Source: a virus (Duplodnaviria; Caudoviricetes). From it: a DNA stretch of 64,000 nucleotides. Location of the stretch: IMG/VR virus record IMGVR_UViG_3300033120_000983, positions 113 to 64,112 of that record; one strand, written 5' to 3'. Shown here piece by piece: positions 1 to 64,000 of this stretch. Numbering within the stretch: position 1 is the stretch's first letter; the number at the start of each line of letters is the position of its first letter. The notes under the pieces were generated by a model that was not told the DNA's origin, did no database searches, and worked only from the letters and a program-made list of their open reading frames with translations. Both the position numbers and the translations under genes were made by a program.

Positions 1-1271
1 TCGTCCTTGATGGCGGCGGCGAGGTTCGTAATGCGTGCGGCGAGCTTTTCCACCAAAGCCTTTCCGGCGGCGGTGGTCACTTTGGGCAGCGGGATGGCTT
101 CGAGGGCGTGGGCATAGGCGATGACCTTCTCCCGATCCGGTGCGGCAGCGGCCTGCCGGGCAGCTTCGGCGGCGGCGGCGGTGCGCTGGGCCTCGGCCAT
201 CCGCTCGGCGGCTTCCCGTTCGGCGGCCTGCCGTTCGAGTTCTTGGGCCTTCCGGTTCGCTTCGTCGATGAGCTTCTGTTGCTCTGCGGCCTTGGCGGCG
301 GCTTCACGCTGCAATCGCTCCCGTTCGGCGCGGGCGGCCGCCTCGGCCTGCTGGCGCTCACGCTCAGCGGCATCCCTTTCAGCCTGCAAGGCGCGCTCCT
401 GCGCTTCCCGTTCCTCCTGCGCTTTCCGACGCTCGGCGGCGCGCTCGGCTTCAATACGGGCCGTTTCCGCCGCAACGCGCTTACGCTCCGCTTCCTGCTC
501 GGCACGCAGACGCTCGTTCTCCTTCCGGGCTTCCTCAGCTTCGGCGCGGATCCGGGCGGCTTCCGCCTCGCGCTCCTGCCGCTCCCGCTCAAGGCGTTGC
601 TCCTCCGCAATCCGGGCGTCCTCCCGTTCCTTCTCCTCGCGGGCAATCCGGGCCACCTTCAAACCGTGCAGGTCTTTCGCGTCCTCCAGCATCGCGAGCC
701 AGTCCTTTTCCTCCAAAGTCCCGAGATCAGCCATAGGCGACTGCCCGTCAGCAAGGAATGGCTTCAGTTCGATTAACCGGTTCACCCGCAGTTCACCTTG
801 GATGCGGGCGGTCTCGTGCTCCGCAAAGTCCTCGGCCAACTGCAGACGCTCTTCGCGCTCTTTGCACAGGGCAAGGAAATGATTCTTGAACGCATCGACT
901 TCCCGGCCGGCCTGAAGGTGGTAGGCTTTCAACTCGGTATGTTTTTTTTCCACGAACAAGCGCACCTGCCGGATATTCAGACGCGCAGCCCGGGCTGCCG
1001 ACATCAGGTCGGTTTGATCGATGCTCGTCACCTTGATGGCATCGGCCTGCGTCAAAAGTCCGGCCAGCTGCTTCTCAATATTCTCCCGGATGGCCGGGAG
1101 GTCGGCGCGCGGAACTCCTTCGATGGGCGGTCCTTCACCGGCGGCGACCGGCTCAAGGTCGGTGATGGTAATGGTGCCTTCGGTCGGGGCCTTGGCGGCG
1201 GTTTTCTTCGCTGGCTTCGTGGCGGAGGGGGATTTCTCCCATGGGAATTCTTCGGTGGGTGTAGTGCTCAT
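1..1271 (-). CDS. Coiled-coil-rich phage protein, 3' end beyond window
   Basis: Manual translation from ATG at 1271 (MSTTPTEEFPWEK...) is open to position 1; long E/R/A/Q/K heptad region; preceded by the recurring leader motif. Missing from the ORF track because it has no stop in the window. Confidence 0.75.
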   Translation of the reverse strand, partial: MSTTPTEEFPWEKSPSATKPAKKTAAKAPTEGTITITDLEPVAAGEGPPIEGVPRADLPAIRENIEKQLAGLLTQADAIKVTSIDQTDLMSAARAARLNIRQVRLFVEKKHTELKAYHLQAGREVDAFKNHFLALCKEREERLQLAEDFAEHETARIQGELRVNRLIELKPFLADGQSPMADLGTLEEKDWLAMLEDAKDLHGLKVARIAREEKEREDARIAEEQRLERERQEREAEAARIRAEAEEARKENERLRAEQEAERKRVAAETARIEAERAAERRKAQEEREAQERALQAERDAAERERQQAEAAARAERERLQREAAAKAAEQQKLIDEANRKAQELERQAAEREAAERMAEAQRTAAAAEAARQAAAAPDREKVIAYAHALEAIPLPKVTTAAGKALVEKLAARITNLAAAIKD

Positions 1272-1299
1272 GATTTGACGGTTTTGGTTGGTTTTGGGG

Positions 1300-2256
1300 T
1301 TAAAGAATCTCGACGGCCTCGGTCTGCTCATAGGCTGGCCACAATCCCCGGAGGGCGATGGCGTCAAGGTTTTGGCCTTCAAGACGGGCAACTTCGTGTT
1401 CCCGAACCGAGTTCAGGTATTGGGTCAGGCGACCCAGCTTGGCGGAAGGGTCCAGCCCAAGGCGCTGACGTGCCGCCTGCAACTTCGACCCTTCGTAAAG
1501 AGGATCCTTGGGTTTCAAATTCCGCATGTAGTAAATCCGGGAAGCATAGGGCTCGACGTTGGAAACGACCAGCCACTTCCATAAGGTGAACCGGTGCCCG
1601 GTCATCATTTCGTGGCTGTCCATGTAGAACGCGGCCGCCTCGATATACTTTAGCTTCCGGGCAGTGTATTCGAAGTCCGACAGGTCTTCCCTCGTCGTTT
1701 TGATATCTGTCACGAAGTCGCCGTAACTCCGGCCGGACATGGGCAGATAGTCAATCCTCCACTTCCTCCGGCACTTGTGAACATCGTCCCACATGATGGC
1801 CGTGGCTTCCTTCATCCCGTTTGGACTTTCCAGTGCCGCCAGCGCATCGGGGTTCGTTTCAATTCCCTCCCGGCGAATGCGCCAGGCCGTGGTCATGAGC
1901 TCCGCCGTCACCAGTAGCTTGCCGGGATTCTCCGCGCGCTTTTGCGCCGCTTGCACGGTGTCGAGTCCCTTGGTCGGGCAAAGGGCATAATGTTTTTCCC
2001 ACTCGTCCGGGGCGAACTTCCAAGGCTCCAAACAAACCGCATGGGTAAGAGTCCCGAGCACGAGAGCCGCTTTTTCGTCGGAGGCATCGGGGGGCTGCAT
2101 CCGATTAAAAAGCATCTTGGCACTGGTGGACTCCTTCAAAAGCCCTGCGGATACCGCCGGATGGGCATGGTATTCATTTTCCGGCATTTGGAAATACCCT
2201 TTAGGAATCTCTGGGCCGGGCTTGGTGATGTATCCAGAAAAGTCAGGGACGCTCAT
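1300..2256 (-). CDS. PD-(D/E)XK exonuclease, RecE/ExoVIII (DUF3799)-like
   Basis: EYHAHPAVSA, LGTLTHAVCLEP, RIDYL, DIKTT motifs; adjacent to the ERF annealing gene. Confidence 0.8.
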   Translation of the reverse strand: MSVPDFSGYITKPGPEIPKGYFQMPENEYHAHPAVSAGLLKESTSAKMLFNRMQPPDASDEKAALVLGTLTHAVCLEPWKFAPDEWEKHYALCPTKGLDTVQAAQKRAENPGKLLVTAELMTTAWRIRREGIETNPDALAALESPNGMKEATAIMWDDVHKCRRKWRIDYLPMSGRSYGDFVTDIKTTREDLSDFEYTARKLKYIEAAAFYMDSHEMMTGHRFTLWKWLVVSNVEPYASRIYYMRNLKPKDPLYEGSKLQAARQRLGLDPSAKLGRLTQYLNSVREHEVARLEGQNLDAIALRGLWPAYEQTEAVEIL

Positions 2257-3077
2257 GGCACCGCCTCCCCTCGTTTCTCGGCTTCGATTCGAAGCTGTGC
2301 GGATTTCGCGAAGGTGAAGAAGGCTCCGACCTGCGCGTTCGGCATATCGAACGGATCGGAGGGAAAGGCGCTGCCGGCGTCCTCGTAAACCATTCCGATC
2401 TCATCCATGATGCTGTTGGCGCTGTCCCAAAGGAATGCCGTCAGGGCCGCGCTCGCGTGGTGCGCCTTTTTCTGAATCAGCACGCGCTTTTCCTCTGTGC
2501 TCATTTCACCAAGCGGGATCGTGAATCCTTCCACGAGTTCTTGATCCCACTTACCCTTGATGAGGTCGGACCAGTGGGCGGCATATTGCGGGGCGGGGTC
2601 TTTTCCCGCACCAAGCGCTCCCGAAAGTTCCTCCGCGTCCTTTTCGTTCCCGGAAGGGATGCCCAGCGCGGCCATAAGGGATTGCCGCTTCGCGTAGCCC
2701 TGAGCCAGTCCTTGAGCTTGGCTCCAGTTAAGGGGGCGGTTCGGGGGTCTGACGATAAATTCACCCTCACACTCAATAAATTCCCCGGACTTGTGGATGA
2801 TTCGGGTGGTGACGGCGGAAACCAACGTGGCCATATCGCCTTCCCCGAGAAAACGGGTGATTCCTGGGAACTGCATATACCCCAATCCCTGCGCGGCTAG
2901 TTTAGGCTGGATCGAAAGTATCACGTCCGTGAGATCCGCATACATTGCTTTACGCTGCCCACTGGACAGGGCGGAGTTTTCGCGGGTGGCGACGGCCATG
3001 AGGCCCGCGGCTTGGGCGGCCACGATAGCGGCTTGGATTTCACCGACAGTGGCGGATGTGTTTACAGAATGGTTCAT
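2253..3077 (-). CDS. erf: ERF-family single-strand annealing protein
   Basis: YADL..VI..I.P.L...GL and QAQGLAQGYAKRQSLMAALGI..G.E.D ERF signature; start taken as MNHSV. Confidence 0.8.
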   Translation of the reverse strand: MNHSVNTSATVGEIQAAIVAAQAAGLMAVATRENSALSSGQRKAMYADLTDVILSIQPKLAAQGLGYMQFPGITRFLGEGDMATLVSAVTTRIIHKSGEFIECEGEFIVRPPNRPLNWSQAQGLAQGYAKRQSLMAALGIPSGNEKDAEELSGALGAGKDPAPQYAAHWSDLIKGKWDQELVEGFTIPLGEMSTEEKRVLIQKKAHHASAALTAFLWDSANSIMDEIGMVYEDAGSAFPSDPFDMPNAQVGAFFTFAKSAQLRIEAEKRGEAVP

Positions 3078-3078
3078 A

Positions 3079-3345
3079 TCAGGGGATGGTTGGGCGGCCA
3101 AAGGCCAAATTGACGATGTTCACGACCTGCACCAAGCGTTCGCGGGGGTCTTCGCAGATAAGCGCCTGCCGGCTGGGGGCAATGTCCGCGATGGCTTCGA
3201 GGGCGATGCGGTAAACGTCCTCCGCGGCGGGTTCGGGTAGTTGCGGGCGCACCCGGCGGGATTCCGTCATCTGGTCACCGGTCAGGGCGCGAACTGGCGC
3301 ATTTGAGGCTTGCGCGGATTCAGGGATGTGTTTTGATTGGTCCAT
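3079..3345 (-). CDS. Hypothetical protein
   Basis: Start reassigned to the ATG just downstream of leader motif 3360-3374; stop abuts the erf start. Confidence 0.55.
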   Translation of the reverse strand: MDQSKHIPESAQASNAPVRALTGDQMTESRRVRPQLPEPAAEDVYRIALEAIADIAPSRQALICEDPRERLVQVVNIVNLAFGRPTIP

Positions 3346-3392
3346 CGGATTCAATGCTTTTGACGGTTTTGGTTTCGATTGCCCGACCAGCT

Positions 3393-3560
3393 TCACGGCT
3401 GGTCGGGTTTTTCTTTGGCTTGGTCGCGCATTTCGCGCCAGTGGCGGCGGAGGTCGGCGCGGACTTCTTGGAGCAAAAGCCATAGACAGGCGGCTCCGGC
3501 GATGAGTAGGAAGCCAGTCAGGACAGAGTTGGCTCCGGCGATGGTTGAGAGGAGGAACAT
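3393..3560 (-). CDS. Small membrane protein
   Basis: MFLLSTIAG... with one hydrophobic helix; leader motif at 3567-3581. Confidence 0.55.
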   Translation of the reverse strand: MFLLSTIAGANSVLTGFLLIAGAACLWLLLQEVRADLRRHWREMRDQAKEKPDQP

Positions 3561-3666
3561 GGTGGTTTGACGGTTTTGGTTAAGGGAAAGGGTGCCGCGC
3601 CGCCGATCTTCGTGCATTGATGGGGTGCATGTGCAGAGAGGGGGTCCGCACGGCGCGACAAATTGT

Positions 3667-3882
3667 TTATGAGGCAGAAACCTCCTCGGTGCGGGTGGTT
3701 TTCTCGATGAGGAGAACCCCGGCCTTCACGCGGAGCACACCGTTGGACAGGATGGCATCCGATAGCTCCTTCAGCGGCATACCCTTTTGGGCCGCGAGGA
3801 CTTTCAACTCGGCGTGCAATGACGGGAGCACTTCAAGGAGGGGCCGCGAGGGCTTGAGTGGTTTGGATTTGGAACGTGCCAT
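3667..3882 (-). CDS. Small DNA-binding protein, ribbon-helix-helix-like
   Basis: LLEVLPSLHAELKVLAAQKGMPLKELSDAIL resembles the CopG/Arc RHH pattern. Confidence 0.5.
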   Translation of the reverse strand: MARSKSKPLKPSRPLLEVLPSLHAELKVLAAQKGMPLKELSDAILSNGVLRVKAGVLLIEKTTRTEEVSAS

Positions 3883-3888
3883 GGCGGT

Positions 3889-3916
3889 AAAGTAGAGGTA
3901 ATTAATTCCGGCGCAA
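3889..3916 (-). promoter_or_regulatory. Sigma70-like promoter, probably leaderless
   Basis: TTGCGC-N16-TACTTT-N6-ATG(3882). Confidence 0.5.
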
Positions 3917-3940
3917 CAACTTAATTCGATATTTATTTCA

Positions 3941-4303
3941 TCACATCAGCCGGTGCCGTTTCCGCGCTTTCGGCTCTGGATACTGCGCGACCAATGCCTT
4001 CTCGACCGCGGCCGCCTGCGTCCCCCATATCTTCGCCCCGCGCTCAAGGAACGGCATGGCAGCGTCCGACAGCCGCACCCCCACAAACTGACGGGCCGAC
4101 TTCCTCCGGAGCCCGCCAGCACGCCACAGCGCGACCAAGCGCCGCCCCTCGTGCGTGATCTCCAGCAAACCGCCATACGGCCGGACCGCCCATCCCCGCC
4201 GCACCATCGCGGCACCGGTCAGAAACTCTCGGTCGGTCATGATCTGCGGGCCGGCATCGATGCGGTCGAGGAGGGCCAGTTGCTCCGGGGTCGGCTTTCT
4301 CAT
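3941..4303 (-). CDS. Hypothetical protein
   Basis: MRKPTPEQL...; start overlaps the stop of the upstream ORF (ATGA). Confidence 0.6.
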   Translation of the reverse strand: MRKPTPEQLALLDRIDAGPQIMTDREFLTGAAMVRRGWAVRPYGGLLEITHEGRRLVALWRAGGLRRKSARQFVGVRLSDAAMPFLERGAKIWGTQAAAVEKALVAQYPEPKARKRHRLM

Positions 4304-4500
4304 TGTTTTTGATGTGCCAAGGGTTTCTCCGCCACCGGCCCACGGCACAACTCCCACACGAAAGCCGTCATCACCACAAACAGCACCGCCAGCCAGCCTG
4401 CTCCACGCCAGAACGATACATCGTCCCGCAGCGACAACACCACCAGCTTCAGCAGCAACAGCGCCAGCACCACGCCCAAAAAGAGGAGGGTCGGAGTCAT
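4300..4500 (-). CDS. Small 2-TM membrane protein
   Basis: Two hydrophobic segments; ATGA overlaps on both sides. Confidence 0.6.
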   Translation of the reverse strand: MTPTLLFLGVVLALLLLKLVVLSLRDDVSFWRGAGWLAVLFVVMTAFVWELCRGPVAEKPLAHQKQ

Positions 4501-4907
4501 GCGCGGATTCCCCCTTCCCGCTCAATGATCGCCGCAATCGCTGCGATTTCCCCCGTCGCACCCTGCCGCGTGCCCGCATGTTCGCACATGAACCAAGATT
4601 GGATCAAATTGTGGATGTCCTCCGCAGCACGCTGCGCCGGAAGCCTCCTTCTGAGATCGGGCTCTTGGCACCGCTGCCCATTAACCCAAAAGCTAGTCGC
4701 GCTCCCTTCGGCCATCCATGCCTCAAAGCAAGCAAAGGCCAGCCCTTCAACGCGCTCGCCTGTAGCGGAGGAGTGAACAAGCAACACGTCCCCGGCCGCG
4801 GGGAGCACAACATCGTTGCCGACCATATCCAGCAACAAGCGGTGCGTGCCCTCCCGGATGCCCTCAATGGTCGTTCGGCTGACAGTCACACAGTGGAATT
4901 TTCTCAT
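4497..4907 (-). CDS. Hypothetical protein
   Basis: Leader motif at 4912-4926; coupled overlap. Confidence 0.65.
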   Translation of the reverse strand: MRKFHCVTVSRTTIEGIREGTHRLLLDMVGNDVVLPAAGDVLLVHSSATGERVEGLAFACFEAWMAEGSATSFWVNGQRCQEPDLRRRLPAQRAAEDIHNLIQSWFMCEHAGTRQGATGEIAAIAAIIEREGGIRA

Positions 4908-4934
4908 AAATTTGACGGTTTGTGGTGGTGCGGC

Positions 4935-5273
4935 TTATTCGGAATCGTTGTCCAATCTCACGATAAGGCGTTTCTCTTGGGGAATGAGGTTCAGAATCTC
5001 CTCAAAGGACGGTGCTTCCTGCCCCCCAAGAAACTCGGCACAAATCCCCTCGTAATTCAGGCCGAATTCGTGAGTGAACACCGGCCGGCCAAGGCTCTTT
5101 TCGATGGCTTCATGAAATACCCCGAACGGACAGCACAGTTCAGCAGTGAATAGCTGGAACTCAGCAATTTCCCGATGGGACTTGGCCTTCCACCATTCGG
5201 TATCGTGAAGGGCGATGGCGGCTTCTTTCCCGATGCTTTGTTTTGGGCCTTTTTTGGTAGTGTCTGATTGCAT
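4935..5273 (-). CDS. Conserved phage hypothetical protein
   Basis: LCCPFGVFHEAIEKSLGRPVFTHEFG motif typical of small phage proteins; leader motif at 5276-5288. Confidence 0.7.
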   Translation of the reverse strand: MQSDTTKKGPKQSIGKEAAIALHDTEWWKAKSHREIAEFQLFTAELCCPFGVFHEAIEKSLGRPVFTHEFGLNYEGICAEFLGGQEAPSFEEILNLIPQEKRLIVRLDNDSE

Positions 5274-5345
5274 AATGACGGTTTGGTTATCGGCGCGGAT
5301 TGCACCTTGCCGGCCCGCAGATTCCCACGGGCCGGACAGGCGGAA

Positions 5346-5747
5346 TCAATCGTCGTCCTCGGTCACAGGAAACAACTCCGCCGCGATGAACTCCTCGAAG
5401 CTCCACACATACATCGGCCTATGCTTCCCATGCGGGTCATCCGCCAAGGCCGCTGGCCACTTCGTTACCGTCTGCGTCTTCACGTCCACCTCGTAAATGT
5501 CATACGAGTTATCGCATGGGTAGGTCGATACCCCGTAGCCGCTGAGTTCCCCGGCTTTGTGGCCGCACATGCTAGTGATGACATACCGGCCAAGGTATTG
5601 CTCGTCATCCCATCGCCCCTGTCCTTCCTTCATGGCCTGTTGGAGCTTCAAAGCCCAATCGTCCCCATCCCAATGGGAGTAAACCCAAATGCGGGCCGGG
5701 TGCTTTTCTTCGTTCTGCTTGATGATGATGTTTGCGCGCGATCCCAT
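5346..5747 (-). CDS. Conserved phage hypothetical protein
   Basis: MGSRANIII...VYSHWDG...YEVDV pattern; start at the internal ATG. Confidence 0.7.
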   Translation of the reverse strand: MGSRANIIIKQNEEKHPARIWVYSHWDGDDWALKLQQAMKEGQGRWDDEQYLGRYVITSMCGHKAGELSGYGVSTYPCDNSYDIYEVDVKTQTVTKWPAALADDPHGKHRPMYVWSFEEFIAAELFPVTEDDD

Positions 5748-5825
5748 GGTTTTGACTTCTGGTTTGTGGTTAACGAGGCAAAGCGCCCCTTGCCACCCTC
5801 CCACAGGAAGGGCGGGCAGGGAGGC

Positions 5826-6173
5826 TCAGGCCCTTGCTGCCTCCTGGGCTGCATCCAAAGCCTCAATAAGATGCCAGTGTTCCGGCCGAATCTCGATCCG
5901 CGGTGTCCCAAATGGATACCCTGCAGCATCCAACGCAGCCTTTGCATTGACCACCGCGGACACCCTCTCCGCCGCCCGGGCAATGTAATCCCACACCTTT
6001 TCGTGCTCCACTCCCCAAGCCCGCGCGTGGAACAGAATCCCCACCGTCGCCCCCATAAAAACCTCATGCGCCCGCCTCTCCTGCTCCAACAACGCCTGAA
6101 ACTCAGGTTCCAACAAACACGCCGCCACAGCCTCATTGTGGACAACATTCACAGGATCAGTAAAAAGATTCAT
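5826..6173 (-). CDS. Hypothetical protein
   Basis: Leader motif at 6180-6194. Confidence 0.65.
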   Translation of the reverse strand: MNLFTDPVNVVHNEAVAACLLEPEFQALLEQERRAHEVFMGATVGILFHARAWGVEHEKVWDYIARAAERVSAVVNAKAALDAAGYPFGTPRIEIRPEHWHLIEALDAAQEAARA

Positions 6174-6219
6174 AACATTTTGACGGTTTTGGTTGATGCC
6201 GGTTCACGCCGACGCCAAG

Positions 6220-6247
6220 CAAGTAACCCATCGTGACAAAAACGCAA
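6220..6247 (-). promoter_or_regulatory. Sigma70-like promoter for the leftward accessory operon
   Basis: TTGCGT-N16-TACTTG, same geometry as the 3889-3916 promoter, in the divergent intergenic gap. Confidence 0.45.
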
Positions 6248-6334
6248 ACACTTTTTGCAGGATGGAAAGAAAAAGATTGACCTCTGCTACGAGCTTGACG
6301 GGTCGCGCGTGCACCCGAAGATGCCAAAGCCCCG

Positions 6335-6802
6335 ATGCCTGCCCGTAAAAAGACCCCGAAAGCGCCCAGCAAGCCCTTCGTGCCGCCCCCCTCGACTTCC
6401 CTGCCCGTGGAGAAGCAGAAGGCGCAAATGCTGGAGCACGTCGAGTCCATCGCGAACGTCGGGCATGTCTCTGCCTCGGCAATAATCAGGATGCGGGAGC
6501 TAATTCCCCCGATGGATGCGGTGAAAGTCATCAGCGGCATGATGACGGCGACACGGTGGGTGGGGACCGGGAAAAACGTGATGGAAGTGCCGGACTGGCG
6601 CACGAGAGAAGCTGGAGCGCGGGTTTACCTGGCCTACACGGAGGGATTGCCGATCCAGCGCACGGAGACGATTACCAAGGTGGTCGAGAGCGAGGACCAG
6701 ACGATGGCGCGTGCGGAGAAGAGCCCGGCGACGCGGCGGCACATGCGGCGGGAGCTCGACCGGATGGACGCGGAGGCGGCGGGGGAGACGCCGGCAACCT
6801 GA
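6335..6802 (+). CDS. Possible terminase small subunit
   Basis: PDWRTREAGARVYLAYTEGLPIQR resembles the helix-turn-GxP motif of many small terminase subunits; size and position upstream of terL fit. Confidence 0.4.
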   Translation: MPARKKTPKAPSKPFVPPPSTSLPVEKQKAQMLEHVESIANVGHVSASAIIRMRELIPPMDAVKVISGMMTATRWVGTGKNVMEVPDWRTREAGARVYLAYTEGLPIQRTETITKVVESEDQTMARAEKSPATRRHMRRELDRMDAEAAGETPAT

Positions 6803-6897
6803 TACTAATTTGACAATTCCCCGTTTTTGCTCCGGGCTGAGAGATTCGTTTTGTATTATTTACCCGTAGGAGTTTACCGGCCAGGTCAGCAATCACG

Positions 6898-7083
6898 TTA
6901 GCAGCAACCTCCGTGTATCCTGATTTCATTCCCTCTCGGGAACATGCGGCGCCAGTCCAATTCCACCTGGCGCCGCCATTCCTGATAGCGGTCTGCCTCC
7001 TGCTTTGGAGTCAGGTAATTGGGTCGGCCTTGATGGACCGGTCTGTAAGTTTTGGCATTCACAGCGGATTGATAATTTGTCAC
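6898..7083 (-). CDS. Small hypothetical protein
   Basis: GTG start overlapping the TGA of the upstream HTH ORF (GTGA). Confidence 0.4.
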   Translation of the reverse strand: MTNYQSAVNAKTYRPVHQGRPNYLTPKQEADRYQEWRRQVELDWRRMFPRGNEIRIHGGCC

Positions 7084-7202
7084 GATTTGTGGATCCGGCG
7101 CTTCCGATGCCACCGCACCGAGTCGTATCCGACCCCGAGTTGCGCGGCCAGCGCGCTATTGCTCAAGCTCCAGTCCACCTTCGACCATTCGGCTTTCGTC
7201 AT
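7080..7202 (-). CDS. Small HTH-like protein (40 aa), possibly the C-terminal part of a frameshifted Zn-finger/HTH gene
   Basis: Manual translation MTKAEWSKVDWSLSNSALAAQLGVGYDSVRWHRKRRIHKS. Confidence 0.5.
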   Translation of the reverse strand: MTKAEWSKVDWSLSNSALAAQLGVGYDSVRWHRKRRIHKS

Positions 7203-7342
7203 GGGGTGAGGGTTGGCGGACTTGCTGCGCGCGATAGCGTTGCGTTTCTCCCGGCAGGCATCGCAGTGGATGTGCGCGCCCGCGGGCTTGCCACACCGGA
7301 GGCAGTTGCCTTGGGCGCGTTTGACGGTTCATAGGCCCGCAT

Positions 7343-7414
7343 CCTACACGGTTTGGACGCCGCGTCCAAAATTAAATTGCGTTTGGACGCCGCACCGTGT
7401 AGGCGTTGGACGCC
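7343..7414. repeat. Nested inverted/direct repeat array (operator- or recombination-site-like)
   Basis: CCTACACGG(7343)/CCGTGTAGG(7395) inverted; TTTGGACGC-C-GCGTCCAAA palindrome; TTGGACGCC at 7353, 7383, 7406; AT-rich core. Confidence 0.7.
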
Positions 7415-7448
7415 CGGTCGCCGGGTCAACCAAAACCGTCAAACCAAT

Positions 7449-8945
7449 ATGAAGAAGATTGAAATCCACCCATTGAACCGCATTGCGGAAAGGGAAGTTG
7501 GTCGAGCCGTTGCATTGGTCCGAAGTCAGTTGGACCGCGGATGCACGCCCGAAGTAATCAAATCAGGATCTCTCCTGGCTGGCTACAGGGTTGAGTTCGG
7601 TGAGGAAGAGGAATCATGCAAAGACCCGAACTGCGAATCCTGCGCGGCTGAAAAGAAGATCGAAGTCGAGACCACGCTCGCAGGCGGAAGCCCGGCTTAC
7701 GATGCCTTCAAGGCGCACGCGAAGCACGCGAAGCACGCCGAGTCCATCGAGGTTCTGAAGGGCTTGCAAGCCGCGTGCTCCGATCCGTCGTTCATGCGCT
7801 CGGCCATCGGGAGCGCGCTTTCGATTCTTGAAGCCGATGCCGCTGCCTTGAAGATCAGTGTTGAAACTTCGCCCGCAGGGAGCGGACTGTCGGAATTCGG
7901 ATTTTCGAAGTGTGAACGCTGCGAAAAGGTTTACTCCGCCAGGTCGGGTGAGTGCAGCAACTGCGCTACCGAAGCCACCCCGAAGGAACTGACGTTCCCG
8001 GAGGCCATGCAGGCGCTCCTCGACGGGAAGAAGGTGCGGATGATCGAATGGCGAAACACCCCCGCGTTTCTCGTTAACCACAAAGGGCTCGGGCCAGTCC
8101 GAGAGGACGGCATCTGCTTCGATGTTGGCAAACGTGAGCATTGGAACAACAAATGGGAGGTCGCCGAGGACGCGCCAGCCGCGGTGCCGGAGTCCGATGA
8201 AGACTGCTACCGTATTTTCAAAGACGGAAACCAATGGTGCGCCGTTCAGCCGGGATTCATCAACCTGCAGGAGTCGAATGCCGAGTTCGGCGATACTCCC
8301 GTGGCTGCGCTGACCGAACTTGCCCGGAAGCACCCTGACCGAAATCATTTTCCTTTGCCGGAGGCTGAGAAGGAAGCCAACGCGCTGCCGGTTCCGCCGC
8401 CGACCCATCTGTATCCAATTTCAGCCCGGCCCGGCTATGCCGATGCGCTCGAAGCCATTGAGACGGAGCGGCAGCACCAAGCGAAGAAATGGCCTGGACA
8501 CGAGCACTCTGTCGCCGAGTGGCTTCTCATCATCGAAAAACTGGTCACTGATGCCCGTCGCGCATGGGTAACAGGCAAGGGCGATGCTCAAGCCCTTGAT
8601 GAAATCCGGCAAATCACCGCAACCGGACTTGCCGCCATGGAGCAATGCGGCGCTCCACGACGGACCGATCCATCCAAGCTGACTGTCGGGGCATCGGAGT
8701 CCGAGAACCTAGTCGCTGCGGTTCCGGATGCAGTAAAGATGACCATCAACGAGGCGATGATTGCCCTGCGAGATGGAAAGAAAGTGCGGTGCGACCTTTG
8801 GGATCCGGGAACCTTCATCCACATCGCCGACCATGGCACGGAAACCCCATCGCTTCGAAACGAGAAAGGTCACAGGTTTAGTTCGGAGTTCACGCTCGAC
8901 ACTGTGACGGATTGGAATACCCGCGAGTGGTCCATCGTCGAGTAA
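7449..8945 (+). CDS. Multidomain protein with two Tad2/DUF2829-like domains, Zn ribbon, HicB-like and helical domains
   Basis: ELTFPEAMQALLDGKKVRMIEW...KWEVAE and MTINEAMIALRDGKKVRCDLW...TDWNTREWSIVE match the Tad2 N- and C-terminal motifs; start follows leader motif 7428-7442. Confidence 0.65.
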   Translation: MKKIEIHPLNRIAEREVGRAVALVRSQLDRGCTPEVIKSGSLLAGYRVEFGEEEESCKDPNCESCAAEKKIEVETTLAGGSPAYDAFKAHAKHAKHAESIEVLKGLQAACSDPSFMRSAIGSALSILEADAAALKISVETSPAGSGLSEFGFSKCERCEKVYSARSGECSNCATEATPKELTFPEAMQALLDGKKVRMIEWRNTPAFLVNHKGLGPVREDGICFDVGKREHWNNKWEVAEDAPAAVPESDEDCYRIFKDGNQWCAVQPGFINLQESNAEFGDTPVAALTELARKHPDRNHFPLPEAEKEANALPVPPPTHLYPISARPGYADALEAIETERQHQAKKWPGHEHSVAEWLLIIEKLVTDARRAWVTGKGDAQALDEIRQITATGLAAMEQCGAPRRTDPSKLTVGASESENLVAAVPDAVKMTINEAMIALRDGKKVRCDLWDPGTFIHIADHGTETPSLRNEKGHRFSSEFTLDTVTDWNTREWSIVE

Positions 8946-8996
8946 CCGACTTCCCCACCGAGCCGGGCGGTTTCCCGGCAACTATTCCCCAACATC

Positions 8997-9257
8997 ATGA
9001 CGCTATTCCGAAATAAGCCTGTCGTCGTCGAAGCAATCCAGTTCACGGGAGCAAACTTTTTTGAAATCGCGGCGTTCATTGGTCACGGCCCTGGAGTGCT
9101 CAATAATCCCGAGCTAAAAAATACCGACAACCCGGTGATTCAAACGCTGGAAGGCGACATGAACGTGTCACCAAAAGATTGGATCATCAAAGGGGTCAAA
9201 GGCGAGTGCTACCCCTGCAAACCCGACATTTTCGAGGCCACTTACGAACCGGCCTGA
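8997..9257 (+). CDS. Conserved phage protein (KPVVVEAIQF...TLEGDM...DWIIKGVKGE.YPCKPDIFE.TY family)
   Basis: Strong match to a very common phage family of unclear function. Confidence 0.8.
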   Translation: MTLFRNKPVVVEAIQFTGANFFEIAAFIGHGPGVLNNPELKNTDNPVIQTLEGDMNVSPKDWIIKGVKGECYPCKPDIFEATYEPA

Positions 9258-9288
9258 ATCCCCACCCAAACCCACCAACCCAACCCAC

Positions 9289-9921
9289 ATGTCCCACTAC
9301 ACATACCCCGCCCTGATCGTCCGCCCCATCGAGGACGAATCCCTCGAGTCCTTCCAAGGACGCAAAGACCAGTGCCGCAATGCCTCCGCGCAAGCCGGCT
9401 TTGGCTCCCCTCAGAAGTTCGAAGGGAACATCTTCGACGAAACGAACCTCGAATCCGAGGTGTTTGCCAAGCTCGGCCAGTGGCCGAGCGTCATCGCCTA
9501 CGAGGCCGCGGACATTGCCGACGACCGCGACCAGTTCGCCGACCGCGTGAATGCCATCCGTGAGGCTGGCTCGCATCTGATCCTTGTCCGCGAGGGAATC
9601 GACCTGCGTGGCGGGGACGACACCAAGGACGGCATGAAGCGAGCGTTCGACGTGTGGCTGGAGCTTCCTGGGGCCGGGGAGGTTGAGGAGGAAGCCGAAC
9701 CCGGAAACATCAGTGATGGCGTCCAGCCTCGCCGGCCGAAGAACATGACGGAGGAATTGGAAGCCGTCGTCCGCGCCCACTTCGCAGAGCACGGCACCAC
9801 GAAACCTACGGTCTTGAAGAAGGCGCTCGGCATCACGTCGAGCGGCACGGCACAAAACTGGCTCAACTGGGCCGAGAGGTATCCCGGCGCCTTCCCCGCT
9901 CCCGCCCCGGTGGAGGAGTAA
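9289..9921 (+). CDS. Degenerate serine-resolvase-like domain plus C-terminal HTH
   Basis: VIAYEAADIADDRDQFADRVNAIREAGSHLILVREGIDL aligns with the resolvase core but lacks the YxRVS and DRLxR catalytic motifs. Confidence 0.45.
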   Translation: MSHYTYPALIVRPIEDESLESFQGRKDQCRNASAQAGFGSPQKFEGNIFDETNLESEVFAKLGQWPSVIAYEAADIADDRDQFADRVNAIREAGSHLILVREGIDLRGGDDTKDGMKRAFDVWLELPGAGEVEEEAEPGNISDGVQPRRPKNMTEELEAVVRAHFAEHGTTKPTVLKKALGITSSGTAQNWLNWAERYPGAFPAPAPVEE

Positions 9922-9928
9922 CCAATTT

Positions 9929-10024
9929 GGACCGGACTGCACGACTTGTAATCGTGTCGGCCGGGGTCTGCGGGCGCCGCAATCCTCCTTCCCGGTAATG
10001 GGTCGCAACCTATCCGGTCCACCA
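9929..10024 (+). tRNA. Atypical tRNA-Thr(UGU)-like RNA: no D-arm, ~40-nt extra arm
   Basis: Acceptor GGACCGG/CCGGTCC + A-CCA; anticodon stem CACGA/TCGTG, loop CT-TGT-AA; T-like arm ATGGG-TCGCAA-CCTAT. Confidence 0.6.
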
Positions 10025-10113
10025 AATACGCCAACGGAACCGTTCCCCAAGGCGAAAAGCCCGGCTTCACCAGTGGGAGCCGGGCAACCTTTCCACCCAA
10101 ACCCAACACCACC

Positions 10114-10356
10114 ATGAGCCAAACACCCACCATCGGACGCATCGTCCACTTCACCATGCCGGACAACCAAGTCCGCCCCGCCATCGTCGTCCGCGTCCAT
10201 GACAAACAGGAAGGCCAGCCGCAGAAAGTGAACCTGCAGGTTCTCACGGACGGCCCCAACGACCCATCCACCAAGGACAGCCCCATGTGGAAGTCCGAAG
10301 TGATGGAAAGCCCGACGTCCGAGCAGGCTTGCTGGCACTGGCCCGCGAAAGAGTAA
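10114..10356 (+). CDS. Conserved phage hypothetical protein
   Basis: PTIGRIVHF...PAIVVRV...VNLQV..DG...WHWP motif. Confidence 0.8.
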   Translation: MSQTPTIGRIVHFTMPDNQVRPAIVVRVHDKQEGQPQKVNLQVLTDGPNDPSTKDSPMWKSEVMESPTSEQACWHWPAKE

Positions 10357-10517
10357 ACCGACTTCTCACCCATAAGGCCCAACGCAGTAGCGGAACCCAT
10401 CCAGAGCAGGCCATTTCCTGCGCGGACCGCGAAGAGAGTGGTAAGTGCGGGCCAACATACACACCAGCACCGCCCGACCCCGATAGTGGGGCCGGGCATC
10501 ACCCAACAAAACCGTCA

Positions 10518-10637
10518 ATGAACCTCTTTCTCCTCGCCACTGAAGCCAACATCCGCCTATCCGACGATGGAACGTGGGCGCTGGCTTTTGCCTTCACAAC
10601 AGCTTGGGAGGTGGCTTGGTATTTCAAATCCAAATGA
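10518..10637 (+). CDS. Small hydrophobic peptide (39 aa)
   Basis: ATG fused to the leader motif AACAAAACCGTCAATG; ATGA overlap with the next gene. Confidence 0.5.
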   Translation: MNLFLLATEANIRLSDDGTWALAFAFTTAWEVAWYFKSK

Positions 10638-11086
10638 AACGCGCCATCTACGTCGGAAAGCCAGAGGAATACCCCTACCAGTACCCGGTGCGGCACCCTC
10701 TTCACTATGGGATGACGGGTGAGGTTCACGATAACGACTGGATGAGGAACCTTGGGCTGTGCGGCTTCTACCCTGACGGCAACGATCACCCTGAGAATGC
10801 AGGAAGTTTCGTAGATCGCGAGGACGTTTACATTCCGTCGGAGGACGCCACGCGGCATTGCCCGAATCCCGAGTGGCCGGTTAAAAGCGCAATTATCGGC
10901 GCGGCATTGGTCAACCTTGCCGTGCATGGTGAAGCCAGAATGGGCGGCCGCGTGGTGAAGAAGGTGCCAATGCGCATGAACTACGGCGTCGGCGCTGTCG
11001 AACAATTCAAGAATCAAGGCAAAGCCCCGAATAAGTCCGGAATCACCCCATCAAACCCAGGGCATTGGAAGTCCATCAAGTCATGA
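10634..11086 (+). CDS. Hypothetical protein
   Basis: ATGA-coupled on both sides. Confidence 0.6.
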   Translation: MKRAIYVGKPEEYPYQYPVRHPLHYGMTGEVHDNDWMRNLGLCGFYPDGNDHPENAGSFVDREDVYIPSEDATRHCPNPEWPVKSAIIGAALVNLAVHGEARMGGRVVKKVPMRMNYGVGAVEQFKNQGKAPNKSGITPSNPGHWKSIKS

Positions 11087-11673
11087 AAATCCCAGCTTAC
11101 TTCTTCATTTTCGACGTCGAATCCCTTGGCCTGCACGGAGACGGCTTCGCGGTCGCTGGCGGCGTCTGGAAAGGCCTCGACCAATGCCTGATGGAGTTCG
11201 CCTACCACACGTCGCAGGACCGGGCGCTGATCGGCATCGCGGGAGACGCCGAATGGGTGAAGAAAAACGTCATCATTTCCCCTCAGTCCACACTGTGCGG
11301 CGGCACGGCCATCATGAATTCCCTTTTCTGGAATGAGTGGAAGCGGGCGAAGGAGCAATACCCCGGCATCGTCATGGCGGCGGAGTGCCTTTGGCCCGTA
11401 GAGGCGAGGCTTTTACAGAAGGCCGTGGATGAGGACCGCGATAATCGGAATTGGGAAGGACCTTACCCGATCCACGAAATCGCATCCTTCATGCTGGCGG
11501 CCGGCATGGATCCGATGGCGACCTACGAGCGCCGCGAGAATGAACTGCCCGCACACGAGCCGCTGGCTGACGCCCGGCTTTCGGCGCGTCTCCTCTTCGA
11601 AGCACTGGAGATACTGAAGGAAAGGGAAGGTGCGGAGTCACAGTATCGTGAAATCGAAGCACTGACCGAATAA
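11083..11673 (+). CDS. DEDDh 3'-5' exonuclease (DUF5051-like)
   Basis: FIFDVESLG (ExoI), HEPLADA (ExoIII). Confidence 0.8.
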   Translation: MKIPAYFFIFDVESLGLHGDGFAVAGGVWKGLDQCLMEFAYHTSQDRALIGIAGDAEWVKKNVIISPQSTLCGGTAIMNSLFWNEWKRAKEQYPGIVMAAECLWPVEARLLQKAVDEDRDNRNWEGPYPIHEIASFMLAAGMDPMATYERRENELPAHEPLADARLSARLLFEALEILKEREGAESQYREIEALTE

Positions 11674-11690
11674 ATCGTGTAACCTGCCCC

Positions 11691-11945
11691 ATGAAAGCGT
11701 CCTTGGATCGAGCCAAAGAGTTCATTTCCGAAAACCGGGCAGTCATCCGCCGGTGCGCTTTCCTTTTCTTCATCACTCTCGGCACCGGCAGTCTTTCCCT
11801 TGGAATCGCCGGTTACATCTGGCTGGCATACTTCACGCCATCGGGGTATCCTGATGAGGATGACGGCGAGGACGAGGAAGACGAGCCACAGCCGGACCCG
11901 CCGCGATACCACAATTCCCCACCACGAACCAAAACACCCGCATGA
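11691..11945 (+). CDS. Small membrane protein with acidic tail
   Basis: One TM helix followed by DEDDGEDEEDE. Confidence 0.6.
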   Translation: MKASLDRAKEFISENRAVIRRCAFLFFITLGTGSLSLGIAGYIWLAYFTPSGYPDEDDGEDEEDEPQPDPPRYHNSPPRTKTPA

Positions 11946-12352
11946 AACGTAAAGCCTTCCTCGCCTCCCTTGCCGGCATCGCTGCTGCTCCCTTTGCCAT
12001 ATCGATGAGTCTGCCGCCGTCTCCATTGGAAGATGAATGGGCTAACGCGCTGTGCGAGGCGGTTAAAATGCACGGAGCGAAAATGGATGGTCGCACCAAA
12101 AACCGCCGTTCTATCCTTATCGGGCACAGTGGAACAGGACCGGGGGGCGAATGGTGGTCAACGATCAGGATTTTGTGGCCCATCAAAGGGCAATGCTCCA
12201 TCGAGATTCATTGGAAGGCAGGGCTTTGCTCGGCGAGTGGGACGTTCCAAGTTTTTGACATAATTCAGGATAACACAGTGAGGCTGCTTTCAAACATGGC
12301 GTGCATCGGCTCTTTTGGAACTCACTTTTTCGATACGACCCACGACGCATAA
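11942..12352 (+). CDS. Hypothetical protein with Tat-like N-terminus
   Basis: MKRKAFLASLAGIAAAP; ATGA/TAATG coupling. Confidence 0.6.
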   Translation: MKRKAFLASLAGIAAAPFAISMSLPPSPLEDEWANALCEAVKMHGAKMDGRTKNRRSILIGHSGTGPGGEWWSTIRILWPIKGQCSIEIHWKAGLCSASGTFQVFDIIQDNTVRLLSNMACIGSFGTHFFDTTHDA

Positions 12353-14388
12353 TGTCCCCGACCAGCATAGGCAAAAAGCGCGTCTCCTTCCAGCGGCGAA
12401 AGGCCGCGGTGCCGGCGGCGACTGCACCGGTGCCCGCCCCGGCCCCGCCATCAGTGACGATCACCAAGACGCGCGCCATGGGGCCGAGCACGTCACTTGC
12501 GAAGGACGTTCAGGAAACGCAGTCCACAGCGCCTTATGGCGACGCCACCGCCGACGCGATGGGAGCCATCCCGGTGCAGAGCTTTCAAGACGTGTGGCGC
12601 AAATACCCCGGAGCTTGGTTCGAGTCGTGGGGCGTGATTTGGGACAAGGAAGGGAACATCACCGGCTACGCAAAGGACGCCGCCCTCCAGATGAACCAGA
12701 TGCAGGAGGAGTTGGACGAAATCCTTGCATGGTGCAACGCCAACAACAAACCCTGCCGCATCGTCACCCTGAAGGGACGCCAGCAAGGGAGCTCCACATG
12801 GTCGGTCGCCGCCCTATACCACTTCGCCAGGCGCTTTGGTCGAAGCAAGGTCTGCATCATCGGGGACACCTACGAGCGGTCAGTCAAGAACCTTGAGGCG
12901 ATGTTCAACCGGTATGCGGCCGCCGATGAATTCGCATGGGGCAGCACCTATGACAAACCCTCCCGGAAGTTCTCGAACGGATCGGAACTGACCACGGAAT
13001 CAGCGAACTCGAACCGGGCCGGGGCCTCAGGCACGTTGCGCGCAGTCCTCGCGACTGAGACTGCCCACTGGCTGGAAACTCCAGGCGTCAGTGCCAAGGC
13101 CGTGTTTTCCGCGCTCCTGACGTGCGTTCCCAAGGGCAAAAACTCCATGATTATCGTGGAATCCACCCCGAACGGCGTGGGCGGAATCTACTACGACACC
13201 TACCAGAAGGCCGTCAGCTTCGAAGACATGAAGGCCGGCCGCGTGCCGAGTGATTGGAACGGTTTTGTGCGGGTTTTTTATGCATGGCACGAGCATCCGG
13301 AGTATCACATTGAGCAAGTCTGGGAACGCCAGATGACGGAATCGGAAATCGAAGATGTCGAATCATCCCTGACCGAGAGGGAACTGGAACTGAGGGCGCA
13401 ATTCCCGCACATCACAACCGGTCAACTCCGGTGGCGGCGGATGGTAATCGCCTCCCCCGACTTCAACGGAGACGAGGAGAAATTCGAGCAAGAATTCGCC
13501 TCAGACCCGGAACGATGCTTTTTGTTGTCAGGACGCCGGTGTTTCCCTCTAGTTCAACTCAACGAAAAGATCAAAAGGGCGGAGGCCGAAGGGCAGATGG
13601 GGCTCCATCCGAAGGTCCTGAAATGGGCGGATCCGCATCAGCGCATTGCCAGTATGCAGCCGGCCAGCGATGACGACGCATGGATCAAAATATGGGAGGA
13701 GCCAAAGCCGGGATTGCGGTATTCGCTGTCCGTTGATCCTGCCAGCGGACAGGCGGAAGGCGGCGACCCTGATAACCATTCCATCGGCGTCTGGAGGGAA
13801 GGGTATTTTGACAATTGGGGGAAGTGGTGGGCGCCGAAAATGGTTGCGCGCGTCACGGACTTCCTCGCCGAGAAGCGGCTGAACCATGAGAAAGCGGCGT
13901 GCAAATGGTCCGTGGCGCTGGCTGAGGATCGGGTTGCCATGGCGGCCGCTTACTACGGGTGGTGCCAGATAGTCGTTGAGGAGAACAAAGACCCGGGCTT
14001 CATCGAGCTTTTGAAGCTGCGTCCTCGGGCAAATCTTTACATCCGCGAACAATTCAACCGCACGGTGGAGACGACGACCAAAATCTACGGATGGCTCACT
14101 ACGGAAAAGACCCGGAAACCGATCATCGAAAACGTGAAACGCGCGGTGCTGACATGGAAAAACGAAGGCGGCGGTATCGATATTCTGGACGTCCCGACCC
14201 TGAAGGAAATGATGACGATGATCGTGGACAAAAAGGGAAAGGAAGTCGCGATGCGCGGGCACCACGACGACCAAGTTTTACAAACCGCCATCGGTATCCA
14301 AACCCTCTCCGGCGGAACCATCATGCCGAACCCCGGTGTCAACCGGATGGCCCGGCAGCAACCGACTGACTCCACCTACCGCGCATGA
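12352..14388 (+). CDS. terL: Terminase large subunit
   Basis: LKGRQQGSST (Walker A), LATETAHW (Walker B), IIVESTPNG, SVDPASG and HHDDQV nuclease motifs. Confidence 0.93.
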   Translation: MSPTSIGKKRVSFQRRKAAVPAATAPVPAPAPPSVTITKTRAMGPSTSLAKDVQETQSTAPYGDATADAMGAIPVQSFQDVWRKYPGAWFESWGVIWDKEGNITGYAKDAALQMNQMQEELDEILAWCNANNKPCRIVTLKGRQQGSSTWSVAALYHFARRFGRSKVCIIGDTYERSVKNLEAMFNRYAAADEFAWGSTYDKPSRKFSNGSELTTESANSNRAGASGTLRAVLATETAHWLETPGVSAKAVFSALLTCVPKGKNSMIIVESTPNGVGGIYYDTYQKAVSFEDMKAGRVPSDWNGFVRVFYAWHEHPEYHIEQVWERQMTESEIEDVESSLTERELELRAQFPHITTGQLRWRRMVIASPDFNGDEEKFEQEFASDPERCFLLSGRRCFPLVQLNEKIKRAEAEGQMGLHPKVLKWADPHQRIASMQPASDDDAWIKIWEEPKPGLRYSLSVDPASGQAEGGDPDNHSIGVWREGYFDNWGKWWAPKMVARVTDFLAEKRLNHEKAACKWSVALAEDRVAMAAAYYGWCQIVVEENKDPGFIELLKLRPRANLYIREQFNRTVETTTKIYGWLTTEKTRKPIIENVKRAVLTWKNEGGGIDILDVPTLKEMMTMIVDKKGKEVAMRGHHDDQVLQTAIGIQTLSGGTIMPNPGVNRMARQQPTDSTYRA

Positions 14389-14798
14389 TCCAGGATACCA
14401 CGCCGCCCTCCTCGTCCCCTTCCCGACCGGAGGCGTGCGGCCGTCTCCGAGAGAAGCCCGGTGCCAAAGCCCGGGCCGACGTCGTGGAATGGAAAGACCC
14501 CGACACCATCGCGCAAGTCCGCGAGCTCGGTCAACGCATCCGGTGGATCCGCAATGCGCTGAACATGACCCAGCCGGAGCTGGCTGCCTTGGCGAAAACC
14601 AGCGTTCATGCCGTCCAGGCCGTGGAGGCCGGGAAGCCGAAGGACAGCTGCTACCACCTCGCGATTGCCCGCGGGCTGAACTGCCCGGTCTATAAATTGT
14701 GGTATCCGCCGGAGAAGTGGGCGGCATTCGTCTTGCGGAGGATGACACTTTTTGAAAAACTCCGGAAGGAGAACATCGCGAAACTGGAACTACCATGA
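14385..14798 (+). CDS. XRE-family HTH regulator
   Basis: LGQRIRWIRNALNMTQPELAALAKTSVHAVQAVEAG. Confidence 0.85.
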   Translation: MIQDTTPPSSSPSRPEACGRLREKPGAKARADVVEWKDPDTIAQVRELGQRIRWIRNALNMTQPELAALAKTSVHAVQAVEAGKPKDSCYHLAIARGLNCPVYKLWYPPEKWAAFVLRRMTLFEKLRKENIAKLELP

Positions 14799-14971
14799 AG
14801 AAACTTTACGAGAGATTCCAAAGCTGGCGGCGGGTCCGGATGCTGAAAAAGTTGATCCAAGTGCTCAACGAAATCGCGTGGGCACCCTACGCGGATCCAT
14901 GGGAGGTCAACGTGGCCGAACTGCACCGCCGGCAGGCGAAGCTCGAAAAGAAACTCGCGAAATTCTACTGA
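14795..14971 (+). CDS. Small hypothetical protein (58 aa)
   Basis: Manual translation MKKLYERFQSW...KKLAKFY; ATGA overlap. Confidence 0.55.
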   Translation: MKKLYERFQSWRRVRMLKKLIQVLNEIAWAPYADPWEVNVAELHRRQAKLEKKLAKFY

Positions 14972-14974
14972 GCG

Positions 14975-15298
14975 ATGTCCGTGCTCCCGATCATCCTCAC
15001 CCGGCACGCCGTTGCCCGCGCTGCGGAGCGCCTACGGCTATCGGAACGGCAATTGGCGAGGCTCATGGGCAAAATCCATTCCCGGGGCGCTACACGCGCG
15101 TTTATGGGTAAAGACTTGTGCCTTTATTTCGACCGGAAGCTGGATTACAACCCTGACGCCATGCGGGAGAGTTGCATCCACGATGGGCACCTATTCGTCA
15201 TCGAGCGCGGGATTCTCATCACCATCTACCAAGTGCCGCCCGGCATCCGTGCGCTCGCCATCGTGGCGGCGCGGGAAAACAGGAATCATCAGTCATGA
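14975..15298 (+). CDS. Hypothetical protein
   Basis: ILTRHAVARAAERL...FVIE...ITIY pattern common in phage RelE-fold-like proteins. Confidence 0.6.
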   Translation: MSVLPIILTRHAVARAAERLRLSERQLARLMGKIHSRGATRAFMGKDLCLYFDRKLDYNPDAMRESCIHDGHLFVIERGILITIYQVPPGIRALAIVAARENRNHQS

Positions 15299-15663
15299 AA
15301 CGCACCGCTCAGACCGCAAAATTCATCCATGGAATTGAAATGAAGCCGTGTCCTTCCTGCGGCGCGTTCAATATGCACTACAGGATGCCCATCCAAATGA
15401 AGGAGCCGATTTTGGCAACTGATGGAGCGAGGCAAATCCTTGGCAAGTGGGCGCGATCCATCAAAGACGGAAACACTCCATTGGAGGGGCCGTGTTTTAT
15501 GGTTTGCGAAGATTGCGGCCACAAAGGGCCGTCCATTGACTGCTCTGGCAGAACTTCCGAAGACGTGGGAAAAGACCCTTTGGTCGCATCTGAAATCAAA
15601 CGTATTTGGAACAGCCAGACTACTGTTTCACCGTCCCAATCTGATCAAGTGGCCGGGCCTTAA
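15295..15663 (+). CDS. Lar-like (restriction alleviation) zinc-ribbon protein
   Basis: MKPCPSCG...CEDCGHKGP...IKRIWN pattern. Confidence 0.6.
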   Translation: MKRTAQTAKFIHGIEMKPCPSCGAFNMHYRMPIQMKEPILATDGARQILGKWARSIKDGNTPLEGPCFMVCEDCGHKGPSIDCSGRTSEDVGKDPLVASEIKRIWNSQTTVSPSQSDQVAGP

Positions 15664-18600
15664 GCTCGTCGCGTGCCTGCTTCCGTGCATCCGAATAGGC
15701 GTCTTTGATCCGGTCCAGACTCTCCTGGTCACCCTTCAACGGCTCCCCCGCCAGCATCTTCCGCGCGAGTGTCCCGGCTCTGACATTCAGGAACCGGAGT
15801 GCCTGCGCGTTCAATTCGATGCGTTGTTCGCCGATTTCCAGCGTCTTACTGGCGCCCTGCGGTGCCCACGAGTCCGCGGGATTCGCCCGGTTCCAAGCCA
15901 GCAAGGCACGGTCCACGGGATGAACTGACTCCTCGGGCTGAATGGCGGAGGGAATGAGGAGGCGGGACACGGCATTTCCGGTTTTCTGCTTCTCCTCGCC
16001 GGAGCCCGGATTAACGCGCCCTGTGGTCCAATCGGGCATCGGCACCGCATCATACATCCACTCGCTCGAAGCGCCGTCAGGCACGCGGGAATCGCTGTTT
16101 CTGAGCGGCTGACGGATGATGTTCGGGACGATTCCCTGCAAGGCGAAGCGACGGGCCTTCTCGGCCATCGTGGGCCCGCCGCTTGTCTCGTCCATGCCGA
16201 GGAGGTCGGACATGGATTTCAGGCCGGACAGGAACGTCTTGTCGAGTGCCCCGCGCTTCACCGAATGGAAGACGGCATTCATCTTCTCTTGGGGGGTGCC
16301 GTCCGTTTTGCCGGAGCGGACGAAATCAGCTACGGTGCCGAGCACGGTCGCGATAGGCTCGATGCCGCCGTAGGGGATGACGGTGCGGCCGATCTTCACG
16401 ACATACGGTCCACCAAACGCGCGCTCCTGCAGTTCGCGTGCGCCCTTCTCCTTGGGGGCGGAACCGGTGATGAGGAAGCCTTTCTCGTAATCGTCGTCGT
16501 CGCCCTCGATGGCGGACATCAGAAGAGCGGTGCCGGTCCATGCGAAAAGCTGCTCGGCCAGGCCGCGGATAAGTGCGGGCGGCACTGTGGGGGCAACCTT
16601 CCCGCCCTGGAGTTTGACCCAGCCGGCTTTCGCCATTTGGGCACCCAGCACCACGGCACCCAGCGGGGAGCGGCGGATGCCTTCCCGATAGACGTTGTAG
16701 GGCGTCTTGGTGAAAGGGAAGAGCACGGTGGCGAGGAGCCGGATCGCGAGGTGTTTGGACTGACCTGCGGACACGATCATTTGCGGCACGGCATCGATGG
16801 GGTTTTGCGATGGGTCGAGTTTGTTCTGGAAGGTGTTGGTTTCCGCCTGACGGACGGCTGCTATCCACGCGGGGGAACCGGGCACGATCAAAAGTCGTTC
16901 CATGCGTTCATTGAAAGCTTGGGAGCCGGGGGTGAGCCCTTCTGCTTTGGTGATGCGGTAAGCGTGCGCGCCCGCCTCCATGGTGCCGAACAAACCTTTG
17001 AAGAAGCCGTCCGCTGCCATCAGCATGCGACCCGGCATCCGGACGATGCGGCCTTTGGTGCCACCGATTGCAATCTTCCGGTATTCGCCGACCGGACCGG
17101 TATCGATCAACGAAAGCTGCTCGTTGAGAACTTTGTGGGCAAAGTGGTCGGCTTCGGTGTCCCATGAAAGCGCCGCGAGTTTGATTCCCCGTTCCCATGC
17201 CGGCCCAAGGGCCTTCATGATAGCCCCGAACTCACCCATGGAGGCAGATTTATCGTTTTGGGCGACGACGTTGAGCATGGCTTCCATGCCGCGGGATGCG
17301 AATAGGTTCCATCCTCCGAAGAGCAAGTTGCTGGTGGCGTTCTTGAACTGCGTAACCGGGCCGGAGAGGAGGTTGTTGATCCAGTATTCGCGAAGCATGT
17401 CGAACGCCCCGGCCCCGGCGGCCTGCTGGATGCGCATTAGACGGTAAACGTCGTTCACGTCCGCGAGGTCGGCCCCCACGACGACGGACATTTCCACCGG
17501 CCGGCCGGGCTGTAGCAAGGGCCCGGGAAGTAGCGGCTGCTCCCCGCGGATGTCGCGAGGCATCGGCATCCGAACATAATCGTCGAGGGACATTCCCCCG
17601 GCGGCGGGCGGGACGGGCTTCCGGGTCACGACCTTCCGCTTGCCCTGTTGGGATTTGGGGAAGAAGCCGACGCGTTGCATGATGCGGTCCAACGCGAGTT
17701 CCTGCTCGACCGGGGAGAGGTCGGCGATGCCTCCGAAATCGAATTCGACCCATGGGTCAGGAGTAATGGCTTGGCTGTTGAGGACTCCGGTCTGTCCCTT
17801 GGCGGCGGCCGCGATGTTGACGCGGCGCCGAAGCTCCTCGCGGAATTTGGCGCGGGCCTTTTCGAAGGCGGATGCCGCAGCCCCTTCGGACAGTCCATGC
17901 TTGTCGGCAATGGTCTGGAAGGTGGCGGTGCCGTCGAGTGCATCGACTGCGGCCGCGACTTCCTTGTCCGCAAGCTGCCCTTTCAGGAAGGAGCCGACAA
18001 TATCCCGGCGGCGAGCCACCAGCATGCGGTCGCCGGCGAGAACGTCGTCGATGGTAAGCCCCATCTTGGCGAGGGCATCCTTGATGGCTTTGATGCGCTT
18101 GCCGTCTTTGGCGATGATGGCGGTGCGCTCCTCCGGCGTCTGTGCTGTTTCGAGTTCGGCGCGTACTTCCGGGGGTGGCATGAAGATGCCTTTCGCTACG
18201 GCTTCCCGGTGGCGTTCCTGCCGGGTTTTGAAGGGATCGACCCTGGCGCGGAGGGAACGGGCGGCTTCCGTGCCGGCGAGGCGGTTGGACCACACGAGCA
18301 ACTGCATCCGCTGCATCTGCTTTTGGTCCATGGGTTGCCGGGCTTCGAACTCGGTCATCATCTGCGCGGCCCGGGTCTGCTCGGGGGACAGGATGCCACC
18401 GCGGCGGCCGACGGAGGTGACGGCGCGGAAGGTGCCTTCGTAGTCGCGGGAGAGCATTTCGACGGCGGCCGCGTTCCACTGCTCGACCGTTTCCGCGGTC
18501 ACTTCCTCGGCATAAAGGTCGGACGTGGCCATGATGACGTCATCGCCTACCCCGCCGGCACCGGTTCCCGCCCCGAGGGCGCGTTCGGGGTCGATGATGG

Positions 18601-21600
18601 TGCGGTTCCCGGACTGCTCGAAACCGGCCTGGGCGGTGCGGGCGTCGATTTCGGCGGTATCGACTCCGAGTTGTTCGAGCAGACGTTTCGGGGATTGGGC
18701 GTAAAGAGGCTGGCCGACTTCAGCGACAGTCGATGCCATTTCCGGGGTGATTTGGACTTTCCACATTGGAATACCCGTGGCTGGAACCCCTGAATCCGCC
18801 GGGATAGCTGCGTATGCGGCTTGGTGGCGAGGATCCGTAATCCCATATTCCATCCTGGTTCGATCAGCTTCAGCCACTGCGGCTGTAAATTCCGCAGATG
18901 GACCTTTTCCTAAGTCCTGCTCGACCCGCCCCCCCCACTGCTTCACGTATTTAGCGACTTCTTTCGGGAGGATGTTATCGTAGAATCCCTTCATGCCCTC
19001 GCCGCCAACCATTGCCAATCCATCGCCGGACAAAACGTGAGCCTGCCGTCCCCGTGTAAGACTTTCCGGCTGCTTCTCAATCAGTTTTTTTGCCACTTCT
19101 TTTCCGATGTAATCCTCAATCTTTTCGGGGGCGACCGTTTCAGAAAGAACCGGGCTTCCATCAAGCCCATAGGCGCGAAGCTCTTGGTTGGATGGGTAGT
19201 ATTCCACTCGGGAAACCTGCTTCGACAGGTCGAATCGGTCGGCCTGAGTGGTGCCCGTGGTCCATCCAATCCACGACATAGAAGGGATAAAACTTGAATC
19301 GCCTGCATTACCATTTACTATGCCTGCATGGACATTCAAAAGACGTGCAAGTTCTGTGGATGCTGGTTCCTTGGCGGTCCCCGTAAAACCTTCTGTAGCG
19401 GTTCCTGCAAGACCCGATCGGGGATGCTGACCCGTGCTGGCGGACCCGTTCCTTGCGTGGCCTGTGGCGTTGTTTTCCAACCCAAAAACAAGGGAGCCAA
19501 GTTCTGCACCAGCACCTGTAGCAACCGGTTTAACGCCCCCTTGGTCGCTGACAAAATTGGCGATGCCAACCGGGGCAAGAAGCCCCACAACTTCACGGGC
19601 AGTGAGAGCACTTGCCTTCAGTGTGGGAAGAATTTCTTTATCGCTCCGTCCAGAAAGGGCCGTGTTCAGTGCTGCTCCAAGGCGTGCGGAGGTCTTCACA
19701 AGCGCGTCGATGACCCCGTTAGCTACGTCAGGACGGCCATCGACGGGGAGCGTATTCCAGACCACATCAGAGCCGCCAATCAACTGCTCGGGGCTAAGTT
19801 TATGGTCGGCAAGGTAACGCACCACATCGACAGGGACCGCCGCAACAATAGCCCGGCGAACTTGATCGTGTTTCCCGGCCAGTCGGAGCACGCCAGCCTC
19901 CACTGGGCCGAGCGTCGAGCGGGACGGATATTTAGCCCCCAAGAGGTCATCGCTAAGTTTCCCGATGCTGTCTGGCTTGGTGGCGTCTTTCCATGATGGA
20001 CTCCCTGCGGCGACGGCATCACGGAGGGCGCGCTTGAACATTTGAAGCGGCCATGTTTTCTCGAATGGCATAGAAGGCGTCTTCCCTTCATGGATGGTGC
20101 CTGATTCCTTGCGAATCTGTTGTCCGCGGTCCGACTGGATTTCTTCTATGAACAAGCCCGGGGAGCCTGACGAATCCTTTCGTTCGTTGGTGCGCAAGTG
20201 AGCGACGTAATTTGGAACGTCGGTGAAGTGGGGTGAAGTGTAGGGGCGATCAACAACTTCATTCCGGGCCATCAGTTGGCGTTGCTGGTCTTCGGTTAGA
20301 TCATAGATACTGTCCACGCCAAACATTTCCTTCGCCAGTTGGCGGGGGGTCTTTTTCTGGTCTTCGGTGCGTTTTGGAGGCATGGAGAGCACGATCTCGC
20401 GGTAGTTTTCACCCCCGGGAAGCTGGTATTGGGCGTATTGGCGGGCATCGGACTCCGAGCTGCTGTCTGCGATATTCCAGAGGCCATTTCTCTCCACGAA
20501 CCGCAGGTTTGGGCGGAGTTCGTTCTGGAAGTTCATTAATTCACGGTCCCCGCTGGCCTGCTCCACCAACTCCTCTTTTGTGGGGAATCCTTCGGTGAAA
20601 ACCATCGTTTCTGGACCGTTCACTACCTCCTCAAACTGCACGCGCCCCTCATTCCGCATGAAATTGAGCACGGCCTCCTTCGTGACGGTGCCTCCTTGGA
20701 AGTCGAGCCACGGGACAACGCCGGACCATTTGAGTTCGTCGGCCTTCACGTTCGCGAGAAGTGCTTTGACCTGCTCCTTGGAGGCGCGGGCCGGCATCTT
20801 CGCTTCGAGCATCTTTACGGCGGCGCTGTAGAAGCCGTCGGGCGAAAGAGTGGCGGCGGCCAAGGCGGCGGGGGACTGAGCCTGTAGCGATTCACTCGCC
20901 GGCCAACGGACATAAAAAGAACCCTTCCCGGTCCCGATTTGAATACCGTCGGCGTCTGGGTAAATGGACTTCAGAAACTCGCCAGTATCAGGGCCAAACC
21001 GCGCATTGAAATCGGACGCCCGGCGTGCTTTGACTGCTTCGAACATCACGTATCCCATGAAAGTTTCGAAAGCGTTTTCTGTAGGGAAATAAAGTGGGTT
21101 TTCCGGCAGGTTTCCAGCGGAAGGAAGAATCTTAACTTCCCCAAATTGAGCGGCTTGGGCGCGGTCCGTGGTGGTGTAGCGCCCCTTCCCGTAGGTGTAG
21201 GAATTCGAGCCAGATTTGTTGGATTCTCCACGAAAGACATTTTTAGGCGTTGGGCCTTTTCCTCCAATGGACGGTTGCGGCCTGACAGAAAGCACAGCTT
21301 GGCGCTCTTCATTCGTCAGCGGAGAAATGACCGGCTGAGACTGAATGGAAGGCGTGTCGGACAATGGCAGTTCCGGCGTCGCCTGCTCGGCGGCCTTCCG
21401 GGCGGCATCGACTTCACGGGCGCGCGCGGCGTTCGCTCCAGCAAGTTCCCGGGCCTCGCGGGCCAGGCGCTGGGCTTCGCTTTCAGCGGCCAGATTGAAG
21501 GGTTCGTCTTGGGCACCGGCAAGGAAGTCCTGCTGGCCGTCCGCGGAGACGACGCCGGCGGGTGCGGGCGCGGCTTCCATGCCAGCGCTCGGGAACTGTG

Positions 21601-24600
21601 CCACGGCTTCGAGGAGTTCACGGATCGGCGCATCCAGACGGATGACGTCCATGGGTTCGCCCGGCGTTTCCTGCATGGCGGCAAGCCACTGGTGGTGTCC
21701 GTCGAGCACATGGTCGTCGGAGGATACCAAGATGGCCCTGTTGCTTTCGCCGACCCACTCGCGCGCCTGTTTGACCTTGGCGGGCGAGTATTCGGCCTGC
21801 GTGGGGTGCAGGGAGCCCGGGAGGGCGGTTTCCCGCGTGAATTCGATGCCGCCGGCCCGGAGGAAGTTGGCGAGTGCGCCGCGGTGCTCGGTTTTGATCT
21901 GCGGCATCTGCTCGCGGGGAATACCGAGGGAGCGGGAGTCTTCCGCGAAGGCGGTCCACTCCTTGTCGATCTTTTCGCCGGCGAGGGATTCGGGGGTGTT
22001 GGTGACAACCGGTTCACCACTACCGGCGTTGTCGCTCATTTCTGGCTGATTTTGCTCAACAACACTCCAATCTGGATCGTTCGGCGCGTAGTCCTCCACG
22101 AAAAGAACCGTCGAGGGGTCGATTTCCTGCACTCCAAAGCGCGTCCCGTCCTTCAAGGTGATGCCCTGCAGCTTCCCGTCCGGCCCGGTTTCGAGGGATT
22201 GAACAACAACGCGGTCGCCTTCGATGATGAGCGTTTCCCCGACTTCGAGGTCGCGGGCATTCACCTTCACGCGGCCGTTCTCGACGGCGGCGTAAAACTC
22301 CACGGCCTGTCGCTCCTGTGCGTCGGCTCGTTCGTCGGCGGCATCCACCTTCCCGGGTGCCTCATCGAGGGCCATGAGTTCGGCGGTCACGCGGTCCCAT
22401 ACCTGCCGGCCGTAGAAATCCTTTGGATCCTCGCCAAGCGTCTCCGCGGCCTGCTGAAGTGCTTGGTCGGGGCTGTTGGTGTTGGACTGGTTCACCATGC
22501 GGCGGATGGCGTCCTGGGCGATGGGACGGCCCTGCCAGTCAGACTGCCGGGGCACGTTGTCCCATTCCCCGAGGTTCCGGAGGACGGCGCGGTCTTTCTC
22601 GGAAAGGCGTCCGCCATTCTTCTTCCGCATCGCCGCGAGGCGCGCGGCGGGGTTGCGGGGACTGATGCCGGCTTCCACGAGCGCGGTGACGACGGGGGAG
22701 TTTTCGGGGTCGAGACGGAACCGGGCTTTTTCGGTCCGTTTCTTCTTTGGTGCCCTACTGCCCTCTACTGCCCTCGTGCTGCCCTCTGCGGAAAGGGCAC
22801 GAACTCCGGCTTCCAGCATATCCGCGGCGGCGGTGACGCGGGCGATGGTGTCGGGGCTGGCCTTCTGTTTCTTGAGGGTGGCGGCGAGGTCGCGGAAGTA
22901 GGTCAGGAGCTTTTCAAGAGCGGCGGACAGCTTTGCCAGCACAGCGGCCGGCATTGTCTGCTCAGTCAGGACCGGACGGCCTTTCTTCGGCTTCCGGCCG
23001 GAGAGGCGTTGCTGCACCACCATCCGGAAGAATTCGTGCCCGAGATTTAGCGATTTGTTGCTCGACGGGTAGGCGGCGCGCACCTGGGCCTGCGTCTCTG
23101 CCGGCAGGGCGTCGAAAAGCTCCGTCATGTTGATTTCCCCGCGGGATTCCATCTGGACGGCAACGGAATGAATGACTTCCTCCTGAATGGCGCGCTCGAC
23201 CCACTGGAGCGAGTTGCTTCCGAGCGCATCGACGGATTCCGCCAAGGCCTTGAAGTCCAGCCGGAGCGATGGCGTGGCGGTGCCGGAATCGACCTGAACG
23301 CCGCCTGAGCCGGAATTCTGCGTTGTCGTGAAGCCACCGGGGAACGCCGCCTGCCAGCGGGTTGCCTCTTTGGAGAGCGCCTTAGCGACGGCTTGGTATC
23401 GGACGGCTTCCTTTTTGGAGGGCCGTCGGCCGGAGGCGGATGTGATGGCCTTGGCGATGCTGGCGGGGGAAATACCCGTAGGCGGTGCAGGTTTGACAGC
23501 TTCCTTCGGGGCAACTTGTAAGGAATACTTACCAGTTGGAATCACTTCGGGGGCTTTTGTGATTTTATCGGCGGGCGCTGGACTCATTTTGCCGGTGACG
23601 GGCGCGACCGCGTTAACGCTCCGGATCATCTTCCCGGGATACTGGCGCATGGCCGCGACTTCGGCATCCTCGCGGGTGGCGGCGGCGATAGTCACCGCGT
23701 CGGCAACGTCGTCAATTTCCACCTCGAAAGTAGCGTCCTGGCCGGGTTTCGGCCCCACCGGTTTTTCTTGTGGTTGCGTGGATTCAGCGATTTTGGTGCT
23801 GGTTTCAGCACCACCGGGTTCTTGCGGCTGCCGCGCGGCTTCGGTGGCGGTGACATTGGCAATGACGGCCGCGCGGCGCTCTGCCTCCGACTGTCCGATG
23901 AGCGGTGCAGTCGCGGGGAAAAGCTCCGTCATTCGGTCGATGGTGCTTTGGCCGATCACCAGTTCGCCGTTCTCGATGGTCACACGCGCGGTGCCGTCCG
24001 GGGAGTCTGCTTTGCCGCCGGCCTTCAGTTCGCCGCCGGGGCCGCGGGAAAGTCCAACGAGCGCTAGGGCGGCATTGTCGAGAGAATCCACCTTTCCGGA
24101 TGCGATGGCGACCAACGCTTTCGCCCGGGCCTTGTCCTGCTCGAAGCCGGCGGCGTCCCCGGGTGTTTCGAGTCCGTTGGCGTCAGTAATGGGCGGCGGC
24201 TCTGCGGTGTCGATTTCCTCCTCGGCGGCGGACACGAAAGAATCCCGCAGTTCGGAGCGGATCCCGGCAATGTATTCCTCCCGCTGGCCATATGCCTGCG
24301 CGAGCTGGTTGTTGCTGTAGAGGGTCTGCGCCTTCGACTTTGCGCCAGCGAGTTGTTCCTGTCCGTCCACGATCCGGGCATCAAATTCCGCGATTTTCGA
24401 AAGGACTTCCGGGGTGCGCTCCTCCATGGGCGAACCGGCAAGGGTTTCCGTGATGATGGCGGGGGAGTGCTGGGCGGCGATTTGCTGACCGAGTTCCCGG
24501 CGGACCGTGGCGGATTTGATTTCCTTCTCGGCATTGAACTTTGCTTTTACGCCGCCGGCAACGTCGGTCGCCGCATTCACGCCACCACCCAACAGGAAGG

Positions 24601-27244
24601 AGACGATGGCGGTATCGACAAGCCCTTCGGCGCTGTCCTGGCCGGGCTTGTAGGTCGCCCCGGCGAGCACGTTCTGGAAGAGTTGGTCGGGAACCTCCTC
24701 CAGGACTTCCTTTGCGCCCTCGACGGCGTAACCCTTGACCTTTTCGACGATCGCTTTTACGAGCGCGGGCTTGACGACGGAAAGAGTTGCCTCCTTGCCG
24801 GGGGCGAAGAGTTTCGAGAGCACCGCTTCTGCACCGGTGGTTCCGCCCGCGCGCGTCAGGCCGGCCGTGATGGCGCCAGATGCCAGGGCGGTAAGGCGGG
24901 ACTGCATTTCCCCCATTCCGGCCTTTTTGGCTTCGATCATGGTGGCACCGCCACTCTGCGCCCCGGCGGCGGCGGCGGATGCTGCCAGCGCGCCCTGAGC
25001 GCCGAACCCGGCCCCCCCGGTGACGATACCGACCCCGATGGATGGAACAAGGGACGTGGCACCACTGGCGAGGCTTCCAAGGAGTTCGCTGCCACCGCCC
25101 GCCGCCGCCGCCGCGCCTTCACGTTGCTGCGCTTCGATTTCCTTCTCGCCGGATCGTTGAGCGGCATCGGACCCAAAGAATGAACCGACACCGGCGACCG
25201 ACTGCCGGAGTCCGGAGAGTCCGCGGGAAACTCCCAGCACGATTTGATTCCAGTTCGGGGAGAAATCAGGGGATGCCATGAAGTCTGCGACGGCTTCCGC
25301 CTGCTCCTGCGGGTGGCTGGCGGTCGAGATACCCGGGGCACCAAGGCGTTTCGCGGTCTTCGCCTTCGAGGCATAGAAGGCTTCCGCGATGACGGGGTTT
25401 TCGTTGAAGGCTTGGAAGACGGGTTTGGCGGCTTCCTGTTGCATGAGGGGAAGCGCCTGCATGGCCTTTTCCTTGGCGAGCGGCGGGGCATCGGAGGCTT
25501 CCACGGCCGCAGTGTATTCGTCGGGCTTGAAGACCAGACGCGGGTTCACGTTGAGGGAGCCGAATTCCTTCGAATAGAATGCCGGGGCGTCTTCGTGTTT
25601 CCCGAGGAAATTCGCTTTTTGGTGCTCTTGGGACAGGCGGAATTGCTCTTCGTCCGGCAGCGAGTCCATTTCATCCCGGGGAGCGATGACATTCGCGTAA
25701 GCGGCGGCGGCCTTGGCCCGGTTCGCCTCTTGGGTGGCGGCATCCTTCTCGGCGGCTTTGGCGACTTCGGCACCGAACATCTTCTGTGCCTGGATGATGC
25801 CTTGCTCATCCTCGCCGTTTGCGGGGTCCATGCTGGACAGCACCCGCACGGCCCGGTCCATGGCTTTGACGGTTTCGGGCGCGGATCCATCGGTTCGGAG
25901 CATGTCGAGCCGGGCTTTCTCGCCCTCCATGATTTTGCTCCATGGAAGCGTGCCGGCCTTTGCTTCCGTGAGGGCTTTTTCGAACGGGACGGACTCGGGA
26001 GCTTTGCCGGGGGACTTTTTATCGGTCTGCGGTGCGCCCACAGCGGAAGCGGCGACAGTGGCGGCTTGCCGGGTCGCGGCTTGTTCATTCAGGGATTTGA
26101 TGAAGGCGTCGTGCTTTGCGACGTCCTCCTCCAATGAACGGCGTTTGGCGTCGATCATCTGTTTCCGGAGCGTCATCTGGCCCATCTGCTCCCGGATGGC
26201 GGGCGCGTCCTGGGGAAGGAAGTTCTTGGTCCGCGGCAGGAAGGCTTCGTAATCGGCGGCGTATTGGGCGTCCTCGGCGTCGAGCTTGGTTTTGATGGCG
26301 GTGATGCCGGCCCGCTGGGCTTCAAGCAGCTTCTGCCGCGGCGCGTTCACGGCGGCGGGGTCCATGCTGGCGAGGCGCTTGGCAGCGAACTCCTCGGCAG
26401 TCATGGTGCCTTGCGTGGCCTGCTCGATGCCGATTTGTGAAAGCCGCTCCTTTTTCTGCCGGATCGTTTCGGCTTTGGAGAGAACGGCGTCGTATTCGGG
26501 GGTCGAATACCCGCCGGCTTTGCGCTTCTGTGCTTCATCGATCTTCGCTTGGGTCACTCCATCGTAATCCGGATGAGAGAGTTCCGCGCGCAACGTCTTT
26601 TCCTCGGTCGTGAGCTTGTCCGCATCCTCCCGCATCAGGGTTTTCGCTGCCTCGTTCTGGATACGGGTGTCGGGATGCACCAAGGCATCGTTTGGCGCGA
26701 AGGCACTCCATGGCCTGGCCTTGTTTTTGACGTAGATGTTCGGGTCGTTTTTGTCGTCGGGGTTTCGGCCAATCTCGGCGTCTTTGTCCAAGTCCTCCAC
26801 TTTGAAAACCCCGTCTTTCCGGATGGTCTGCACGGCCCGGCCGGTGGGGTCGTATTCGACCGGCCCCTTCAGGTCGCGGGCGTTTGGCTGGCCGGTCAGG
26901 GGGTCGTTGACGGCTTCCACGGTTTTCGTCACCGGATTTGTCCGGTGCTGGATGGCCTGGGCATCGAATTCGAGGGTCTTGGCGAAGTTCTGCGTCGTGG
27001 TGGCCTGGCGGTCGGCCGCGCGCTGCGCAACGCCGGCGGCGCGTTCGGCGGCGATTTGCTCGCGTTCTGCGGCGATGGCTTGGCGTTCCGCGAGAATGTC
27101 CTGTTGCTCGTAGGCGCGTTCCTGCTCCTGCATGCCATCGCGGAGTCCGCTGCTCATCAGTTGCCGCGGGTCAACTGCGGACAGTGGCGCAAGGCCGGGG
27201 ATTCGGGACACGGGCGATAGGATCCTGCGGCGTGGTAGGGACAT
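15620..27244 (-). CDS. Giant polyvalent virion/ejection protein (3874 aa)
   Basis: Ala-rich helical regions with embedded zincin-like (EEVIH), ParB-like (LHPTQ...LDGHHQW), ART-like (FRG...GKGRYTTTD...FG) and LFIEEIQSD modules; podovirus internal-protein-like C-terminus. Confidence 0.88.
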   Translation of the reverse strand: MSLPRRRILSPVSRIPGLAPLSAVDPRQLMSSGLRDGMQEQERAYEQQDILAERQAIAAEREQIAAERAAGVAQRAADRQATTTQNFAKTLEFDAQAIQHRTNPVTKTVEAVNDPLTGQPNARDLKGPVEYDPTGRAVQTIRKDGVFKVEDLDKDAEIGRNPDDKNDPNIYVKNKARPWSAFAPNDALVHPDTRIQNEAAKTLMREDADKLTTEEKTLRAELSHPDYDGVTQAKIDEAQKRKAGGYSTPEYDAVLSKAETIRQKKERLSQIGIEQATQGTMTAEEFAAKRLASMDPAAVNAPRQKLLEAQRAGITAIKTKLDAEDAQYAADYEAFLPRTKNFLPQDAPAIREQMGQMTLRKQMIDAKRRSLEEDVAKHDAFIKSLNEQAATRQAATVAASAVGAPQTDKKSPGKAPESVPFEKALTEAKAGTLPWSKIMEGEKARLDMLRTDGSAPETVKAMDRAVRVLSSMDPANGEDEQGIIQAQKMFGAEVAKAAEKDAATQEANRAKAAAAYANVIAPRDEMDSLPDEEQFRLSQEHQKANFLGKHEDAPAFYSKEFGSLNVNPRLVFKPDEYTAAVEASDAPPLAKEKAMQALPLMQQEAAKPVFQAFNENPVIAEAFYASKAKTAKRLGAPGISTASHPQEQAEAVADFMASPDFSPNWNQIVLGVSRGLSGLRQSVAGVGSFFGSDAAQRSGEKEIEAQQREGAAAAAGGGSELLGSLASGATSLVPSIGVGIVTGGAGFGAQGALAASAAAAGAQSGGATMIEAKKAGMGEMQSRLTALASGAITAGLTRAGGTTGAEAVLSKLFAPGKEATLSVVKPALVKAIVEKVKGYAVEGAKEVLEEVPDQLFQNVLAGATYKPGQDSAEGLVDTAIVSFLLGGGVNAATDVAGGVKAKFNAEKEIKSATVRRELGQQIAAQHSPAIITETLAGSPMEERTPEVLSKIAEFDARIVDGQEQLAGAKSKAQTLYSNNQLAQAYGQREEYIAGIRSELRDSFVSAAEEEIDTAEPPPITDANGLETPGDAAGFEQDKARAKALVAIASGKVDSLDNAALALVGLSRGPGGELKAGGKADSPDGTARVTIENGELVIGQSTIDRMTELFPATAPLIGQSEAERRAAVIANVTATEAARQPQEPGGAETSTKIAESTQPQEKPVGPKPGQDATFEVEIDDVADAVTIAAATREDAEVAAMRQYPGKMIRSVNAVAPVTGKMSPAPADKITKAPEVIPTGKYSLQVAPKEAVKPAPPTGISPASIAKAITSASGRRPSKKEAVRYQAVAKALSKEATRWQAAFPGGFTTTQNSGSGGVQVDSGTATPSLRLDFKALAESVDALGSNSLQWVERAIQEEVIHSVAVQMESRGEINMTELFDALPAETQAQVRAAYPSSNKSLNLGHEFFRMVVQQRLSGRKPKKGRPVLTEQTMPAAVLAKLSAALEKLLTYFRDLAATLKKQKASPDTIARVTAAADMLEAGVRALSAEGSTRAVEGSRAPKKKRTEKARFRLDPENSPVVTALVEAGISPRNPAARLAAMRKKNGGRLSEKDRAVLRNLGEWDNVPRQSDWQGRPIAQDAIRRMVNQSNTNSPDQALQQAAETLGEDPKDFYGRQVWDRVTAELMALDEAPGKVDAADERADAQERQAVEFYAAVENGRVKVNARDLEVGETLIIEGDRVVVQSLETGPDGKLQGITLKDGTRFGVQEIDPSTVLFVEDYAPNDPDWSVVEQNQPEMSDNAGSGEPVVTNTPESLAGEKIDKEWTAFAEDSRSLGIPREQMPQIKTEHRGALANFLRAGGIEFTRETALPGSLHPTQAEYSPAKVKQAREWVGESNRAILVSSDDHVLDGHHQWLAAMQETPGEPMDVIRLDAPIRELLEAVAQFPSAGMEAAPAPAGVVSADGQQDFLAGAQDEPFNLAAESEAQRLAREARELAGANAARAREVDAARKAAEQATPELPLSDTPSIQSQPVISPLTNEERQAVLSVRPQPSIGGKGPTPKNVFRGESNKSGSNSYTYGKGRYTTTDRAQAAQFGEVKILPSAGNLPENPLYFPTENAFETFMGYVMFEAVKARRASDFNARFGPDTGEFLKSIYPDADGIQIGTGKGSFYVRWPASESLQAQSPAALAAATLSPDGFYSAAVKMLEAKMPARASKEQVKALLANVKADELKWSGVVPWLDFQGGTVTKEAVLNFMRNEGRVQFEEVVNGPETMVFTEGFPTKEELVEQASGDRELMNFQNELRPNLRFVERNGLWNIADSSSESDARQYAQYQLPGGENYREIVLSMPPKRTEDQKKTPRQLAKEMFGVDSIYDLTEDQQRQLMARNEVVDRPYTSPHFTDVPNYVAHLRTNERKDSSGSPGLFIEEIQSDRGQQIRKESGTIHEGKTPSMPFEKTWPLQMFKRALRDAVAAGSPSWKDATKPDSIGKLSDDLLGAKYPSRSTLGPVEAGVLRLAGKHDQVRRAIVAAVPVDVVRYLADHKLSPEQLIGGSDVVWNTLPVDGRPDVANGVIDALVKTSARLGAALNTALSGRSDKEILPTLKASALTAREVVGLLAPVGIANFVSDQGGVKPVATGAGAELGSLVFGLENNATGHARNGSASTGQHPRSGLAGTATEGFTGTAKEPASTELARLLNVHAGIVNGNAGDSSFIPSMSWIGWTTGTTQADRFDLSKQVSRVEYYPSNQELRAYGLDGSPVLSETVAPEKIEDYIGKEVAKKLIEKQPESLTRGRQAHVLSGDGLAMVGGEGMKGFYDNILPKEVAKYVKQWGGRVEQDLGKGPSAEFTAAVAEADRTRMEYGITDPRHQAAYAAIPADSGVPATGIPMWKVQITPEMASTVAEVGQPLYAQSPKRLLEQLGVDTAEIDARTAQAGFEQSGNRTIIDPERALGAGTGAGGVGDDVIMATSDLYAEEVTAETVEQWNAAAVEMLSRDYEGTFRAVTSVGRRGGILSPEQTRAAQMMTEFEARQPMDQKQMQRMQLLVWSNRLAGTEAARSLRARVDPFKTRQERHREAVAKGIFMPPPEVRAELETAQTPEERTAIIAKDGKRIKAIKDALAKMGLTIDDVLAGDRMLVARRRDIVGSFLKGQLADKEVAAAVDALDGTATFQTIADKHGLSEGAAASAFEKARAKFREELRRRVNIAAAAKGQTGVLNSQAITPDPWVEFDFGGIADLSPVEQELALDRIMQRVGFFPKSQQGKRKVVTRKPVPPAAGGMSLDDYVRMPMPRDIRGEQPLLPGPLLQPGRPVEMSVVVGADLADVNDVYRLMRIQQAAGAGAFDMLREYWINNLLSGPVTQFKNATSNLLFGGWNLFASRGMEAMLNVVAQNDKSASMGEFGAIMKALGPAWERGIKLAALSWDTEADHFAHKVLNEQLSLIDTGPVGEYRKIAIGGTKGRIVRMPGRMLMAADGFFKGLFGTMEAGAHAYRITKAEGLTPGSQAFNERMERLLIVPGSPAWIAAVRQAETNTFQNKLDPSQNPIDAVPQMIVSAGQSKHLAIRLLATVLFPFTKTPYNVYREGIRRSPLGAVVLGAQMAKAGWVKLQGGKVAPTVPPALIRGLAEQLFAWTGTALLMSAIEGDDDDYEKGFLITGSAPKEKGARELQERAFGGPYVVKIGRTVIPYGGIEPIATVLGTVADFVRSGKTDGTPQEKMNAVFHSVKRGALDKTFLSGLKSMSDLLGMDETSGGPTMAEKARRFALQGIVPNIIRQPLRNSDSRVPDGASSEWMYDAVPMPDWTTGRVNPGSGEEKQKTGNAVSRLLIPSAIQPEESVHPVDRALLAWNRANPADSWAPQGASKTLEIGEQRIELNAQALRFLNVRAGTLARKMLAGEPLKGDQESLDRIKDAYSDARKQARDELKARPLDQIGTVKQ
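19294..19321 (+). promoter_or_regulatory. Promoter of the nested HNH gene (leaderless)
   Basis: TTGAAT-N16-TACTAT-N6-ATG(19328). Confidence 0.55.
19328..19996 (+). CDS. HNH homing endonuclease with N-terminal CxxC zinc ribbons
   Basis: Three CxxC...CSxxC repeats; HHIDRDRRNNSPANLIVF...EHASLH HNH motif intact. Confidence 0.88.
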   Translation: MDIQKTCKFCGCWFLGGPRKTFCSGSCKTRSGMLTRAGGPVPCVACGVVFQPKNKGAKFCTSTCSNRFNAPLVADKIGDANRGKKPHNFTGSESTCLQCGKNFFIAPSRKGRVQCCSKACGGLHKRVDDPVSYVRTAIDGERIPDHIRAANQLLGAKFMVGKVTHHIDRDRRNNSPANLIVFPGQSEHASLHWAERRAGRIFSPQEVIAKFPDAVWLGGVFP

Positions 27245-27256
27245 GGCGGTTCGGCG

Positions 27257-27285
27257 TTTTTAAACGAGGGGACGGGGAATGTAAA
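27257..27285 (-). promoter_or_regulatory. Sigma70-like promoter for the giant gene
   Basis: TTTACA-N17-TAAAAA upstream of ATG 27244. Confidence 0.45.
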
Positions 27286-27324
27286 ATTCGGGAGTGGACA
27301 AAACGGCGGAGTGTGGAAGTATCC

Positions 27325-27403
27325 CTCACAATCGTGGGGTGTTGGTTCGATTCCAACTCCGGGGTTTCCCGGATAGAATAATGGTAGTTCACGCGATTTT
27401 TAC
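27325..27403 (+). tRNA. Apparently circularly permuted tRNA gene (3' half precedes 5' half); anticodon UUU (Lys) or CAC (Val)
   Basis: 3' half AA-TCGTG-GGGT-GTTGG-TTCGATT-CCAAC-TCCGGGG-T (27330-27365), then 5' half TCCCGGA-TA-GAAT-AATGGTA-GTTC-A-CGCGA-TTTTTAC (27367-27403); acceptor pairs 7/7, anticodon stem 5/5, D-stem 4/4. Confidence 0.65.
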
Positions 27404-27466
27404 GCCGGGAGTTGGATGAAACGGGGCCGCTTTGCGATTGCCAACGCCATCCGATTCCCGGCACCA
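27404..27466 (+). ncRNA. CCA-tailed 15-bp hairpin (minihelix-like RNA)
   Basis: GCCGGGAGTTGGATG pairs with CATCCGATTCCCGGC (with G-U pairs), followed by ACCA; 1 nt before the next tRNA. Confidence 0.45.
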
Positions 27467-27467
27467 T

Positions 27468-27541
27468 TCCAGAGTAGATTAACAGTAGATCAAGAGCCTC
27501 ATAAGCTCTCCGTGAAGGTGCAATTCCTTCCTCTGGGTCCA
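27468..27541 (+). tRNA. tRNA with CAU anticodon (elongator Met or Ile2)
   Basis: Full cloverleaf: TCCAGAG/CTCTGGG, D-stem GATT/GATC, AGAGC-CTCATAA-GCTCT, GAAGG-TGCAATT-CCTTC, U73, encoded CCA. Confidence 0.85.
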
Positions 27542-27585
27542 ATTTTTGAAGAGAGGCAACGTAGTGAGCGCCGGTCAGGCCGCGA

Positions 27586-27628
27586 AGGCGGGCCGGAATT
27601 ATCAGGTGCAATTCCGGCCCGCGCCTCA
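27586..27628. ncRNA. Long hairpin with tRNA T-loop-like GGTGCAATTCC; minihelix or bidirectional terminator
   Basis: 13-bp perfect IR GCGGGCCGGAATT (27588)/AATTCCGGCCCGC (27610) at the convergence of the tRNA cluster and the 27626 gene. Confidence 0.4.
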
Positions 27629-28432
27629 GTAATCCTCTTCCCACTCACGACCACCGGGATAGGGCGCGCCTTTTCTGCGAGGTTTTGGGAACACCACGTT
27701 GTCCGAAGGCGTCTTTGGCTGAATGCCGGGCTGGATCGGGATCAATTCCGCGCCATCAATGGACATGGCGGAGGAGGAGGATGGAGTCGGCGGCGGGAGC
27801 GAGGGCGCTGGCGGTGCGGGGACGGGGCTTGAGATATCTTCCATTCTTGCTTTGGATTCATATCGGGCCTTTTCCTCTGGGGAGAGCTTGGCATAGCTTT
27901 CGCGCGCGGCGAGCACCGCCTGGTCAGCTGTTTTGCCTTTGGATGGACCCTCCGTAAACCGGGCACCGGCACGGCGACCGCGGAAGCCAGAGAGACGCCG
28001 GGGCGAGCCTCCGGTCTGTTCGTCCACGTAAGGAGCCAAACCAGCGTAGGACTGCATCGTGTCGCCGCCGCCTGGGGTCTGAGGTGCGCCATCGGCTGGC
28101 CGACGTGGCTGGAGGTTCCGGAACGCCATGGTGCCGAGTTGATTCTGCACCGGGTCATTGAAGCCGCGGGCGGCGCCGGGGGTGTTCTGCGCCATGGTGG
28201 CCGGGGACTGCGGTCGGCGCGGCGAGGGTAGCGGGCCTTGGAAGCCGGTGCCGCCGTAGGCTTCGCTCCGCAGTTGGTCCATGGGCTTCGCCATGTTCGC
28301 TGTAGCGACGTTTCGGCGGGAGGACGGCAAGTCAGCCGCGACGGCGGAACCAACGCCCTGCGGGGCACGCATTGGAAGGGGAGTCATGCCGCCTCCGGCA
28401 TCGGCGCGGCGTGGTTTTGGGAGAATGGCCAT
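27626..28432 (-). CDS. Pro/Ala/Gly-rich hypothetical protein (possible internal virion protein)
   Basis: Low-complexity ORF in the structural operon. Confidence 0.65.
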   Translation of the reverse strand: MAILPKPRRADAGGGMTPLPMRAPQGVGSAVAADLPSSRRNVATANMAKPMDQLRSEAYGGTGFQGPLPSPRRPQSPATMAQNTPGAARGFNDPVQNQLGTMAFRNLQPRRPADGAPQTPGGGDTMQSYAGLAPYVDEQTGGSPRRLSGFRGRRAGARFTEGPSKGKTADQAVLAARESYAKLSPEEKARYESKARMEDISSPVPAPPAPSLPPPTPSSSSAMSIDGAELIPIQPGIQPKTPSDNVVFPKPRRKGAPYPGGREWEEDY

Positions 28433-28478
28433 GGTGAGCGGAGATTACGGGATTCGGCCCGGCGGTAAAGTGCGGCAA

Positions 28479-29159
28479 TTATGCGGCTTCCATGAGGGCG
28501 GCTTCGGCATCGCGGCGGCGGCGGAGTCCGGAGATTCCGGGCCAGAGCCGTTTCATGGAACGAATCTCTGCGGCGATGCGCGGGCCTCGTTGCTTGGTGC
28601 CGATATTTGGATCCTTGAGGATGCGGGCAATTTGCAGCATTTCGGAGCGGCGGGCACCGGTCAGGCTTTGGCCGCGGTTGAAGACGAGGGAGACGAGAAC
28701 GCCCTGTTGCTCGGCATTCAGCACCCCCATGCCGGGGTAGGTGTCCCATGTGATTTTCTTCCACTTGGGGAGGGTGCATCGGTGGAAAACCTCGTCGGCC
28801 ATCGCGACAGTGATTTTCGAGACGTTCCGCATGCGGCTTTCCTGTCGCTCGGCAACCTCACCCTTTAACCCGATGACCGAACGGAGTAGGGCGATGTCCT
28901 TTTCGGGCAAGTGACGCCCCCAGCACTCCTGCAGGTAGGCGGCGGTGCAATATCCGAGGTCAAAGCCGTGGCCGATGGTGATGCCGCTGTCACCGGGAGG
29001 GCGCGCCCATGGTTGGTCCATTCCTTCAAACTCCAGAATCAGCGCCAACGCCTTCGGGCCGACAATCGCCATGGTGCCGGCCGGGCGGATGCCTTCGGCG
29101 GCGATGGGGTAGGCGGGGGTGCCGCGCAGTTTGTTGGCGATCCAAGTGAAGAAGTTCAT
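28479..29159 (-). CDS. Endolysin, T4-lysozyme/pesticin-like (GH24-related)
   Basis: LILEFEG, SGITIGHGFDLG, LVSLVFNRG, RRRDAEAAL motifs. Confidence 0.85.
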   Translation of the reverse strand: MNFFTWIANKLRGTPAYPIAAEGIRPAGTMAIVGPKALALILEFEGMDQPWARPPGDSGITIGHGFDLGYCTAAYLQECWGRHLPEKDIALLRSVIGLKGEVAERQESRMRNVSKITVAMADEVFHRCTLPKWKKITWDTYPGMGVLNAEQQGVLVSLVFNRGQSLTGARRSEMLQIARILKDPNIGTKQRGPRIAAEIRSMKRLWPGISGLRRRRDAEAALMEAA

Positions 29160-29162
29160 TTT

Positions 29163-29774
29163 TTATACTTTTGTTTCGCTTGGAGCTAATTTCCGTGATC
29201 TGCCGCAGCGAATGTTGCGAATCTGGTGGGCGCTTACACCAAGTTCCAGTGCGAGTTCAGTAGCCGGAAGAAATGAAGATCGGATATAGTTACATTGGGC
29301 GTCCGACAGCTTGGCAGACTTGTTTTTTTCGCCATGCGCCAACCTCTCGGGGTGCAAGCGTGCTCCGTTGGCGTCACCGCGAGCAAGTTTTTCCGGATGG
29401 CGTCTCGCTCCGTTTGCGTCCCCTATCGCTTTCTTGGCGCGCCCCTTGGCGATCATGTCATCTTGGTTGTCTTGGTTTGATCCAGCAAAAAGGTGGGCTG
29501 GATTTACGCAAGACGGGTTATCGCAGCGGTGCAGGCAGTGGCTCTTTTCCTCTGAGAAGACGCCGCTTGCAACACTAAACGCGATCCGGTGCGCCGAGTA
29601 GATTTTTCCCCCGACGCCAAAAAGACCGTAGCCCTTCGCATTCTTACTGCCAAGCCATAGCCAGCATTGTTCTGTTTGACCATCAACCAATGGTCCATTT
29701 CGGTCTATCTTTCTCCAAAAGTTGATCTTGTTCTTTGAGTTGAGGGCAGGTATCGAGGTTGCAGCAGCTGACAT
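29163..29774 (-). CDS. HNH homing endonuclease (HNH_3 type)
   Basis: CWLWLG...GYG...AHRIAF...CLHRCDNPSCVNPAHL; C-terminal GDANGARxHPE repeat. Confidence 0.9.
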   Translation of the reverse strand: MSAAATSIPALNSKNKINFWRKIDRNGPLVDGQTEQCWLWLGSKNAKGYGLFGVGGKIYSAHRIAFSVASGVFSEEKSHCLHRCDNPSCVNPAHLFAGSNQDNQDDMIAKGRAKKAIGDANGARRHPEKLARGDANGARLHPERLAHGEKNKSAKLSDAQCNYIRSSFLPATELALELGVSAHQIRNIRCGRSRKLAPSETKV

Positions 29775-29875
29775 AGTTGTTGTATGTTGGATGTTAGGGT
29801 CGCCCTGGTGCTGAATACACCAAGGCGACCCGTTTAATTGGATCAGGAAAAAAACTACGGCAAGCGAGACGATGC

Positions 29876-30169
29876 TCATTTTTTCTCGGGGGAAATGCGT
29901 TTTGCTACGAGATGACCGATCCATCCGATAGCGTATGATACCCATGGCCAAGCCGCGATTTTGGTGCCGAAAGCGGCGGTGATTGCTTTGGCTATGGCTG
30001 CCGCCTTATTTGAATTCGATTGGCTTGAGGAGCGGAGATCGATACTCCACTGGATAACTTTGGCAAAATCGTCAGCGGAAAGGCCGGGATTCCCGTCCAC
30101 TTTGGAGAGGGCGAGCACGGCGGCGCGGAATGCAGATGCTATGGGCGAAAAAAAGGTGGAGAATTTCAT
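29876..30169 (-). CDS. Hypothetical protein, lysis cassette
   Basis: Amphipathic with a C-terminal hydrophobic helix; coupled to the upstream gene. Confidence 0.6.
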   Translation of the reverse strand: MKFSTFFSPIASAFRAAVLALSKVDGNPGLSADDFAKVIQWSIDLRSSSQSNSNKAAAIAKAITAAFGTKIAAWPWVSYAIGWIGHLVAKRISPEKK

Positions 30170-30345
30170 TGGCGGGGTTGGGAAAGGAGGTAGGCGGCGC
30201 GGCGGGCTTCGAAGTATTCGGCGTCGGCGTGGTATTGCCGGAGGGCTTCATCATAGAGCCCTCTCTGCGGGATCAGGTCGCAGCGTTCCTGCCGGTGGCG
30301 GCACCCGGAAAGCAGCAAGCATAACAGGAGGGTGCTGCGGATCAT
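30166..30345 (-). CDS. Small lipoprotein (o-spanin-like)
   Basis: MIRSTLLLCLLLSG-C lipobox; ATGA overlaps. Confidence 0.55.
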   Translation of the reverse strand: MIRSTLLLCLLLSGCRHRQERCDLIPQRGLYDEALRQYHADAEYFEARRAAYLLSQPRQ

Positions 30346-30704
30346 GGGACGGGGATTGCCTTTGGTGGAGAAATGGTGTTTTTCAGCCGAATCAGGTCGA
30401 GAATGATGTTTTTGGCGAAGCTGAAGGCAATGTCCCAACGATCCCGTTGATCGTCTGTGGGGGCCCATCCAAGCGCCCACATTGTTTCATCGCGGAGTTC
30501 CGTCATTTCCTCGCCGGTCAGGTCAAAGAATTCCTCCTTCAGCGCCCCGATGCCCCGCAGCGCCCCGAGAGACTTCCGGTTGGCAAAAACAAACTTCACC
30601 CAGCCCCATGCCGAAACGCTTCCGGTCTTCCTGGCCGCACCGTAGGCGAGCCATAGTTGAACGAGAGCGAGAAAGAGGGCTTTGGTGTGGGTGATGCCTG
30701 TCAT
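30342..30704 (-). CDS. Hypothetical membrane-anchored protein, lysis cassette
   Basis: N-terminal TM helix. Confidence 0.6.
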   Translation of the reverse strand: MTGITHTKALFLALVQLWLAYGAARKTGSVSAWGWVKFVFANRKSLGALRGIGALKEEFFDLTGEEMTELRDETMWALGWAPTDDQRDRWDIAFSFAKNIILDLIRLKNTISPPKAIPVP

Positions 30705-31300
30705 ATTCCGGGAGGGCCAGGGGTAGGAGGAGGGACCGGGGGCCGGTCAGCGGGGAAGAATTTGCGGATGAAGCCGTTCGTCAGGCTCCGGATCACGTTG
30801 GGGAGCTCCCCTGTGATGGTGAGATAGATCGTGTGCATGATGGTGAACCCGCAGATGCCGCAAAGCGCGGCGACGATAACAAACGACTCAGGATACCAAG
30901 TCCCGAGGTTCGTGAAGTTGAACCAGTGAGTGAGCACTGGACGCGGCAGGGCGATGCCAGCGAAAAGCGTGCAGAGGGCGTTCAGGAAAAGAAACCCGGG
31001 TTTGATGTTCGTGGACGTGTATTTTTCGTGGACGAACACATAAACGGTAGCGATCACAGCCCCCAAAGCACACCATCCGGGAATGCGCTGGGGATCCATC
31101 AGGACCAAGGTCTGCGCGACGGTGAAGAGGAGGACGAGCGCGATCATTGAGGGGCTGCAATGTTTTGCGGCAAAGGACAGTATATCAGGCCGGGCCTGAC
31201 GGAAAGAGTGGGAAAGGGCCGTGTTCATCCCCGCCGACCCTGCGGTTTCCATGCCGGAGGAGTGCTGACGGGAGTGGACGCGGTAAAAGGCTGGGTGCAT
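30701..31300 (-). CDS. Multi-pass membrane protein (holin candidate); start uncertain
   Basis: About four hydrophobic helices; lies next to endolysin/spanin-like genes. Confidence 0.55.
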   Translation of the reverse strand: MHPAFYRVHSRQHSSGMETAGSAGMNTALSHSFRQARPDILSFAAKHCSPSMIALVLLFTVAQTLVLMDPQRIPGWCALGAVIATVYVFVHEKYTSTNIKPGFLFLNALCTLFAGIALPRPVLTHWFNFTNLGTWYPESFVIVAALCGICGFTIMHTIYLTITGELPNVIRSLTNGFIRKFFPADRPPVPPPTPGPPGI

Positions 31301-31325
31301 GAGGCGGATTGCATGGTTTCGAGGT

Positions 31326-31748
31326 TTAGAGTGCCGCACCTGGCAGTCCGGCCGCAGCTTCCGCCGCGAGGGTGGAATCGAGAACTTTTTGAGCGGCTTC
31401 CGCATCCGCTACCGATTTGGCGTTTTTCAACTTCTCCAACTGGATCGTCTTGTCGGTGCTGACGAGGTTGTTTTTGTGGTCGTAATACTTGCCCGACACG
31501 TATTCGAGTCCCTTGGCGATCAGGTAATTGCTCCACATTTTGTTCACCGTGTCCGCGGCGATCTTCAATCCTTCGGTCTGATTCATGCCGGCGGCGGCAA
31601 ATCCGGCGGCGGTGTGGTTTACTTCTTGCAGGTTCGTTCCGAGAAACGTCCCGCTGAACTTGCCGGTCGTCGCGTTCCCCGAGTAGTGACCGCAGGCGAC
31701 TTGGAACAACATCGGAAGCAGGACGAGGAGGATTGACGGTTTTTTCAT
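31326..31748 (-). CDS. Lipoprotein
   Basis: MKKPSILLVLLPMLFQVA-C lipobox. Confidence 0.6.
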   Translation of the reverse strand: MKKPSILLVLLPMLFQVACGHYSGNATTGKFSGTFLGTNLQEVNHTAAGFAAAGMNQTEGLKIAADTVNKMWSNYLIAKGLEYVSGKYYDHKNNLVSTDKTIQLEKLKNAKSVADAEAAQKVLDSTLAAEAAAGLPGAAL

Positions 31749-31836
31749 GCGGGGCAGGGTCGAAGGGTGGATCGAAAAGTAAAATGCGGGAATTAGGCAG
31801 GCGATTGAACCGCAACCAGTCATTTGGCGGGGGTTT

Positions 31837-34425
31837 TTACCCACCTACGATTGGAATGCGCCGCATTATCTGCCATCGGTTGGACGCAGCGTCCGCTCCG
31901 TTGGTGCATTCGATGGCGAAGCCGTTGTCATTGCTTCCCAGCGTGCTTGGACCGCCTGACGGAATGGTCAGCAACAGGACGCCACGGCTGAAGATGGACA
32001 CCCTCCCGTCTCCATGACTGGTGACCGTGATGGCATAGACTTGGTTCGTGGCGATGGTGAGGCCGGTGTCCGTATCCGTCAGGGTGGTGCCGTCGTGGAC
32101 AGTCAACCAAAGTCGCAGTTGGCGGATCTCGAAGCCCACGCCGCGCGCGGAAAGCGCCCCGAATGTCGTCTTTTTGGTCACCGCCCTGAAAATACCATTG
32201 GCGGAATTTTCGTTTGGCTGATTGAAAAGATGGACAGTGAAACTGAGCGGTTTGGTCCAGTCGAAAGACCCGGTGGAATTACTGCCGGTATTGGTGTTGC
32301 TCATCACAGTAGGCACCGCTGCCCTGAAAGTGCTGTTTGCGGTCGCGCCAGTGCCCCACAGGACATGCGCCTGCTGGGTTATTGTTGCGGCATTGCCAGG
32401 CGTTCCAGTGTTGGTGTAGACGGCATCCAGCGCCAAGTCCACAATGTTAGTTTTCCCAGCAATGAGGTAGGACTCATCAAATTGACGGGCCGCTATTTGG
32501 GTCAGCGAGTAAGGTGCCAAAACCGGGAAATCCGTAGGGGTGACGAACAGCGCGTAAACCTTGTCCGCAGTCAGGCCCACGAGCATATTTGCTCCCGTGG
32601 TCATGACCGTCATGTGGACCACCAGCGGCCGGTCCCCTGGAATGGCATTCAGGCCAATTCCCGAATCGGCAGTTCCAGCACCCAGCGAAATTCCTTCGGC
32701 GTATGCTTCCAAGGTGACGGTATTGGCGGAATTCCGGGCTTTCATCACCATCGCGGAAGCGGAGTTCATCACCGCAACCACTGTGACCAATTTCCCGGAC
32801 GGGACCGCAATACCCCCAATTGCCCAGCCTCCGGACGATGCCCGGTATTTCCCCCAAACGTCTTTGGTGGTTTCAGCTTCAATTGAGGCGTTCGCAGTGG
32901 CAGCCAGATTTGGGATGACGTCGCTGGAATAGAGGGTCGTCAGCGCCTCCGGAAGCCCGAACAACCACTGGCTTTCCCCGGCGGACATGACCGGCACCAG
33001 TGTGCCATAAGTGTCCGGCAGGCTGCGCGGAATGGCCGGAGACATGGACTCCAGGGAAGCGCCTTGGATGTTGCCAATTCTAGGAACCCGGTTGTATTTC
33101 CGGGTGGATGCCACGGCGTCAACCAGCGAACCAATCCGACCGGTTGGCGGCACTCCGCTTAGCTGAGAGGCCTTGGCAGAGAATGAAGCATAGGCGGTGG
33201 TTGTTGGATGAATGAAGTCTCCAGTGTAGGAGAAAGGACTCAGGCTGGTGATAACGGCCGTGTCATAGATTCGGCTGGCCCACTCATTCCATTCGCCCAA
33301 GGTGCCGGTGTCCGGTGGAGGACTGGTCATTTCATGATGGTCGATCACAGTGACATGCGGTTCCGTGGCGTAGGACAGCAGCAGGTTTCTCCCGTATGCG
33401 TAGGCTGAATGATTGGGGTCACCAGGCACAGCGTAATGCCCTGCCGGCTCCACATTCATGACAATTTGCGTCCCGTTAATTTTGCTCTGAGCAATCAAAC
33501 GGTCTTGTGCCGCCTTGTAGTCGGTCTGCATGTAGGCAAGGCCGCTATTGGCGTCGTTCACTAGCTGGCCAGACACGATTACATCGTGTTTCGCGGTCGC
33601 TGAAGTTGCCAGCAGATAACTATCAAAACCGCGGTAGGTGGAAGTTGGCTGGATGGGGGCCACTTCCCCACCGGTCGGAGCAGGGTAGACGAGCATTGAT
33701 TTGACGGCAGTTCCCCCGAGGGTTCCGTCAATAACATGGATTCCAGGGTTATTCTGATTTAATTCGACGGCCTCAAAATAAGCGTAACCGGAAGCCGGAG
33801 GCTTGATGGTAATTGTCCGGAATTTGTTATCAGTGAAGGCGTAGACAAATTCGTTATTGTAGCTTTGCGACCCCAGCGAGTTGATGGTTCCGATAACCGC
33901 ACCGTCGGCCTCAATGTCAAAAGACCCCCCATTGGCCTCTGTGCTATATCGAACGATTACTTGGCGGCACCGGCGACGCCAAATCAAAGCGGTCGAACTG
34001 GAATCCCCGCGCAGCCGGTCGAATGCAACACCTCCATACGGTTGTTTATACCAGCCATTGTAGGGACTGACGCTTCCGCCCAAAAAGGTCAGATATGGGG
34101 AAAAGTTTCCCGCGTCACCGTAATGTTTCACCAGGCTTTCCAGCCATTGCTTGGAGCCGGAGAATGAGCTGGCCTGAATGGAAGTGCCAATGTGGAAGAT
34201 TCGCACGGTGCGGAAGGACGCCTCTTGGAGGACTGATAGTTTCCCGTTCGGAATCAGGTATTCGAACCGGCTGTCCGCCTCAGTGAGGCTGGCGAAGTCG
34301 GCATCGCTGGGAACTCCCAATGCGGTGCGCATGGCGGCGGCCACACTGGACACCTCCTTTGCTTTAATAATCGGGACTCCATCCCGCTGAAGAACGCCTG
34401 CAACAATAGTTAGGTCGTCGGCCAT
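31837..34425 (-). CDS. Tail-associated SGNH/GDSL esterase (polysaccharide deacetylase-type spike)
   Basis: HIGTSI (block I), GTLGGT (II), QLVND (III), DFIHP (V); beta-sandwich insert and C-terminal lectin-like region. Confidence 0.7.
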   Translation of the reverse strand: MADDLTIVAGVLQRDGVPIIKAKEVSSVAAAMRTALGVPSDADFASLTEADSRFEYLIPNGKLSVLQEASFRTVRIFHIGTSIQASSFSGSKQWLESLVKHYGDAGNFSPYLTFLGGSVSPYNGWYKQPYGGVAFDRLRGDSSSTALIWRRRCRQVIVRYSTEANGGSFDIEADGAVIGTINSLGSQSYNNEFVYAFTDNKFRTITIKPPASGYAYFEAVELNQNNPGIHVIDGTLGGTAVKSMLVYPAPTGGEVAPIQPTSTYRGFDSYLLATSATAKHDVIVSGQLVNDANSGLAYMQTDYKAAQDRLIAQSKINGTQIVMNVEPAGHYAVPGDPNHSAYAYGRNLLLSYATEPHVTVIDHHEMTSPPPDTGTLGEWNEWASRIYDTAVITSLSPFSYTGDFIHPTTTAYASFSAKASQLSGVPPTGRIGSLVDAVASTRKYNRVPRIGNIQGASLESMSPAIPRSLPDTYGTLVPVMSAGESQWLFGLPEALTTLYSSDVIPNLAATANASIEAETTKDVWGKYRASSGGWAIGGIAVPSGKLVTVVAVMNSASAMVMKARNSANTVTLEAYAEGISLGAGTADSGIGLNAIPGDRPLVVHMTVMTTGANMLVGLTADKVYALFVTPTDFPVLAPYSLTQIAARQFDESYLIAGKTNIVDLALDAVYTNTGTPGNAATITQQAHVLWGTGATANSTFRAAVPTVMSNTNTGSNSTGSFDWTKPLSFTVHLFNQPNENSANGIFRAVTKKTTFGALSARGVGFEIRQLRLWLTVHDGTTLTDTDTGLTIATNQVYAITVTSHGDGRVSIFSRGVLLLTIPSGGPSTLGSNDNGFAIECTNGADAASNRWQIMRRIPIVGG

Positions 34426-34432
34426 GGTCGTG

Positions 34433-34570
34433 TTATTTTAAAATTGGAAGTTCCCCGTTAAGGATGATGAGTTCGCCATCAAGAAGAAGTATGAATCGAG
34501 ATGTGAGCCGGCGAATTCCGCGGAACTTCCGTGCTCGAAGAGTTGGTAATGTTGGGAGTGAGCGGCCCAT
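34433..34570 (-). CDS. Small structural-region peptide (45 aa)
   Basis: Manual translation MGRSLPTLPTL...LLLDGELIILNGELPILK fills the gap between two tail genes. Confidence 0.4.
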   Translation of the reverse strand: MGRSLPTLPTLRARKFRGIRRLTSRFILLLDGELIILNGELPILK

Positions 34571-34571
34571 T

Positions 34572-34853
34572 TTATCGGCGGACCGGAATCCAGATATAGG
34601 TTAACTCGCACGCCGTGTCTGCGTAGAGATAGATTGAGGAGAAGGCGGGAAGCGTGATGGAGTCTTCCGCAGCGATTACGGCGCCGGTGTCGGATGCTTC
34701 AATTCCGCTGGCGTCATCGATTCCAAAATGGAAAAGCACGTCCGGGTTCCCGGTCGGGTTCTGAATGTGGACGTCGTATCCGCCGGGGTTGTCGCTGGCG
34801 GGAGGATTGATGGTGACGGGTTTTCCGGCAGTTGTGCCCACGGTGATTTGCAT
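34572..34853 (-). CDS. Small beta-rich virion protein
   Basis: Pattern of small tail/decoration proteins. Confidence 0.65.
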   Translation of the reverse strand: MQITVGTTAGKPVTINPPASDNPGGYDVHIQNPTGNPDVLFHFGIDDASGIEASDTGAVIAAEDSITLPAFSSIYLYADTACELTYIWIPVRR

Positions 34854-34866
34854 AGGATCGTGTGGT

Positions 34867-36897
34867 TTATGTGATGAGCCCGTGGCCCGTGGTGGAGCGG
34901 AGGCGGGAAAGGAGGGTGTTTACGACGCCGACGAGGGCGTTGAACTCGGATTGGGTCGGGGCCCCGGCGGCCGTGAGGGCATCCGCCACGGCCGCGCCGC
35001 GTGCGCTGAGGACTTTGTTGCCAGAGACGCGGTATTCAGCTGCGGAGACGTTGCTGGAGAAAGTTGCGGCACCGCTGGATTGAATAATCAGGTGCCCTGA
35101 ACCAGGGGATGCTCCAAGTCTCAGATCACCACCGTTTGTCGTGATGGCAAGGGGTGTTGCTGCGTCGGTTTGGTAAATGGTGTTGGTGCCATCCGATCCA
35201 CTGACACGCAGGCCATCCAATCCCGTGTAACCGGTTACTGCCAGCTTCGTGATTTGGCCACCGACGTTTGCCCCTGCATTCGCCCCGCCAAAGCCGGCGG
35301 AATTGACAGTGATACTGGTGGCCGTGGCGTTTCCGAGAGTCGGGGAAACGAGTGTTGGAGAGGTGGCGAAAACGGCCGCGCCAGAGCCGGTCTCGTCCGA
35401 AATCAGCGCCCGAAGATTTGCGCTCGTGGGAGTCTTCAGGAAAAGAAGTGCCGCTGCCGACAGTGCCATCCCTTGGTCGTATGGGGTGGACAGCCACGGG
35501 CCGTCAACATAATGCGATATACCTGCCCCTGCCGGAGAAGAATCGGAATCATCATGGACGAGTTTCCCAATATCAACCGGCGTGCTGCCGCCAAAGTTTC
35601 CTATGGCGGAATCCACTGTGATGCCAGCAGTTGGACCAGTGATGCGGACGGCTGTATGTTCGCGTGCACCAAGACCAATTCCAAATGTAACGGCGCTGAT
35701 GTTGCCACCGATGCAATTCGTAATCCTGATGCCGTGCTGGACGTTGGCGCTGGAGCCATCCAAACCATGCTCCTCAAAAACAAAATTCTGAGCCGAAAAG
35801 CCCCTCGCTCCTGTGATTTGAATTGCCGGGTAAACCTCCCCGGTGGCAGGGTCGATTATTGCGTTACGGTTGATGTGTTCGGAGGCCACTACGCCGATGG
35901 AACACGACTGGGTAATATCAATACCGGGGCCGCGCTGAATATTGGCTATTTGCAAATCATAAAGTGTCGAACCTTGGAAAAAAGCTCCACGAAGTCCAAA
36001 TCCTGTGATTGTAACCCTGTGAAGTCGGCATCTTTGGGCTCCAATAAGATGAACTCCACTGGCACTGCGGTTGGCACTGATTCCGGTATCGAAGTTGAAG
36101 CCTGAATTCACATAAACATACTCCAAGCCGGTGCCAAAACAATCGTTGTCGGCGATTTCACGGTTTGGACCGGCACCAATCAACGCGCCTCGCTCAAACT
36201 TGATGGCCCAATGCTCTACGATGGAGGCTGGCACCGCGTAATTTGGAAGTTCATCATAAACCCCGTCCATCAACCAGATGGCGCAGAAATTGGGTCCTGG
36301 CCCGCGCACGACGACGGTAGGGGAAATAAACCAGGTCTGACTGATATAAAGATACCCCTGCGGGAGCAGAATGGAGCCTGTCCGTAGAATGCGTCCACTT
36401 TCGAGAGTGATGACATTTGGAGCAGGATAAAGCGTGTCGAGAGAATTGGAACACGCCTGCAAACCGGCCCAAGAATCAACGGGAGCCTGTCCGCTTCCAA
36501 GTGGCGTGACTCCGAAATCAATAGCCTTACGCTCACCGGAAAACAGCCGGTAATCGTTGCAGGCCATTTCCGGGTCTTGGTAGTTATGGGTCGCTCCCGG
36601 GGCGCAGACTACTTTCACACCATCTGCTGGTGAGAACATCGACATGGAGACCCCGTTGGGAATTAAGAAGCTACCGTTTCTCAGCTCAATGACGTCGTTT
36701 GGCGAGGTAGCGGCAAGGGCCAGTTGAAGTTGGGCGAACCGCGCTGTGCCCGTGTTGGCCTGGGCATTGTAAAACTTAAGCGTTTCTCCGGTCGCGCCTG
36801 ACCGGATAGCGACACATGCCGTCAGGCCAAGAGCACGCTGAATCCCAGGCCGTTGAGGGGCTTCGATGTCTTCAATATCAATTGCTCCGGAGATCAT
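34867..36897 (-). CDS. Tail spike with pectin-lyase-like beta-helix (depolymerase)
   Basis: AIDFGV...DSWAGLQA...LLPQGYLYI...VVVRGPG start of a pectate_lyase_3-type helix; ATGA overlap fixes the start at 36897. Confidence 0.8.
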   Translation of the reverse strand: MISGAIDIEDIEAPQRPGIQRALGLTACVAIRSGATGETLKFYNAQANTGTARFAQLQLALAATSPNDVIELRNGSFLIPNGVSMSMFSPADGVKVVCAPGATHNYQDPEMACNDYRLFSGERKAIDFGVTPLGSGQAPVDSWAGLQACSNSLDTLYPAPNVITLESGRILRTGSILLPQGYLYISQTWFISPTVVVRGPGPNFCAIWLMDGVYDELPNYAVPASIVEHWAIKFERGALIGAGPNREIADNDCFGTGLEYVYVNSGFNFDTGISANRSASGVHLIGAQRCRLHRVTITGFGLRGAFFQGSTLYDLQIANIQRGPGIDITQSCSIGVVASEHINRNAIIDPATGEVYPAIQITGARGFSAQNFVFEEHGLDGSSANVQHGIRITNCIGGNISAVTFGIGLGAREHTAVRITGPTAGITVDSAIGNFGGSTPVDIGKLVHDDSDSSPAGAGISHYVDGPWLSTPYDQGMALSAAALLFLKTPTSANLRALISDETGSGAAVFATSPTLVSPTLGNATATSITVNSAGFGGANAGANVGGQITKLAVTGYTGLDGLRVSGSDGTNTIYQTDAATPLAITTNGGDLRLGASPGSGHLIIQSSGAATFSSNVSAAEYRVSGNKVLSARGAAVADALTAAGAPTQSEFNALVGVVNTLLSRLRSTTGHGLIT

Positions 36898-37271
36898 GGC
36901 CGATTGCACGGGAGTTTACTGAGACGTAGGACGAAAGAAAGTTTGATAATGGCGTCTTCGGTGGATGTTTGCACGGTTTCAGAAGGCGAGCGGGTCTGTT
37001 CCTGGGTAAATGCTTCCTCGACGCGCTTGCTGGCTTTGGGGCCGGTCAACGATACCGTGGTGCGGATCGGGCTGGCTTCCGTGCTGGTTGTGGTGCTGTT
37101 GGACGCGGAAACCACCGTGGATTCGTTGAAAGCCGTTTCCTCCTGCACGGTGACTTTCTCCCCAGGCGTCTGCGTGGAAGTCTGGCGCTGGGTGCTCTGC
37201 GTCTGTGCTTGGTCGCTGACGCTTTCCCCGCGGTTTGTGACCGTGCGTTCTTTGACTGGATAAAAGGCCAT
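36894..37271 (-). CDS. Thr/Ser/Glu-rich virion protein B
   Basis: Alternating beta-strand-like T-rich sequence ending in IIKLSFVL. Confidence 0.65.
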   Translation of the reverse strand: MAFYPVKERTVTNRGESVSDQAQTQSTQRQTSTQTPGEKVTVQEETAFNESTVVSASNSTTTSTEASPIRTTVSLTGPKASKRVEEAFTQEQTRSPSETVQTSTEDAIIKLSFVLRLSKLPCNRP

Positions 37272-37274
37272 GGG

Positions 37275-37763
37275 TCAGAGGGATTGGTATTCGGTGAAGC
37301 GGTCGGTCTGATCGCCGCCGCCGGCTTGGCGCACGCTGTTTTGGGTGGCGTTCTGCGTTTCCTCGGTGACGGCAGTGTCCGGGGCACCGGTCTGCACCGT
37401 TCGGGAGGTTTTGAAAGGCGTCCGTCGGGTGGTGGTCTGCTCGGGGTCGGCCTTGGTCGTGGTCGTGACGGCCGTGAAGGCCGCGGCTTCCGTGCTTTGG
37501 GTGAACGACTCCTCGGTGTCGTTCGTGATCTTTTGCCCGGTTACGGTGGTGGTCTTTTCGGTGCCGGTCGTGGTGGTCGTGCGGCGCGTGATGGCATTGG
37601 ATCCCTCCCGGGCAATGACGGAGATTTCCACTTTCACTTCTTCATCAACCAAAGCCACCTCTGCGTTGTTTTCCCGACCGGATTCGCATAGGAGGTCGAA
37701 CGTTTCCTTGATGAGGAACGCGAGCTCTTTCTTGTAGTTTTCGGCGTTGATTGCGTCGGCCAT
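37275..37763 (-). CDS. Thr-rich virion protein A
   Basis: Globular N-terminus, then a long T-rich strand; in frame with the next gene. Confidence 0.65.
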   Translation of the reverse strand: MADAINAENYKKELAFLIKETFDLLCESGRENNAEVALVDEEVKVEISVIAREGSNAITRRTTTTTGTEKTTTVTGQKITNDTEESFTQSTEAAAFTAVTTTTKADPEQTTTRRTPFKTSRTVQTGAPDTAVTEETQNATQNSVRQAGGGDQTDRFTEYQSL

Positions 37764-37766
37764 GGC

Positions 37767-38702
37767 TCAATATCCGTAGGGCGTCCCCGCAGAGACGAAT
37801 TGACTGGTTGGGACTTGGGAAAGTCCGGCGATTTGCTCCATCGCATAGGATGCGCTGTTGGGGGCGCTGGATCCGATGCGGGCGCGGTCGAATAACCGGT
37901 GGGTCTGGAGGGCGGCGCCGGCGACAGCGATGATGGCAAAAGCCACCTCGTCGCCGTAATTCAGGTCGGCCGGCCGCTGGCTGGTCCCGTAGGTAATGGG
38001 CGGCGGGGCGACGTCGGCGTCAAACCGGAGGCTGACGACGGACCGGTGTTGGCGGGGAAGCCGGAAAAGGGTGCGCTCGACGCCGGCATGAATGACGCGG
38101 GTCGTCGTGAAGACTTTTGAGAATGACCGGTCGGGCAGGAAGTCGAGGGTCGGAGCATAGTAGAACTGCCCGCGGTTGATGCGGTCCAGCACGGGCCCGT
38201 TGATCCTTTCGATGAGCCAGCGGGACAGGCAGGCATCATTGAAAAGGGTGGCTTGAATCGGGGTAGTGGCCTGGCCGAAGTAGGGATGGACCAAACCGAA
38301 GCCGTTGAACTCATTCACGACGGCATCCCCTTCGAGAAGGATCGAGCAGAAAGGCCGCGGGCTTTCGTAAACGGCCGACCCGTTGAAAACGAGCGGTTCC
38401 CCTTCGTAGGTCAGGGGGTCGCCGTTGTAGGTCAGGATGTCCGTGATGGTCGGGAAGGTGATGCCGGTCAGGCGGCGGGTGCCGTAGCCATCCGGGACCG
38501 TCACCGTGCCGTCTGCGGGGCCGTAGAATTCGAGGCTGATGGTTTGGCGGCGGTAGTGCGGGGGCTGGGCGCGCCATACCTGATTTTGGGCGAGATTGAG
38601 CGCGCGGAGGAGTTCGGACACGTCCGAAAGTTCCATGGCGGTTTGATCCGGCACCGCGAGCCATGCCGAGCACGCACTCTGAACCATTTCCATCGTGTTC
38701 AT
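37767..38702 (-). CDS. Head-tail adaptor-like protein
   Basis: ELLRALNLAQNQVW N-terminal helices and C-terminal FAIIAVAGAAL helix typical of podovirus adaptors. Confidence 0.55.
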   Translation of the reverse strand: MNTMEMVQSACSAWLAVPDQTAMELSDVSELLRALNLAQNQVWRAQPPHYRRQTISLEFYGPADGTVTVPDGYGTRRLTGITFPTITDILTYNGDPLTYEGEPLVFNGSAVYESPRPFCSILLEGDAVVNEFNGFGLVHPYFGQATTPIQATLFNDACLSRWLIERINGPVLDRINRGQFYYAPTLDFLPDRSFSKVFTTTRVIHAGVERTLFRLPRQHRSVVSLRFDADVAPPPITYGTSQRPADLNYGDEVAFAIIAVAGAALQTHRLFDRARIGSSAPNSASYAMEQIAGLSQVPTSQFVSAGTPYGY

Positions 38703-40855
38703 CGGTCATTACCTCCTGTCGCTTCTTTGCCGGCTTCCACGGGGGCGGCTTGGATTTCACCGGTCAGCAAGAGCGCGTCGCGGGCTTGGGTCGTGATGGA
38801 CTCGGCAAGGTCCGGGCGCCGGAACCAACGGCTCGACATGGCGTAGAACTTCGCCAGCGGGACAAGGAGCGTTTCCGCGAACCGGTGAGGGATCGGCAGA
38901 ATGGTTCCTTCCGCGAGGCTTTGGCACGTCAGGCGCGGCGGCTGGATGTGGGCCTGCACTTCGACCTTGTAGGCCCGGAGGGCGGAGAACTTTGGCGCGA
39001 AGAGAAGGCGGAGTTTCGGCGGGCTGGCGTCCAGTTGTTCGGCTTCCACGAAATACCCGAAGGGAATCAGGTAAGGGGAGAGCACGGTTTCGTTGCCGGA
39101 AAGCGGCCAGGTGTTCCGGGTCGTGGACCGCCGGAAGGCTTCGACTTCGAAACGTGTCCGGATTGGGCGAAGCTCGAAGGCTCCAAACTCCGTCTCGGGA
39201 TCGTTTACCGATGGTTTGAAGACGACGCGGCGGACGGAAATGACATTGGCGGGCAACGCGATTTCTCCGTCCGTGCTGGTCTTTGGTCCGAGAGTGAGGG
39301 GGACGTTCGAGACAAATCCCCATTCGCGGCCGCTGGCGTTCAAACGCTGCATCGCGGCATTGAGGACTTCGAGGGCGGCTTTCTGCAGTGCGCCGCAGCC
39401 GTCGTTGCAGCTGCATGGGCTGGCGGACCAAAGTTCCGTGATGGCATCGACGGCCATGGCGGCGGTGTAGTAGCCGTTATCGACCGTGTTGACTTTGACG
39501 GTGCCCTTGGCGGAAATGGTGCCGGTGATGAAATGGACTTTCCCGAGGTTGGCAACATGCATTGAGGATTGAGCCTTGATGTAGGGGTTCACGTATCGGG
39601 CGGCAATCCTGGTGGTGCCGCACGATACCGAGGAAGCGGCGGTGATGCGCGCATCACGGATTCCATGGGTCGTGGTGGCACCGCAGGTCACGAGCGAGCT
39701 GGCCGCGATTACGGCCGCGATGCGGCGGCCCTTGGCGACCGTGCAGGAAATCGTCGAAGTGCCATGGATCGATCCTTGGGCAAGCGGCTGGGCGACCCAT
39801 AGCGCCGCCATCATGCTGATGTTGTCGAGATACGCCTCGAAGGTGCTCGGTCCGATCTTCGTCAGGGGGAATTCCAGCGAATGTGAAGTCGCCGTGGCCT
39901 TGAAATAGAAGGAGAAGGAACCTTCCTCGGCGACGTCCACAATGGAGGTTCCATCGAAGGCCAGTGAGATAGTTCCGCGGGTGAAGTTGCCCTCACAGTC
40001 AAACGCAATCCGGTAATAGGTGCCGACCTGAAGGCCGGTGATGGTCTGCCTGAGTGCCGGGAAAGGGGTGTGGCCAGGGTAGTCGATGACCGCGAGGGCA
40101 ACATCACCGTCAAGTTCCCATGGAGGAGCGGGGGCGGTCCAATCCGTGAAACCAGATGAGAATTCCGGATTCAGAACCAATTCCTCTATCCGGTAGCAGT
40201 TCAGGGAAAGGATGGAGACGGAAGCCGGTTCCGCGGTGTCGCTGTAGGCTTGGACGTAGAACGAGTAACTGGAAGACGCCGCGGTGAAGATAAACTCGTG
40301 CTCGCCGTCGGTGGACAGGTTTCCGGAATCGACGTCGGCGGCACCGCCTTCGTTGCGGAGCTTATACTGGATCAGGGAATCCGGTGCGGTCGCGGTGAGT
40401 GAGTCGAGGACGAGAAGCACGCGGTAACGGACGCCGGAAATGACCGGGAAAGTGACTTTGGCGCGGCCGACGTCGCCCGGGTCTGTCGAAGATAGCTGGA
40501 TGGTGCCGGACGTGTAGTCCGCGGTGCCGGTGGCTGTTTCAGAAAGGAGCCAAGCGGCAAAACCCGAAGTATCTGCGGCAAGGTCTCCGTTGGGGACGAC
40601 AGAAATGGTTGCCGGGGTGACGTTGGACCGGACATAGATGCGGCCGGCGTTGGGTCCGCCCGTTACTTGGTATTCGGCAGCTGTCGGCGGGGCAAAGAAT
40701 GACCAGACGGAACCGCCCCAGGTGGCGATTTGGTCCTCGTGGTCTGCCCAATCACCGCCCGCCCCGGCCGGAGGAACAAGGTAGGCATCGCCCAGAACCA
40801 GCGCGCCGACAATCAGCGTTGGATCCGTGATGGTGTTGCTCTTGACGTAGTTCAC
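38699..40855 (-). CDS. Composite virion protein: DUF2793-like + carbohydrate-binding-like modules + adaptor-like C-terminus
   Basis: GDAYLVP..A.GDWADHEDQIATW...WSF (DUF2793); NGDL..D..GF and NPEFSSGFTDW CBM starts; EVLNAAMQRL C-terminal domain. Confidence 0.6.
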   Translation of the reverse strand: MNYVKSNTITDPTLIVGALVLGDAYLVPPAGAGGDWADHEDQIATWGGSVWSFFAPPTAAEYQVTGGPNAGRIYVRSNVTPATISVVPNGDLAADTSGFAAWLLSETATGTADYTSGTIQLSSTDPGDVGRAKVTFPVISGVRYRVLLVLDSLTATAPDSLIQYKLRNEGGAADVDSGNLSTDGEHEFIFTAASSSYSFYVQAYSDTAEPASVSILSLNCYRIEELVLNPEFSSGFTDWTAPAPPWELDGDVALAVIDYPGHTPFPALRQTITGLQVGTYYRIAFDCEGNFTRGTISLAFDGTSIVDVAEEGSFSFYFKATATSHSLEFPLTKIGPSTFEAYLDNISMMAALWVAQPLAQGSIHGTSTISCTVAKGRRIAAVIAASSLVTCGATTTHGIRDARITAASSVSCGTTRIAARYVNPYIKAQSSMHVANLGKVHFITGTISAKGTVKVNTVDNGYYTAAMAVDAITELWSASPCSCNDGCGALQKAALEVLNAAMQRLNASGREWGFVSNVPLTLGPKTSTDGEIALPANVISVRRVVFKPSVNDPETEFGAFELRPIRTRFEVEAFRRSTTRNTWPLSGNETVLSPYLIPFGYFVEAEQLDASPPKLRLLFAPKFSALRAYKVEVQAHIQPPRLTCQSLAEGTILPIPHRFAETLLVPLAKFYAMSSRWFRRPDLAESITTQARDALLLTGEIQAAPVEAGKEATGGNDR

Positions 40856-40879
40856 GAAAGGGGCGGGCGGAGGGCGGTA

Positions 40880-41284
40880 TTAGTCGAGGATGATGCGGAG
40901 GCCCGCGGTGCCGGCTGGCACCTTGAGGGAGTCACCGGTGTTGATGATCTGCGGGGTAATGGTGCACCACCCGATCAGGTTTCCGGCCGTCGATGCGTCG
41001 TAGATGGCGATGGCATTGACCGTGCCCCATCCGGCAGTCGCATCAGGGAATGCCACGATGGAGCCGAGGTTTTTCTCGCCGTCGGAGGTTGTGGGGAAGA
41101 CGCTGGTGTTGTTGGCGAGGGCCACGCGGGCGTAAGCGCCTCCGGTGACTTCAGTGCCGCCACCGGCATCGGTCGGCGGTGCCGTCATGGCCGCAAGGTA
41201 GTAGTTTGCGGGCGGTGCGCCGGCGGTGTTTCCAAAATAGTAATTTTGGACTCGGTTTGCGAAATAGGTGCTGAATCCGGCCAT
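40880..41284 (-). CDS. Conserved virion structural protein
   Basis: PTDAGGGTEVTGGAYARV...FP.AT..WGTV...IYDA.T.GN family. Confidence 0.8.
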   Translation of the reverse strand: MAGFSTYFANRVQNYYFGNTAGAPPANYYLAAMTAPPTDAGGGTEVTGGAYARVALANNTSVFPTTSDGEKNLGSIVAFPDATAGWGTVNAIAIYDASTAGNLIGWCTITPQIINTGDSLKVPAGTAGLRIILD

Positions 41285-41305
41285 GGGAGTAGGAAAGTAG
41301 AGTGT

Positions 41306-41347
41306 GGAGAAAACGGGCGGGAAAAGCGAAGGACCTTTCCCGCCCGT
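41306..41347 (-). terminator. Rho-independent terminator after the capsid gene
   Basis: 12-bp stem ACGGGCGGGAAA/TTTCCCGCCCGT followed by TTTTCTCC on the minus strand. Confidence 0.7.
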
Positions 41348-41370
41348 GGTGAATCAATCCGGAGCGGACC

Positions 41371-42846
41371 TTACGCGATGGCCGGGAGGCCAAGGTTCGG
41401 GTAGTGGATGGCGTGGTGCAGGACGGCGACGCCGGGAGTGCGGCCCAATCGGTCCTTGCGGACGGTCTGACCGAACCATGCCTGGATGCCGACCATCTTC
41501 AGGAATTCCATGTCGCCGATGTCTTCGGTGCGCTTCACGCGGTCTTTGCCGTAGGCGCGGAGGACAGCACCGCGGCCCAACAGGAGGGACACGCCCAAAG
41601 GCTCGCCCTTCGCGTTACACGGATAGACTTCCGCATTGATCGGATGGACGTCGGTGTGTTTCCCGTTCCAGATGCCGGTATCCCAGGTGACGGCACCGAG
41701 GGTGGTCACACGGGCACCGGAAGCGGCGGAACCAAGGCGGCCCACGATGGTGATTTTGTTACCGTTGTTGCCGGTCGTGTAGGAATACATGCCGAACTTC
41801 CCGGGATCCGTGACCGCGTTGATGGGGTTGCGGATCAACAGGTAGCGCGTCTTCGAAACAGGGGCGACGACGGCACCGGATGCGAACGGATAAGCGTAGC
41901 CGGGGAAGTTGCGGAAATACAACTTCGTCAGGGTCGGGGTATCAAGGCCACCACCCGTGATGTCAATGACTCCGGTGCCGGCCGTGATGGCGGTTCCGAG
42001 CAATGCTTTGGGGTTCAGGGTGGAGCCAATCGGGCCGTCGTAGTCCATGTCGATGACGCGGCGGTCAACGACCTGCACGCCGTCGATGAGCGGGTAGTTC
42101 CCCTTGAAGAGAGGGTTTTCGCCGCCGCGGACACCTGCTTCCCGGACGATCTGGCGGTAAGCGTCGCTCTTGCGGAGGACGGTGCCGGCAGGGTGGGAGG
42201 TGACGAGTGCGTAACCGAGCATCGCGGAACCGTTGAAGGTACCGAGACGGCCGTAGGAACCACCAAGGTTGCCCATCATGGAAGTGGCATCCATGATGAA
42301 GTCCCAGGACAGGCCGTCGGTCGCGCCAAGCTGGTCTTCCGTCTTGCTGTTCGGGTAGAAGTGGTTTTCCAAAGGAGTCCGGTAAACGATCTCCATGTCC
42401 ATTTCCTCCGTCTTGCGGCGGCCCAACCAGCGGCCGAGGTTGGCCGGGATGGTGTTCTTGAGTTCACCGACCAGGCCGGCGAGTTGCTCGAAGCGTTCGT
42501 TGTAGGAAACGGCATGGCGGATGATGTCCACGTTGACGTCGTATTCGCCGAATTTCAGGCGCTCGAAGTCAGTGTCCTGGGCGAACGTCTGGTCGTTGAA
42601 GTGAGGCTCGTTGGAGAGCTCGGAATCAGTGCGCAGACGCAGTTTCAGGCCGTGGCCGTCGGACGTGGCGTAGTCGGTCAAAACGATGGAGTTTGCGCTT
42701 TTGCCTTCGATGGCGGCGTAAAAGTCCTCGTTGCGTTCGTAGGAGATAACCTGGTTCTTCCAGATTTGCGGGGCGGTAAGTCCGGAGGCTCCGCCGTTGG
42801 CGGCTGCTCCGTTATTGAGAGTTGAAACGGGGGCGAAATCGCTCAT
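41371..42846 (-). CDS. Major capsid protein, N4-gp56/DUF4043 type
   Basis: RHAV, LGRWL..K.EE.D, GENPLFKG...IDGV.V and SLLLGRGAV.AYG patterns; follows the scaffold gene. Confidence 0.8.
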   Translation of the reverse strand: MSDFAPVSTLNNGAAANGGASGLTAPQIWKNQVISYERNEDFYAAIEGKSANSIVLTDYATSDGHGLKLRLRTDSELSNEPHFNDQTFAQDTDFERLKFGEYDVNVDIIRHAVSYNERFEQLAGLVGELKNTIPANLGRWLGRRKTEEMDMEIVYRTPLENHFYPNSKTEDQLGATDGLSWDFIMDATSMMGNLGGSYGRLGTFNGSAMLGYALVTSHPAGTVLRKSDAYRQIVREAGVRGGENPLFKGNYPLIDGVQVVDRRVIDMDYDGPIGSTLNPKALLGTAITAGTGVIDITGGGLDTPTLTKLYFRNFPGYAYPFASGAVVAPVSKTRYLLIRNPINAVTDPGKFGMYSYTTGNNGNKITIVGRLGSAASGARVTTLGAVTWDTGIWNGKHTDVHPINAEVYPCNAKGEPLGVSLLLGRGAVLRAYGKDRVKRTEDIGDMEFLKMVGIQAWFGQTVRKDRLGRTPGVAVLHHAIHYPNLGLPAIA

Positions 42847-42949
42847 GAGAGTGTGATAGGTGGGTAGGTGGGGGCCGTGGCCCAAACGCGGGCATGTCGG
42901 CGGGAATCAAGGCAAAGCTGCGTGGAGCGCGGAACGGTGGATGCTGGCC

Positions 42950-44029
42950 TTAGCCGAACATCTTCGCGTTGAACGCTTCCCATTGCTCGGGCGTCCAGTC
43001 GGCGGAACCGACTTGGTTGACGTCCGATAGGGCGGCGGGTGCTACGGCTCCACTCACTTGACCGCCGGCAGCCGGACGGACTTGAGTGAGAGCACGGGGA
43101 GGAGGGGCAGTCTGGACAACCGGTGCGGGGACCGGGGCCGTCACGGGGGCAATACTCAATTCATTGGCCGCCATCTGCGCGATTTTCAGCGTGCAGTGAG
43201 GGTCGTTGAGGAGAGGATTGTTCGTGGATTCCATGGCGCTGTAGATGGCGGTCATCTTCGCGTGCAATGGGCTGTTGGCGGCGGCGGCGGAAGGATACAG
43301 ACGGAGGGTCTGTGCTTCGGCCTCTGCGACTTTGGCGTCGAATGCTGCGTTGGCGGCCGCCTCGGCTTGAGCTTTTTCGGTGGAGACTTTGGCGGTGATG
43401 ACCGCTTTCTGCTCCATCATGTCCAAAAGCTCGATGTTGAGCTTTCCGACTTGCTCGAAATCCATGGCTTCGTGCGCTGCCTGCAGTTCCAATTTCTTCT
43501 CGTTCTGCTTGGTCGTCAGGGCTTCCAGTTCGGATTCCGCGACGGCGGCAGGGGTCGGAGGTGCTTCCGCTTGCGCGGCCGCTTCCGGCTGAGTGGTTCC
43601 AGTGACTTTGGCCAAAGCTTCCACCATCGTCATGTCCGGGTTACGGGACATGAGCTTCAGGGCGGCGGCATCGGTTTCGCTCCGGGGCTGGATGCGGTGG
43701 CGTGGACCGTATCGTGCATCGCTGGTATCCGCGGTTTCTTCATCCACCACGGCTTCGCCGGCGGCAGGGGGAGTTACGACGGGTTCAACGACGGCTTCCG
43801 GGGCTGTCGGTTCGGTAACTGGAGGGGCTTCGCTCGTTGCCGCATCACCGCCGTTGGCGAGAAATGCGTCGAGTTGAGCCTGCCAGTTGTCCGGATCGAG
43901 AAAATCATCGGATTGGGACTGCTTCCCATCCGCTACCTCCGGAGCGGATGCCAAAGGTGGAGACACGGCAGGTTCCTGAGTCGCTTCGGAGGGAACGATA
44001 GTTTCGGGAGTTGGCGCCGGTGTTTCCAT
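42950..44029 (-). CDS. Capsid scaffolding protein
   Basis: Acidic, Ala/Pro-rich, coiled-coil centre; immediately upstream of the MCP. Confidence 0.7.
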   Translation of the reverse strand: METPAPTPETIVPSEATQEPAVSPPLASAPEVADGKQSQSDDFLDPDNWQAQLDAFLANGGDAATSEAPPVTEPTAPEAVVEPVVTPPAAGEAVVDEETADTSDARYGPRHRIQPRSETDAAALKLMSRNPDMTMVEALAKVTGTTQPEAAAQAEAPPTPAAVAESELEALTTKQNEKKLELQAAHEAMDFEQVGKLNIELLDMMEQKAVITAKVSTEKAQAEAAANAAFDAKVAEAEAQTLRLYPSAAAANSPLHAKMTAIYSAMESTNNPLLNDPHCTLKIAQMAANELSIAPVTAPVPAPVVQTAPPPRALTQVRPAAGGQVSGAVAPAALSDVNQVGSADWTPEQWEAFNAKMFG

Positions 44030-44120
44030 GTGGGGGCAAATACGGGCGTCCAAAATTTTGTAAAGTTTGCGAATTAATGCCCGGACTTGATTTTGGACGG
44101 CTTGGACGGACGGATGCGGC

Positions 44121-44816
44121 ATGTCTTTCGACCGCAAACCACCCATGACCTTTACCCCGATGGGACTGCCGCCGGGCGCGTCATCCTCCGAGAAGGCGTT
44201 CAATTCCGATGCCGCTCGCCGCGCGGCGCAGGAGCAGGAGCGGATCAGCGACCGGGTGCAGCGATACCTTGAGGACTATGTGGAGACCCCGATTCAGGTG
44301 AATGGCGAAATCGTCTTTGTCCTTGCCCGCCGGGGCCGGGGACAGGGGGACGCGGCGGCAAACAATGCCAGCGGGTCACTTCAAACAGTGGTGCGGCTCA
44401 AGGATGGGTTTTGGAATGTGGGGGTGACGAGCGGCATGGTTCAGGCCGTGACGGCGGTTTTTCCGGTTCTGAAACCATCCAACGAGGCATTGAACGGAGC
44501 GCCGACCCGGTGGTTCCCGGAGGCATTGGCCCCGGGGCTGGAGGCGAGTTCAAGGAATGTCTGGCTGCGGCTCCTTTACGACGACGCCAACTTTTATTTT
44601 GGCGACCTGACGGGTGCGGAAATCCATCTGCGGCCGCAGACGAGTCCTCCAAGCCCGATGTTCACGCAAGGCGTCGGTAGCTGGCATCTGATCGGAAGCG
44701 CCGGCGTTGATTTGGGCGGCAACGGCGGTCTTTTCCCCGTCAGTCACATTCACGGAAGCCTTCAGGTAAAGCGCATGGGCGGACCAACTTCCGGATATTC
44801 CATCTACGCCGCATAA
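44121..44816 (+). CDS. Hypothetical protein
   Basis: First gene of the divergent portal operon. Confidence 0.65.
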   Translation: MSFDRKPPMTFTPMGLPPGASSSEKAFNSDAARRAAQEQERISDRVQRYLEDYVETPIQVNGEIVFVLARRGRGQGDAAANNASGSLQTVVRLKDGFWNVGVTSGMVQAVTAVFPVLKPSNEALNGAPTRWFPEALAPGLEASSRNVWLRLLYDDANFYFGDLTGAEIHLRPQTSPPSPMFTQGVGSWHLIGSAGVDLGGNGGLFPVSHIHGSLQVKRMGGPTSGYSIYAA

Positions 44817-44820
44817 TCCC

Positions 44821-45507
44821 ATGGCCATCATCCTACCCGAAGCCCTCAAGGTTTTCGAAATGCCATTTCAAGGCTGGCCGAAGTGGAAGAGCATTCTTTT
44901 TACCGGCTCGGTTTCCCGGGTGGAAACGAACAACGTGAAGCATCCTGGAGAGCCGGACCCCGTGATACCGGTCAACAATTTTTCTCTGACGGGCACCAAG
45001 GAAGTAGCGCGGTGGCCCACGCCAGGGCCGGAACATTTGGGTGATGATGGTTTTATCGGGTGGGGTATGTCTTTCAGCCCGCTGTGCATGGATGGCGGCT
45101 TGATGACGCAAGGGGTCGGCACGCCTTTGGTGGAGGACGGCGGGGTGACGATGCAGTTGATCGCCTCCATGAAACCGCAGCTTGTTCCTGCGGATCGGAT
45201 GCGGGGAAGGATCGACGGCCGGCTGCTGAGTTTGAAGCCCGCGGTGGGCGGCGGCTCGCCTTCTGCTTCGCTACCCGAGCAGGACTTTTACATTGAGCAG
45301 CATCCGGCGAGTTGGGCGACCATCATCCGGTCGGCCACGGCTCCGAGCCTTGTCGAAATCAATCTCGAAGATTTGGTCGGGCTGAGTTTGGATTTCGTCG
45401 GCAGCACCCAATATCTTGCCGTCTATACGGGGGATGATCCGGATGAATTGGTGGGGACGCATTCCATCATCACGAACGCCGCGCTCAGTGTGACGTTCAT
45501 TTCCTGA
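44821..45507 (+). CDS. Hypothetical protein
   Basis: Long ORF tiling with its neighbours. Confidence 0.65.
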   Translation: MAIILPEALKVFEMPFQGWPKWKSILFTGSVSRVETNNVKHPGEPDPVIPVNNFSLTGTKEVARWPTPGPEHLGDDGFIGWGMSFSPLCMDGGLMTQGVGTPLVEDGGVTMQLIASMKPQLVPADRMRGRIDGRLLSLKPAVGGGSPSASLPEQDFYIEQHPASWATIIRSATAPSLVEINLEDLVGLSLDFVGSTQYLAVYTGDDPDELVGTHSIITNAALSVTFIS

Positions 45508-45560
45508 GTAATTGCCGAACTTTACACCTGTCGGGAAGGCCGTAGCCATGCGCTTTTGCC

Positions 45561-47753
45561 ATGACGTTTTCACAGCCCGCCCAACAGACCCCGGTCGTCT
45601 TTGAATCGACGGCGGAAGTGTTCGAAGACGAACTTTCTCAAATCCCATCGCCGGGACCGAATGATCCGCAGGTTTTGTTCCGGTCCAGCCTGGTCCTGAC
45701 CCGCGAGCGCGAGGACTTGCTGTGCCAGTATGCGAAAAGGTGGTATGACAGGCTGAACGAGCAACTTGGCCGGGAAGACACATCGATGGAGACGGGCGTG
45801 AATGGCATGGGAGCGTTTTTCGGGACGCTGGCCGGGAATGTCGAGCGCCGCGGGGAGCGCCGGTTCTTTGAAAAGCGTCTGCTCTACCAGCTCATCGGGG
45901 AAAACAACTTCGATCACCGCAAATACCTGCACCCCAACAGCATCTTTGCCCACTCAAATCTTGTTGCGCCCGTCGCGCGGCGCATCGCCACCCAGCAAGC
46001 GGCACGGGCCATCAGTTACTTTTTCGGGACCGATCCGTGGTTTTCTCAGTATCCCGTCGGCGGGGACGGCGACAAGGCATTTGCCCAACAGCTTCAAAAA
46101 CTGACCGAGACGAAATTCCGGGCATCCCGCAGCACCGATGCCCTCCGCCGCGCCGTCGAGCACTCCTTCATCGTCGGAGAGGCCATCATGAAGACGACGT
46201 TTGCCCACGACCAGGAGTTCTACCGCGAAACGCTGGTGTGCGCGGTGGGGCCCGACGGCCTGCCATTGATTGCTTCCGATGAGGAACCCATCACGCCGAC
46301 CGACACGTTTTCGATGCTTGAGGATCCAGCCCAGCCGGGGACTGGTGCCATGGTTTTCGTGCTGGACCGCGACAAACAAACGCCGGTTCCGAATCCCGAA
46401 GCCCTGAACTTCCAAGAGGTTTCGCTCGACCGTCAGGTCACGCATTACAAAGGGCCTCGGACGACGCAGGTCCACTGGCGGGACTTCCTCTGCCCGCTGA
46501 ATGCACCCAGCGTCCAGGAGGCGGAATGCGTGATTCAAGTCATCGAGCGCACGCCGTCGCAGATTGTCCAAACCTACGTCCAGGCAGAAGCCGGCGCGGA
46601 AGGATTGGAGGAAATGCAGCGTGCGGTCGCCGCCGTGCGGGACGGCATGGCAGGCACCGAGGTTTACAAGACCGGCGACCGCTCGGCGCGGCCGGAGTTG
46701 GGGGAAACGACCGATGCCGAAAGCCCGGAGTCGATCAGCGAATATGCGGAGTGCTATCTGCGGTATGACGCGGACGGCGATTTGGTCCAGGAAGACATTA
46801 TGCTGGTCATCAACCTCCGGACCGGCTTCCCGATCTTTTACGACTACGTGGCGAACGTCACCGATAACAAGCTCCGTCCTTTCACGGTCATCCGCCCGAA
46901 AGCGGTCATCAACCGGTGGTATGGGCAGGGGGCAATTGAGCAATTCGAACTGCACCAAGAGACGGTCGATTTGATGCTCAACCGCCGGAACTTCAACCAG
47001 TCCGGATCCGGCCGCGTCATCCTCTGGCGTCCCGAGTTCACCTACGAAGGCCAGAACGATCCGGAACTGGCCTACAATTGGGGGAAGACGTATCATCCGC
47101 TTCCCGGGAAGAACATGGATGAGATTCTGAAGGTCGTTTACATCGAGGACAACAAGGGGGACGACCTGACGCGCGAAATCGAATTTTTTCTCCAGCTTGC
47201 GATGAACGAGTCGGGGATTCAGCACGCCAACGATGGAAATACCGCAGGAGCAGACAGCACCAAACTGGCTACCGGAATTCACAACATCGAAAAAAGCGGT
47301 CAAGAGCTTTTTGGAGTCGTCATTGCGGAGCTCGACGGCGGCCAGAATTGGGGGATTACCGGCGTCATCAACTCGTTCACGACTTGCCTTTACAATAATT
47401 TGGACCCCGAGGAGGTCTTCGAATATTTCGAAGGAGATGCGGTCGTTGAAATGCAAGTTCCGGAGGCGAAGGGGCTTTCGATGAACGTGGAAACCCTGCT
47501 GACCCGCTATCGGGACGAGCAAATCCTCGAAAGTTCGACGCAAGCCGTCATGCTGGTCGAGAAGTATTACAGCATGCCTGGACCGCTCCAAGTGCTACTT
47601 GCTGGCATGTTCCGGGATCAACTGCAGGCCCTTCAAATTCCACGGGCATCAGATTACATCATCCCGCAGGCTGGCCCGATGCTAGCGCCGCAGGCGACCC
47701 CGGCGCCGGGCGGGGTTGTAAATCCTCCGAAACAGGGCACTCCTTTGATATGA
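45561..47753 (+). CDS. Portal protein (P22-like)
   Basis: 730 aa; V.WRDFLCP..A, YG.GAIE, QETVDLMLNRR..N, ATGI patterns of podoviral portals. Confidence 0.85.
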   Translation: MTFSQPAQQTPVVFESTAEVFEDELSQIPSPGPNDPQVLFRSSLVLTREREDLLCQYAKRWYDRLNEQLGREDTSMETGVNGMGAFFGTLAGNVERRGERRFFEKRLLYQLIGENNFDHRKYLHPNSIFAHSNLVAPVARRIATQQAARAISYFFGTDPWFSQYPVGGDGDKAFAQQLQKLTETKFRASRSTDALRRAVEHSFIVGEAIMKTTFAHDQEFYRETLVCAVGPDGLPLIASDEEPITPTDTFSMLEDPAQPGTGAMVFVLDRDKQTPVPNPEALNFQEVSLDRQVTHYKGPRTTQVHWRDFLCPLNAPSVQEAECVIQVIERTPSQIVQTYVQAEAGAEGLEEMQRAVAAVRDGMAGTEVYKTGDRSARPELGETTDAESPESISEYAECYLRYDADGDLVQEDIMLVINLRTGFPIFYDYVANVTDNKLRPFTVIRPKAVINRWYGQGAIEQFELHQETVDLMLNRRNFNQSGSGRVILWRPEFTYEGQNDPELAYNWGKTYHPLPGKNMDEILKVVYIEDNKGDDLTREIEFFLQLAMNESGIQHANDGNTAGADSTKLATGIHNIEKSGQELFGVVIAELDGGQNWGITGVINSFTTCLYNNLDPEEVFEYFEGDAVVEMQVPEAKGLSMNVETLLTRYRDEQILESSTQAVMLVEKYYSMPGPLQVLLAGMFRDQLQALQIPRASDYIIPQAGPMLAPQATPAPGGVVNPPKQGTPLI

Positions 47754-48007
47754 TCGAACCCGACAAAATCGCCGCCGGTGCCAAGTCCCTTCTTTTGTGC
47801 GAAGGCTGGAGGGACTGGTATTTGGTGGAATTGGGGGTCCGGATGGCGGCCATCGAGAAGATGTTGCTGGACGACCTATCCAAAAAAGAAACGCGGGCGT
47901 TGCGTCTGGAACATCGGTTGCTCAAGCATTGGGCGGAGCGGCCAGCGAATGCGCTGGCGACGCTGCGGAAGAAGCCGGAGGGGGTGTCAGGGAACGGGGC
48001 GGTGTAG
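47750..48007 (+). CDS. Small protein downstream of the portal
   Basis: ATGA overlap; helical. Confidence 0.6.
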   Translation: MIEPDKIAAGAKSLLLCEGWRDWYLVELGVRMAAIEKMLLDDLSKKETRALRLEHRLLKHWAERPANALATLRKKPEGVSGNGAV

Positions 48008-48179
48008 TTTGCGGGATTGGCGGGATCAGCACCCAATCACTGGACGAGAACGGATTTCTTCCCCACAAAGTGTCATCGTCACAAAGCGCGATAATTGCTG
48101 ATGGGTTGAGAGTGCGATTCTCGGTTCCGATACCGGTATCACTGGCGGGGATGGCGGTGATTTGAATGATTTTTCTCAT
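47922..48179 (-). CDS. Small hypothetical protein
   Basis: MRKIIQI...IIALCDDDTLW...W.LIPPIP common phage motif. Confidence 0.6.
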   Translation of the reverse strand: MRKIIQITAIPASDTGIGTENRTLNPSAIIALCDDDTLWGRNPFSSSDWVLIPPIPQTTPPRSLTPPPASSAASPAHSLAAPPNA

Positions 48180-48193
48180 GTTGGTGTGGCGGG

Positions 48194-48412
48194 TTAAATC
48201 TCGTAGTAGTGCGGGTGCCCACGGCCCCATGCTTCAGGGTCAAAGTGGCGAAGCTCATAGGTGCGGGTTATCATGTGCGCTTGAGGATCGACTTCCTCAA
48301 CCAGGGATCTGTCAAGTAGCACCGGCCGTTTGATGATGCGAAAAAGCTCGCGCGGCGCGCGGTCGAGGCAAACAAGCCCGTCTTTGGTGTGGAAGGTAGC
48401 GGGGATGTTCAT
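48194..48412 (-). CDS. Small hypothetical protein
   Basis: Leader motif fused to the ATG. Confidence 0.6.
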   Translation of the reverse strand: MNIPATFHTKDGLVCLDRAPRELFRIIKRPVLLDRSLVEEVDPQAHMITRTYELRHFDPEAWGRGHPHYYEI

Positions 48413-48927
48413 GACGGTTTTGGTGCGGGTTCAGGGAGAGGGATGTTGAGCAATTTCCGGGAGCGGACTTCGGCGGTGACGAGGTTGCTGGCCATGTCTT
48501 TTATGAGCCGCCATTTACGGTCCTCTGACAGCTTGCCGGCCCAGGTGCGCGTTGTCGCCCGGCGCAGCAGTTTGGTTTCCGGAATCTTCGACCATGGCGA
48601 AAGCCGGGTTCCGACCGTGAGGAGTCCGCAGCCCAGCGGAAGCTCTGCCAGCACTTTCTCCACCAGCGCCGGCGGCACCATGTAGTAAAGCTGCCGGACT
48701 TCCTTGGCGAACATCGCCGGAAACTGCCGGTGCCGCTTTTTCTGGTCGTTCCGGAAGTCGGCCATCGTGCGTTTTACCTCGATTTCGATGAGATACGAAT
48801 CCTTGGTGACTCCGAGCACGTCGGGGCTGCCGACGTGCTGCCCGCGCTCCCGCATGACGATGTGGCACTGGCGGGCGAAGCGCAGCCATTCCATTGCGGA
48901 AACCTCCAGTGGATAGTCGGGTTTCAT
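48409..48927 (-). CDS. PD-(D/E)XK nuclease, MmcB-like
   Basis: PDVLGV...IEIEVKRTMADFRND.KK...LYYMVP...LP.GCGL. Confidence 0.75.
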   Translation of the reverse strand: MKPDYPLEVSAMEWLRFARQCHIVMRERGQHVGSPDVLGVTKDSYLIEIEVKRTMADFRNDQKKRHRQFPAMFAKEVRQLYYMVPPALVEKVLAELPLGCGLLTVGTRLSPWSKIPETKLLRRATTRTWAGKLSEDRKWRLIKDMASNLVTAEVRSRKLLNIPLPEPAPKPS

Positions 48928-49085
48928 TTCACGCCGCGGTGTTGATCGTCCGGCAACGGTTTGCACTTGCAAACCGGGCACCGCTTCCGGCTGACGGGGT
49001 TCATTTTGATGTGGGACAGTTTCCCGTCGCGGCCGCGTTTAACGCAGGCGCAGGGCCAGTGGGTTTCCAGGGTGGGTTCGCTCAT
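48924..49085 (-). CDS. Small Cys-rich protein
   Basis: CAC...CPVC; ATGA overlaps. Confidence 0.5.
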   Translation of the reverse strand: MSEPTLETHWPCACVKRGRDGKLSHIKMNPVSRKRCPVCKCKPLPDDQHRGVK

Positions 49086-49843
49086 TCGAGTCCTGGGTTG
49101 GTGTTGAAAACGTGCCCCTTGGTCAAATCTCGCAGGCGCTGAAGGATGGCCGGACCCTTGTCTCGTCCAAACCTGCTCTTCAGCCATTTACTGCCAGCAT
49201 TTGCCGTCCAGTGGGTGACAAGTTGGTTATCACGGCGGGCGCTCAAAAGTTCGAAAAAGGTCTCGTCGGCGGTTTCGGTGGGGCTTCCCTTCCCAATGTC
49301 GTCGATTAAAAGGATTTGCGCGTTGTGGGCGCGGCTGACCGTCTCCCGTGCGCTGTCGGCGACCATGCGGTCATGATCGTGCCGAAGGCTGCTCGCCTGC
49401 CGGAAACCCCCGTGGCTGATTGCAAAAACCGAATGGCCGGCCACGGCGGCGCGGCGGAGAAGCAACCAGGCAACGCGCGTTTTTCCGGAACCACTTTCCC
49501 CGATGAGGGCCGCGCCTTCCGTTCCGGTCAAGGCGAGGGCAGGAACGATTGCCTGATGGAGCCGCAGAGGGTCGATGGGCGTCCGGAAGTCGATGGGGCA
49601 AAGGTCGTCCCATGTCGCCACACAGCGGGCAATCCGCTCCGCGCGGTGGCGTTTCTGCTCCTCGGCGTCGGCGCACGGGTCGCATCGGAAAAAGCTCTTT
49701 CCGGCGAACATGACTTGCTGCGCTGGTTGGCCGCAGCCGGGGCAGGTAATTTGACGGCCGGCGCTGAGCATTTTGGCAAAGCGGCTCTCCACCGCGGCGG
49801 CAATAGCGTCGGGGCTTTCTTCGGGGGTATCTGAGGTATCCAT
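49082..49843 (-). CDS. DnaC/IstB-like AAA+ helicase loader
   Basis: N-terminal CxxC...CxxC, GESGSGKT, LLIDDIGK, ILQRL. Confidence 0.85.
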   Translation of the reverse strand: MDTSDTPEESPDAIAAAVESRFAKMLSAGRQITCPGCGQPAQQVMFAGKSFFRCDPCADAEEQKRHRAERIARCVATWDDLCPIDFRTPIDPLRLHQAIVPALALTGTEGAALIGESGSGKTRVAWLLLRRAAVAGHSVFAISHGGFRQASSLRHDHDRMVADSARETVSRAHNAQILLIDDIGKGSPTETADETFFELLSARRDNQLVTHWTANAGSKWLKSRFGRDKGPAILQRLRDLTKGHVFNTNPGLE

Positions 49844-49847
49844 GGCG

Positions 49848-50726
49848 TTAAAAATCGAATCCGTGTTCTCTGTCTGTGTGGGAAACTTTGTCTTCCGGGC
49901 GGCCGAACCGTGTGGATTCCGGTGAAGGGGCGCGGAGCAAGGCTTTGACCATCGCGTAATTTTGACAGAGCGACCCGGGGTCCACGGCATCCTTGATCTG
50001 CTTGGACTGGAATGGCTTGTCTCGGACGGCGGTAAGGACTTCGCGGAAAACGGCGCCGAATTCCTTTGGGTCGCCGTTCCACGATTTCAGGAAGGTTTGA
50101 AGCTGTCGGGGGAATCGTCCAGGCATCGTGAAGTCATGGCCTTGGATTTCTCGATAGGACTCGAAAACGACCTTCATCATTTCCTGATGCCGTGAGGATG
50201 GTTCCTCTTTTTTGGATTCTGGTTTCTTTGAAGCCGCGGGCGCTTGCGCCGCAGGTTTTGCTTCTTTTTTTAAAAGAAGGTCTGCTTCTGCTTCTGCTTT
50301 TGTATCTGCTTCTGTAATGGCATTACCGGGCGTTACAGAAGCGTTACCTTTTGTTTCATTCTTGACCTTCTCCCTGAATCTCCGGACCCGCTCCTTGGTG
50401 GCCTCTCTCATCTGGTCCGCGTCTTTCACTGCTCGATAGGCTTCGTAATTGGTGATCCGCCACCCATATCCCATCCCGTCGAGCCGTTCAATTCGAGCGC
50501 CAGCATTGTCGGGGGTCTTGCTCATCGGATCCGGCTTCATCAGTTCCGCCAATCCCCACTTTGCCTCCTCCAGCGTGCAACCAACGCGGCGGGCAATGGC
50601 TGATTCAGTCATCATGACAAAACCTTTGGCGTCGGCGCACAGGAGGAGGTCAGTAAAAAAATGCCTCAAGGGCCGGTTGTCGGCTATGGAGGAGTCGAGA
50701 ATATGGGTAAACAGTTTAATGAACAT
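49848..50726 (-). CDS. Phage replication initiator (replisome organizer)
   Basis: MFIKLFTHILDSSI...wHTH, ERVRRFR linker, TEADTKAEAEA repeat; upstream of the DnaC-like gene. Confidence 0.85.
   Translation of the reverse strand: MFIKLFTHILDSSIADNRPLRHFFTDLLLCADAKGFVMMTESAIARRVGCTLEEAKWGLAELMKPDPMSKTPDNAGARIERLDGMGYGWRITNYEAYRAVKDADQMREATKERVRRFREKVKNETKGNASVTPGNAITEADTKAEAEADLLLKKEAKPAAQAPAASKKPESKKEEPSSRHQEMMKVVFESYREIQGHDFTMPGRFPRQLQTFLKSWNGDPKEFGAVFREVLTAVRDKPFQSKQIKDAVDPGSLCQNYAMVKALLRAPSPESTRFGRPEDKVSHTDREHGFDF
50314..50347. repeat. Candidate iterons/origin inside the initiator gene
   Basis: GTAATG, CATTAC, CGTTAC, CGTTAC next to TCTGCT tandem repeats (50281-50313). Confidence 0.4.
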
Positions 50727-50730
50727 GACT

Positions 50731-51288
50731 TTACAGGAACTCCGGTGGGTGACTGAGAACGGTGACGATTCCATCGGAAACGGATATTCTCCGCCCCTGA
50801 TGATCATTTTTGGAATACGGGCATGGTGCCATCAAAACCGACAAGGCTTCGGTCATTTCCAACTCAGAAACCCCCGATGCGCGCATCAGACTGGGAATCG
50901 AAATGATGGCACCATCACTCAAAGCCAGTAGCGCAATCCAAACGGCTTTTGTCCCTGGAGTCTGTGAACCCATGGGTGAACGCATGAATTGCTCAAAAGG
51001 GTTTAAAGGAACAGACACGCGCCCTCTTCCCCCAACTCGCGAAATATTCATCAACAATGGATTACCCCAGTTCGCGGCGATTATTTCGCTTTCGTGTGCA
51101 CACGCTTCCGTCCGGGATGGAAACACTTGGAGTATTGTTTTTTTGAGAGATATTCCCGACCTTTCGGCGGAGATAGGCCAAACCCCACTTCCCATATATG
51201 GATCGGCGGATGGTGGCCTTTTGCTGGACCTAGACCCGATGTAAAAACGGCCGTCCTCGGCGGATGTTTGGTAGGTGTAATGGTGCAT
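50731..51288 (-). CDS. GIY-YIG (Seg-like) endonuclease fused to an initiator-like wHTH domain
   Basis: HYTY...FYIGSR...DPYMGSG...EACAHE..II N-terminus; C-terminal half aligns with the N-terminus of the downstream initiator. Confidence 0.75.
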   Translation of the reverse strand: MHHYTYQTSAEDGRFYIGSRSSKRPPSADPYMGSGVWPISAERSGISLKKTILQVFPSRTEACAHESEIIAANWGNPLLMNISRVGGRGRVSVPLNPFEQFMRSPMGSQTPGTKAVWIALLALSDGAIISIPSLMRASGVSELEMTEALSVLMAPCPYSKNDHQGRRISVSDGIVTVLSHPPEFL

Positions 51289-51323
51289 TGTCGTTACCGT
51301 AACGTTACAAAACGTTTCACATT

Positions 51324-51500
51324 CTACAAATGCGTAAATTGGTTCTGTTCGCTGTAGGCCCTCCGCGCCGCGAGGATGCGGTGCCACTTGGTGACGGTTT
51401 GCCGTGAGACGCCGTAGCGTTCAGCGGAGACGGCGGCGCTTTCGGTGGGGTCGAGGTCCGCCGGGATGGGGATGCGCTTTCGGGAGTGGGGACGCTTCAT
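51324..51500 (-). CDS. Small HTH protein
   Basis: SAAVSAERYGVSRQTVTKW; ATGA overlap with the MTase stop. Confidence 0.6.
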   Translation of the reverse strand: MKRPHSRKRIPIPADLDPTESAAVSAERYGVSRQTVTKWHRILAARRAYSEQNQFTHL

Positions 51501-52336
51501 AGGGCGAGGACTTCTTGGGACATGCGGAGGGCGGAGATTTCGCAGTATTTTTCCTCTTTCTCGATGAGGACTGCTTTCCTGCCGATGTTTTTGGCGGCGC
51601 GTCCCGTTGTGCCGGATCCAGCGCAGCAATCCAGAACCGTCGCACCAGGATTGCTGTAAGTGGCTATGAGGTATTCGCAAAGAGCGACAGGTTTTTGCGT
51701 CGGGTGAAGCGCACTGGTTTGTTTGTCCGACGCGAACTGCAGGACACTGCGTGGGTAGCGTTCCGTGCTGTCGTAGGCGCTGGGCTTTTGCTTCCCGTAA
51801 AGCTCTGAGCGGTCCAAGTTTCGGATGGCGGTTTTGCGCTCGTGCCCCTGCGTTTTGATCGGATTGAAGATTGGAAGCTGACCGTAGAAAACCAGAATGT
51901 TCTCGTGCGCTTTCATTGGCATCTTTTGGGCATTTAGGTGGCCGGTCGCTTGTGCTTTCTCCCAAATCCACTCATAGCGAAGCCCCTCGAGGTTGGAGGC
52001 TCCGAGCACCTTGTCGAAAGGCGTTTGAGCAAATAAAACGGCCAGGTTGATCCGATTATCATTCAGGACTTCCCAAAACCGATAGAGGTTCAGGACAGAA
52101 TCCCATTTACACCGGGTGGTTCCATAGGGGAGGTCCGACAAAACGAAGTCAATATCGTGATTCAGACGCCGCATGATTTGCAGGCAGTCCCCGTGGTAGA
52201 TGGTGACTGCGCCGTCCTGATAGTAAGGCTTAGGAAGCGAAGAGCCCGATCCGCGCCCCTCTGGTGGAATTGCCTCGCCGTCACTGACGGCAGCGGGACA
52301 AACAGAAGGATGCGGATCGGGCTCTCGGGTGTTCAT
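51497..52336 (-). CDS. Orphan DNA N6-adenine/N4-cytosine methyltransferase (beta class)
   Basis: DLPYG, HPTQKP, VLDCCAGSGTT. Confidence 0.92.
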   Translation of the reverse strand: MNTREPDPHPSVCPAAVSDGEAIPPEGRGSGSSLPKPYYQDGAVTIYHGDCLQIMRRLNHDIDFVLSDLPYGTTRCKWDSVLNLYRFWEVLNDNRINLAVLFAQTPFDKVLGASNLEGLRYEWIWEKAQATGHLNAQKMPMKAHENILVFYGQLPIFNPIKTQGHERKTAIRNLDRSELYGKQKPSAYDSTERYPRSVLQFASDKQTSALHPTQKPVALCEYLIATYSNPGATVLDCCAGSGTTGRAAKNIGRKAVLIEKEEKYCEISALRMSQEVLAL

Positions 52337-52439
52337 GAATCAGTGATGGTTGAAACGACCGTGTTCCACTCCGGTCAGGCATGCGCCATGGCGGTTTATG
52401 CGCCGGGAGTTCGTTTTGGTCCAGTGATATTTTCGATTT

Positions 52440-52781
52440 TCACGCCGTCGCGTTCGCGATCGGCAGCGGATAGAGTTCGCGGTGTTTGGCAATCTCTGCT
52501 GAGCCTTCGAGGCTCGGAACCATTTCCTCCGGCTCATCGCAACGCCCTTCCCGGTAGATGTAGCAGTCCGGCCCGCATCCGCCGGATATTCCGACGTTGA
52601 AGCATTCAGACGTGCCTACGGGATAGTTTCCGGCGGCCGCGAGGGCATTTCCGTGCTGGTGGGCTTCCTCTTTGTTGGTCGGCGGCTTATTGAAAATGTG
52701 ACCGGTCGGGGACGGATCGAAATCGCCGTAGGCGAGCTTCCGTTCGGCGAGGCGGGCGGCGATGAGTTCTGATTTTGTCAT
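52440..52781 (-). CDS. Cys-rich hypothetical protein
   Basis: CFNVGISGGCGPDC...GRC; ATGA overlap. Confidence 0.6.
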   Translation of the reverse strand: MTKSELIAARLAERKLAYGDFDPSPTGHIFNKPPTNKEEAHQHGNALAAAGNYPVGTSECFNVGISGGCGPDCYIYREGRCDEPEEMVPSLEGSAEIAKHRELYPLPIANATA

Positions 52782-53491
52782 ACTGGTGTTGGGTTGGTGG
52801 CTTCGGCGAAGCGGGCTTTGCATTCTTCGATGGTGAGGTCCGTCATTTCCGCCACATCCGCCCAGGGGGTGTGCGAAAGGCGGCTGGCGACGATGAGGGC
52901 GGTGCGGTTGTCGGCGGCCTGCACGGGCGGCACCGGGGCCGGAAAGACGGCATCGGTGGACGTGTTGTGCGCCCACGGGGAAACCGGCTTTTCGATTTTC
53001 GGCTTCGGCACGTAAACCCGGACGCGCGGCGGCTTCGGCTCCTTCGGATTGGATTCCCGGGCGTAGCGGGTACATCCGCAGCTTTTCTTGCGGTCGTGGA
53101 CCAACGTGTGCGCCTTGCATTCGAATTCCTGCCCGCAACTGCACCGGCACCACCAAAAGGCACGCTTCAACTTTGACGGTGCCGGCCGCAGCACGGTGAT
53201 TTTTCCGAATAGTCTGCCGGTCAGGTCGTGCCGGTTCGGGCTGATTTTGCCGGTGTTCTTGACGCCCGTGGATTTCCGGCCGCATGGCTTGCACCTGTGG
53301 ATCACGCCGTTGCTGATGTCGGTTCCGCGGACGGTCCAAGTGGTGCCGCAGTCACAGCGACAATTCCACATAGCTTGATCCCATTTGTTCGGAGGGGCGG
53401 CGGTCAGGATCGTCAGGGAACCGTAGCGTGCGCCGGGGAGGATCGGAGGGTAGGTGGTGCGGGGTTTTCGGCTGAGGGTGTGGGTAGGCAT
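52778..53491 (-). CDS. Homing-endonuclease-type DNA-binding repeats without nuclease domain
   Basis: Two (DLTG)xxFGxLTV...WxCxCxCG repeats; no HNH motif visible. Confidence 0.7.
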   Translation of the reverse strand: MPTHTLSRKPRTTYPPILPGARYGSLTILTAAPPNKWDQAMWNCRCDCGTTWTVRGTDISNGVIHRCKPCGRKSTGVKNTGKISPNRHDLTGRLFGKITVLRPAPSKLKRAFWWCRCSCGQEFECKAHTLVHDRKKSCGCTRYARESNPKEPKPPRVRVYVPKPKIEKPVSPWAHNTSTDAVFPAPVPPVQAADNRTALIVASRLSHTPWADVAEMTDLTIEECKARFAEATNPTPV

Positions 53492-53495
53492 AGGA

Positions 53496-53837
53496 TCAAA
53501 GGAAAGAGGGTTCGGAGACGGCACCGGTTTGTTCGCGGCACCATTGCTGCCAGGATTCTTGGTCGCGGGCTTGGAATTCTGCTGGCTGGGCGGGGCTGAG
53601 ACGGTAGCGGGCGAGCTTCAACCATTGGCCGCGGCCGCCGGAGTGCAGGACATGGATAGGAAGCGGTTTTTCCATGCGGCGGTAAACAATGATGCGTTCG
53701 TTGTCCTCGGGGGCGTCGTCGAGTTCGTCCAGAGCATCGAATTTACCGTCGGGCCCGATGGTGACGCGGAGGAGCAACGGGCAACGCCGGAGTTCCATCT
53801 TCTGGTCTTTGGCTTCGCCGTCGAGGAAAGTCGTCAT
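53496..53837 (-). CDS. Conserved hypothetical protein
   Basis: FLDGEAKDQ..L.R.P..LRV...DALD..DD motif. Confidence 0.7.
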   Translation of the reverse strand: MTTFLDGEAKDQKMELRRCPLLLRVTIGPDGKFDALDELDDAPEDNERIIVYRRMEKPLPIHVLHSGGRGQWLKLARYRLSPAQPAEFQARDQESWQQWCREQTGAVSEPSFL

Positions 53838-54169
53838 GGGATCGAATTTCGTTCGCGGTAAAGTCCGAGCATGGCCTCTTTGTAATCGAATTCCTGCCAC
53901 TCGGATTCCGGGTGTGCCTTTTTGAATTGGGACAGCGCGGCCAGAGTGCAGGCAGGGCACGGGGTCATATCCTTTACGGCATCGACTCCTCCCTCGGCGG
54001 CGGATAAGAGCAAGGCCATGTGAATTTGCGTAAACCCAAATTCCTTGCACGCAAAGCATTCCCGCTCCGGATTCTTGATGCAGGTTTTCTCGTGGTCAGC
54101 GATGGCTTTTGTCATCCCTCCCTTTCGGCAGTGGTCGCAGTAGTAGCGTTTTACGAGTTTGGTGGTCAT
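53834..54169 (-). CDS. Zn-finger hypothetical protein
   Basis: YYCDHCRK...HE..C..NP.R.C..C...CPAC. Confidence 0.7.
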   Translation of the reverse strand: MTTKLVKRYYCDHCRKGGMTKAIADHEKTCIKNPERECFACKEFGFTQIHMALLLSAAEGGVDAVKDMTPCPACTLAALSQFKKAHPESEWQEFDYKEAMLGLYRERNSIP

Positions 54170-54570
54170 GGGCGTTCGAGGGATTTGCGGTAAATGTCCA
54201 TCACGCAGGCCGTGGCGTCGTGGCTTGGAATCAAGAGTTGGTTGCGGATCCCGCCGATAAAGTTTCGAAGCTCCTGCAGTTCCCGTTTGGTCGCCTCGTG
54301 GGCGCGTCGCGCCTCGACTTCCTTCTCAATAAAAGCCTGAGTCCGGTCGGCAAGGCGCTGGTTGAGTTCCGCCTTCACTTCCGCGAGTTCGAGGGCGAGA
54401 GCGTGGTTGGTGCGCTCCAGTTGGTCGGTCGGGCGGATTTTCTCCCACGCCTTGATTATTCGGAGAACCACCAGTGGCTTATCGTCCTGTTGATAGAAAT
54501 TGTCCTCAAAAACCCAATCTTTTGTGAGGGCTCGATGAACTTGAGAGGCATGGTCAGAATTTGGAATCAT
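54166..54570 (-). CDS. Coiled-coil hypothetical protein
   Basis: Coupled overlaps. Confidence 0.6.
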   Translation of the reverse strand: MIPNSDHASQVHRALTKDWVFEDNFYQQDDKPLVVLRIIKAWEKIRPTDQLERTNHALALELAEVKAELNQRLADRTQAFIEKEVEARRAHEATKRELQELRNFIGGIRNQLLIPSHDATACVMDIYRKSLERP

Positions 54571-54806
54571 GGCTTGGAAATGAGTGAGAGTAGTTTTTCG
54601 ACCGCCGCCGCGCCTTCCTCCCGGCTACCCCGCAGGGTGCGGCGGCGCTTCCGGAAGATTTGCCCGTCGTCGGCTTCGATGGTCAGGATGGAGGAACCGG
54701 CCCGCGTGATGATGCCGGTCCGGAGGAGGATTTCGCATCGGTCGTTCCGCAGACTGATGCCGCACCACCAGACGCGCCGGCCTTCTTCAATTTGACTCAG
54801 TGTCAT
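54567..54806 (-). CDS. Small hypothetical protein
   Basis: SH3-like beta pattern. Confidence 0.55.
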   Translation of the reverse strand: MTLSQIEEGRRVWWCGISLRNDRCEILLRTGIITRAGSSILTIEADDGQIFRKRRRTLRGSREEGAAAVEKLLSLISKP

Positions 54807-55359
54807 GGGCGTTCTGTTTGAGGCCGATTCGTTCCGTGATGGAGGCGAGGACGCGCTGGATCTGCTCCGGCGACGTCAGGCCCGGGTTGTCCGTAAGCCA
54901 TGCCGCCAACTGCCCCATGCCGGCCATGTATTCCACCATCACGGCAGACCGCAGGGCTTCGATGGCTTGAGGGAATCGGGTTTCGAAGCGCATAAGGGAG
55001 GCTTCGAGCATCGATGAAAGGTGTTCGCGGAGTTGGTCGTCGGGAATGTTGCTCAGTGGCGGCCTGATTCCGAGAACCACAAACTCGTCCTTTTGCTCGA
55101 AGCGGGTGATGTAGGTGATGACCATTTGGACCGACCGGCCGGTGTAAGTTCCAAGATCTTCGCGGGATTCCTCGTCATCGTCATCGTCGTCGGTGGATTC
55201 TTCGTTATCGGTGGATTCCTCAAATGGGATATACTCCTCCAAAATAAGGAGGTCGCCGACTTGGAACTGGCGGTCGTTCCTGCGGATTTCGAATGTTTTC
55301 TCCCCGCTGAGGACTTCGTTGAAGTAGGAGGGCCAGGTTTTTAAATTGTGAGTTATCAT
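54787..55359 (-). CDS. ASCH/PUA-like (DUF3850) domain protein
   Basis: HNLKTWPSYF..V..G.KTFEIRRNDRQFQVGD.L.L.EY. Confidence 0.85.
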   Translation of the reverse strand: MITHNLKTWPSYFNEVLSGEKTFEIRRNDRQFQVGDLLILEEYIPFEESTDNEESTDDDDDDEESREDLGTYTGRSVQMVITYITRFEQKDEFVVLGIRPPLSNIPDDQLREHLSSMLEASLMRFETRFPQAIEALRSAVMVEYMAGMGQLAAWLTDNPGLTSPEQIQRVLASITERIGLKQNAHDTESN

Positions 55360-55371
55360 GGATTTTTTGAT

Positions 55372-55728
55372 TTAAAGGATTGGTTTGGCGTAGCATCGTT
55401 CTCCGTCGCTGAATTCCGCAGCCAGGATGAATCCGAGAGGTTCGTAGAATTTCGCCCCAAGCTCCACGTTCATTTTGTGGAGGGAGAGGTTGAGGCTTTT
55501 GCATCCGCGGTCCTTGGCGAATTCAAAGCATTTCTCGACCAGGAGGCTTCCGATGCCTTGGTGGCGGTGGTTTGGGTCAACGAAAAGTTGTCTCATTGAA
55601 GCCACTGCCAAGCCCTGGGCGGTTACGCCAACGCGTCCGAGGATTTTCCTCCGCGTGTCGACAATTACAAATTGCCTCTCGCGGAGGCCGTCAACGGTTA
55701 CATCGATTGATAGGGTGGTGATTGTCAT
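55372..55728 (-). CDS. GNAT acetyltransferase
   Basis: LFVDPNHRHQGIGSLL (motif A), FYEPLGF. Confidence 0.85.
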   Translation of the reverse strand: MTITTLSIDVTVDGLRERQFVIVDTRRKILGRVGVTAQGLAVASMRQLFVDPNHRHQGIGSLLVEKCFEFAKDRGCKSLNLSLHKMNVELGAKFYEPLGFILAAEFSDGERCYAKPIL

Positions 55729-55814
55729 GGCTTTGGGAAGGTTGGGTTCCCGGCCCTTCCTGCTGAGTCAGGGTGCCGGGAGGCCGCAGGCAAACAGTGC
55801 CGGCGGAAATGGTT

Positions 55815-56243
55815 TTAGAAGCGCTTTCCCCCATGCTTGTAGGAGCGGGTCGCATTGAATTCCATTTTGGCCTTAATGGCTTCCCCGACATTCAGGCCAC
55901 GGGCTTCGGAGAAATCCATGATTCGGATGATGACGTCGGCGAGTTCCGCAGAGGCACCGGAGAACTCCGGGATTTTGTCGTCGGGGGGATTACCTGCCCG
56001 CATGGCTTCAAGCGCCTCAGATAGCTCGGAGTGCATCAGGGCGACGGCTTGGGCGTCCCTCATTCCGGCGATGGCGGCGGTTTCGTCCTTCAAGCCATCC
56101 CACCATCCTTTTTCTTTGGCGGTGGTGTGGACTTGGCGGGCGACTGCATTGTAAGCGGTGGTGAAGGAGTCGCGTTCAAACTCCTCGTAGCCTTCGCGCT
56201 CGGTTTCGTGGGTGTCTTCGGGGATTGATTCTGGAGTGCTCAT
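55815..56243 (-). CDS. MazG-like NTP pyrophosphohydrolase
   Basis: ALMHSELSEALE...ELADVIIRIMD...KM.FN..R.YKHGGK. Confidence 0.85.
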   Translation of the reverse strand: MSTPESIPEDTHETEREGYEEFERDSFTTAYNAVARQVHTTAKEKGWWDGLKDETAAIAGMRDAQAVALMHSELSEALEAMRAGNPPDDKIPEFSGASAELADVIIRIMDFSEARGLNVGEAIKAKMEFNATRSYKHGGKRF

Positions 56244-56275
56244 AGTTTCGACGGTTTGGTTTTTGGGTGAAAGTT

Positions 56276-56704
56276 TCAGTAACGGCGGCGGACCACCGCG
56301 GCAAGGTCGCCCAAATCCTCAAGGGCAACATCCAGTTCCGCGCTCAGTTGCACGTCGGTCTTGTGATAGGTGTTCCGGCCATGAAACAGCCGGATTTCGA
56401 GCACCCGCTGCTCTGATTCGGAATACGAACTGAGACGCCTTTGGCTCGGGAACACCGCAGACTTCATCGTCTCCTCCCAATTGATCGGTGCCCGCGGCGT
56501 GTTCTGGTAAACGGGATGCTCGTCCGCGTCGTCGGAATGCTCCGCCTCCGCAGCTTCCGCTTTCAGGCGCGACGCCTCAAGCAGTTCCCGCACGCGGTCC
56601 GGCGGCAGGGGTTTGTTGACGCCGCGGCCAACGACGGGCGCGTAGCCGGGGCTCGCGTGCAGCGGGCGGTTTCTTTCGATTCGGGATTTTTCGGATGGCT
56701 TCAT
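56276..56704 (-). CDS. Hypothetical protein
   Basis: Coupled ORF. Confidence 0.55.
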   Translation of the reverse strand: MKPSEKSRIERNRPLHASPGYAPVVGRGVNKPLPPDRVRELLEASRLKAEAAEAEHSDDADEHPVYQNTPRAPINWEETMKSAVFPSQRRLSSYSESEQRVLEIRLFHGRNTYHKTDVQLSAELDVALEDLGDLAAVVRRRY

Positions 56705-56931
56705 TCAGGTTTTGGGTATGATGGGGTTCTGGGGGTAGTGCGGGTGATGATGGCGGGAACTTCAACGACTCCGAAAATGAGATCGGCAAGTTGGCCTTCG
56801 CTCAATTCCATGTGGACGGATCCAAGGGTATGGGACCGCATTTCAATCCGGATTACTCCGCTGCTTGAGCGTCCCAGCGTGAGAGAGCACCGTCCTTCTC
56901 GTTTCAAGGCTTCGACTTCTGGACGGATCAT
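56701..56931 (-). CDS. Small hypothetical protein
   Basis: ATGA overlaps on both sides. Confidence 0.55.
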   Translation of the reverse strand: MIRPEVEALKREGRCSLTLGRSSSGVIRIEMRSHTLGSVHMELSEGQLADLIFGVVEVPAIITRTTPRTPSYPKPE

Positions 56932-57176
56932 AGGAGGCTGAGTTGTTGAGGGTGGTCGATAGTTTTGGCGAGTTCAGCGAAGGAGAATACCCACTCGCGG
57001 GAAAGCATCGGCACGCTGATTCTTCCATGGCTGATCGAGTAGGAAACTCCGTAGGTGCTGCTCCGCCCCATGTTGATTTCACGCGCGGCATCGGCGACCG
57101 AATAACCTTTTGCCACCATGCGGCGGACATAGATCCGGGCGAGAAGGCGGGCGAGATCGGCGTCGATGGCAATCAT
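56928..57176 (-). CDS. Small HTH protein
   Basis: GYSVADAAREINMGRSSTY. Confidence 0.6.
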   Translation of the reverse strand: MIAIDADLARLLARIYVRRMVAKGYSVADAAREINMGRSSTYGVSYSISHGRISVPMLSREWVFSFAELAKTIDHPQQLSLL

Positions 57177-57649
57177 TTCGCGTCAGGGGTTGCGCTGTAG
57201 AGCGAGCATCCCGCCCGGAATGCACTGGCGACCGCCAACGCTGCCCAAACGTCCCCGCTGATCCCGAACGTAGGCCCGGGCGTCGCCTTCCGCCCCGCCG
57301 GCCCGTAAAGGTCGATCAAGGCCTGGCGGATGTTCGCATCCGTAGCCCGAGCACTGTGGCAAATCGTGCTTTTGACTTGGATCCGCGTTACCCGCTTCAT
57401 CGTCGGGAAAAGCTGCGTCAGGCGGCCGATGAAAACGCACGTCTCGAACACTTCGCGCCCCACTGGCATCCCGTAGCTGGCGATCATTTCACAGATAACG
57501 TCGGGCTGATACTCCTCCCGTGCGTGCAGCATCCAAGGGATGAATTCGTCGTTTGGTAGGTAGCAGAAGTTTGCGATTCCGCGGGCGGTGACGACTACGC
57601 CGGCGCTGTGGGTGTTTCCGGGGTCAATCCCAAGGGTGTTTGGCTGCAT
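57173..57649 (-). CDS. RuvC-like Holliday junction resolvase
   Basis: LGIDPG, VICEMIASYGMPVG, K.TIC...A.DANIRQALID, DVWAALAVA. Confidence 0.85.
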   Translation of the reverse strand: MQPNTLGIDPGNTHSAGVVVTARGIANFCYLPNDEFIPWMLHAREEYQPDVICEMIASYGMPVGREVFETCVFIGRLTQLFPTMKRVTRIQVKSTICHSARATDANIRQALIDLYGPAGRKATPGPTFGISGDVWAALAVASAFRAGCSLYSATPDAK

Positions 57650-58026
57650 CAGGCGTCCCCCCTCTCTTTCGCGCACGATTCGCACTGGCAACGATCCATC
57701 ACGGCAATCACCTTCATGCCCTCCACGATGGCCGTAACCCATGCTTCCCGGTGATCGGGCACCACTTGCTTCAATCCTTTCTTGATGGCCAGGCAGGTCT
57801 TTTCCCATGAGCGCATTGCACTCACGGCCGCGGCTTCGCTCGGTCCGCCGGGCTGGTCGGTGGTGGCGTAGATGCGCTGGCGGAGGGTCTGCGCGACCTG
57901 CTCAATCTGGAGCGAAAATTCCTCCAGGTGCGCATTGCGTTTTTGCGCCTCCTCCTGCTTTTGGGTGAAAATGCGGCGGAGGACGTCGGGAAGCCCTTCG
58001 GGTTCTTGATTTGGGTCGTTGCTCAT
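57649..58026 (-). CDS. Hypothetical protein
   Basis: Start MSNDPN follows leader motif 58031-58045; TGATG overlap. Confidence 0.65.
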   Translation of the reverse strand: MSNDPNQEPEGLPDVLRRIFTQKQEEAQKRNAHLEEFSLQIEQVAQTLRQRIYATTDQPGGPSEAAAVSAMRSWEKTCLAIKKGLKQVVPDHREAWVTAIVEGMKVIAVMDRCQCESCAKERGDA

Positions 58027-58251
58027 AGTTTTGACGGTTTTGGTTGTGGGGTGAATTTCAGGAATCGGCTCTGGCCGGCTTCTTTGGCCGCCCTCCTTTT
58101 TTGCCATCCTCGCGGCTTTTCTGCCCATTGCGGCGGCTGGCTTCTTGCTGGGCGGGAGTGTTCTTTGCGCGCCCAAGGGATCCGAGTTGCTGTGCGGCTG
58201 GGTTTTTCATGGCGGCATTCCAATACCCCGAGCGCTCGGCGTTTGCAACTT

Positions 58252-59961
58252 TTAAAAGGAAGAATCTTCCGACTGGCCATCGTTGAGATTTTGGAGCGCG
58301 ATCATCTTCTTTCGAATGTTGGCGACCATTTTTTCAGTCATCCCGCCGCGCACCACGGGGAAATATTGGTGGCTCTTCGATTTCCCTCCCACGCGGTCAA
58401 CGCGGCCTATGCCTTGCACCATCTTCACCACGTCGTCGGTCGGGAATATGAAGGCAATTCGAGGACGCCAGCCGTTTATGTCGTGGAGGCTGACGGAGGC
58501 CCCGCCGGATTTGATATTGGAAATCATGATGTGTTCCCGGTCCGCCTGGAACTCCCGGATGTAGTAGGAACGGCGCTCCTTCGGCATCCCGCCGTAGATG
58601 CCGGCCCGGGTTCCCAGCGCCTTCATCAACGCCTCGCGGGAGGCATTGAAGTTCATGAACACGGCGACGGATTTACCCTCAATGACGTGCTGTCGGATGA
58701 TTTTGGCGAGGGGGGGAACCAAAACCATTTCGCAACGCTGCCATGTTGCCATGCGTGCCCGTGCCCGCATACCCATGATTACCGACGCCGGTTTGCTTCC
58801 CTGTCGTTCGATGCGGGCGATGGTGTCGAGGGAATCTCTCCACATGGATTCAATTTCCGCCGCCTCCGGAACGTCGAATGGCATGACGGAGATTTCTGTT
58901 TCGGGGCACTCGTCACCAAGGTCTTGCTTCCGGACCCGGCAACCACGGTAGGGGAAAAGCCGGGCGTTGATCTTTTGAAGGTGACGGAGGTCTTTGTCCC
59001 AATGGAAGGGGCCGTCCTTCGTTTTCCGGTGGCACCCGTGGTTTATCAGAAACCGGTTCCAGTCATCGCCGCCTTGGTGAAGTCCGATGATCCGACCGGC
59101 AAAGCGGAATTCGAGCGGTGATACGGCGACCGAAGCTGAAGCGCCGATCATGGCAACTTTTTGCCGGATGGCGGCGGAAAAGCACCGCACCGTAAGGGTT
59201 GAGTCATGACGGCATGCCTGGAGCTCATCTGCTATCATCACAAAATCCCGAGGGTTCAGCCATTCGAAATCACCCGAAGAGTTTTGCTTGGCGATGTGGG
59301 GACGCCATCCTCCACGGAGCGATTCGTAGGTCTCCAAAAAATAGGGCACCGCGCCCATGAGGTTAAAGGCTGCAATCCATCCGTCGCGCCCGGCCGGCGG
59401 GCAGATAACGCCGACCTTTTTCCCGGTCGCGAGGGCGGCCGCCAACGTCTGGTAGGTCTTTCCGGTGCCGGTGTCCGAGAAATCTACTGCCCCAGGGTAG
59501 GACCATTCCGCATTGCCGCGGCGAAGCGCGCGGAATAGCTGGCGTGCTGGCTGCACCTGATAAGCGCGAAGGAACTTTTCCAGCCCGCCCGGCAGTGGGT
59601 CGAATTCACTTACCTGTGCCTCCAGCGCAAGCTCTGCGGTGCGCAGATGCGGCGCCATGGCGGCGGCGAGGGTAGCGGCTCCGTCGGGGGTCAGCGTATA
59701 GGCCCCGGGTGTTCCGGAAAGCCATTGAAATAACGAAAACTTCCCGTCGGCCTTCCGGTATGCGAAGCCGCGCTGCAGGAGTGTCAGCTTGTGGGTGCGG
59801 ACCCACATCAGGAATTTGTTTTCGAGCGTCCACGGAATCTCGACGGCTCGATACCAGACTTTGTTTCCGCCGATCCACCGTTCCCACGGTTTGAGCATGG
59901 TGAGGTCGCCGGGGAGCGCGGGGGGATTTATGTCCGGCACGGCCGGTAGGGTTGCGGTCAT
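58252..59961 (-). CDS. SF2 (SNF2-like) DNA helicase
   Basis: DTGTGKT, ADELQ, SAS, AVFMNF, SGGASVSL, QGIGRVDR. Confidence 0.88.
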   Translation of the reverse strand: MTATLPAVPDINPPALPGDLTMLKPWERWIGGNKVWYRAVEIPWTLENKFLMWVRTHKLTLLQRGFAYRKADGKFSLFQWLSGTPGAYTLTPDGAATLAAAMAPHLRTAELALEAQVSEFDPLPGGLEKFLRAYQVQPARQLFRALRRGNAEWSYPGAVDFSDTGTGKTYQTLAAALATGKKVGVICPPAGRDGWIAAFNLMGAVPYFLETYESLRGGWRPHIAKQNSSGDFEWLNPRDFVMIADELQACRHDSTLTVRCFSAAIRQKVAMIGASASVAVSPLEFRFAGRIIGLHQGGDDWNRFLINHGCHRKTKDGPFHWDKDLRHLQKINARLFPYRGCRVRKQDLGDECPETEISVMPFDVPEAAEIESMWRDSLDTIARIERQGSKPASVIMGMRARARMATWQRCEMVLVPPLAKIIRQHVIEGKSVAVFMNFNASREALMKALGTRAGIYGGMPKERRSYYIREFQADREHIMISNIKSGGASVSLHDINGWRPRIAFIFPTDDVVKMVQGIGRVDRVGGKSKSHQYFPVVRGGMTEKMVANIRKKMIALQNLNDGQSEDSSF

Positions 59962-60131
59962 GGTTTTTGCTCAAACGATTCACATTCCTCAGCGAAACTG
60001 ATTTCGATTTCCCTCATTTCGTCATCTGGCCAGTGAGCCCACGACTCGTGGTCGCAACGGATTTTTCCGGGAGCCTTAATCGGGCCACAGGAACGGCAAT
60101 TCGTGCAGGATTTTTCAGGGGTGGTGCTCAT
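59958..60131 (-). CDS. Small Cys-rich protein (57 aa)
   Basis: Manual translation MSTTPEKSCTNC...C...CESF; ATGA overlap with the helicase. Confidence 0.55.
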   Translation of the reverse strand: MSTTPEKSCTNCRSCGPIKAPGKIRCDHESWAHWPDDEMREIEISFAEECESFEQKP

Positions 60132-60146
60132 TGGTTTGGATGGAGC

Positions 60147-60593
60147 CTAATTTCCGAGAAAGAGGGGGCCGGATGGCGCGAGAGATTCAATATCGTAGCC
60201 GATCCGCTCCATGACGGTTTTCCCGCCGGGGGTGACGACGTGAGCGAGGAATTCTTCATCAAAACTGCTGATGCCGACTTCGACGGCTTCAATCTTCGCT
60301 TTGATGCAGAGCAAAAGCGCTCGCCAGCGGGAGCGGATGACTTGGTTGTAAGCGGACTGCGCTTCGGCCTTGTTGCGAATTTTCTTCGAAGGCGTGAAGG
60401 CGATTTCCGGGTCGTTGAGATTCGGCAGCGGCACCGTGAAGCGGATCCGGCGGTTGTTGAGTTGAAAGGCGATCATTGATCGGCCTGGCTCGTCCATGGT
60501 GCCGTAGGCGGATGCGCCGGCTTTCATGAGGAGACCTTTGATTTCGGCTTGGGTGACGTGTTCGGAGACGTCTGTTTTTGCGGCGTAGGCCAT
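60147..60593 (-). CDS. Conserved phage hypothetical protein
   Basis: YA..T.VS.....EI..LL...RWRALLLCIKAKIEAVE.GI..F.EEFL family. Confidence 0.8.
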   Translation of the reverse strand: MAYAAKTDVSEHVTQAEIKGLLMKAGASAYGTMDEPGRSMIAFQLNNRRIRFTVPLPNLNDPEIAFTPSKKIRNKAEAQSAYNQVIRSRWRALLLCIKAKIEAVEVGISSFDEEFLAHVVTPGGKTVMERIGYDIESLAPSGPLFLGN

Positions 60594-60686
60594 GACGGTT
60601 TTGGTTTGGGTGGTGGTGCCCGGCGAAAACGCCCTTCATCAGGGAATGTTTCCGCCGGGCTTGGATTCCGGCAACAAATGAGAGGG

Positions 60687-61115
60687 TTATTTTGCGGGCT
60701 TTGCCTTTTTGACGTTCCCGTCTGGCATAGGCTCCCAATTGATCCCGACGGTTTTCAGGATTTTAATAGCTTCTTCCGGTGTGGCGGCGGCAACGCGGCG
60801 GCAGGCTTCGTAGAAGGTGATTTTTTCGACGATTGCAGGGAAATTCCCCCCAGCTTTTGTGAAAGCCTTTTCGTCGTAAATCTTAACTCCGTTTCCGTCA
60901 CGGTTAAGGCCATATTCAAGCCGAAGGGTGTCGCTGATGGTGGCAGCTTCATGGGAAAGCTTGCGTTCTTTTTCCAGTAAACGACGAAGCTTGATATTTT
61001 TGGCGACCATAGCCTCGGCGGCGGCGGCTTGAGCTTTGCGTTCGGCGGTGTAATCCCGCGAGGTTTCAGGGAGTGCGGAGCGGAGCGCAGCGCGAAGGAT
61101 GGAATCGATTTTCAT
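60687..61115 (-). CDS. Hypothetical protein
   Basis: Leader-motif variant at 61117. Confidence 0.6.
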   Translation of the reverse strand: MKIDSILRAALRSALPETSRDYTAERKAQAAAAEAMVAKNIKLRRLLEKERKLSHEAATISDTLRLEYGLNRDGNGVKIYDEKAFTKAGGNFPAIVEKITFYEACRRVAAATPEEAIKILKTVGINWEPMPDGNVKKAKPAK

Positions 61116-61181
61116 AACGGTTTTGTTTGGAAGTGCCGGGGGGAAGCCCGCCCCGGCTCGGGTTTGTTTTGATGCGGTCGA

Positions 61182-62042
61182 TTATTCGGCGCTGGCTTCC
61201 TTGCTGGCGTCCCATCCGCGGAGCCAGTCAGCGGCTTCAGTGGAGCCCTCGGGGTATCCACAGTCCTCGCGGGAGGCCCCGGAGTCGTAGGCATCCCATC
61301 CGTTCACGTAGGTCGGGCTTTCGATCTTTTCGTGATCGGGTTCCGGCGCGGGGTCATTGATCGGCGGGCCGTCCCCAATGTCCAAATCAAGGTCAAGGTC
61401 CAGCGCGCCGCCGTCCTCGGACTCAGCCTGCTCGCCTTCCTGCGGCGGCGTCTCGTGGAGCAAGGCGAGGTCCATCTGGCGGTCGTGGTCCGAGATTTTC
61501 GCCACCGACACGACTTCGCCCGTCTCGTCCCGGATTAAAGCCTTCATCTCCGGATGGTAGATTTCTTGCCCGAACTCGTCTTTGCCGGAGCACTCGAATA
61601 CCCACGTGCAGGGAACCATCTTCTCGCGGCCGCCCTCGGCAAGCCGGCTGGAGTAGTCGGACAGTTCCTTGTCGAGGTCGTCGATAGATGACTGGTGGCG
61701 CGCGGCGGTGTTTTTCTTCTCGGCGCGGATATCTTCCCGTCGGCTGATGACCTTTCCCATTTCGTCGGCCATTTCAGCGCGCTCCTCAGTGGTGAACTTC
61801 ACATTGACGCTGCGGCGTTCGGTGTGGACCGGCCATTTGGAGGTGCGGCCGGTTTCGGCGGGCATCTGTTCTTCCGTGAGGTCGAGATTTTCCAGCGTCG
61901 TCGGCGTGCCGGTGTCGGGAATCGCGTTATCGTCGGCTTGGCCGGAGGAGGGTTTGGGCTCCGGGGATGGAGCGATTGTCTCGGCCGGGATTTCTCCGGG
62001 GGCGAGGGCTGCGGGGTTTTTTGTGCGTCGTTTGGTGGCCAT
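61182..62042 (-). CDS. Phage protein with C-terminal ribosome-modulation-factor-like motif
   Basis: Central helical hairpin; ends YVNGWDAYDSG..REDCGY......WLRGW. Confidence 0.65.
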   Translation of the reverse strand: MATKRRTKNPAALAPGEIPAETIAPSPEPKPSSGQADDNAIPDTGTPTTLENLDLTEEQMPAETGRTSKWPVHTERRSVNVKFTTEERAEMADEMGKVISRREDIRAEKKNTAARHQSSIDDLDKELSDYSSRLAEGGREKMVPCTWVFECSGKDEFGQEIYHPEMKALIRDETGEVVSVAKISDHDRQMDLALLHETPPQEGEQAESEDGGALDLDLDLDIGDGPPINDPAPEPDHEKIESPTYVNGWDAYDSGASREDCGYPEGSTEAADWLRGWDASKEASAE

Positions 62043-62083
62043 GATGGGCGGTGTTCTGGTTTTGGTTGGGTTCGGGGAGAGAG

Positions 62084-62431
62084 TTATCGGACGAGGGAAG
62101 CTAATTCCTGCACCTGTTTCTGGATGGACGCTTGGAGTTCAGCTATCCGATTTTGCCGTGCGGTTTCCGCCTCTTGCTCAAGGCGCGCTGCTTTATGCTC
62201 GGGGGTTTCGCTGGGGATGGCTGAGAAAAACCTGTCTCCCTTTCCGTTTGGCTGCACGGTCATAGGGTCGAATCCCATCCGTGCTCCAAGTCGCGCCCAG
62301 GCCGCATTGGCGTTTTCCTGTTGGCTGCTTGGAGCCATTCCCCAGATGATTATCATGGGGACAGGTTTCATGGATTCAAGAAGATCGGCCAAATCGGCCT
62401 CGGTCATTTCGTAGTTTGTTCGCGGATACAT
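62084..62431 (-). CDS. Conserved hypothetical protein
   Basis: PVPMI...S.QENANAAW..LG..MGFD..TV motif. Confidence 0.7.
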   Translation of the reverse strand: MYPRTNYEMTEADLADLLESMKPVPMIIIWGMAPSSQQENANAAWARLGARMGFDPMTVQPNGKGDRFFSAIPSETPEHKAARLEQEAETARQNRIAELQASIQKQVQELASLVR

Positions 62432-62466
62432 TGTTTTGACGGTTTGGTTTTAGATGGGAGTAAAAT

Positions 62467-62637
62467 TCAATCTTTGATGAATTCGTCGGTCTTGTTGGAG
62501 GCGATCCCCTCACTCAGCGCGACCGTGCCTTGATCGACGCAGGCCATGCAATGAGGGTGGCAGTTATTACTAAGCCACTTCATCAGCGGTTTGGCGGCTT
62601 CAAGCATTTCGGCGGACTGTGTTTGTGTTATTGTCAT
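62467..62637 (-). CDS. Small conserved phage protein (56 aa)
   Basis: Manual translation ...AAKPLMKWLSNNCHPHC...EG...T.EF..D. Confidence 0.6.
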   Translation of the reverse strand: MTITQTQSAEMLEAAKPLMKWLSNNCHPHCMACVDQGTVALSEGIASNKTDEFIKD

Positions 62638-62659
62638 GGCGGGTTGGGTTGTGGGAGAG

Positions 62660-62746
62660 TGGAGCCGCAGGCGGGAATTGCACCGAAAGGAATGACCTTC
62701 GCGCCGTCCGGTTAAAAGCCGGATGCTCTCTTTGAGCTACTGCGGC
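62660..62746 (-). tRNA. Atypical tRNA-Lys(UUU) with a 15-nt hairpin interrupting the T-stem
   Basis: GCCGCAG/CTGCGGC + T-CCA; D-arm GCTC-AAAGA-GAGC; TCCGG-CTTTTAA-CCGGA; T-stem GCG[AAGGTCATTCCTTTC]GG-TGCAATT-CCCGC. Confidence 0.7.
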
Positions 62747-62754
62747 GAGTGGGG

Positions 62755-63423
62755 TCAGGAAAGAATTTCGACGTTCCAGTTGGAGCACTCCGTCACGTCG
62801 ATGCGGTGGTCGTAACCGTTTTCACGGTTCAGGTCTTTAGTAAGCCACACGTCGCCCATGCGGGACGCTCCGATGCAGCGGCAAACGCGGCCTTGGTAGG
62901 TGCAGGTCAGGCGGCGGGCGGCAAGCCACATACGATCCTTCTCGATGGCCGGCCGGCGGAAGTGATTCAGCCACTCAATGACTTGGCGCTCGTGCTCGTC
63001 TGCAGGCTGGTGCTCGTCCAGCCAGTCGTCAATGTGTGTGAATTCCTTGACAGGAGGTGCAGCAACGGCAGCGGCGACCGGGTTTGGCTCGACGGTGCCT
63101 TCAGGGCAGTGCGCGTCCCACACGGTGTGTCCGGTGGTGGCGTGCCCCATGCGGCGGGCTTTATTGAGGAACCAGTTGCGGTTCATGAGGCAACAACCCG
63201 ACTTCCAGAGCGCGATGCGTTCATTGTTGGCGCGGCGTTGCACGGCTTTCGCGGTGGTTTTGCGGTTTGCTTCCTCAGCCCGGCGGCGGGCTTTACCCAT
63301 ACCGGAGCGATTGGCAGAGGAAGATCGGGGGCCGGATGTCCAAAAAGAATCGGACGGGGAGGCAAAGCCACCCATGGATAAAGCGGCGAGTCCGAGAATG
63401 ACGGGCGAGAGGCGGTAGTTCAT
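62755..63423 (-). CDS. Hypothetical protein
   Basis: C-terminal T.QG..CR..GASRMGDVWLT...GY..R..V conserved phage domain. Confidence 0.65.
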   Translation of the reverse strand: MNYRLSPVILGLAALSMGGFASPSDSFWTSGPRSSSANRSGMGKARRRAEEANRKTTAKAVQRRANNERIALWKSGCCLMNRNWFLNKARRMGHATTGHTVWDAHCPEGTVEPNPVAAAVAAPPVKEFTHIDDWLDEHQPADEHERQVIEWLNHFRRPAIEKDRMWLAARRLTCTYQGRVCRCIGASRMGDVWLTKDLNRENGYDHRIDVTECSNWNVEILS

Positions 63424-63503
63424 AAATGTAAGGGGTGCCGGCAGTGTGGTTGGTATTTTTGCGGCCTGCCGGCGCGCCGCGGTCCGTTGGTGACGGGAAT
63501 CGG

Positions 63504-64000
63504 TTACAGGACGGCCGACATTTTCTTGTCTGGACCAAGCGTCATTTCCTTGGCGTCGGATAGTGATTGGCCGCGGACCTTGAACGAGCCCCAGGAGTAA
63601 GTGAGTTTTTCCGGCTTGCCGTCGTTTTCGGGAGTTTCCACTTTGGCGATTGCGGATTTCGTCACCCATGCGCCATCCCCACTGCTGAATTCGACATAAA
63701 ACGATTCAGGGTCGGGGTCGGTTGTCACGTAACCACTGAGGGTAACCAAGTCCCCCTTCTTCACATACAGCACAGGAGGGAGCACGACCGATTCCGGGTT
63801 AGACTCGTTCAAAAGAGCCACTGCTGGGACGTCGATGATTTCCAAGGACTGCGCTATGGCGGCGACGCTGCATCCAGAAGCATCGTCCCCGGTTTTCGCC
63901 GCGTTTACGAATCTGACGCCGGTGGCCTTCAAGGCGGCGACGGGAACCGCATCTTCTGGCGGCTTGCCTTCCTCCCGGACGAGCCAAGGCGTTGGGGATT
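63504..64000 (-). CDS. Hypothetical protein, 5' end beyond window
   Basis: The frame of ORF 63504-63932 stays open to the window edge. Confidence 0.55.
   Translation of the reverse strand, partial: SPTPWLVREEGKPPEDAVPVAALKATGVRFVNAAKTGDDASGCSVAAIAQSLEIIDVPAVALLNESNPESVVLPPVLYVKKGDLVTLSGYVTTDPDPESFYVEFSSGDGAWVTKSAIAKVETPENDGKPEKLTYSWGSFKVRGQSLSDAKEMTLGPDKKMSAVL

What the first reader, a model, noticed from the sequence alone, without database searches (positions are those of the whole stretch)
9929..62746. A dispersed family of architecture-variant tRNA-like RNAs: possible tRNA-decoy or anti-defence system
Seen: besides one normal cloverleaf (CAU), the genome has three RNAs that keep a perfect acceptor stem and a textbook anticodon loop but each breaks the cloverleaf differently: permuted halves (27325), no D-arm plus a large extra arm (Thr UGU, 9929), and a hairpin-split T-stem (Lys UUU, 62660). 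Two more acceptor-like minihelices flank the tRNA(CAU). Shared features suggest a common origin: T-loop TGCAATT (27519, 27607, 62682), anticodon stem CRCGA/TCGTG (9940, 27392), U73 in three. Established: phage tRNAs can offset host tRNA-cleaving defences (T5 tRNA-Lys against PARIS; T4 repairs PrrC-cut tRNA-Lys). Inference: ends and anticodon loops are conserved while the elbow is remodelled, which suggests selection as nuclease decoys, uncharged-tRNA sensor mimics or nuclease-resistant substitutes rather than decay. Standard tRNA finders would miss most of them.
Basis: partly seen in the sequence, partly recalled or inferred. Interest (0 to 1): 0.85.

Follow-up and report, generated by a model that had tools for sequence, protein, structure and literature searches.

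The report
Mixed tRNAs and tRNA mimics, phage
The five "variant tRNA-like RNAs" in this phage contig are real sequences but are four unrelated things: two tRNAs of a widespread subtype (one with an odd insertion), a Y-RNA-like tRNA mimic, tRNA-derived hairpins, and a separate conserved folded element. Nothing yet shows they work as decoys.

Summary
The window is a 64-kb IMG/VR phage contig.

- **tRNA-Met(CAU), 27468-27541:** canonical. Its UGCAAUU T-loop and GG-less D-loop mark a widespread tRNA subtype: 45 tRNAs in IMG/VR and 111 tRNA(CAU) genes in cellular genomes, mostly Patescibacteria.
- **tRNA-Lys(UUU), 62660-62746(-):** has the same elbow plus a clean 15-nt hairpin insert in the T stem. 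This was the only such case found.
- **"Permuted tRNA", 27323-27411:** T arm, loop-capped acceptor, D arm and a closing stem. This is the layout of the YrlA (bacterial Y RNA) tRNA-like domain. It scores 28.5 bits against Rfam YrlA. Phage units next to Ro60 genes score 33-40 bits. The layout recurs about 80 times more often than chance in IMG/VR, including in complete genomes without Ro. This record has no Ro gene or Ro-binding motif.
- **Locus context:** these RNAs lie in a hypervariable tRNA islet. The closest relative (88% identity in the flanking protein) has no tRNA at that site.
- **The 9929 element:** a conserved fold tied to a resolvase-like/HTH gene. Its closing stem covaries and its ends look like an RNase P substrate, but the "Thr anticodon loop" is absent from homologues.

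No expression or decoy evidence was obtained.

The parts
27323..27411 (+). Circularly permuted tRNA-like module (YrlA-like). Outer stem 27323-27327/27407-27411. Closing stem 27330-27336/27392-27398. Variable loop 27337-27340. T arm 27341-27357 with canonical loop UUCGAUU. Acceptor hairpin 27358-27373 capped by GUUU. U8 A9 at 27374-27375. D arm 27376-27390 with a GG loop.
   Evidence: The sequence is. The Rfam YrlA hit covers 27333-27396 at 28.5 bits, model positions 23-86 of 114 (E 3.7e-4 locally, 0.052 for the whole window). The same layout with 7 of 7 acceptor pairs occurs in 10 other IMG/VR loci, against about 0.13 expected. The YrlA-like fold evaluates to -24.5 kcal/mol against an MFE of -30.3.
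27404..27466 (+). Long hairpin (15 bp, 27404-27418 with 27448-27462) followed by ACCA. It ends 1 nt before tRNA-Met and overlaps the outer stem of the permuted module.
   Evidence: Sequence. MFE fold of the wider context.
27468..27541 (+). tRNA-Met(CAU). Canonical cloverleaf with U1-G72, U73, encoded CCA, T-loop UGCAAUU and D-loop AACAGUA (no GG).
   Evidence: ARAGORN. Rfam tRNA 51.7 bits.
27567..27630 (+). T-arm-derived hairpin ('minihelix 2'). A 13-bp stem at 27588-27600/27610-27622 carries the GGTGCAATTCC motif (27605-27615). It has no CCA end.
   Evidence: A similar hairpin with a UGCAAUU loop sits at the same position in relative L147.
62660..62746 (-). tRNA-Lys(UUU), 87 nt. D-loop AAAGA, T-loop UGCAAUU, U73 and encoded CCA. 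A 15-nt hairpin insert (62685-62699) splits the 5' strand of the T stem.
   Evidence: ARAGORN and Rfam at 44.4 bits. The cloverleaf is restored when the insert is removed. No other such insert was found among IMG/VR tRNA-Lys genes with this T-loop.
9922..10024 (+). Conserved structured element immediately after the stop codon of ORF 9289-9921. Leader CCAAUUU at 9922-9928. P1 pairs 9928-9936 with 10013-10021. Hairpin H1 at 9939-9957 (loop CUUGUAA). A branched middle arm. The last hairpin, 9998-10013, abuts the P1 3' strand. Tail CC(A) at 10022-10024.
   Evidence: Homologues L008, L010 and L009 keep the position, the flanks and a covarying P1.
10059..10085 (+). Terminator-like GC hairpin after the 9929 element. 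It is absent from L008 and L010.
9289..9921 (+). 210-aa gene always linked to the 9929-type element. The protein has an N-terminal alpha/beta domain and a C-terminal HTH, and its predicted fold is closest to small serine recombinases. No conserved serine nucleophile is present.

Best explanation
The finding groups four different things.

1. **Two real phage tRNAs.** tRNA-Met(CAU) and tRNA-Lys(UUU) belong to a widespread tRNA subtype whose elbow is altered (T-loop UGCAAUU paired with a GG-less D-loop). They probably supplement or replace host tRNAs during infection. For Lys(UUU) this may include replacing a tRNA cut by host anticodon nucleases. The Lys copy carries a 15-nt hairpin insert in its T stem that resembles a decayed copy of a GAAGG/CCUUC T arm. 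I read this as an illegitimate T-arm duplication. Whether the gene still works is open.

2. **A circularly permuted tRNA-like RNA at 27323-27411.** It has the architecture of the tRNA-like domain of YrlA-class Y RNAs: T arm, loop-capped acceptor, D arm, closed by a stem in place of the anticodon arm. It would fold into an L-shape that cannot be aminoacylated. It would act as a tRNA mimic that binds tRNA-recognising proteins, such as host Ro/Rsr or tRNA-processing and modifying enzymes.

3. **Hairpins flanking tRNA-Met.** These are T-arm or acceptor-derived debris, or leader and trailer structures of the tRNA precursor, within a rapidly turning-over tRNA islet upstream of the giant virion-protein gene.

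4. **The 9929 element.** It is not a tRNA-Thr. It is a conserved folded RNA attached to the 3' end of a resolvase-like/HTH gene. Its invariant U(-1), G(+1)-C, A73 and CC, together with a hairpin stacked on the closing stem, make it a likely RNase P-type processing signal or stable 3' RNA.

**Shown:** the sequences, the folds, the family distributions and the covariation of P1. **Inferred:** all functions.
For: **tRNAs**
- Both are called by ARAGORN and Rfam.
- In IMG/VR, 45 of 119 hits to GGTGCAATTCC-N11-CCA are tRNAs that end at that CCA. They cover Met, Lys, Thr, Arg, His, Phe, Trp and others, and 39 of the 45 lack GG in the D-loop.
- In cellular genomes, 111 tRNA(CAU) genes carry the motif, mostly in Saccharibacteria and other Patescibacteria. 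In one such genome only that one tRNA carries it.
- Removing the insert restores the Lys cloverleaf.

**Permuted element**
- It gives a partial YrlA hit.
- A pattern scan found 11 of 127 'T-loop to D-arm' matches with 7 of 7 complementary capped acceptors, where about 0.13 are expected.
- Two of these lie beside TROVE/Ro60 genes on the same strand, and a third record also encodes TROVE.
- Those units score 32.7-47 bits on YrlA, all below the gathering score of 69, like the window's 28.5.
- Four complete genomes with such units have no TROVE gene.

**Islet turnover**
- L007: the flanking protein is 88% identical, and no tRNA is present.
- L005: a different tRNA-Met plus a sub-threshold tRNA.
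- L006: ARAGORN calls tRNA-Gly and tRNA-Glu on the other strand; Rfam confirms only the Glu.
- L147 and L148: tRNA-Trp.

**9929 element**
- P1 is 9 bp in the window, L008 and L010, with five positions changed on both sides.
- H1 covaries between L008 and L010.
- The flanks U|G and ACC are invariant.
Against: - No transcription, processing or binding data exist for any element.
- The YrlA score is far below Rfam's threshold, and its whole-window E-value is only 0.052.
- The Ro-binding motif GNCGAAN0-1G (PMC4201824) and a Ro gene are both absent, although the record is only about 66% complete.
- The thermodynamic fold of the permuted region is not better than shuffled sequence (z -0.89), and alternative pairings compete.
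- No homologue of the permuted element itself was found, so its closing stem has no covariation support.
- The 9929 class has only 3-4 members. The interiors of the window copy and the L008/L010 copies are unalignable, so the 'compensatory' P1 changes could reflect replacement of a cassette bounded by inverted repeats rather than RNA constraint.
- The T-stem insert in tRNA-Lys is unique, so a pseudogene cannot be excluded.
Confidence: 0.6

Rival explanations
1. One reading: all five elements are one family of remodelled tRNAs kept by selection as decoys, sensor mimics or nuclease-resistant substitutes against tRNA-targeting defence systems.
For: - Three elements share an exact 11-mer T-arm motif.
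- Lys(UUU)-type features recur: the tRNA-Lys gene, the U-run at the anticodon position of the permuted element, and, by my own reading of the sequence, a UUU triplet at the anticodon position of the sub-threshold tRNA-like element next to tRNA-Met in L005.
- Capped-acceptor mimics with intact anticodon hairpins (UGU, UUU, GAA) exist in other phages.
- The 9929 element sits beside Tad2-like and, in L008, Sequestin anti-defence genes.
- Phage tRNAs are known counter-defences (PMC10264068, PMC11555353).
Against: - The T-loop motif is a general tRNA subtype, not a private signature.
- The permuted and 9929 elements do not carry it.
- The anticodon-like loop of the 9929 element is not conserved.
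- The cluster is missing from the closest relative.
- No defence-related test was possible.
Confidence: 0.12
2. The odd elements are non-functional debris. On this view the permuted unit, the hairpins and the split T-stem tRNA-Lys are tRNA pseudogenes and recombination scars in a fast-evolving tRNA insertion hotspot.
For: - The islet content differs in every relative and is empty in the closest one.
- The Lys insert is unique.
- The insert and minihelix 2 look like partial T-arm copies.
- The fold z-scores are weak.
- L155 shows a direct repeat at the ends of its permuted unit, as expected from a tandem duplication.
Against: - Capped-acceptor units with perfect 7-bp stems and stable tetraloops recur far above chance, and some sit next to Ro60 genes.
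- The T and D arms of the window unit are intact and canonical.
- The tRNA-Lys keeps perfect acceptor, D and anticodon stems and an encoded CCA.
Confidence: 0.2
3. The 9929 element acts at the DNA level. It would be a short segment bounded by 9-bp inverted repeats that serves as a recombination, inversion or binding site for the adjacent resolvase-like HTH protein.
For: - The neighbouring 210-aa protein's predicted fold is closest to the Tn3 and gamma-delta resolvases, with a C-terminal HTH (Foldseek E 1.5e-5, probability 1.0).
- Gene and element are always adjacent, even where the downstream gene differs (L009).
- The interior is replaced wholesale between relatives while the terminal inverted repeats persist.
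- A roughly 90% identical wastewater relative carries 815 other nucleotides in place of 9693-10098.
Against: - No conserved serine nucleophile is present in the four homologues.
- There is no Pfam, PDB or PHROG sequence match to recombinases.
- The model is only moderate (pLDDT 70), and the catalytic-domain TM-score is about 0.56.
- The internal hairpins H1 and the last hairpin also covary, and they use G-U pairs that work only on the + strand RNA.
- A segment of 76-130 bp is short for invertase action.
Confidence: 0.2
4. 27323-27411 is a true permuted tRNA-Lys gene. Its transcript would be circularised or ligated and re-cut at the acceptor to give a functional tRNA, as in the red alga Cyanidioschyzon merolae.
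For: The halves pair 7 of 7 in the acceptor and 5 of 5 in the anticodon stem. Joining the 3' U-run to the 5' AA would give a UUUUUAA loop with anticodon UUU.
Against: - No such maturation pathway is known in bacteria or phages (my own knowledge).
- Two extra nucleotides (AC) on each side do not fit a 7-nt loop.
- The acceptor strands are separated by only 1-2 nt beyond U73.
- The linear fold closes into a 7-bp stem plus an outer stem, like YrlA.
Confidence: 0.03

Closest known systems
YrlA / bacterial and phage Y RNAs (Rfam RF02553; Chen et al. 2014, PMC4201824)
   Same: The order is T arm, closed acceptor-like hairpin, U-A, D arm, enclosed by a stem made from the 5' and 3' strands. The T and D loops are canonical. 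The class occurs in phages. The Rfam score is comparable to phage units that sit next to Ro60 genes.
   Different: The score is below the gathering threshold. There is no GNCGAAN0-1G Ro-binding motif and no TROVE/Ro60 gene in the record. The element sits in a tRNA islet rather than beside a Ro gene.
Circularly permuted tRNA genes of Cyanidioschyzon merolae
   Same: The 3' half lies upstream of the 5' half, and the two halves are complementary.
   Different: The host is a eukaryotic alga with splicing-type maturation. Here the junction lacks a clean 7-nt anticodon loop, and no maturation machinery is evident.
Phage tRNAs that counter tRNA-targeting defence (T5 tRNAs against PARIS and retron PtuAB; anticodon-loop variants; PMC10264068, PMC11555353, PMC11455837)
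   Same: The phage encodes a tRNA-Lys(UUU), the isoacceptor targeted by PrrC- and PARIS-type nucleases.
   Different: Here the anticodon loop is canonical (CUUUUAA). The variation lies in the elbow and T stem, which is not a described evasion route.
tRNA-like RNase P substrates embedded in longer transcripts (mascRNA of MALAT1; C4 RNA of phages P1/P7; viral tRNA-like structures). Named from my own knowledge.
   Same: The 9929 class has U(-1), a G1-C72 pair, A73-C74-C75 and a hairpin stacked on the terminal stem. It lies directly at the 3' end of an ORF.
   Different: It has no T-loop/D-loop elbow in the window copy, a variable number of internal arms, and no experimental cleavage data.
Invertons and res sites of small serine recombinases
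   Same: Short inverted repeats lie next to a gene whose predicted fold resembles a resolvase with an HTH domain.
   Different: The catalytic serine is not conserved, the segment is very short, and the internal hairpins covary as in RNA.

Membership tests
tRNA (RF00005) | Covariance-model score above the gathering threshold (29 bits) and a cloverleaf called by ARAGORN | tested here: met
   Met scores 51.7 bits and Lys 44.4 bits. The 9929 element and 27323-27411 are not called as tRNA.
tRNA (RF00005), applied to tRNA-Lys 62660-62746 | Contiguous 5-bp T stem with a 7-nt T loop | tested here: not met
   A 15-nt insert lies between positions 51 and 52. ARAGORN can only draw a 2-3-bp T stem with a long variable loop. 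The stem becomes perfect only once the insert is removed.
tRNA, applied to the 9929 element ('tRNA-Thr') | D arm, T loop, and an anticodon loop conserved among homologues | tested here: not met
   There is no D arm or T loop. The homologous hairpins have loops GAAGGA (L008) and GAGAGA (L010).
YrlA Y RNA (RF02553) | tRNA-like domain in the order T arm, closed acceptor hairpin, D arm, inside a stem | tested here: met
   The Infernal alignment covers model positions 23-86. The acceptor pairs 7 of 7 and the closing stem 5 of 5.
YrlA Y RNA (RF02553) | Rfam gathering score of 69 bits | tested here: not met
   The window scores 28.5 bits. The Ro60-adjacent phage units L196 and L266 also fail, at 39.6 and 33.4 bits.
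YrlA Y RNA (RF02553) | 5' motif GNCGAAN0-1G implicated in Rsr/Ro60 binding (PMC4201824) | tested here: not met
   A regular-expression search of 75 nt on each side found none. The nearest match is GGCGGAG, with one mismatch.
YrlA Y RNA (RF02553) | Encoded next to a Ro60/TROVE gene | tested here: not met
   There is no TROVE match in the 64-kb record at E <= 1. The record is estimated at 66% complete, so a distant Ro gene cannot be excluded.
YrlA Y RNA (RF02553) | Binds Ro60 and carries tRNA-type modifications | not testable with these tools
   This needs immunoprecipitation and modification mapping.
Permuted tRNA gene (C. merolae type) | Halves that rejoin into a canonical 7-nt anticodon loop through a processing motif | tested here: inconclusive
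   The stems pair, but the junction residues do not give a clean 7-nt loop. No bulge-helix-bulge search was possible.
Bacterial RNase P substrate (tRNA-like end) | U at -1, G1-C72, R73-C74-C75, and an acceptor stem stacked on a hairpin | tested here: met
   These features are invariant in the window, L008 and L010 while the rest of P1 covaries. The last hairpin abuts the P1 3' strand. Cleavage itself was not tested.
Small serine recombinase (resolvase/invertase), applied to ORF 9289-9921 | Conserved catalytic serine near the N terminus, and a sequence match to PF00239 | tested here: not met
   The candidate serines vary among the four homologues (S/S/P/T and S/E/S/A). There are no Pfam or PDB sequence hits. 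Only the fold is similar.

The most novel reading that the evidence does not exclude
Phages, including ones that lack Ro60, carry loop-capped, circularly permuted tRNA mimics that cannot be charged or have their tails cut. These would serve as sponges or decoys for tRNA-directed host immunity, or for sensors of uncharged tRNA. On this reading the present phage combines such a mimic with an elbow-variant, T-stem-remodelled tRNA-Lys(UUU) as a Lys-centred counter-defence set.
Probability: 0.12. Interest if true: 0.8.

Novelty: new variant of a known kind. Interest (0 to 1): 0.42.

Why it matters
- If the permuted unit is expressed, it extends YrlA-type tRNA mimicry to phages that have no Ro60 gene. 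Four complete IMG/VR genomes show the same situation. This raises the question of what such mimics bind during infection.
- The split T-stem tRNA-Lys would show, if functional, how much remodelling the tRNA elbow tolerates.
- The 9929 class may be a new small structured-RNA motif that marks a processing site in an anti-defence gene block.
- None of this is established. The main practical result is that the striking 'one family of decoys' reading does not hold.

Tried and rejected
- **Known phages:** megablast, blastn and tblastn against the GenBank phage collection found no relative. The only hit was a 73% match of 80 nt to an Alcaligenes phage.
- **IMG/VR by terminase:** one 45% relative that is not syntenic upstream.
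- **JGI metagenome contigs:** two scans with the 210-aa protein and with its alignment found nothing.
- **IMG/VR by the 9929 5' motif:** only chance hits. The motif is single-copy in the window.
- **Host tRNA or att-site idea:** an exact search for the T-arm plus acceptor strand of the permuted element in 185,579 genomes gave no match, so a copied host tRNA 3' end is not supported.
- **tRNA-Lys conservation:** the only relative of the upstream gene has no intergenic spacer. Contigs carrying relatives of the downstream gene stop before the tRNA position. Conservation therefore could not be tested.
- **Expression:** no RNA holder was listed. The four runs laid were contigs, probably DNA, and show neither RNA ends nor expression. 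They reveal a roughly 90% identical wastewater relative whose contigs end at 27311.
- **Neighbouring genes:** Pfam and PHROG searches gave no function.
- **Promoter:** the promoter-like match at 27259-27287 (+) lies in a stretch conserved in relatives without tRNAs. It may belong to the giant gene on the other strand, so it was not used as evidence.
- **Thermodynamics:** folding alone does not discriminate between the competing structures at 27318-27416.

Full report
**Context.** The window is nearly all of a 64,112-bp linear IMG/VR virus record that CheckV estimates at 66% complete. G+C is about 0.59. It encodes a large terminase, a major head protein, a portal, a helicase and a 3,874-aa ORF at 15620-27244 on the minus strand. 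No close relative exists in the GenBank phage collection. IMG/VR holds only a distant one. Relatives at 50-88% protein identity were recovered from Logan and ENA assemblies through flanking genes.

**The two tRNAs.** ARAGORN and Rfam both find tRNA-Met(CAU) at 27468-27541(+) at 51.7 bits and tRNA-Lys(UUU) at 62746-62660(-) at 44.4 bits.
- Met is a clean cloverleaf with U1-G72, U73 and an encoded CCA. Its T-loop is UGCAAUU and its D-loop has no GG.
- Lys has perfect acceptor, D and anticodon stems, the loop CUUUUAA, D-loop AAAGA and the same T-loop. Fifteen nucleotides (62685-62699) interrupt the 5' strand of its T stem.
- ARAGORN copes with this by drawing a long variable loop and a 2-3-bp T stem. 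Deleting the 15 nt in silico gives a perfect 72-nt tRNA-Lys.
- The insert, AAGG-UCAUU-CCUU plus UC, resembles a T arm with a GAAGG/CCUUC stem, as in the window's tRNA-Met and in an IMG/VR tRNA-Lys, that has lost two loop bases. I therefore read it as a partial T-arm duplication.

**The 'shared T-loop' is a general subtype.** GGTGCAATTCC occurs exactly three times in the window, so those three elements are related. The motif is not private to this genome.
Of these, 45 are ARAGORN tRNAs ending at that CCA. Most are Met(CAU), but Lys, Thr, Arg, His, Phe, Trp, Ile, Pro and Tyr also occur.
- Of the 45, 39 lack GG in the D-loop and instead show an A-G-U-A pattern. T-loop and D-loop therefore change together.
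A total of 111 tRNA(CAU) genes carry the motif, mostly in Saccharibacteria and other Patescibacteria and often on large chromosomal contigs.
- In one such genome, only that single tRNA among the 33 distinct tRNAs that ARAGORN recovered from the fetched loci (Rfam found 44 tRNA matches in the genome) has this T-loop.
- A scan for Lys(UUU) anticodon loops followed by this T-loop found five normal tRNA-Lys genes. The window's gene was the only one with a T-stem insert.

**The permuted element.** At 27323-27411 the order is as follows:
- strand AAUCGUG, then the variable loop GGGU;
- a canonical T arm, GUUGG-UUCGAUU-CCAAC;
- the acceptor hairpin UCCGGG-GUUU-CCCGGA (7 pairs if the U-G pair is counted);
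- U-A, then a canonical D arm, GAAU-AAUGGUA-GUUC;
- strand CGCGAUU, which pairs with the first strand.

An outer CCCUC/GGGAG stem can close the whole unit.

Rfam's best non-tRNA match is YrlA, the bacterial Y RNA whose effector domain mimics tRNA. The hit is 28.5 bits over model positions 23-86, which is exactly the tRNA-like domain.

To test whether this layout is more than an accident, I scanned IMG/VR for a T-loop followed 17-27 nt later by a D arm.
- Of 127 matches, 11 (the window included) have 7 of 7 complementary acceptor strands closed by a 2-7-nt loop, often UUCG or GAAA. About 0.13 are expected by chance.
- Their minimum-energy folds show flanks pairing into a long stem around the T arm, capped acceptor and D arm. 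Several also have a complete anticodon-like hairpin.
- Two of these units (L196, L266) lie within about 1 kb of, and on the same strand as, a TROVE/Ro60 gene. A third record also encodes one.
- On the YrlA model these units score 32.7-47 bits, all below the gathering score of 69. The window's 28.5 bits is in the range of genuine Ro60-adjacent phage units.
- Four records classed as 100% complete carry such units and have no TROVE gene.

The window record has no TROVE match and no GNCGAAN0-1G motif, the proposed Ro contact (PMC4201824). I therefore file the element as YrlA-like in architecture but not as a demonstrated YrlA member. No homologue of this particular element was found, so its closing stem has no comparative support. 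Thermodynamic folding is indecisive.

**The locus is a hypervariable tRNA islet.** The 381-nt spacer between the giant gene and ORF 27626-28432 differs in every relative:

| Relative | Flanking protein identity | Content of the spacer |
|---|---|---|
| L007 | 88% | 179-nt spacer, no tRNA |
| L005 | 62% | A different, canonical-elbow tRNA-Met plus a 25-bit sub-threshold tRNA |
| L006 | 58% | ARAGORN calls tRNA-Gly and tRNA-Glu on the opposite strand (Rfam confirms only the Glu) |
| L147, L148 | 55% | tRNA-Trp, plus a hairpin with a UGCAAUU loop where the window has minihelix 2 |

Contigs of a roughly 90% identical wastewater relative end at 27311, the edge of the islet.

The two hairpins flanking tRNA-Met are best read as parts of the tRNA precursor or as T-arm-derived remnants. 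One is 27404-27466, with 15 bp followed by ACCA and ending 1 nt before the tRNA. The other is 27588-27622, which carries the T-arm 11-mer.

**The 9929 element.** It starts 7 nt after the stop codon of ORF 9289-9921 and folds as a four-way junction (z -2.2). Three homologues of that ORF (52-60% identity) each have an element at the same place.

The leader CCAAUYU, the first base pairs and the 3' ACC are conserved. The closing stem is 9 bp in three of the four:

| Source | P1 5' strand | P1 3' strand |
|---|---|---|
| Window | UGGACCGGA | UCCGGUCCA |
| L008 | UGGAUGCUG | CAGCAUCCA |
| L010 | UGGAUGCGG | CCGCAUCCA |

- Five positions are changed on both sides.
- The first hairpin covaries between L008 and L010 (GCGCU/AGCGU against GCGUG/CACGC) and uses a G-U pair. 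A last hairpin abuts the 3' strand of P1 in all three.
- The interior length varies (94, 148 and 96 nt in total). The loop of the first hairpin is CUUGUAA only in the window, so the 'Thr anticodon' is not a conserved feature.
- The invariant U(-1), G1-C72, A73, C74 and C75, with a hairpin stacked on the terminal stem, match what bacterial RNase P recognises (established knowledge). I therefore favour a tRNA-like processing signal or a stable 3' RNA.
- Rfam has no match for any of the four copies.

**A rival for the 9929 element.** The linked 210-aa protein was modelled at pLDDT 70. Its fold is closest to the Tn3 and gamma-delta resolvases with a C-terminal HTH (Foldseek E 1.5e-5). This raises a DNA-level reading in which inverted repeats act as a recombination or binding site.
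- Against this, the catalytic serine is not conserved and no sequence-level recombinase match exists.
- The internal hairpins covary as expected for RNA.
- The wastewater relative has 815 different nucleotides in place of 9693-10098, which fits cassette-like turnover.
- The neighbourhood includes a Tad2-like domain protein. In L008 it also includes a Sequestin-family protein.

**Verdict.** The sequences are as described, with corrections. The unifying interpretation fails on three points: the shared motif is generic, two of the five elements lack it, and the features said to be conserved are either not conserved (the 9929 anticodon loop) or missing from close relatives (the islet). What survives is a phage tRNA-Lys(UUU) that could serve counter-defence, as shown for other phages (PMC10264068, PMC11555353, PMC11455837). 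A genuine tRNA mimic of the YrlA type in a record without Ro also survives. No expression or functional evidence could be obtained.

Noticed in passing
IMG/VR loci L030-L146; genome loci L356-L475: A tRNA subtype with T-loop UGCAAUU and a GG-less D-loop (A-G-U-A pattern) is common in viral contigs across many anticodons. In cellular genomes it occurs in tRNA(CAU) genes, above all in Saccharibacteria and other Patescibacteria. In one Saccharibacteria genome only one tRNA carries it.
   Followed up: partly
IMG/VR loci L155, L170, L172, L193, L196, L212, L217, L240, L264, L266: These loci carry loop-capped, permuted tRNA-like units. Several include a full anticodon hairpin (UGU, UUU or GAA) inside a long closing stem. 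Three of the ten records encode Ro60/TROVE, and four complete genomes do not. All units score below the Rfam YrlA threshold.
   Followed up: partly
L006:1338-1403(+) and L009:829-892(+): The DUF3800-VIII RNA motif (52.3 and 59.3 bits, above its gathering score of 40.2) lies just upstream of the giant-protein gene in two relatives. The window has no such hit.
   Followed up: no
L005:10923-10994(-): A sub-threshold tRNA-like element (25.1 bits) sits directly after that relative's tRNA-Met. By my own reading, its anticodon-position loop contains UUU with G at position 33.
   Followed up: no
window 9289-9921(+): The 210-aa protein has a predicted resolvase-like alpha/beta domain plus a C-terminal HTH but no conserved serine nucleophile. 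It carries an invariant FQGRKDQCRNA motif.
   Followed up: partly
window 10085-10113 and 62637-62660(-); L008:6325-6356: C/A-rich leaders without a Shine-Dalgarno sequence (for example CCACCCAAACCCAACACCACC-ATG) precede genes in this phage and its relatives.
   Followed up: no
window 29163-29951(-): An HNH homing-endonuclease-like ORF (Pfam HNH_3 and zf-His_Me_endon) lies 1.5 kb from the tRNA islet.
   Followed up: no
window 7353-8945(+); L008:4289-5499: A Tad2-like domain (29.6 bits) is present in a 530-aa protein upstream of the 9929 element. The relative L008 has a Sequestin-family gene at the same place. Together these suggest an anti-defence gene block.
   Followed up: no
window 61182-62042(-): The C-terminal 40 residues of this ORF resemble ribosome modulation factor (Pfam RMF, 23.5 bits, below the cut-off of 27.9).
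   Followed up: no
window 9693-10098 and 27311-27909: A roughly 90% identical phage is abundant in wastewater runs. It replaces 9693-10098 with 815 other nucleotides, and its contigs break at the edge of the tRNA islet.
   Followed up: no

Follow-up and report, generated by a model that had tools for sequence, protein, structure and literature searches.

An HNH endonuclease gene nested antisense and in codon register within a giant, putative polyvalent-protein gene of a phage: a candidate splicing-independent homing element

Homing endonuclease genes are thought to persist in expressed genes by means of self-splicing introns or inteins, and otherwise to reside between genes. The locus described here raises the question of how such a gene may lie within the coding sequence of another gene, on the opposite strand, while the invaded reading frame stays open from end to end. 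The window, i.e., the whole stretch of 64,000 nucleotides that was analysed, derives from an IMG/VR virus record, and its genes for terminase, major head and portal proteins indicate a phage context. The host gene and the insert are laid out as follows (window coordinates):

15620–27244, minus strand: giant open reading frame (ORF) of 3874 aa, of putative polyvalent-protein type, which stays open across the insert.
20003–20797, minus strand: N-terminal part of the host domain (...LFIEEIQSD...FKRALRDAVAAG), alignable with insert-free homologues as far as the junction.
19280–20002, no strand assigned: inserted element of 723 bp, equal to 241 host codons (host residues 2415–2655).
18545–19279, minus strand: C-terminal part of the host domain (MSWIGWTTG...GEGMKGFYD...KQWGG...), where alignment with insert-free homologues resumes at the junction.

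Polyvalent proteins of phages and conjugative elements are giant multidomain proteins that combine LPD, ART-PolyVal and ParB-type modules and are encoded near packaging genes (Iyer et al., 2017, PMC5512222). We found 611 homologues of the giant ORF, many of them with Pfam polyvalent-protein domains of the LPD, ART-PolyVal and other types (PF18796, PF18760, PF18763 and PF18823, among others). The window's own giant protein, searched against Pfam at E ≤ 0.1, yielded nothing except a sub-threshold match to Nif11 (13.9 bits, with a cut-off of 23.8). The N-terminal part of the host domain displayed no match in Pfam or, by sequence, in the PDB, the C-terminal part displayed none by sequence in the PDB, and a tblastn search of phage GenBank sequences with this region returned two weak matches only, both on the C-terminal flank.

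In the giant protein, ...FKRALRDAVAAG is followed by the 241 codons of the insert and then by MSWIGWTTG..., the insert splitting a motif composed of AVAAG, two residues and WIGWTTG. The initial annotation had claimed that this motif is contiguous in related proteins and had called for an alignment of the junctions, and both points are now settled in its favor: about 40 homologues lacking the segment are uninterrupted at the precise site, aligning up to ...AG and again two residues further on at WIGWTTG, with no comparable segment of ~240 aa between. At the DNA level, the insert-free genes read GGC AAG CAG/GAC TGG ATC GGC TGG, and the window reads GGG, the 723 nt, and ATG TCG TGG ATT GGA TGG, with insert boundaries accurate to within a few nt. 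The GC content at third codon positions (GC3) of the host frame falls from 0.73 outside the insert to 0.51 inside it, and that of the HNH frame is 0.69. No sequencing run recorded as RNA contains this DNA. The one run that does is probably the source sample, and its contigs offered no informative joint across the insert, the matches being limited to the source contig itself and to short stretches of conserved motif in other giant genes.

The insert itself contains the following features:

19294–19321, plus strand: promoter-like signals of the HNH gene, with a -35 hexamer TTGAAT (19294–19299) and a -10 hexamer TACTAT (19316–19321) separated by a 16-nt spacer, as read from the sequence.
19328–19996, plus strand: HNH endonuclease gene of 222 aa plus a TGA stop, in exact antisense register with the host gene.
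19346–19687, plus strand: three CxxC...C...C zinc-ribbon repeats (approximately residues 7–28, 43–64 and 96–120), as read from the translation.
19763–19903, plus strand: HNH catalytic core (residues 146–192), with a Pfam HNH_3 match over residues 146–184 and pLDDT > 90.

The codon starts of the giant ORF and of the HNH ORF both equal 2 modulo 3, which sets the two genes in exact antisense codon register; the HNH ORF occupies 669 of the 723 nt, and the short non-coding 5' and 3' ends of the element are also free of stops in the host frame. The intact 222-aa ORF initially annotated on the opposite strand agrees with the ORF coordinates, with Pfam, where it matched HNH_3 (PF13392; 26.5 bits, cut-off 24.8), and with PHROG, where six families annotated as HNH endonuclease matched it (best E = 1.4e-15); seven other long antisense ORFs within the giant gene matched no Pfam family. 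An AF2 model of the protein reached a mean pLDDT of 83 (core > 90), and its best match by VIA-align was I-HmuI (1u3e; a modest Z of 5.6, rmsd 2.8 Å over 68 residues), followed by other HNH nucleases. Foldseek with the whole model gave no clear match, and neither did a sequence search of the PDB with the protein. Every Cys, His and Asn column invariant across 14 nested homologues is kept in the window's protein, namely H146, H165, H166, N174, N178 and H188 of the catalytic region and C43, C46, C60, C64, C96, C99, C116 and C120 of the zinc ribbons. H192, also present in the window, was invariant in the first 6 homologues and is T in 2 of the 14 (L087 and L119), and the first zinc-ribbon repeat is found in some homologues only. 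The repeats are probably DNA-binding modules. By its sequence and predicted fold, the ORF is a real HNH endonuclease, with nuclease function as the predicted activity.

Regarding expression of the nested gene, the TACTAT hexamer ends 6 nt before the ATG at 19328, no Shine-Dalgarno sequence is present, and the two hexamers together match 8 of 12 consensus positions. A generic promoter scanner reported no site between 18800 and 20500, and the 3 terminator-like sites in the same interval are no more than chance. Comparison across loci lends support to the proposed promoter and leaderless ATG: 10 of the 14 nested elements have TAnnnT, a motif with a background frequency of 0.6% per position, at positions -12 to -7, and -35-like hexamers lie 16–18 nt upstream of it. 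A putative promoter function for these hexamers is consistent with this pattern, and the placement of the -10 hexamer exactly 6 nt before the ATG in those 10 elements suggests a leaderless mRNA.

The antisense layout might nonetheless be a coincidence, i.e., an HNH gene inserted into the giant gene or lying between two halves of it, with an antisense frame open by chance and an ORF continuity that is biologically meaningless. The initial annotation had itself cautioned that in-register antisense frames are often open in GC-rich genes, and the caution was well placed: under host codon usage, the chance of an open in-register antisense frame over 222 codons is P ~0.31, 34% of the 222-codon windows in the giant gene are empirically open in this register, and many long spurious antisense ORFs occur elsewhere in it. 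The window's single case, taken alone, is not improbable; it is the recurrence across loci that exceeds chance. Against a coincidence stand also the splitting of one conserved domain that is contiguous in homologues, and the observations on other loci that follow.

In line with the recommended screen for further antisense in-frame HNH inserts, searches were started from both reading frames, and the layout recurs. The loop peptide, i.e., the translation of the insert in the host frame, matches 86 other protein clusters at 50% identity (75 of them longer than 1000 aa); these clusters were found through the loop peptide, so their frame is open by ascertainment, and the DNA-level check covered 5 of their inserts, all 5 of which contain an intact antisense in-register HNH ORF. 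Scans started from the HNH protein are blind to the openness of the host frame, and in these all 9 distinct strong relatives (E ≤ 1e-26) are nested in register within antisense ORFs whose lengths range from 1132 to 2196 codons and which, with one exception, are open over the whole fetched locus. Weaker HNH relatives are free-standing, some of them between ordinary phage genes. One locus (L014, with a 704-codon antisense ORF at GC 0.65) was excluded from the nested set as a possible chance case. The HNH protein had no match at E ≤ 1e-3 among entries of near length in a word index of 5.8 billion proteins, and a single-protein scan of viral contigs with it had none, but its antisense loop occurs 87 times in that protein collection; nested HNH genes are apparently missed by gene finders.

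Insertion sites were located near positions 207, 230, 265 (that of the window), 281, 340 and 385 of the host domain, and in other domains too. They adjoin highly conserved motifs, with flanking residues that differ between sites; site 265 is also occupied in P0004 and in about 20 other clusters, and some giant genes carry two elements. We considered whether the 'IPSM' at the end of the window's loop could be host sequence carried over from a site-230 target, and rejected this, because most site-265 elements share a (K/F)(Y/I)xP(S/G)-like end motif, by which IPSM belongs to the 5' end of the element.

In the antisense codon-on-codon register, TTA, CTA and TCA are the only HNH codons that can create a stop in the host frame, which provides a direct measure of selection on openness. 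These forbidden codons number 0 in the 14 nested HNH genes, with 60.6 expected. The single-locus probability of openness goes down to 2.7e-6, at a host GC of 0.40, and across hosts with GC of 0.40–0.50 it ranges from 3e-6 to 4e-2 per locus. Conversely, all 30 free-standing relatives contain at least one forbidden codon (mean 5.8), and none of them has an open antisense frame. As synonymous sites in the nested genes are near saturation (pS ~0.69), the avoidance is ongoing and does not reflect a one-time filter. The earlier proposal that the element keeps its antisense frame open as a strategy is thereby upheld, and a mere coincidence becomes scarcely credible. An actively maintained host frame implies that ribosomes read through the insert.

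Purifying selection acts on the HNH frame and not on the loop frame. Among 36 pairs of nested genes, identity was higher in the HNH frame than in the loop frame in 35, more substitutions fell on the third than on the first position of the HNH codons in 35, and pN/pS was 0.59 in the HNH frame vs 0.88 in the loop frame; the absence of purifying selection on the HNH gene, which had been named at the outset as grounds for dismissing the idea, is not what the data display.

The insert could still be excised, by an unrecognised self-splicing RNA or by an atypical intein-like reaction, leaving a mature giant protein without the loop. The position of the sites beside highly conserved motifs is typical of introns and inteins, and the authors describing the related ShiLan element likewise did not fully exclude splicing (PMC11855218). 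However, a permissively filtered Rfam 15 search of both strands between 18800 and 20500 returned no hit at E ≤ 1, group I and II ribozyme cores included, and the HNH ORF both fills most of the insert and lies on the strand opposite to that expected of an intron ORF. The loop peptide matched no Pfam, PHROG or Hint/intein family; it starts with Ser and ends with ...IPS before Met-Ser (S...M|S across the junction), with no C-terminal His-Asn, and the residues flanking the inserts vary by site. The window insert, as had been noted from its ends and from the lack of room for a ribozyme, accordingly has the hallmarks of neither an intein nor a group I or II intron. Furthermore, RNA splicing would make an open in-register frame unnecessary, whereas selection for openness is strong, and the loop frame is near neutral. 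The selection that keeps the host frame open implies that the insert, in contrast to inteins and introns, stays in the protein, and we regard its removal as very unlikely.

A loop that stays in the protein might be a functional folded module in its own right, with true dual coding and protein-level selection on both strands. The AF2 model of the host domain plus loop, with an overall pLDDT of 56, places helices over loop residues ~35–140 at pLDDT 75–87, and loop-frame peptides can be aligned across the 86 clusters. However, constraint on the HNH gene alone predicts loop-frame conservation in an antisense register, and the frame comparisons above place the loop below the HNH in identity and close to neutrality. 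The remainder of the loop has pLDDT < 35, no family or fold was matched by the loop (Foldseek with the domain-plus-loop model gave no clear match), and most homologues function without it. Dual coding of this kind is therefore improbable, and the loop is better read as a passenger.

The distribution of the element points to mobility. A tree of the elements clusters by insertion site, with 29 site changes vs a mean of 54.4 in shuffled data and as few reached in 0 of 200 shuffles, this being a quick tree in which related sequences share site labels. Identity between the window element and the P0004 element is 57%, compared with just 44% and 41% for the host domain parts on either side; P0005 and P0006, the closest hosts (59/49% and 50/44% identity in the flanks, 64–66% downstream), carry no insert. 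Judged from these comparisons, the distribution is patchy and discordant with host-gene relatedness, and the elements form site-specific lineages with occasional site switches. Patchy spread, site-specific lineages, two elements in one gene and insertion at conserved motifs are hallmarks of homing elements. The same features bear on whether the nested HNH has been domesticated by the phage for exclusion of competitors, DNA packaging or antisense regulation of the giant gene, an option compatible with a homing origin. Phage HNH genes can serve in packaging or inter-phage competition (PMC3592412, PMC11620839); the nested gene is intact and under purifying selection, its promoter-like signals are conserved, and transcription running head-on into the late giant gene could modulate it. 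A domesticated function sits poorly with closest hosts that have no element, with lineages that switch sites and may place two elements in one gene, and with insertion always at conserved DNA motifs, which makes domestication unlikely, if less so than the readings discussed above.

With the observed anatomy, presence and absence among homologues, recurrence, selection on the HNH frame and on openness, site-specific lineages and patchiness in view, we consider it highly probable that the 723-bp insert is a homing element that dispenses with splicing and is translated straight through as a passenger loop. A mobile HNH gene of the free-standing type would have invaded a conserved domain of a giant, putative polyvalent-protein gene, in the antisense codon-on-codon layout that would be the one configuration with no need of splicing. 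By never using TTA, CTA or TCA, the element would let the host ribosome read straight on, and the giant protein would be made with a 241-residue loop, set in the turn that leads from a helix to a strand, with a conserved motif on either side. A loop of this size would otherwise be expected to do damage, and the low-confidence model of the domain, together with the recurrence of such inserts, suggests that the conserved domain may tolerate it. The endonuclease would be expressed from the other strand, by a sigma-70-type promoter of its own and probably through a leaderless mRNA, and would cut alleles of this domain that have no insert in relatives infecting the same cell, repair then copying the element in.

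Beyond this locus, we lean, with some reserve, towards the existence of a stable guild of 'antisense-nested', splicing-independent homing elements, marked by codon selection on two strands (no TTA, CTA or TCA), by a promoter and tail free of stops, by a compact host-type promoter (often leaderless, making the nuclease independent of the late giant gene), by spread over many polyvalent-gene sites and uncultured phage lineages, and by at least two HNH architectures (zinc-ribbon and HTH). If such a guild exists, antisense in-register nesting would join introns and inteins as a third general means by which a selfish gene can live within an expressed coding sequence. The suggested further route would consist of a gene placed backwards, codon on codon, that avoids three codons and is read through by the host ribosome. 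Confirmation would add a class of mobile elements, provide a natural case of long-term two-strand selection with a simple and testable codon signature, and explain why gene callers miss nested nucleases, the HNH protein not being found where its loop occurs 87 times. Giant polyvalent proteins would further be seen to accept inserts of 200–240 residues at defined positions, a property of use in engineering, and a family of nucleases that are probably site-specific and that carry modular arrays of zinc ribbons would be made available.

Compared with known systems, the layout looks like a barely described route for a mobile gene into coding DNA without splicing. Short selfish non-coding repeats of ~100–150 bp are tolerated in ORFs, where they lie in frame and are translated as an extra peptide; these have no gene of their own, whereas the other strand of the passenger in the window carries an entire protein-coding gene that is under selection. 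Free-standing phage HNH genes, such as I-HmuI-like HNH_3 genes and T4 mobE, occupy intergenic positions or divide the gene they enter into two parts (the gene for I-HmuI itself is carried by an intron). They resemble the window element in their HNH_3 core, small size, extra DNA-binding modules, own promoter and choice of conserved genes of related phages as targets, but all 30 of the relatives checked would stop the antisense frame and the nested genes would not. To our knowledge, no free-standing HNH gene is read through antisense by the gene it has invaded. Inteins and group I introns with homing endonucleases share the insertion at conserved motifs, the site-specific lineages, the several independent sites per domain and the patchiness; their host product is restored by splicing, whereas the window insert has no detectable ribozyme or Hint domain. 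Homing endonuclease genes in antisense orientation, with their own expression signals, are described in nuclear rDNA group I introns, and they likewise lie on the strand opposite to the invaded gene, but inside a self-splicing intron of a non-coding rRNA gene, with no frame to preserve (PMC9548176).

Among published cases, the ShiLan 'hidden HNH' comes nearest, a domain that occurs, with related insertion elements, in mycobacteriophage DNA methylase genes (Arsenault, Gosselin and Gogarten, 2025, PMC11855218). The likeness is extensive: the ShiLan insertion, too, is stop-free and in frame within a phage gene, has a patchy, homing-like distribution, shows no features of introns or inteins, is predicted to form a loop of the host protein, and has as its real product an HNH protein obtained by reading this DNA differently, with leaderless initiation suspected (PMC11855218). 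However, the ShiLan HNH lies on the same strand, out of frame, and is translated from the host transcript (PMC11855218), while that of the window lies on the opposite strand in exact codon register and has its own putative promoter; moreover, the genes invaded by elements of the window type are giant and of putative polyvalent-protein type, and such elements extend to 86 further clusters and to at least six sites. The words antisense, reverse, opposite and complement never occur in the text of the ShiLan paper (PMC11855218). On sequence grounds, the window element is best described as a variant of the ShiLan type of element and not as a member of it.

The IMG/VR source record of the window is linear, 64,112 bp long and 66% complete according to CheckV, and the window carries terminase, major-head and portal genes. 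ORF calling delimited two overlapping genes:

15620-27244, - strand: giant ORF, 3874 codons
19328-19996, + strand: HNH ORF, 222 codons

The codons of both start at 2 mod 3, so that the overlap is exactly antisense, codon on codon; the role of the giant gene as a virion component, or as an essential gene, is putative only. In the giant protein, FKRALRDAVAAG is followed by 241 residues and then by MSWIGWTTG, and the initial annotation had proposed that a 723-bp insert splits a contiguous motif here. Alignment with insert-free relatives confirmed this observation: among 120 of the 611 homologues compared by BLASTP, about 40 of the listed cases align as far as ...AG and continue, after two residues, at WIGWTTG, and DNA comparison with three insert-free genes (L123-L125) showed that the window has 723 additional bases, located between GGG and ATG TCG TGG. 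Within the insert (19280-20002), the GC3 of the host frame falls from 0.73 to 0.51 while that of the HNH frame is 0.69, and therefore the coding signal changes strand there. The surrounding domain (18900-21500) is itself distinct in composition, with a GC content of 0.52-0.60 against 0.63-0.69, and a host-frame GC3 of about 0.58-0.72 against 0.74-0.84, in the rest of the giant gene, which could reflect a recombined or co-converted module or a domain-specific composition.

The ORF on the + strand is indeed an HNH gene. It matches Pfam HNH_3 above the curated cut-off and its best PHROG HNH family at E = 1.4e-15, and its AF2 model (mean pLDDT 83, core above 90) has I-HmuI as top structural match (Z 5.6, rmsd 2.8 Å over 68 residues), followed by other HNH nucleases. 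As a negative control, seven other long antisense ORFs of the giant gene gave no Pfam match. Such + strand ORFs abound in 15620-27244, e.g., 20939-23050 (703 aa) and 17648-18793 (381 aa), neither Pfam-matched, and they seem to be a side effect of GC-rich coding sequence. Nested HNH genes carry two or three zinc ribbons; relative to window 19328-19520, the element in the homologous giant protein P0004 (residues ~2937-2960) lacks 37 loop residues, which correspond to about one of the N-terminal zinc-ribbon repeats of the HNH. The DNA-binding array of the nested HNH therefore seems modular. The HNH protein was absent among called proteins (word index of 5.8 billion proteins, near lengths, E <= 1e-3), although its antisense loop occurs in 87 giant-protein clusters; nested nuclease genes appear to be systematically missed by gene callers.

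A full phmmer search of the 241-residue loop against 1.84 billion cluster representatives returned those 87 matches, including the window's own protein, 70 of them at E <= 1e-10; 75 of the 86 other proteins exceed 1000 aa, with a maximum of 5630 aa. By placing loop flanks on the insert-free domain, homologues were assigned to at least six distinct sites within ~180 residues of one domain, and about 20 clusters carry the loop in other domains.

Insertion sites of loop homologues, numbered on the insert-free host domain
~207: ahead of ...VLFIEE
~230: behind EEIQSD..RK
265 (window's site): behind ...AAxxG and ahead of ..W.TTG; ~20 clusters
281: behind TTG.TQ..R(F/Y)
~340: ahead of G.GMKGFYD
~385: behind KKWGG.VE

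Several proteins hold two loops. Double occupancy was seen at L004:6498-7085 and L004:7254-7853 (P0123), and likewise in P0124, P0125 and P0127; the two elements of a gene occupy different sites of one domain, separated by ~170 bp; both are intact, and their mutual identity is only 35%. The DNA of four loop-matching proteins contained five inserts, each with an intact, antisense, in-register HNH ORF of the same zinc-ribbon and HNH design. Matches to the loop peptide are open by ascertainment; a search of viral and metagenome contigs from the HNH side, blind to the host frame, gave nine distinct strong relatives (E <= 1e-26). Each of them is nested in register in an antisense ORF of 1132-2196 codons (host GC 0.42-0.58), and in all but one case this ORF is open across the entire fetched locus. 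Weaker HNH_3 relatives stand alone, as ordinary genes among other phage genes. In a second nested architecture, a single zinc ribbon and the HNH core are combined with a helix-turn-helix at the C-terminus; genes of this type lie antisense and in register within ORFs open for 1900-2130 codons:

L009:2818-3573
L013:2872-3477
L034:2935-3405

Open antisense frames are common in GC-rich genes, a caveat of the initial annotation that proved well founded: given host codon usage, the probability that 222 in-register antisense codons are free of stops is ~0.31, and 34% of 222-codon windows in the giant gene are open. Openness in this window alone is hardly beyond chance, and the case rests on comparative data. 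In this register, host stops arise only from HNH codons TTA, CTA and TCA. Across 14 nested genes, none was observed against 60.6 expected from host codon usage, the per-locus probability being 2.7e-6 for L087 (host GC 0.40) and ~9e-5 for L006 and L119, whereas all 30 free-standing relatives contain them (mean 5.8, or 4.0 at GC 0.45-0.62). With pS ~0.69 between nested genes, synonymous sites are near saturation, and the absence of forbidden codons must thus be continuously maintained. The simplest reason is that ribosomes cross the insert and that the 1200-plus downstream host residues matter. Such maintained openness is also the strongest argument against RNA splicing, since an excised intron needs no open, in-phase frame. 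Consistent with the proposed absence of ribozyme and intein, Rfam gave no match at E <= 1 on either strand of 18800-20500, the loop peptide matched nothing in Pfam or PHROG, and its termini, read from the protein sequence, lack intein-like ends.

Purifying selection, in turn, acts on the HNH. In a single codon alignment of nine nested genes, 35 of the 36 pairs are more identical in the HNH frame than in the loop frame, and 35 differ more often at HNH codon position 3 than at position 1 (host position 3); mean pN/pS was 0.59 for the HNH frame against 0.88 for the loop frame. The conservation seen in the loop peptide therefore reflects that of the HNH gene. AF2 modeled the domain plus loop at low confidence (mean pLDDT 56, 11-sequence alignment), placing the insertion at a turn that follows a helix (WPLQMFKRALRDAVAA) and precedes a strand (WIGWT); the host domain matched nothing in Pfam, PDB or fold searches, and site 230 coincides with a linker of naturally variable length among insert-free homologues. 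Loop helices at 19583-19900 (host residues ~2449-2554, loop ~35-140), which are the HNH core translated in antisense, reached pLDDT 75-87 and so scored higher than the host domain itself, the rest of the loop staying below 35. This helical part may be a real fold, or an artefact of a conserved alignment and complementary hydropathy.

At 19274-19279, between insert and WIGW, the host reads ATG TCG (Met-Ser); insert-free homologues encode Lys-Asp or Lys-Gln at these two codons. A restart at this ATG could occur in principle; the codon is probably incidental, because it is absent at other site-265 elements. At the element 5' end, 19280-19293 (AGAAGGGATAAAAC, + strand) reads ...FIPS in the host frame, and a similar (K/F)(Y/I)xP(S/G) motif closes the loop in most site-265 elements, which suggests sequence conservation at this terminus, upstream of the -35 hexamer.

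The promoter and leaderless ATG first proposed for the HNH gene, TTGAAT and, after a 16-nt spacer, TACTAT, which ends 6 nt upstream of the ATG, are weak alone (8 of 12 consensus matches, unflagged by a generic promoter scanner), but TAnnnT lies at exactly -12 to -7 in 10 of 14 nested elements (background 0.6% per position), with hexamers (e.g., TTGACT or TTGCTT) 16-18 nt upstream. As the sequences are related, this represents conservation and not ten independent events. We infer that these signals may function as a promoter; their geometry fits a transcript starting at or beside the ATG, i.e., a leaderless mRNA, and no Shine-Dalgarno sequence precedes the window's ATG. In the helix-turn-helix subfamily, a -10-like hexamer and a Shine-Dalgarno sequence precede the start in two of three elements (L013, L034), L009 being ambiguous. 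All HNH expression signals also have to be stop-free in the host frame.

Regarding mobility, elements sharing an insertion site cluster in a quick tree: the site label changes 29 times, against 54.4 in shuffles, and none of 200 shuffles gave so low a number. The window element is sister to that of P0004 at the same site (support 98), and they are 57% identical even in the unselected frame, against 44% and 41% for the flanking host-domain halves; the closest host relatives, P0005 (flanks 59% and 49%, downstream 974 aa 66%) and, similarly, P0006, are insert-free. Patchy spread, site-specific lineages that sometimes switch, multiple occupancy and conserved-motif targets together match the pattern of homing endonucleases. 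The first interpretation is thus supported, with HNH expression, cleavage, homing and a mature protein that retains the loop as its proposed components.

Full-text literature searches turned up no endonuclease gene described as lying antisense and in register within a host gene that reads through it, and the polyvalent-protein paper (PMC5512222) mentions neither homing nor inteins. Among published cases, the ShiLan domain (PMC11855218) comes closest: this unspliced in-frame insert of mycobacteriophage methylases conceals an HNH that is read on the same strand but in a different frame, and the text of the paper lacks the words antisense, reverse, opposite and complement; in contrast, the window's HNH is antisense and in register. 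The insert is a new member of an apparently widespread, essentially undescribed variant of hidden-HNH insertion elements.
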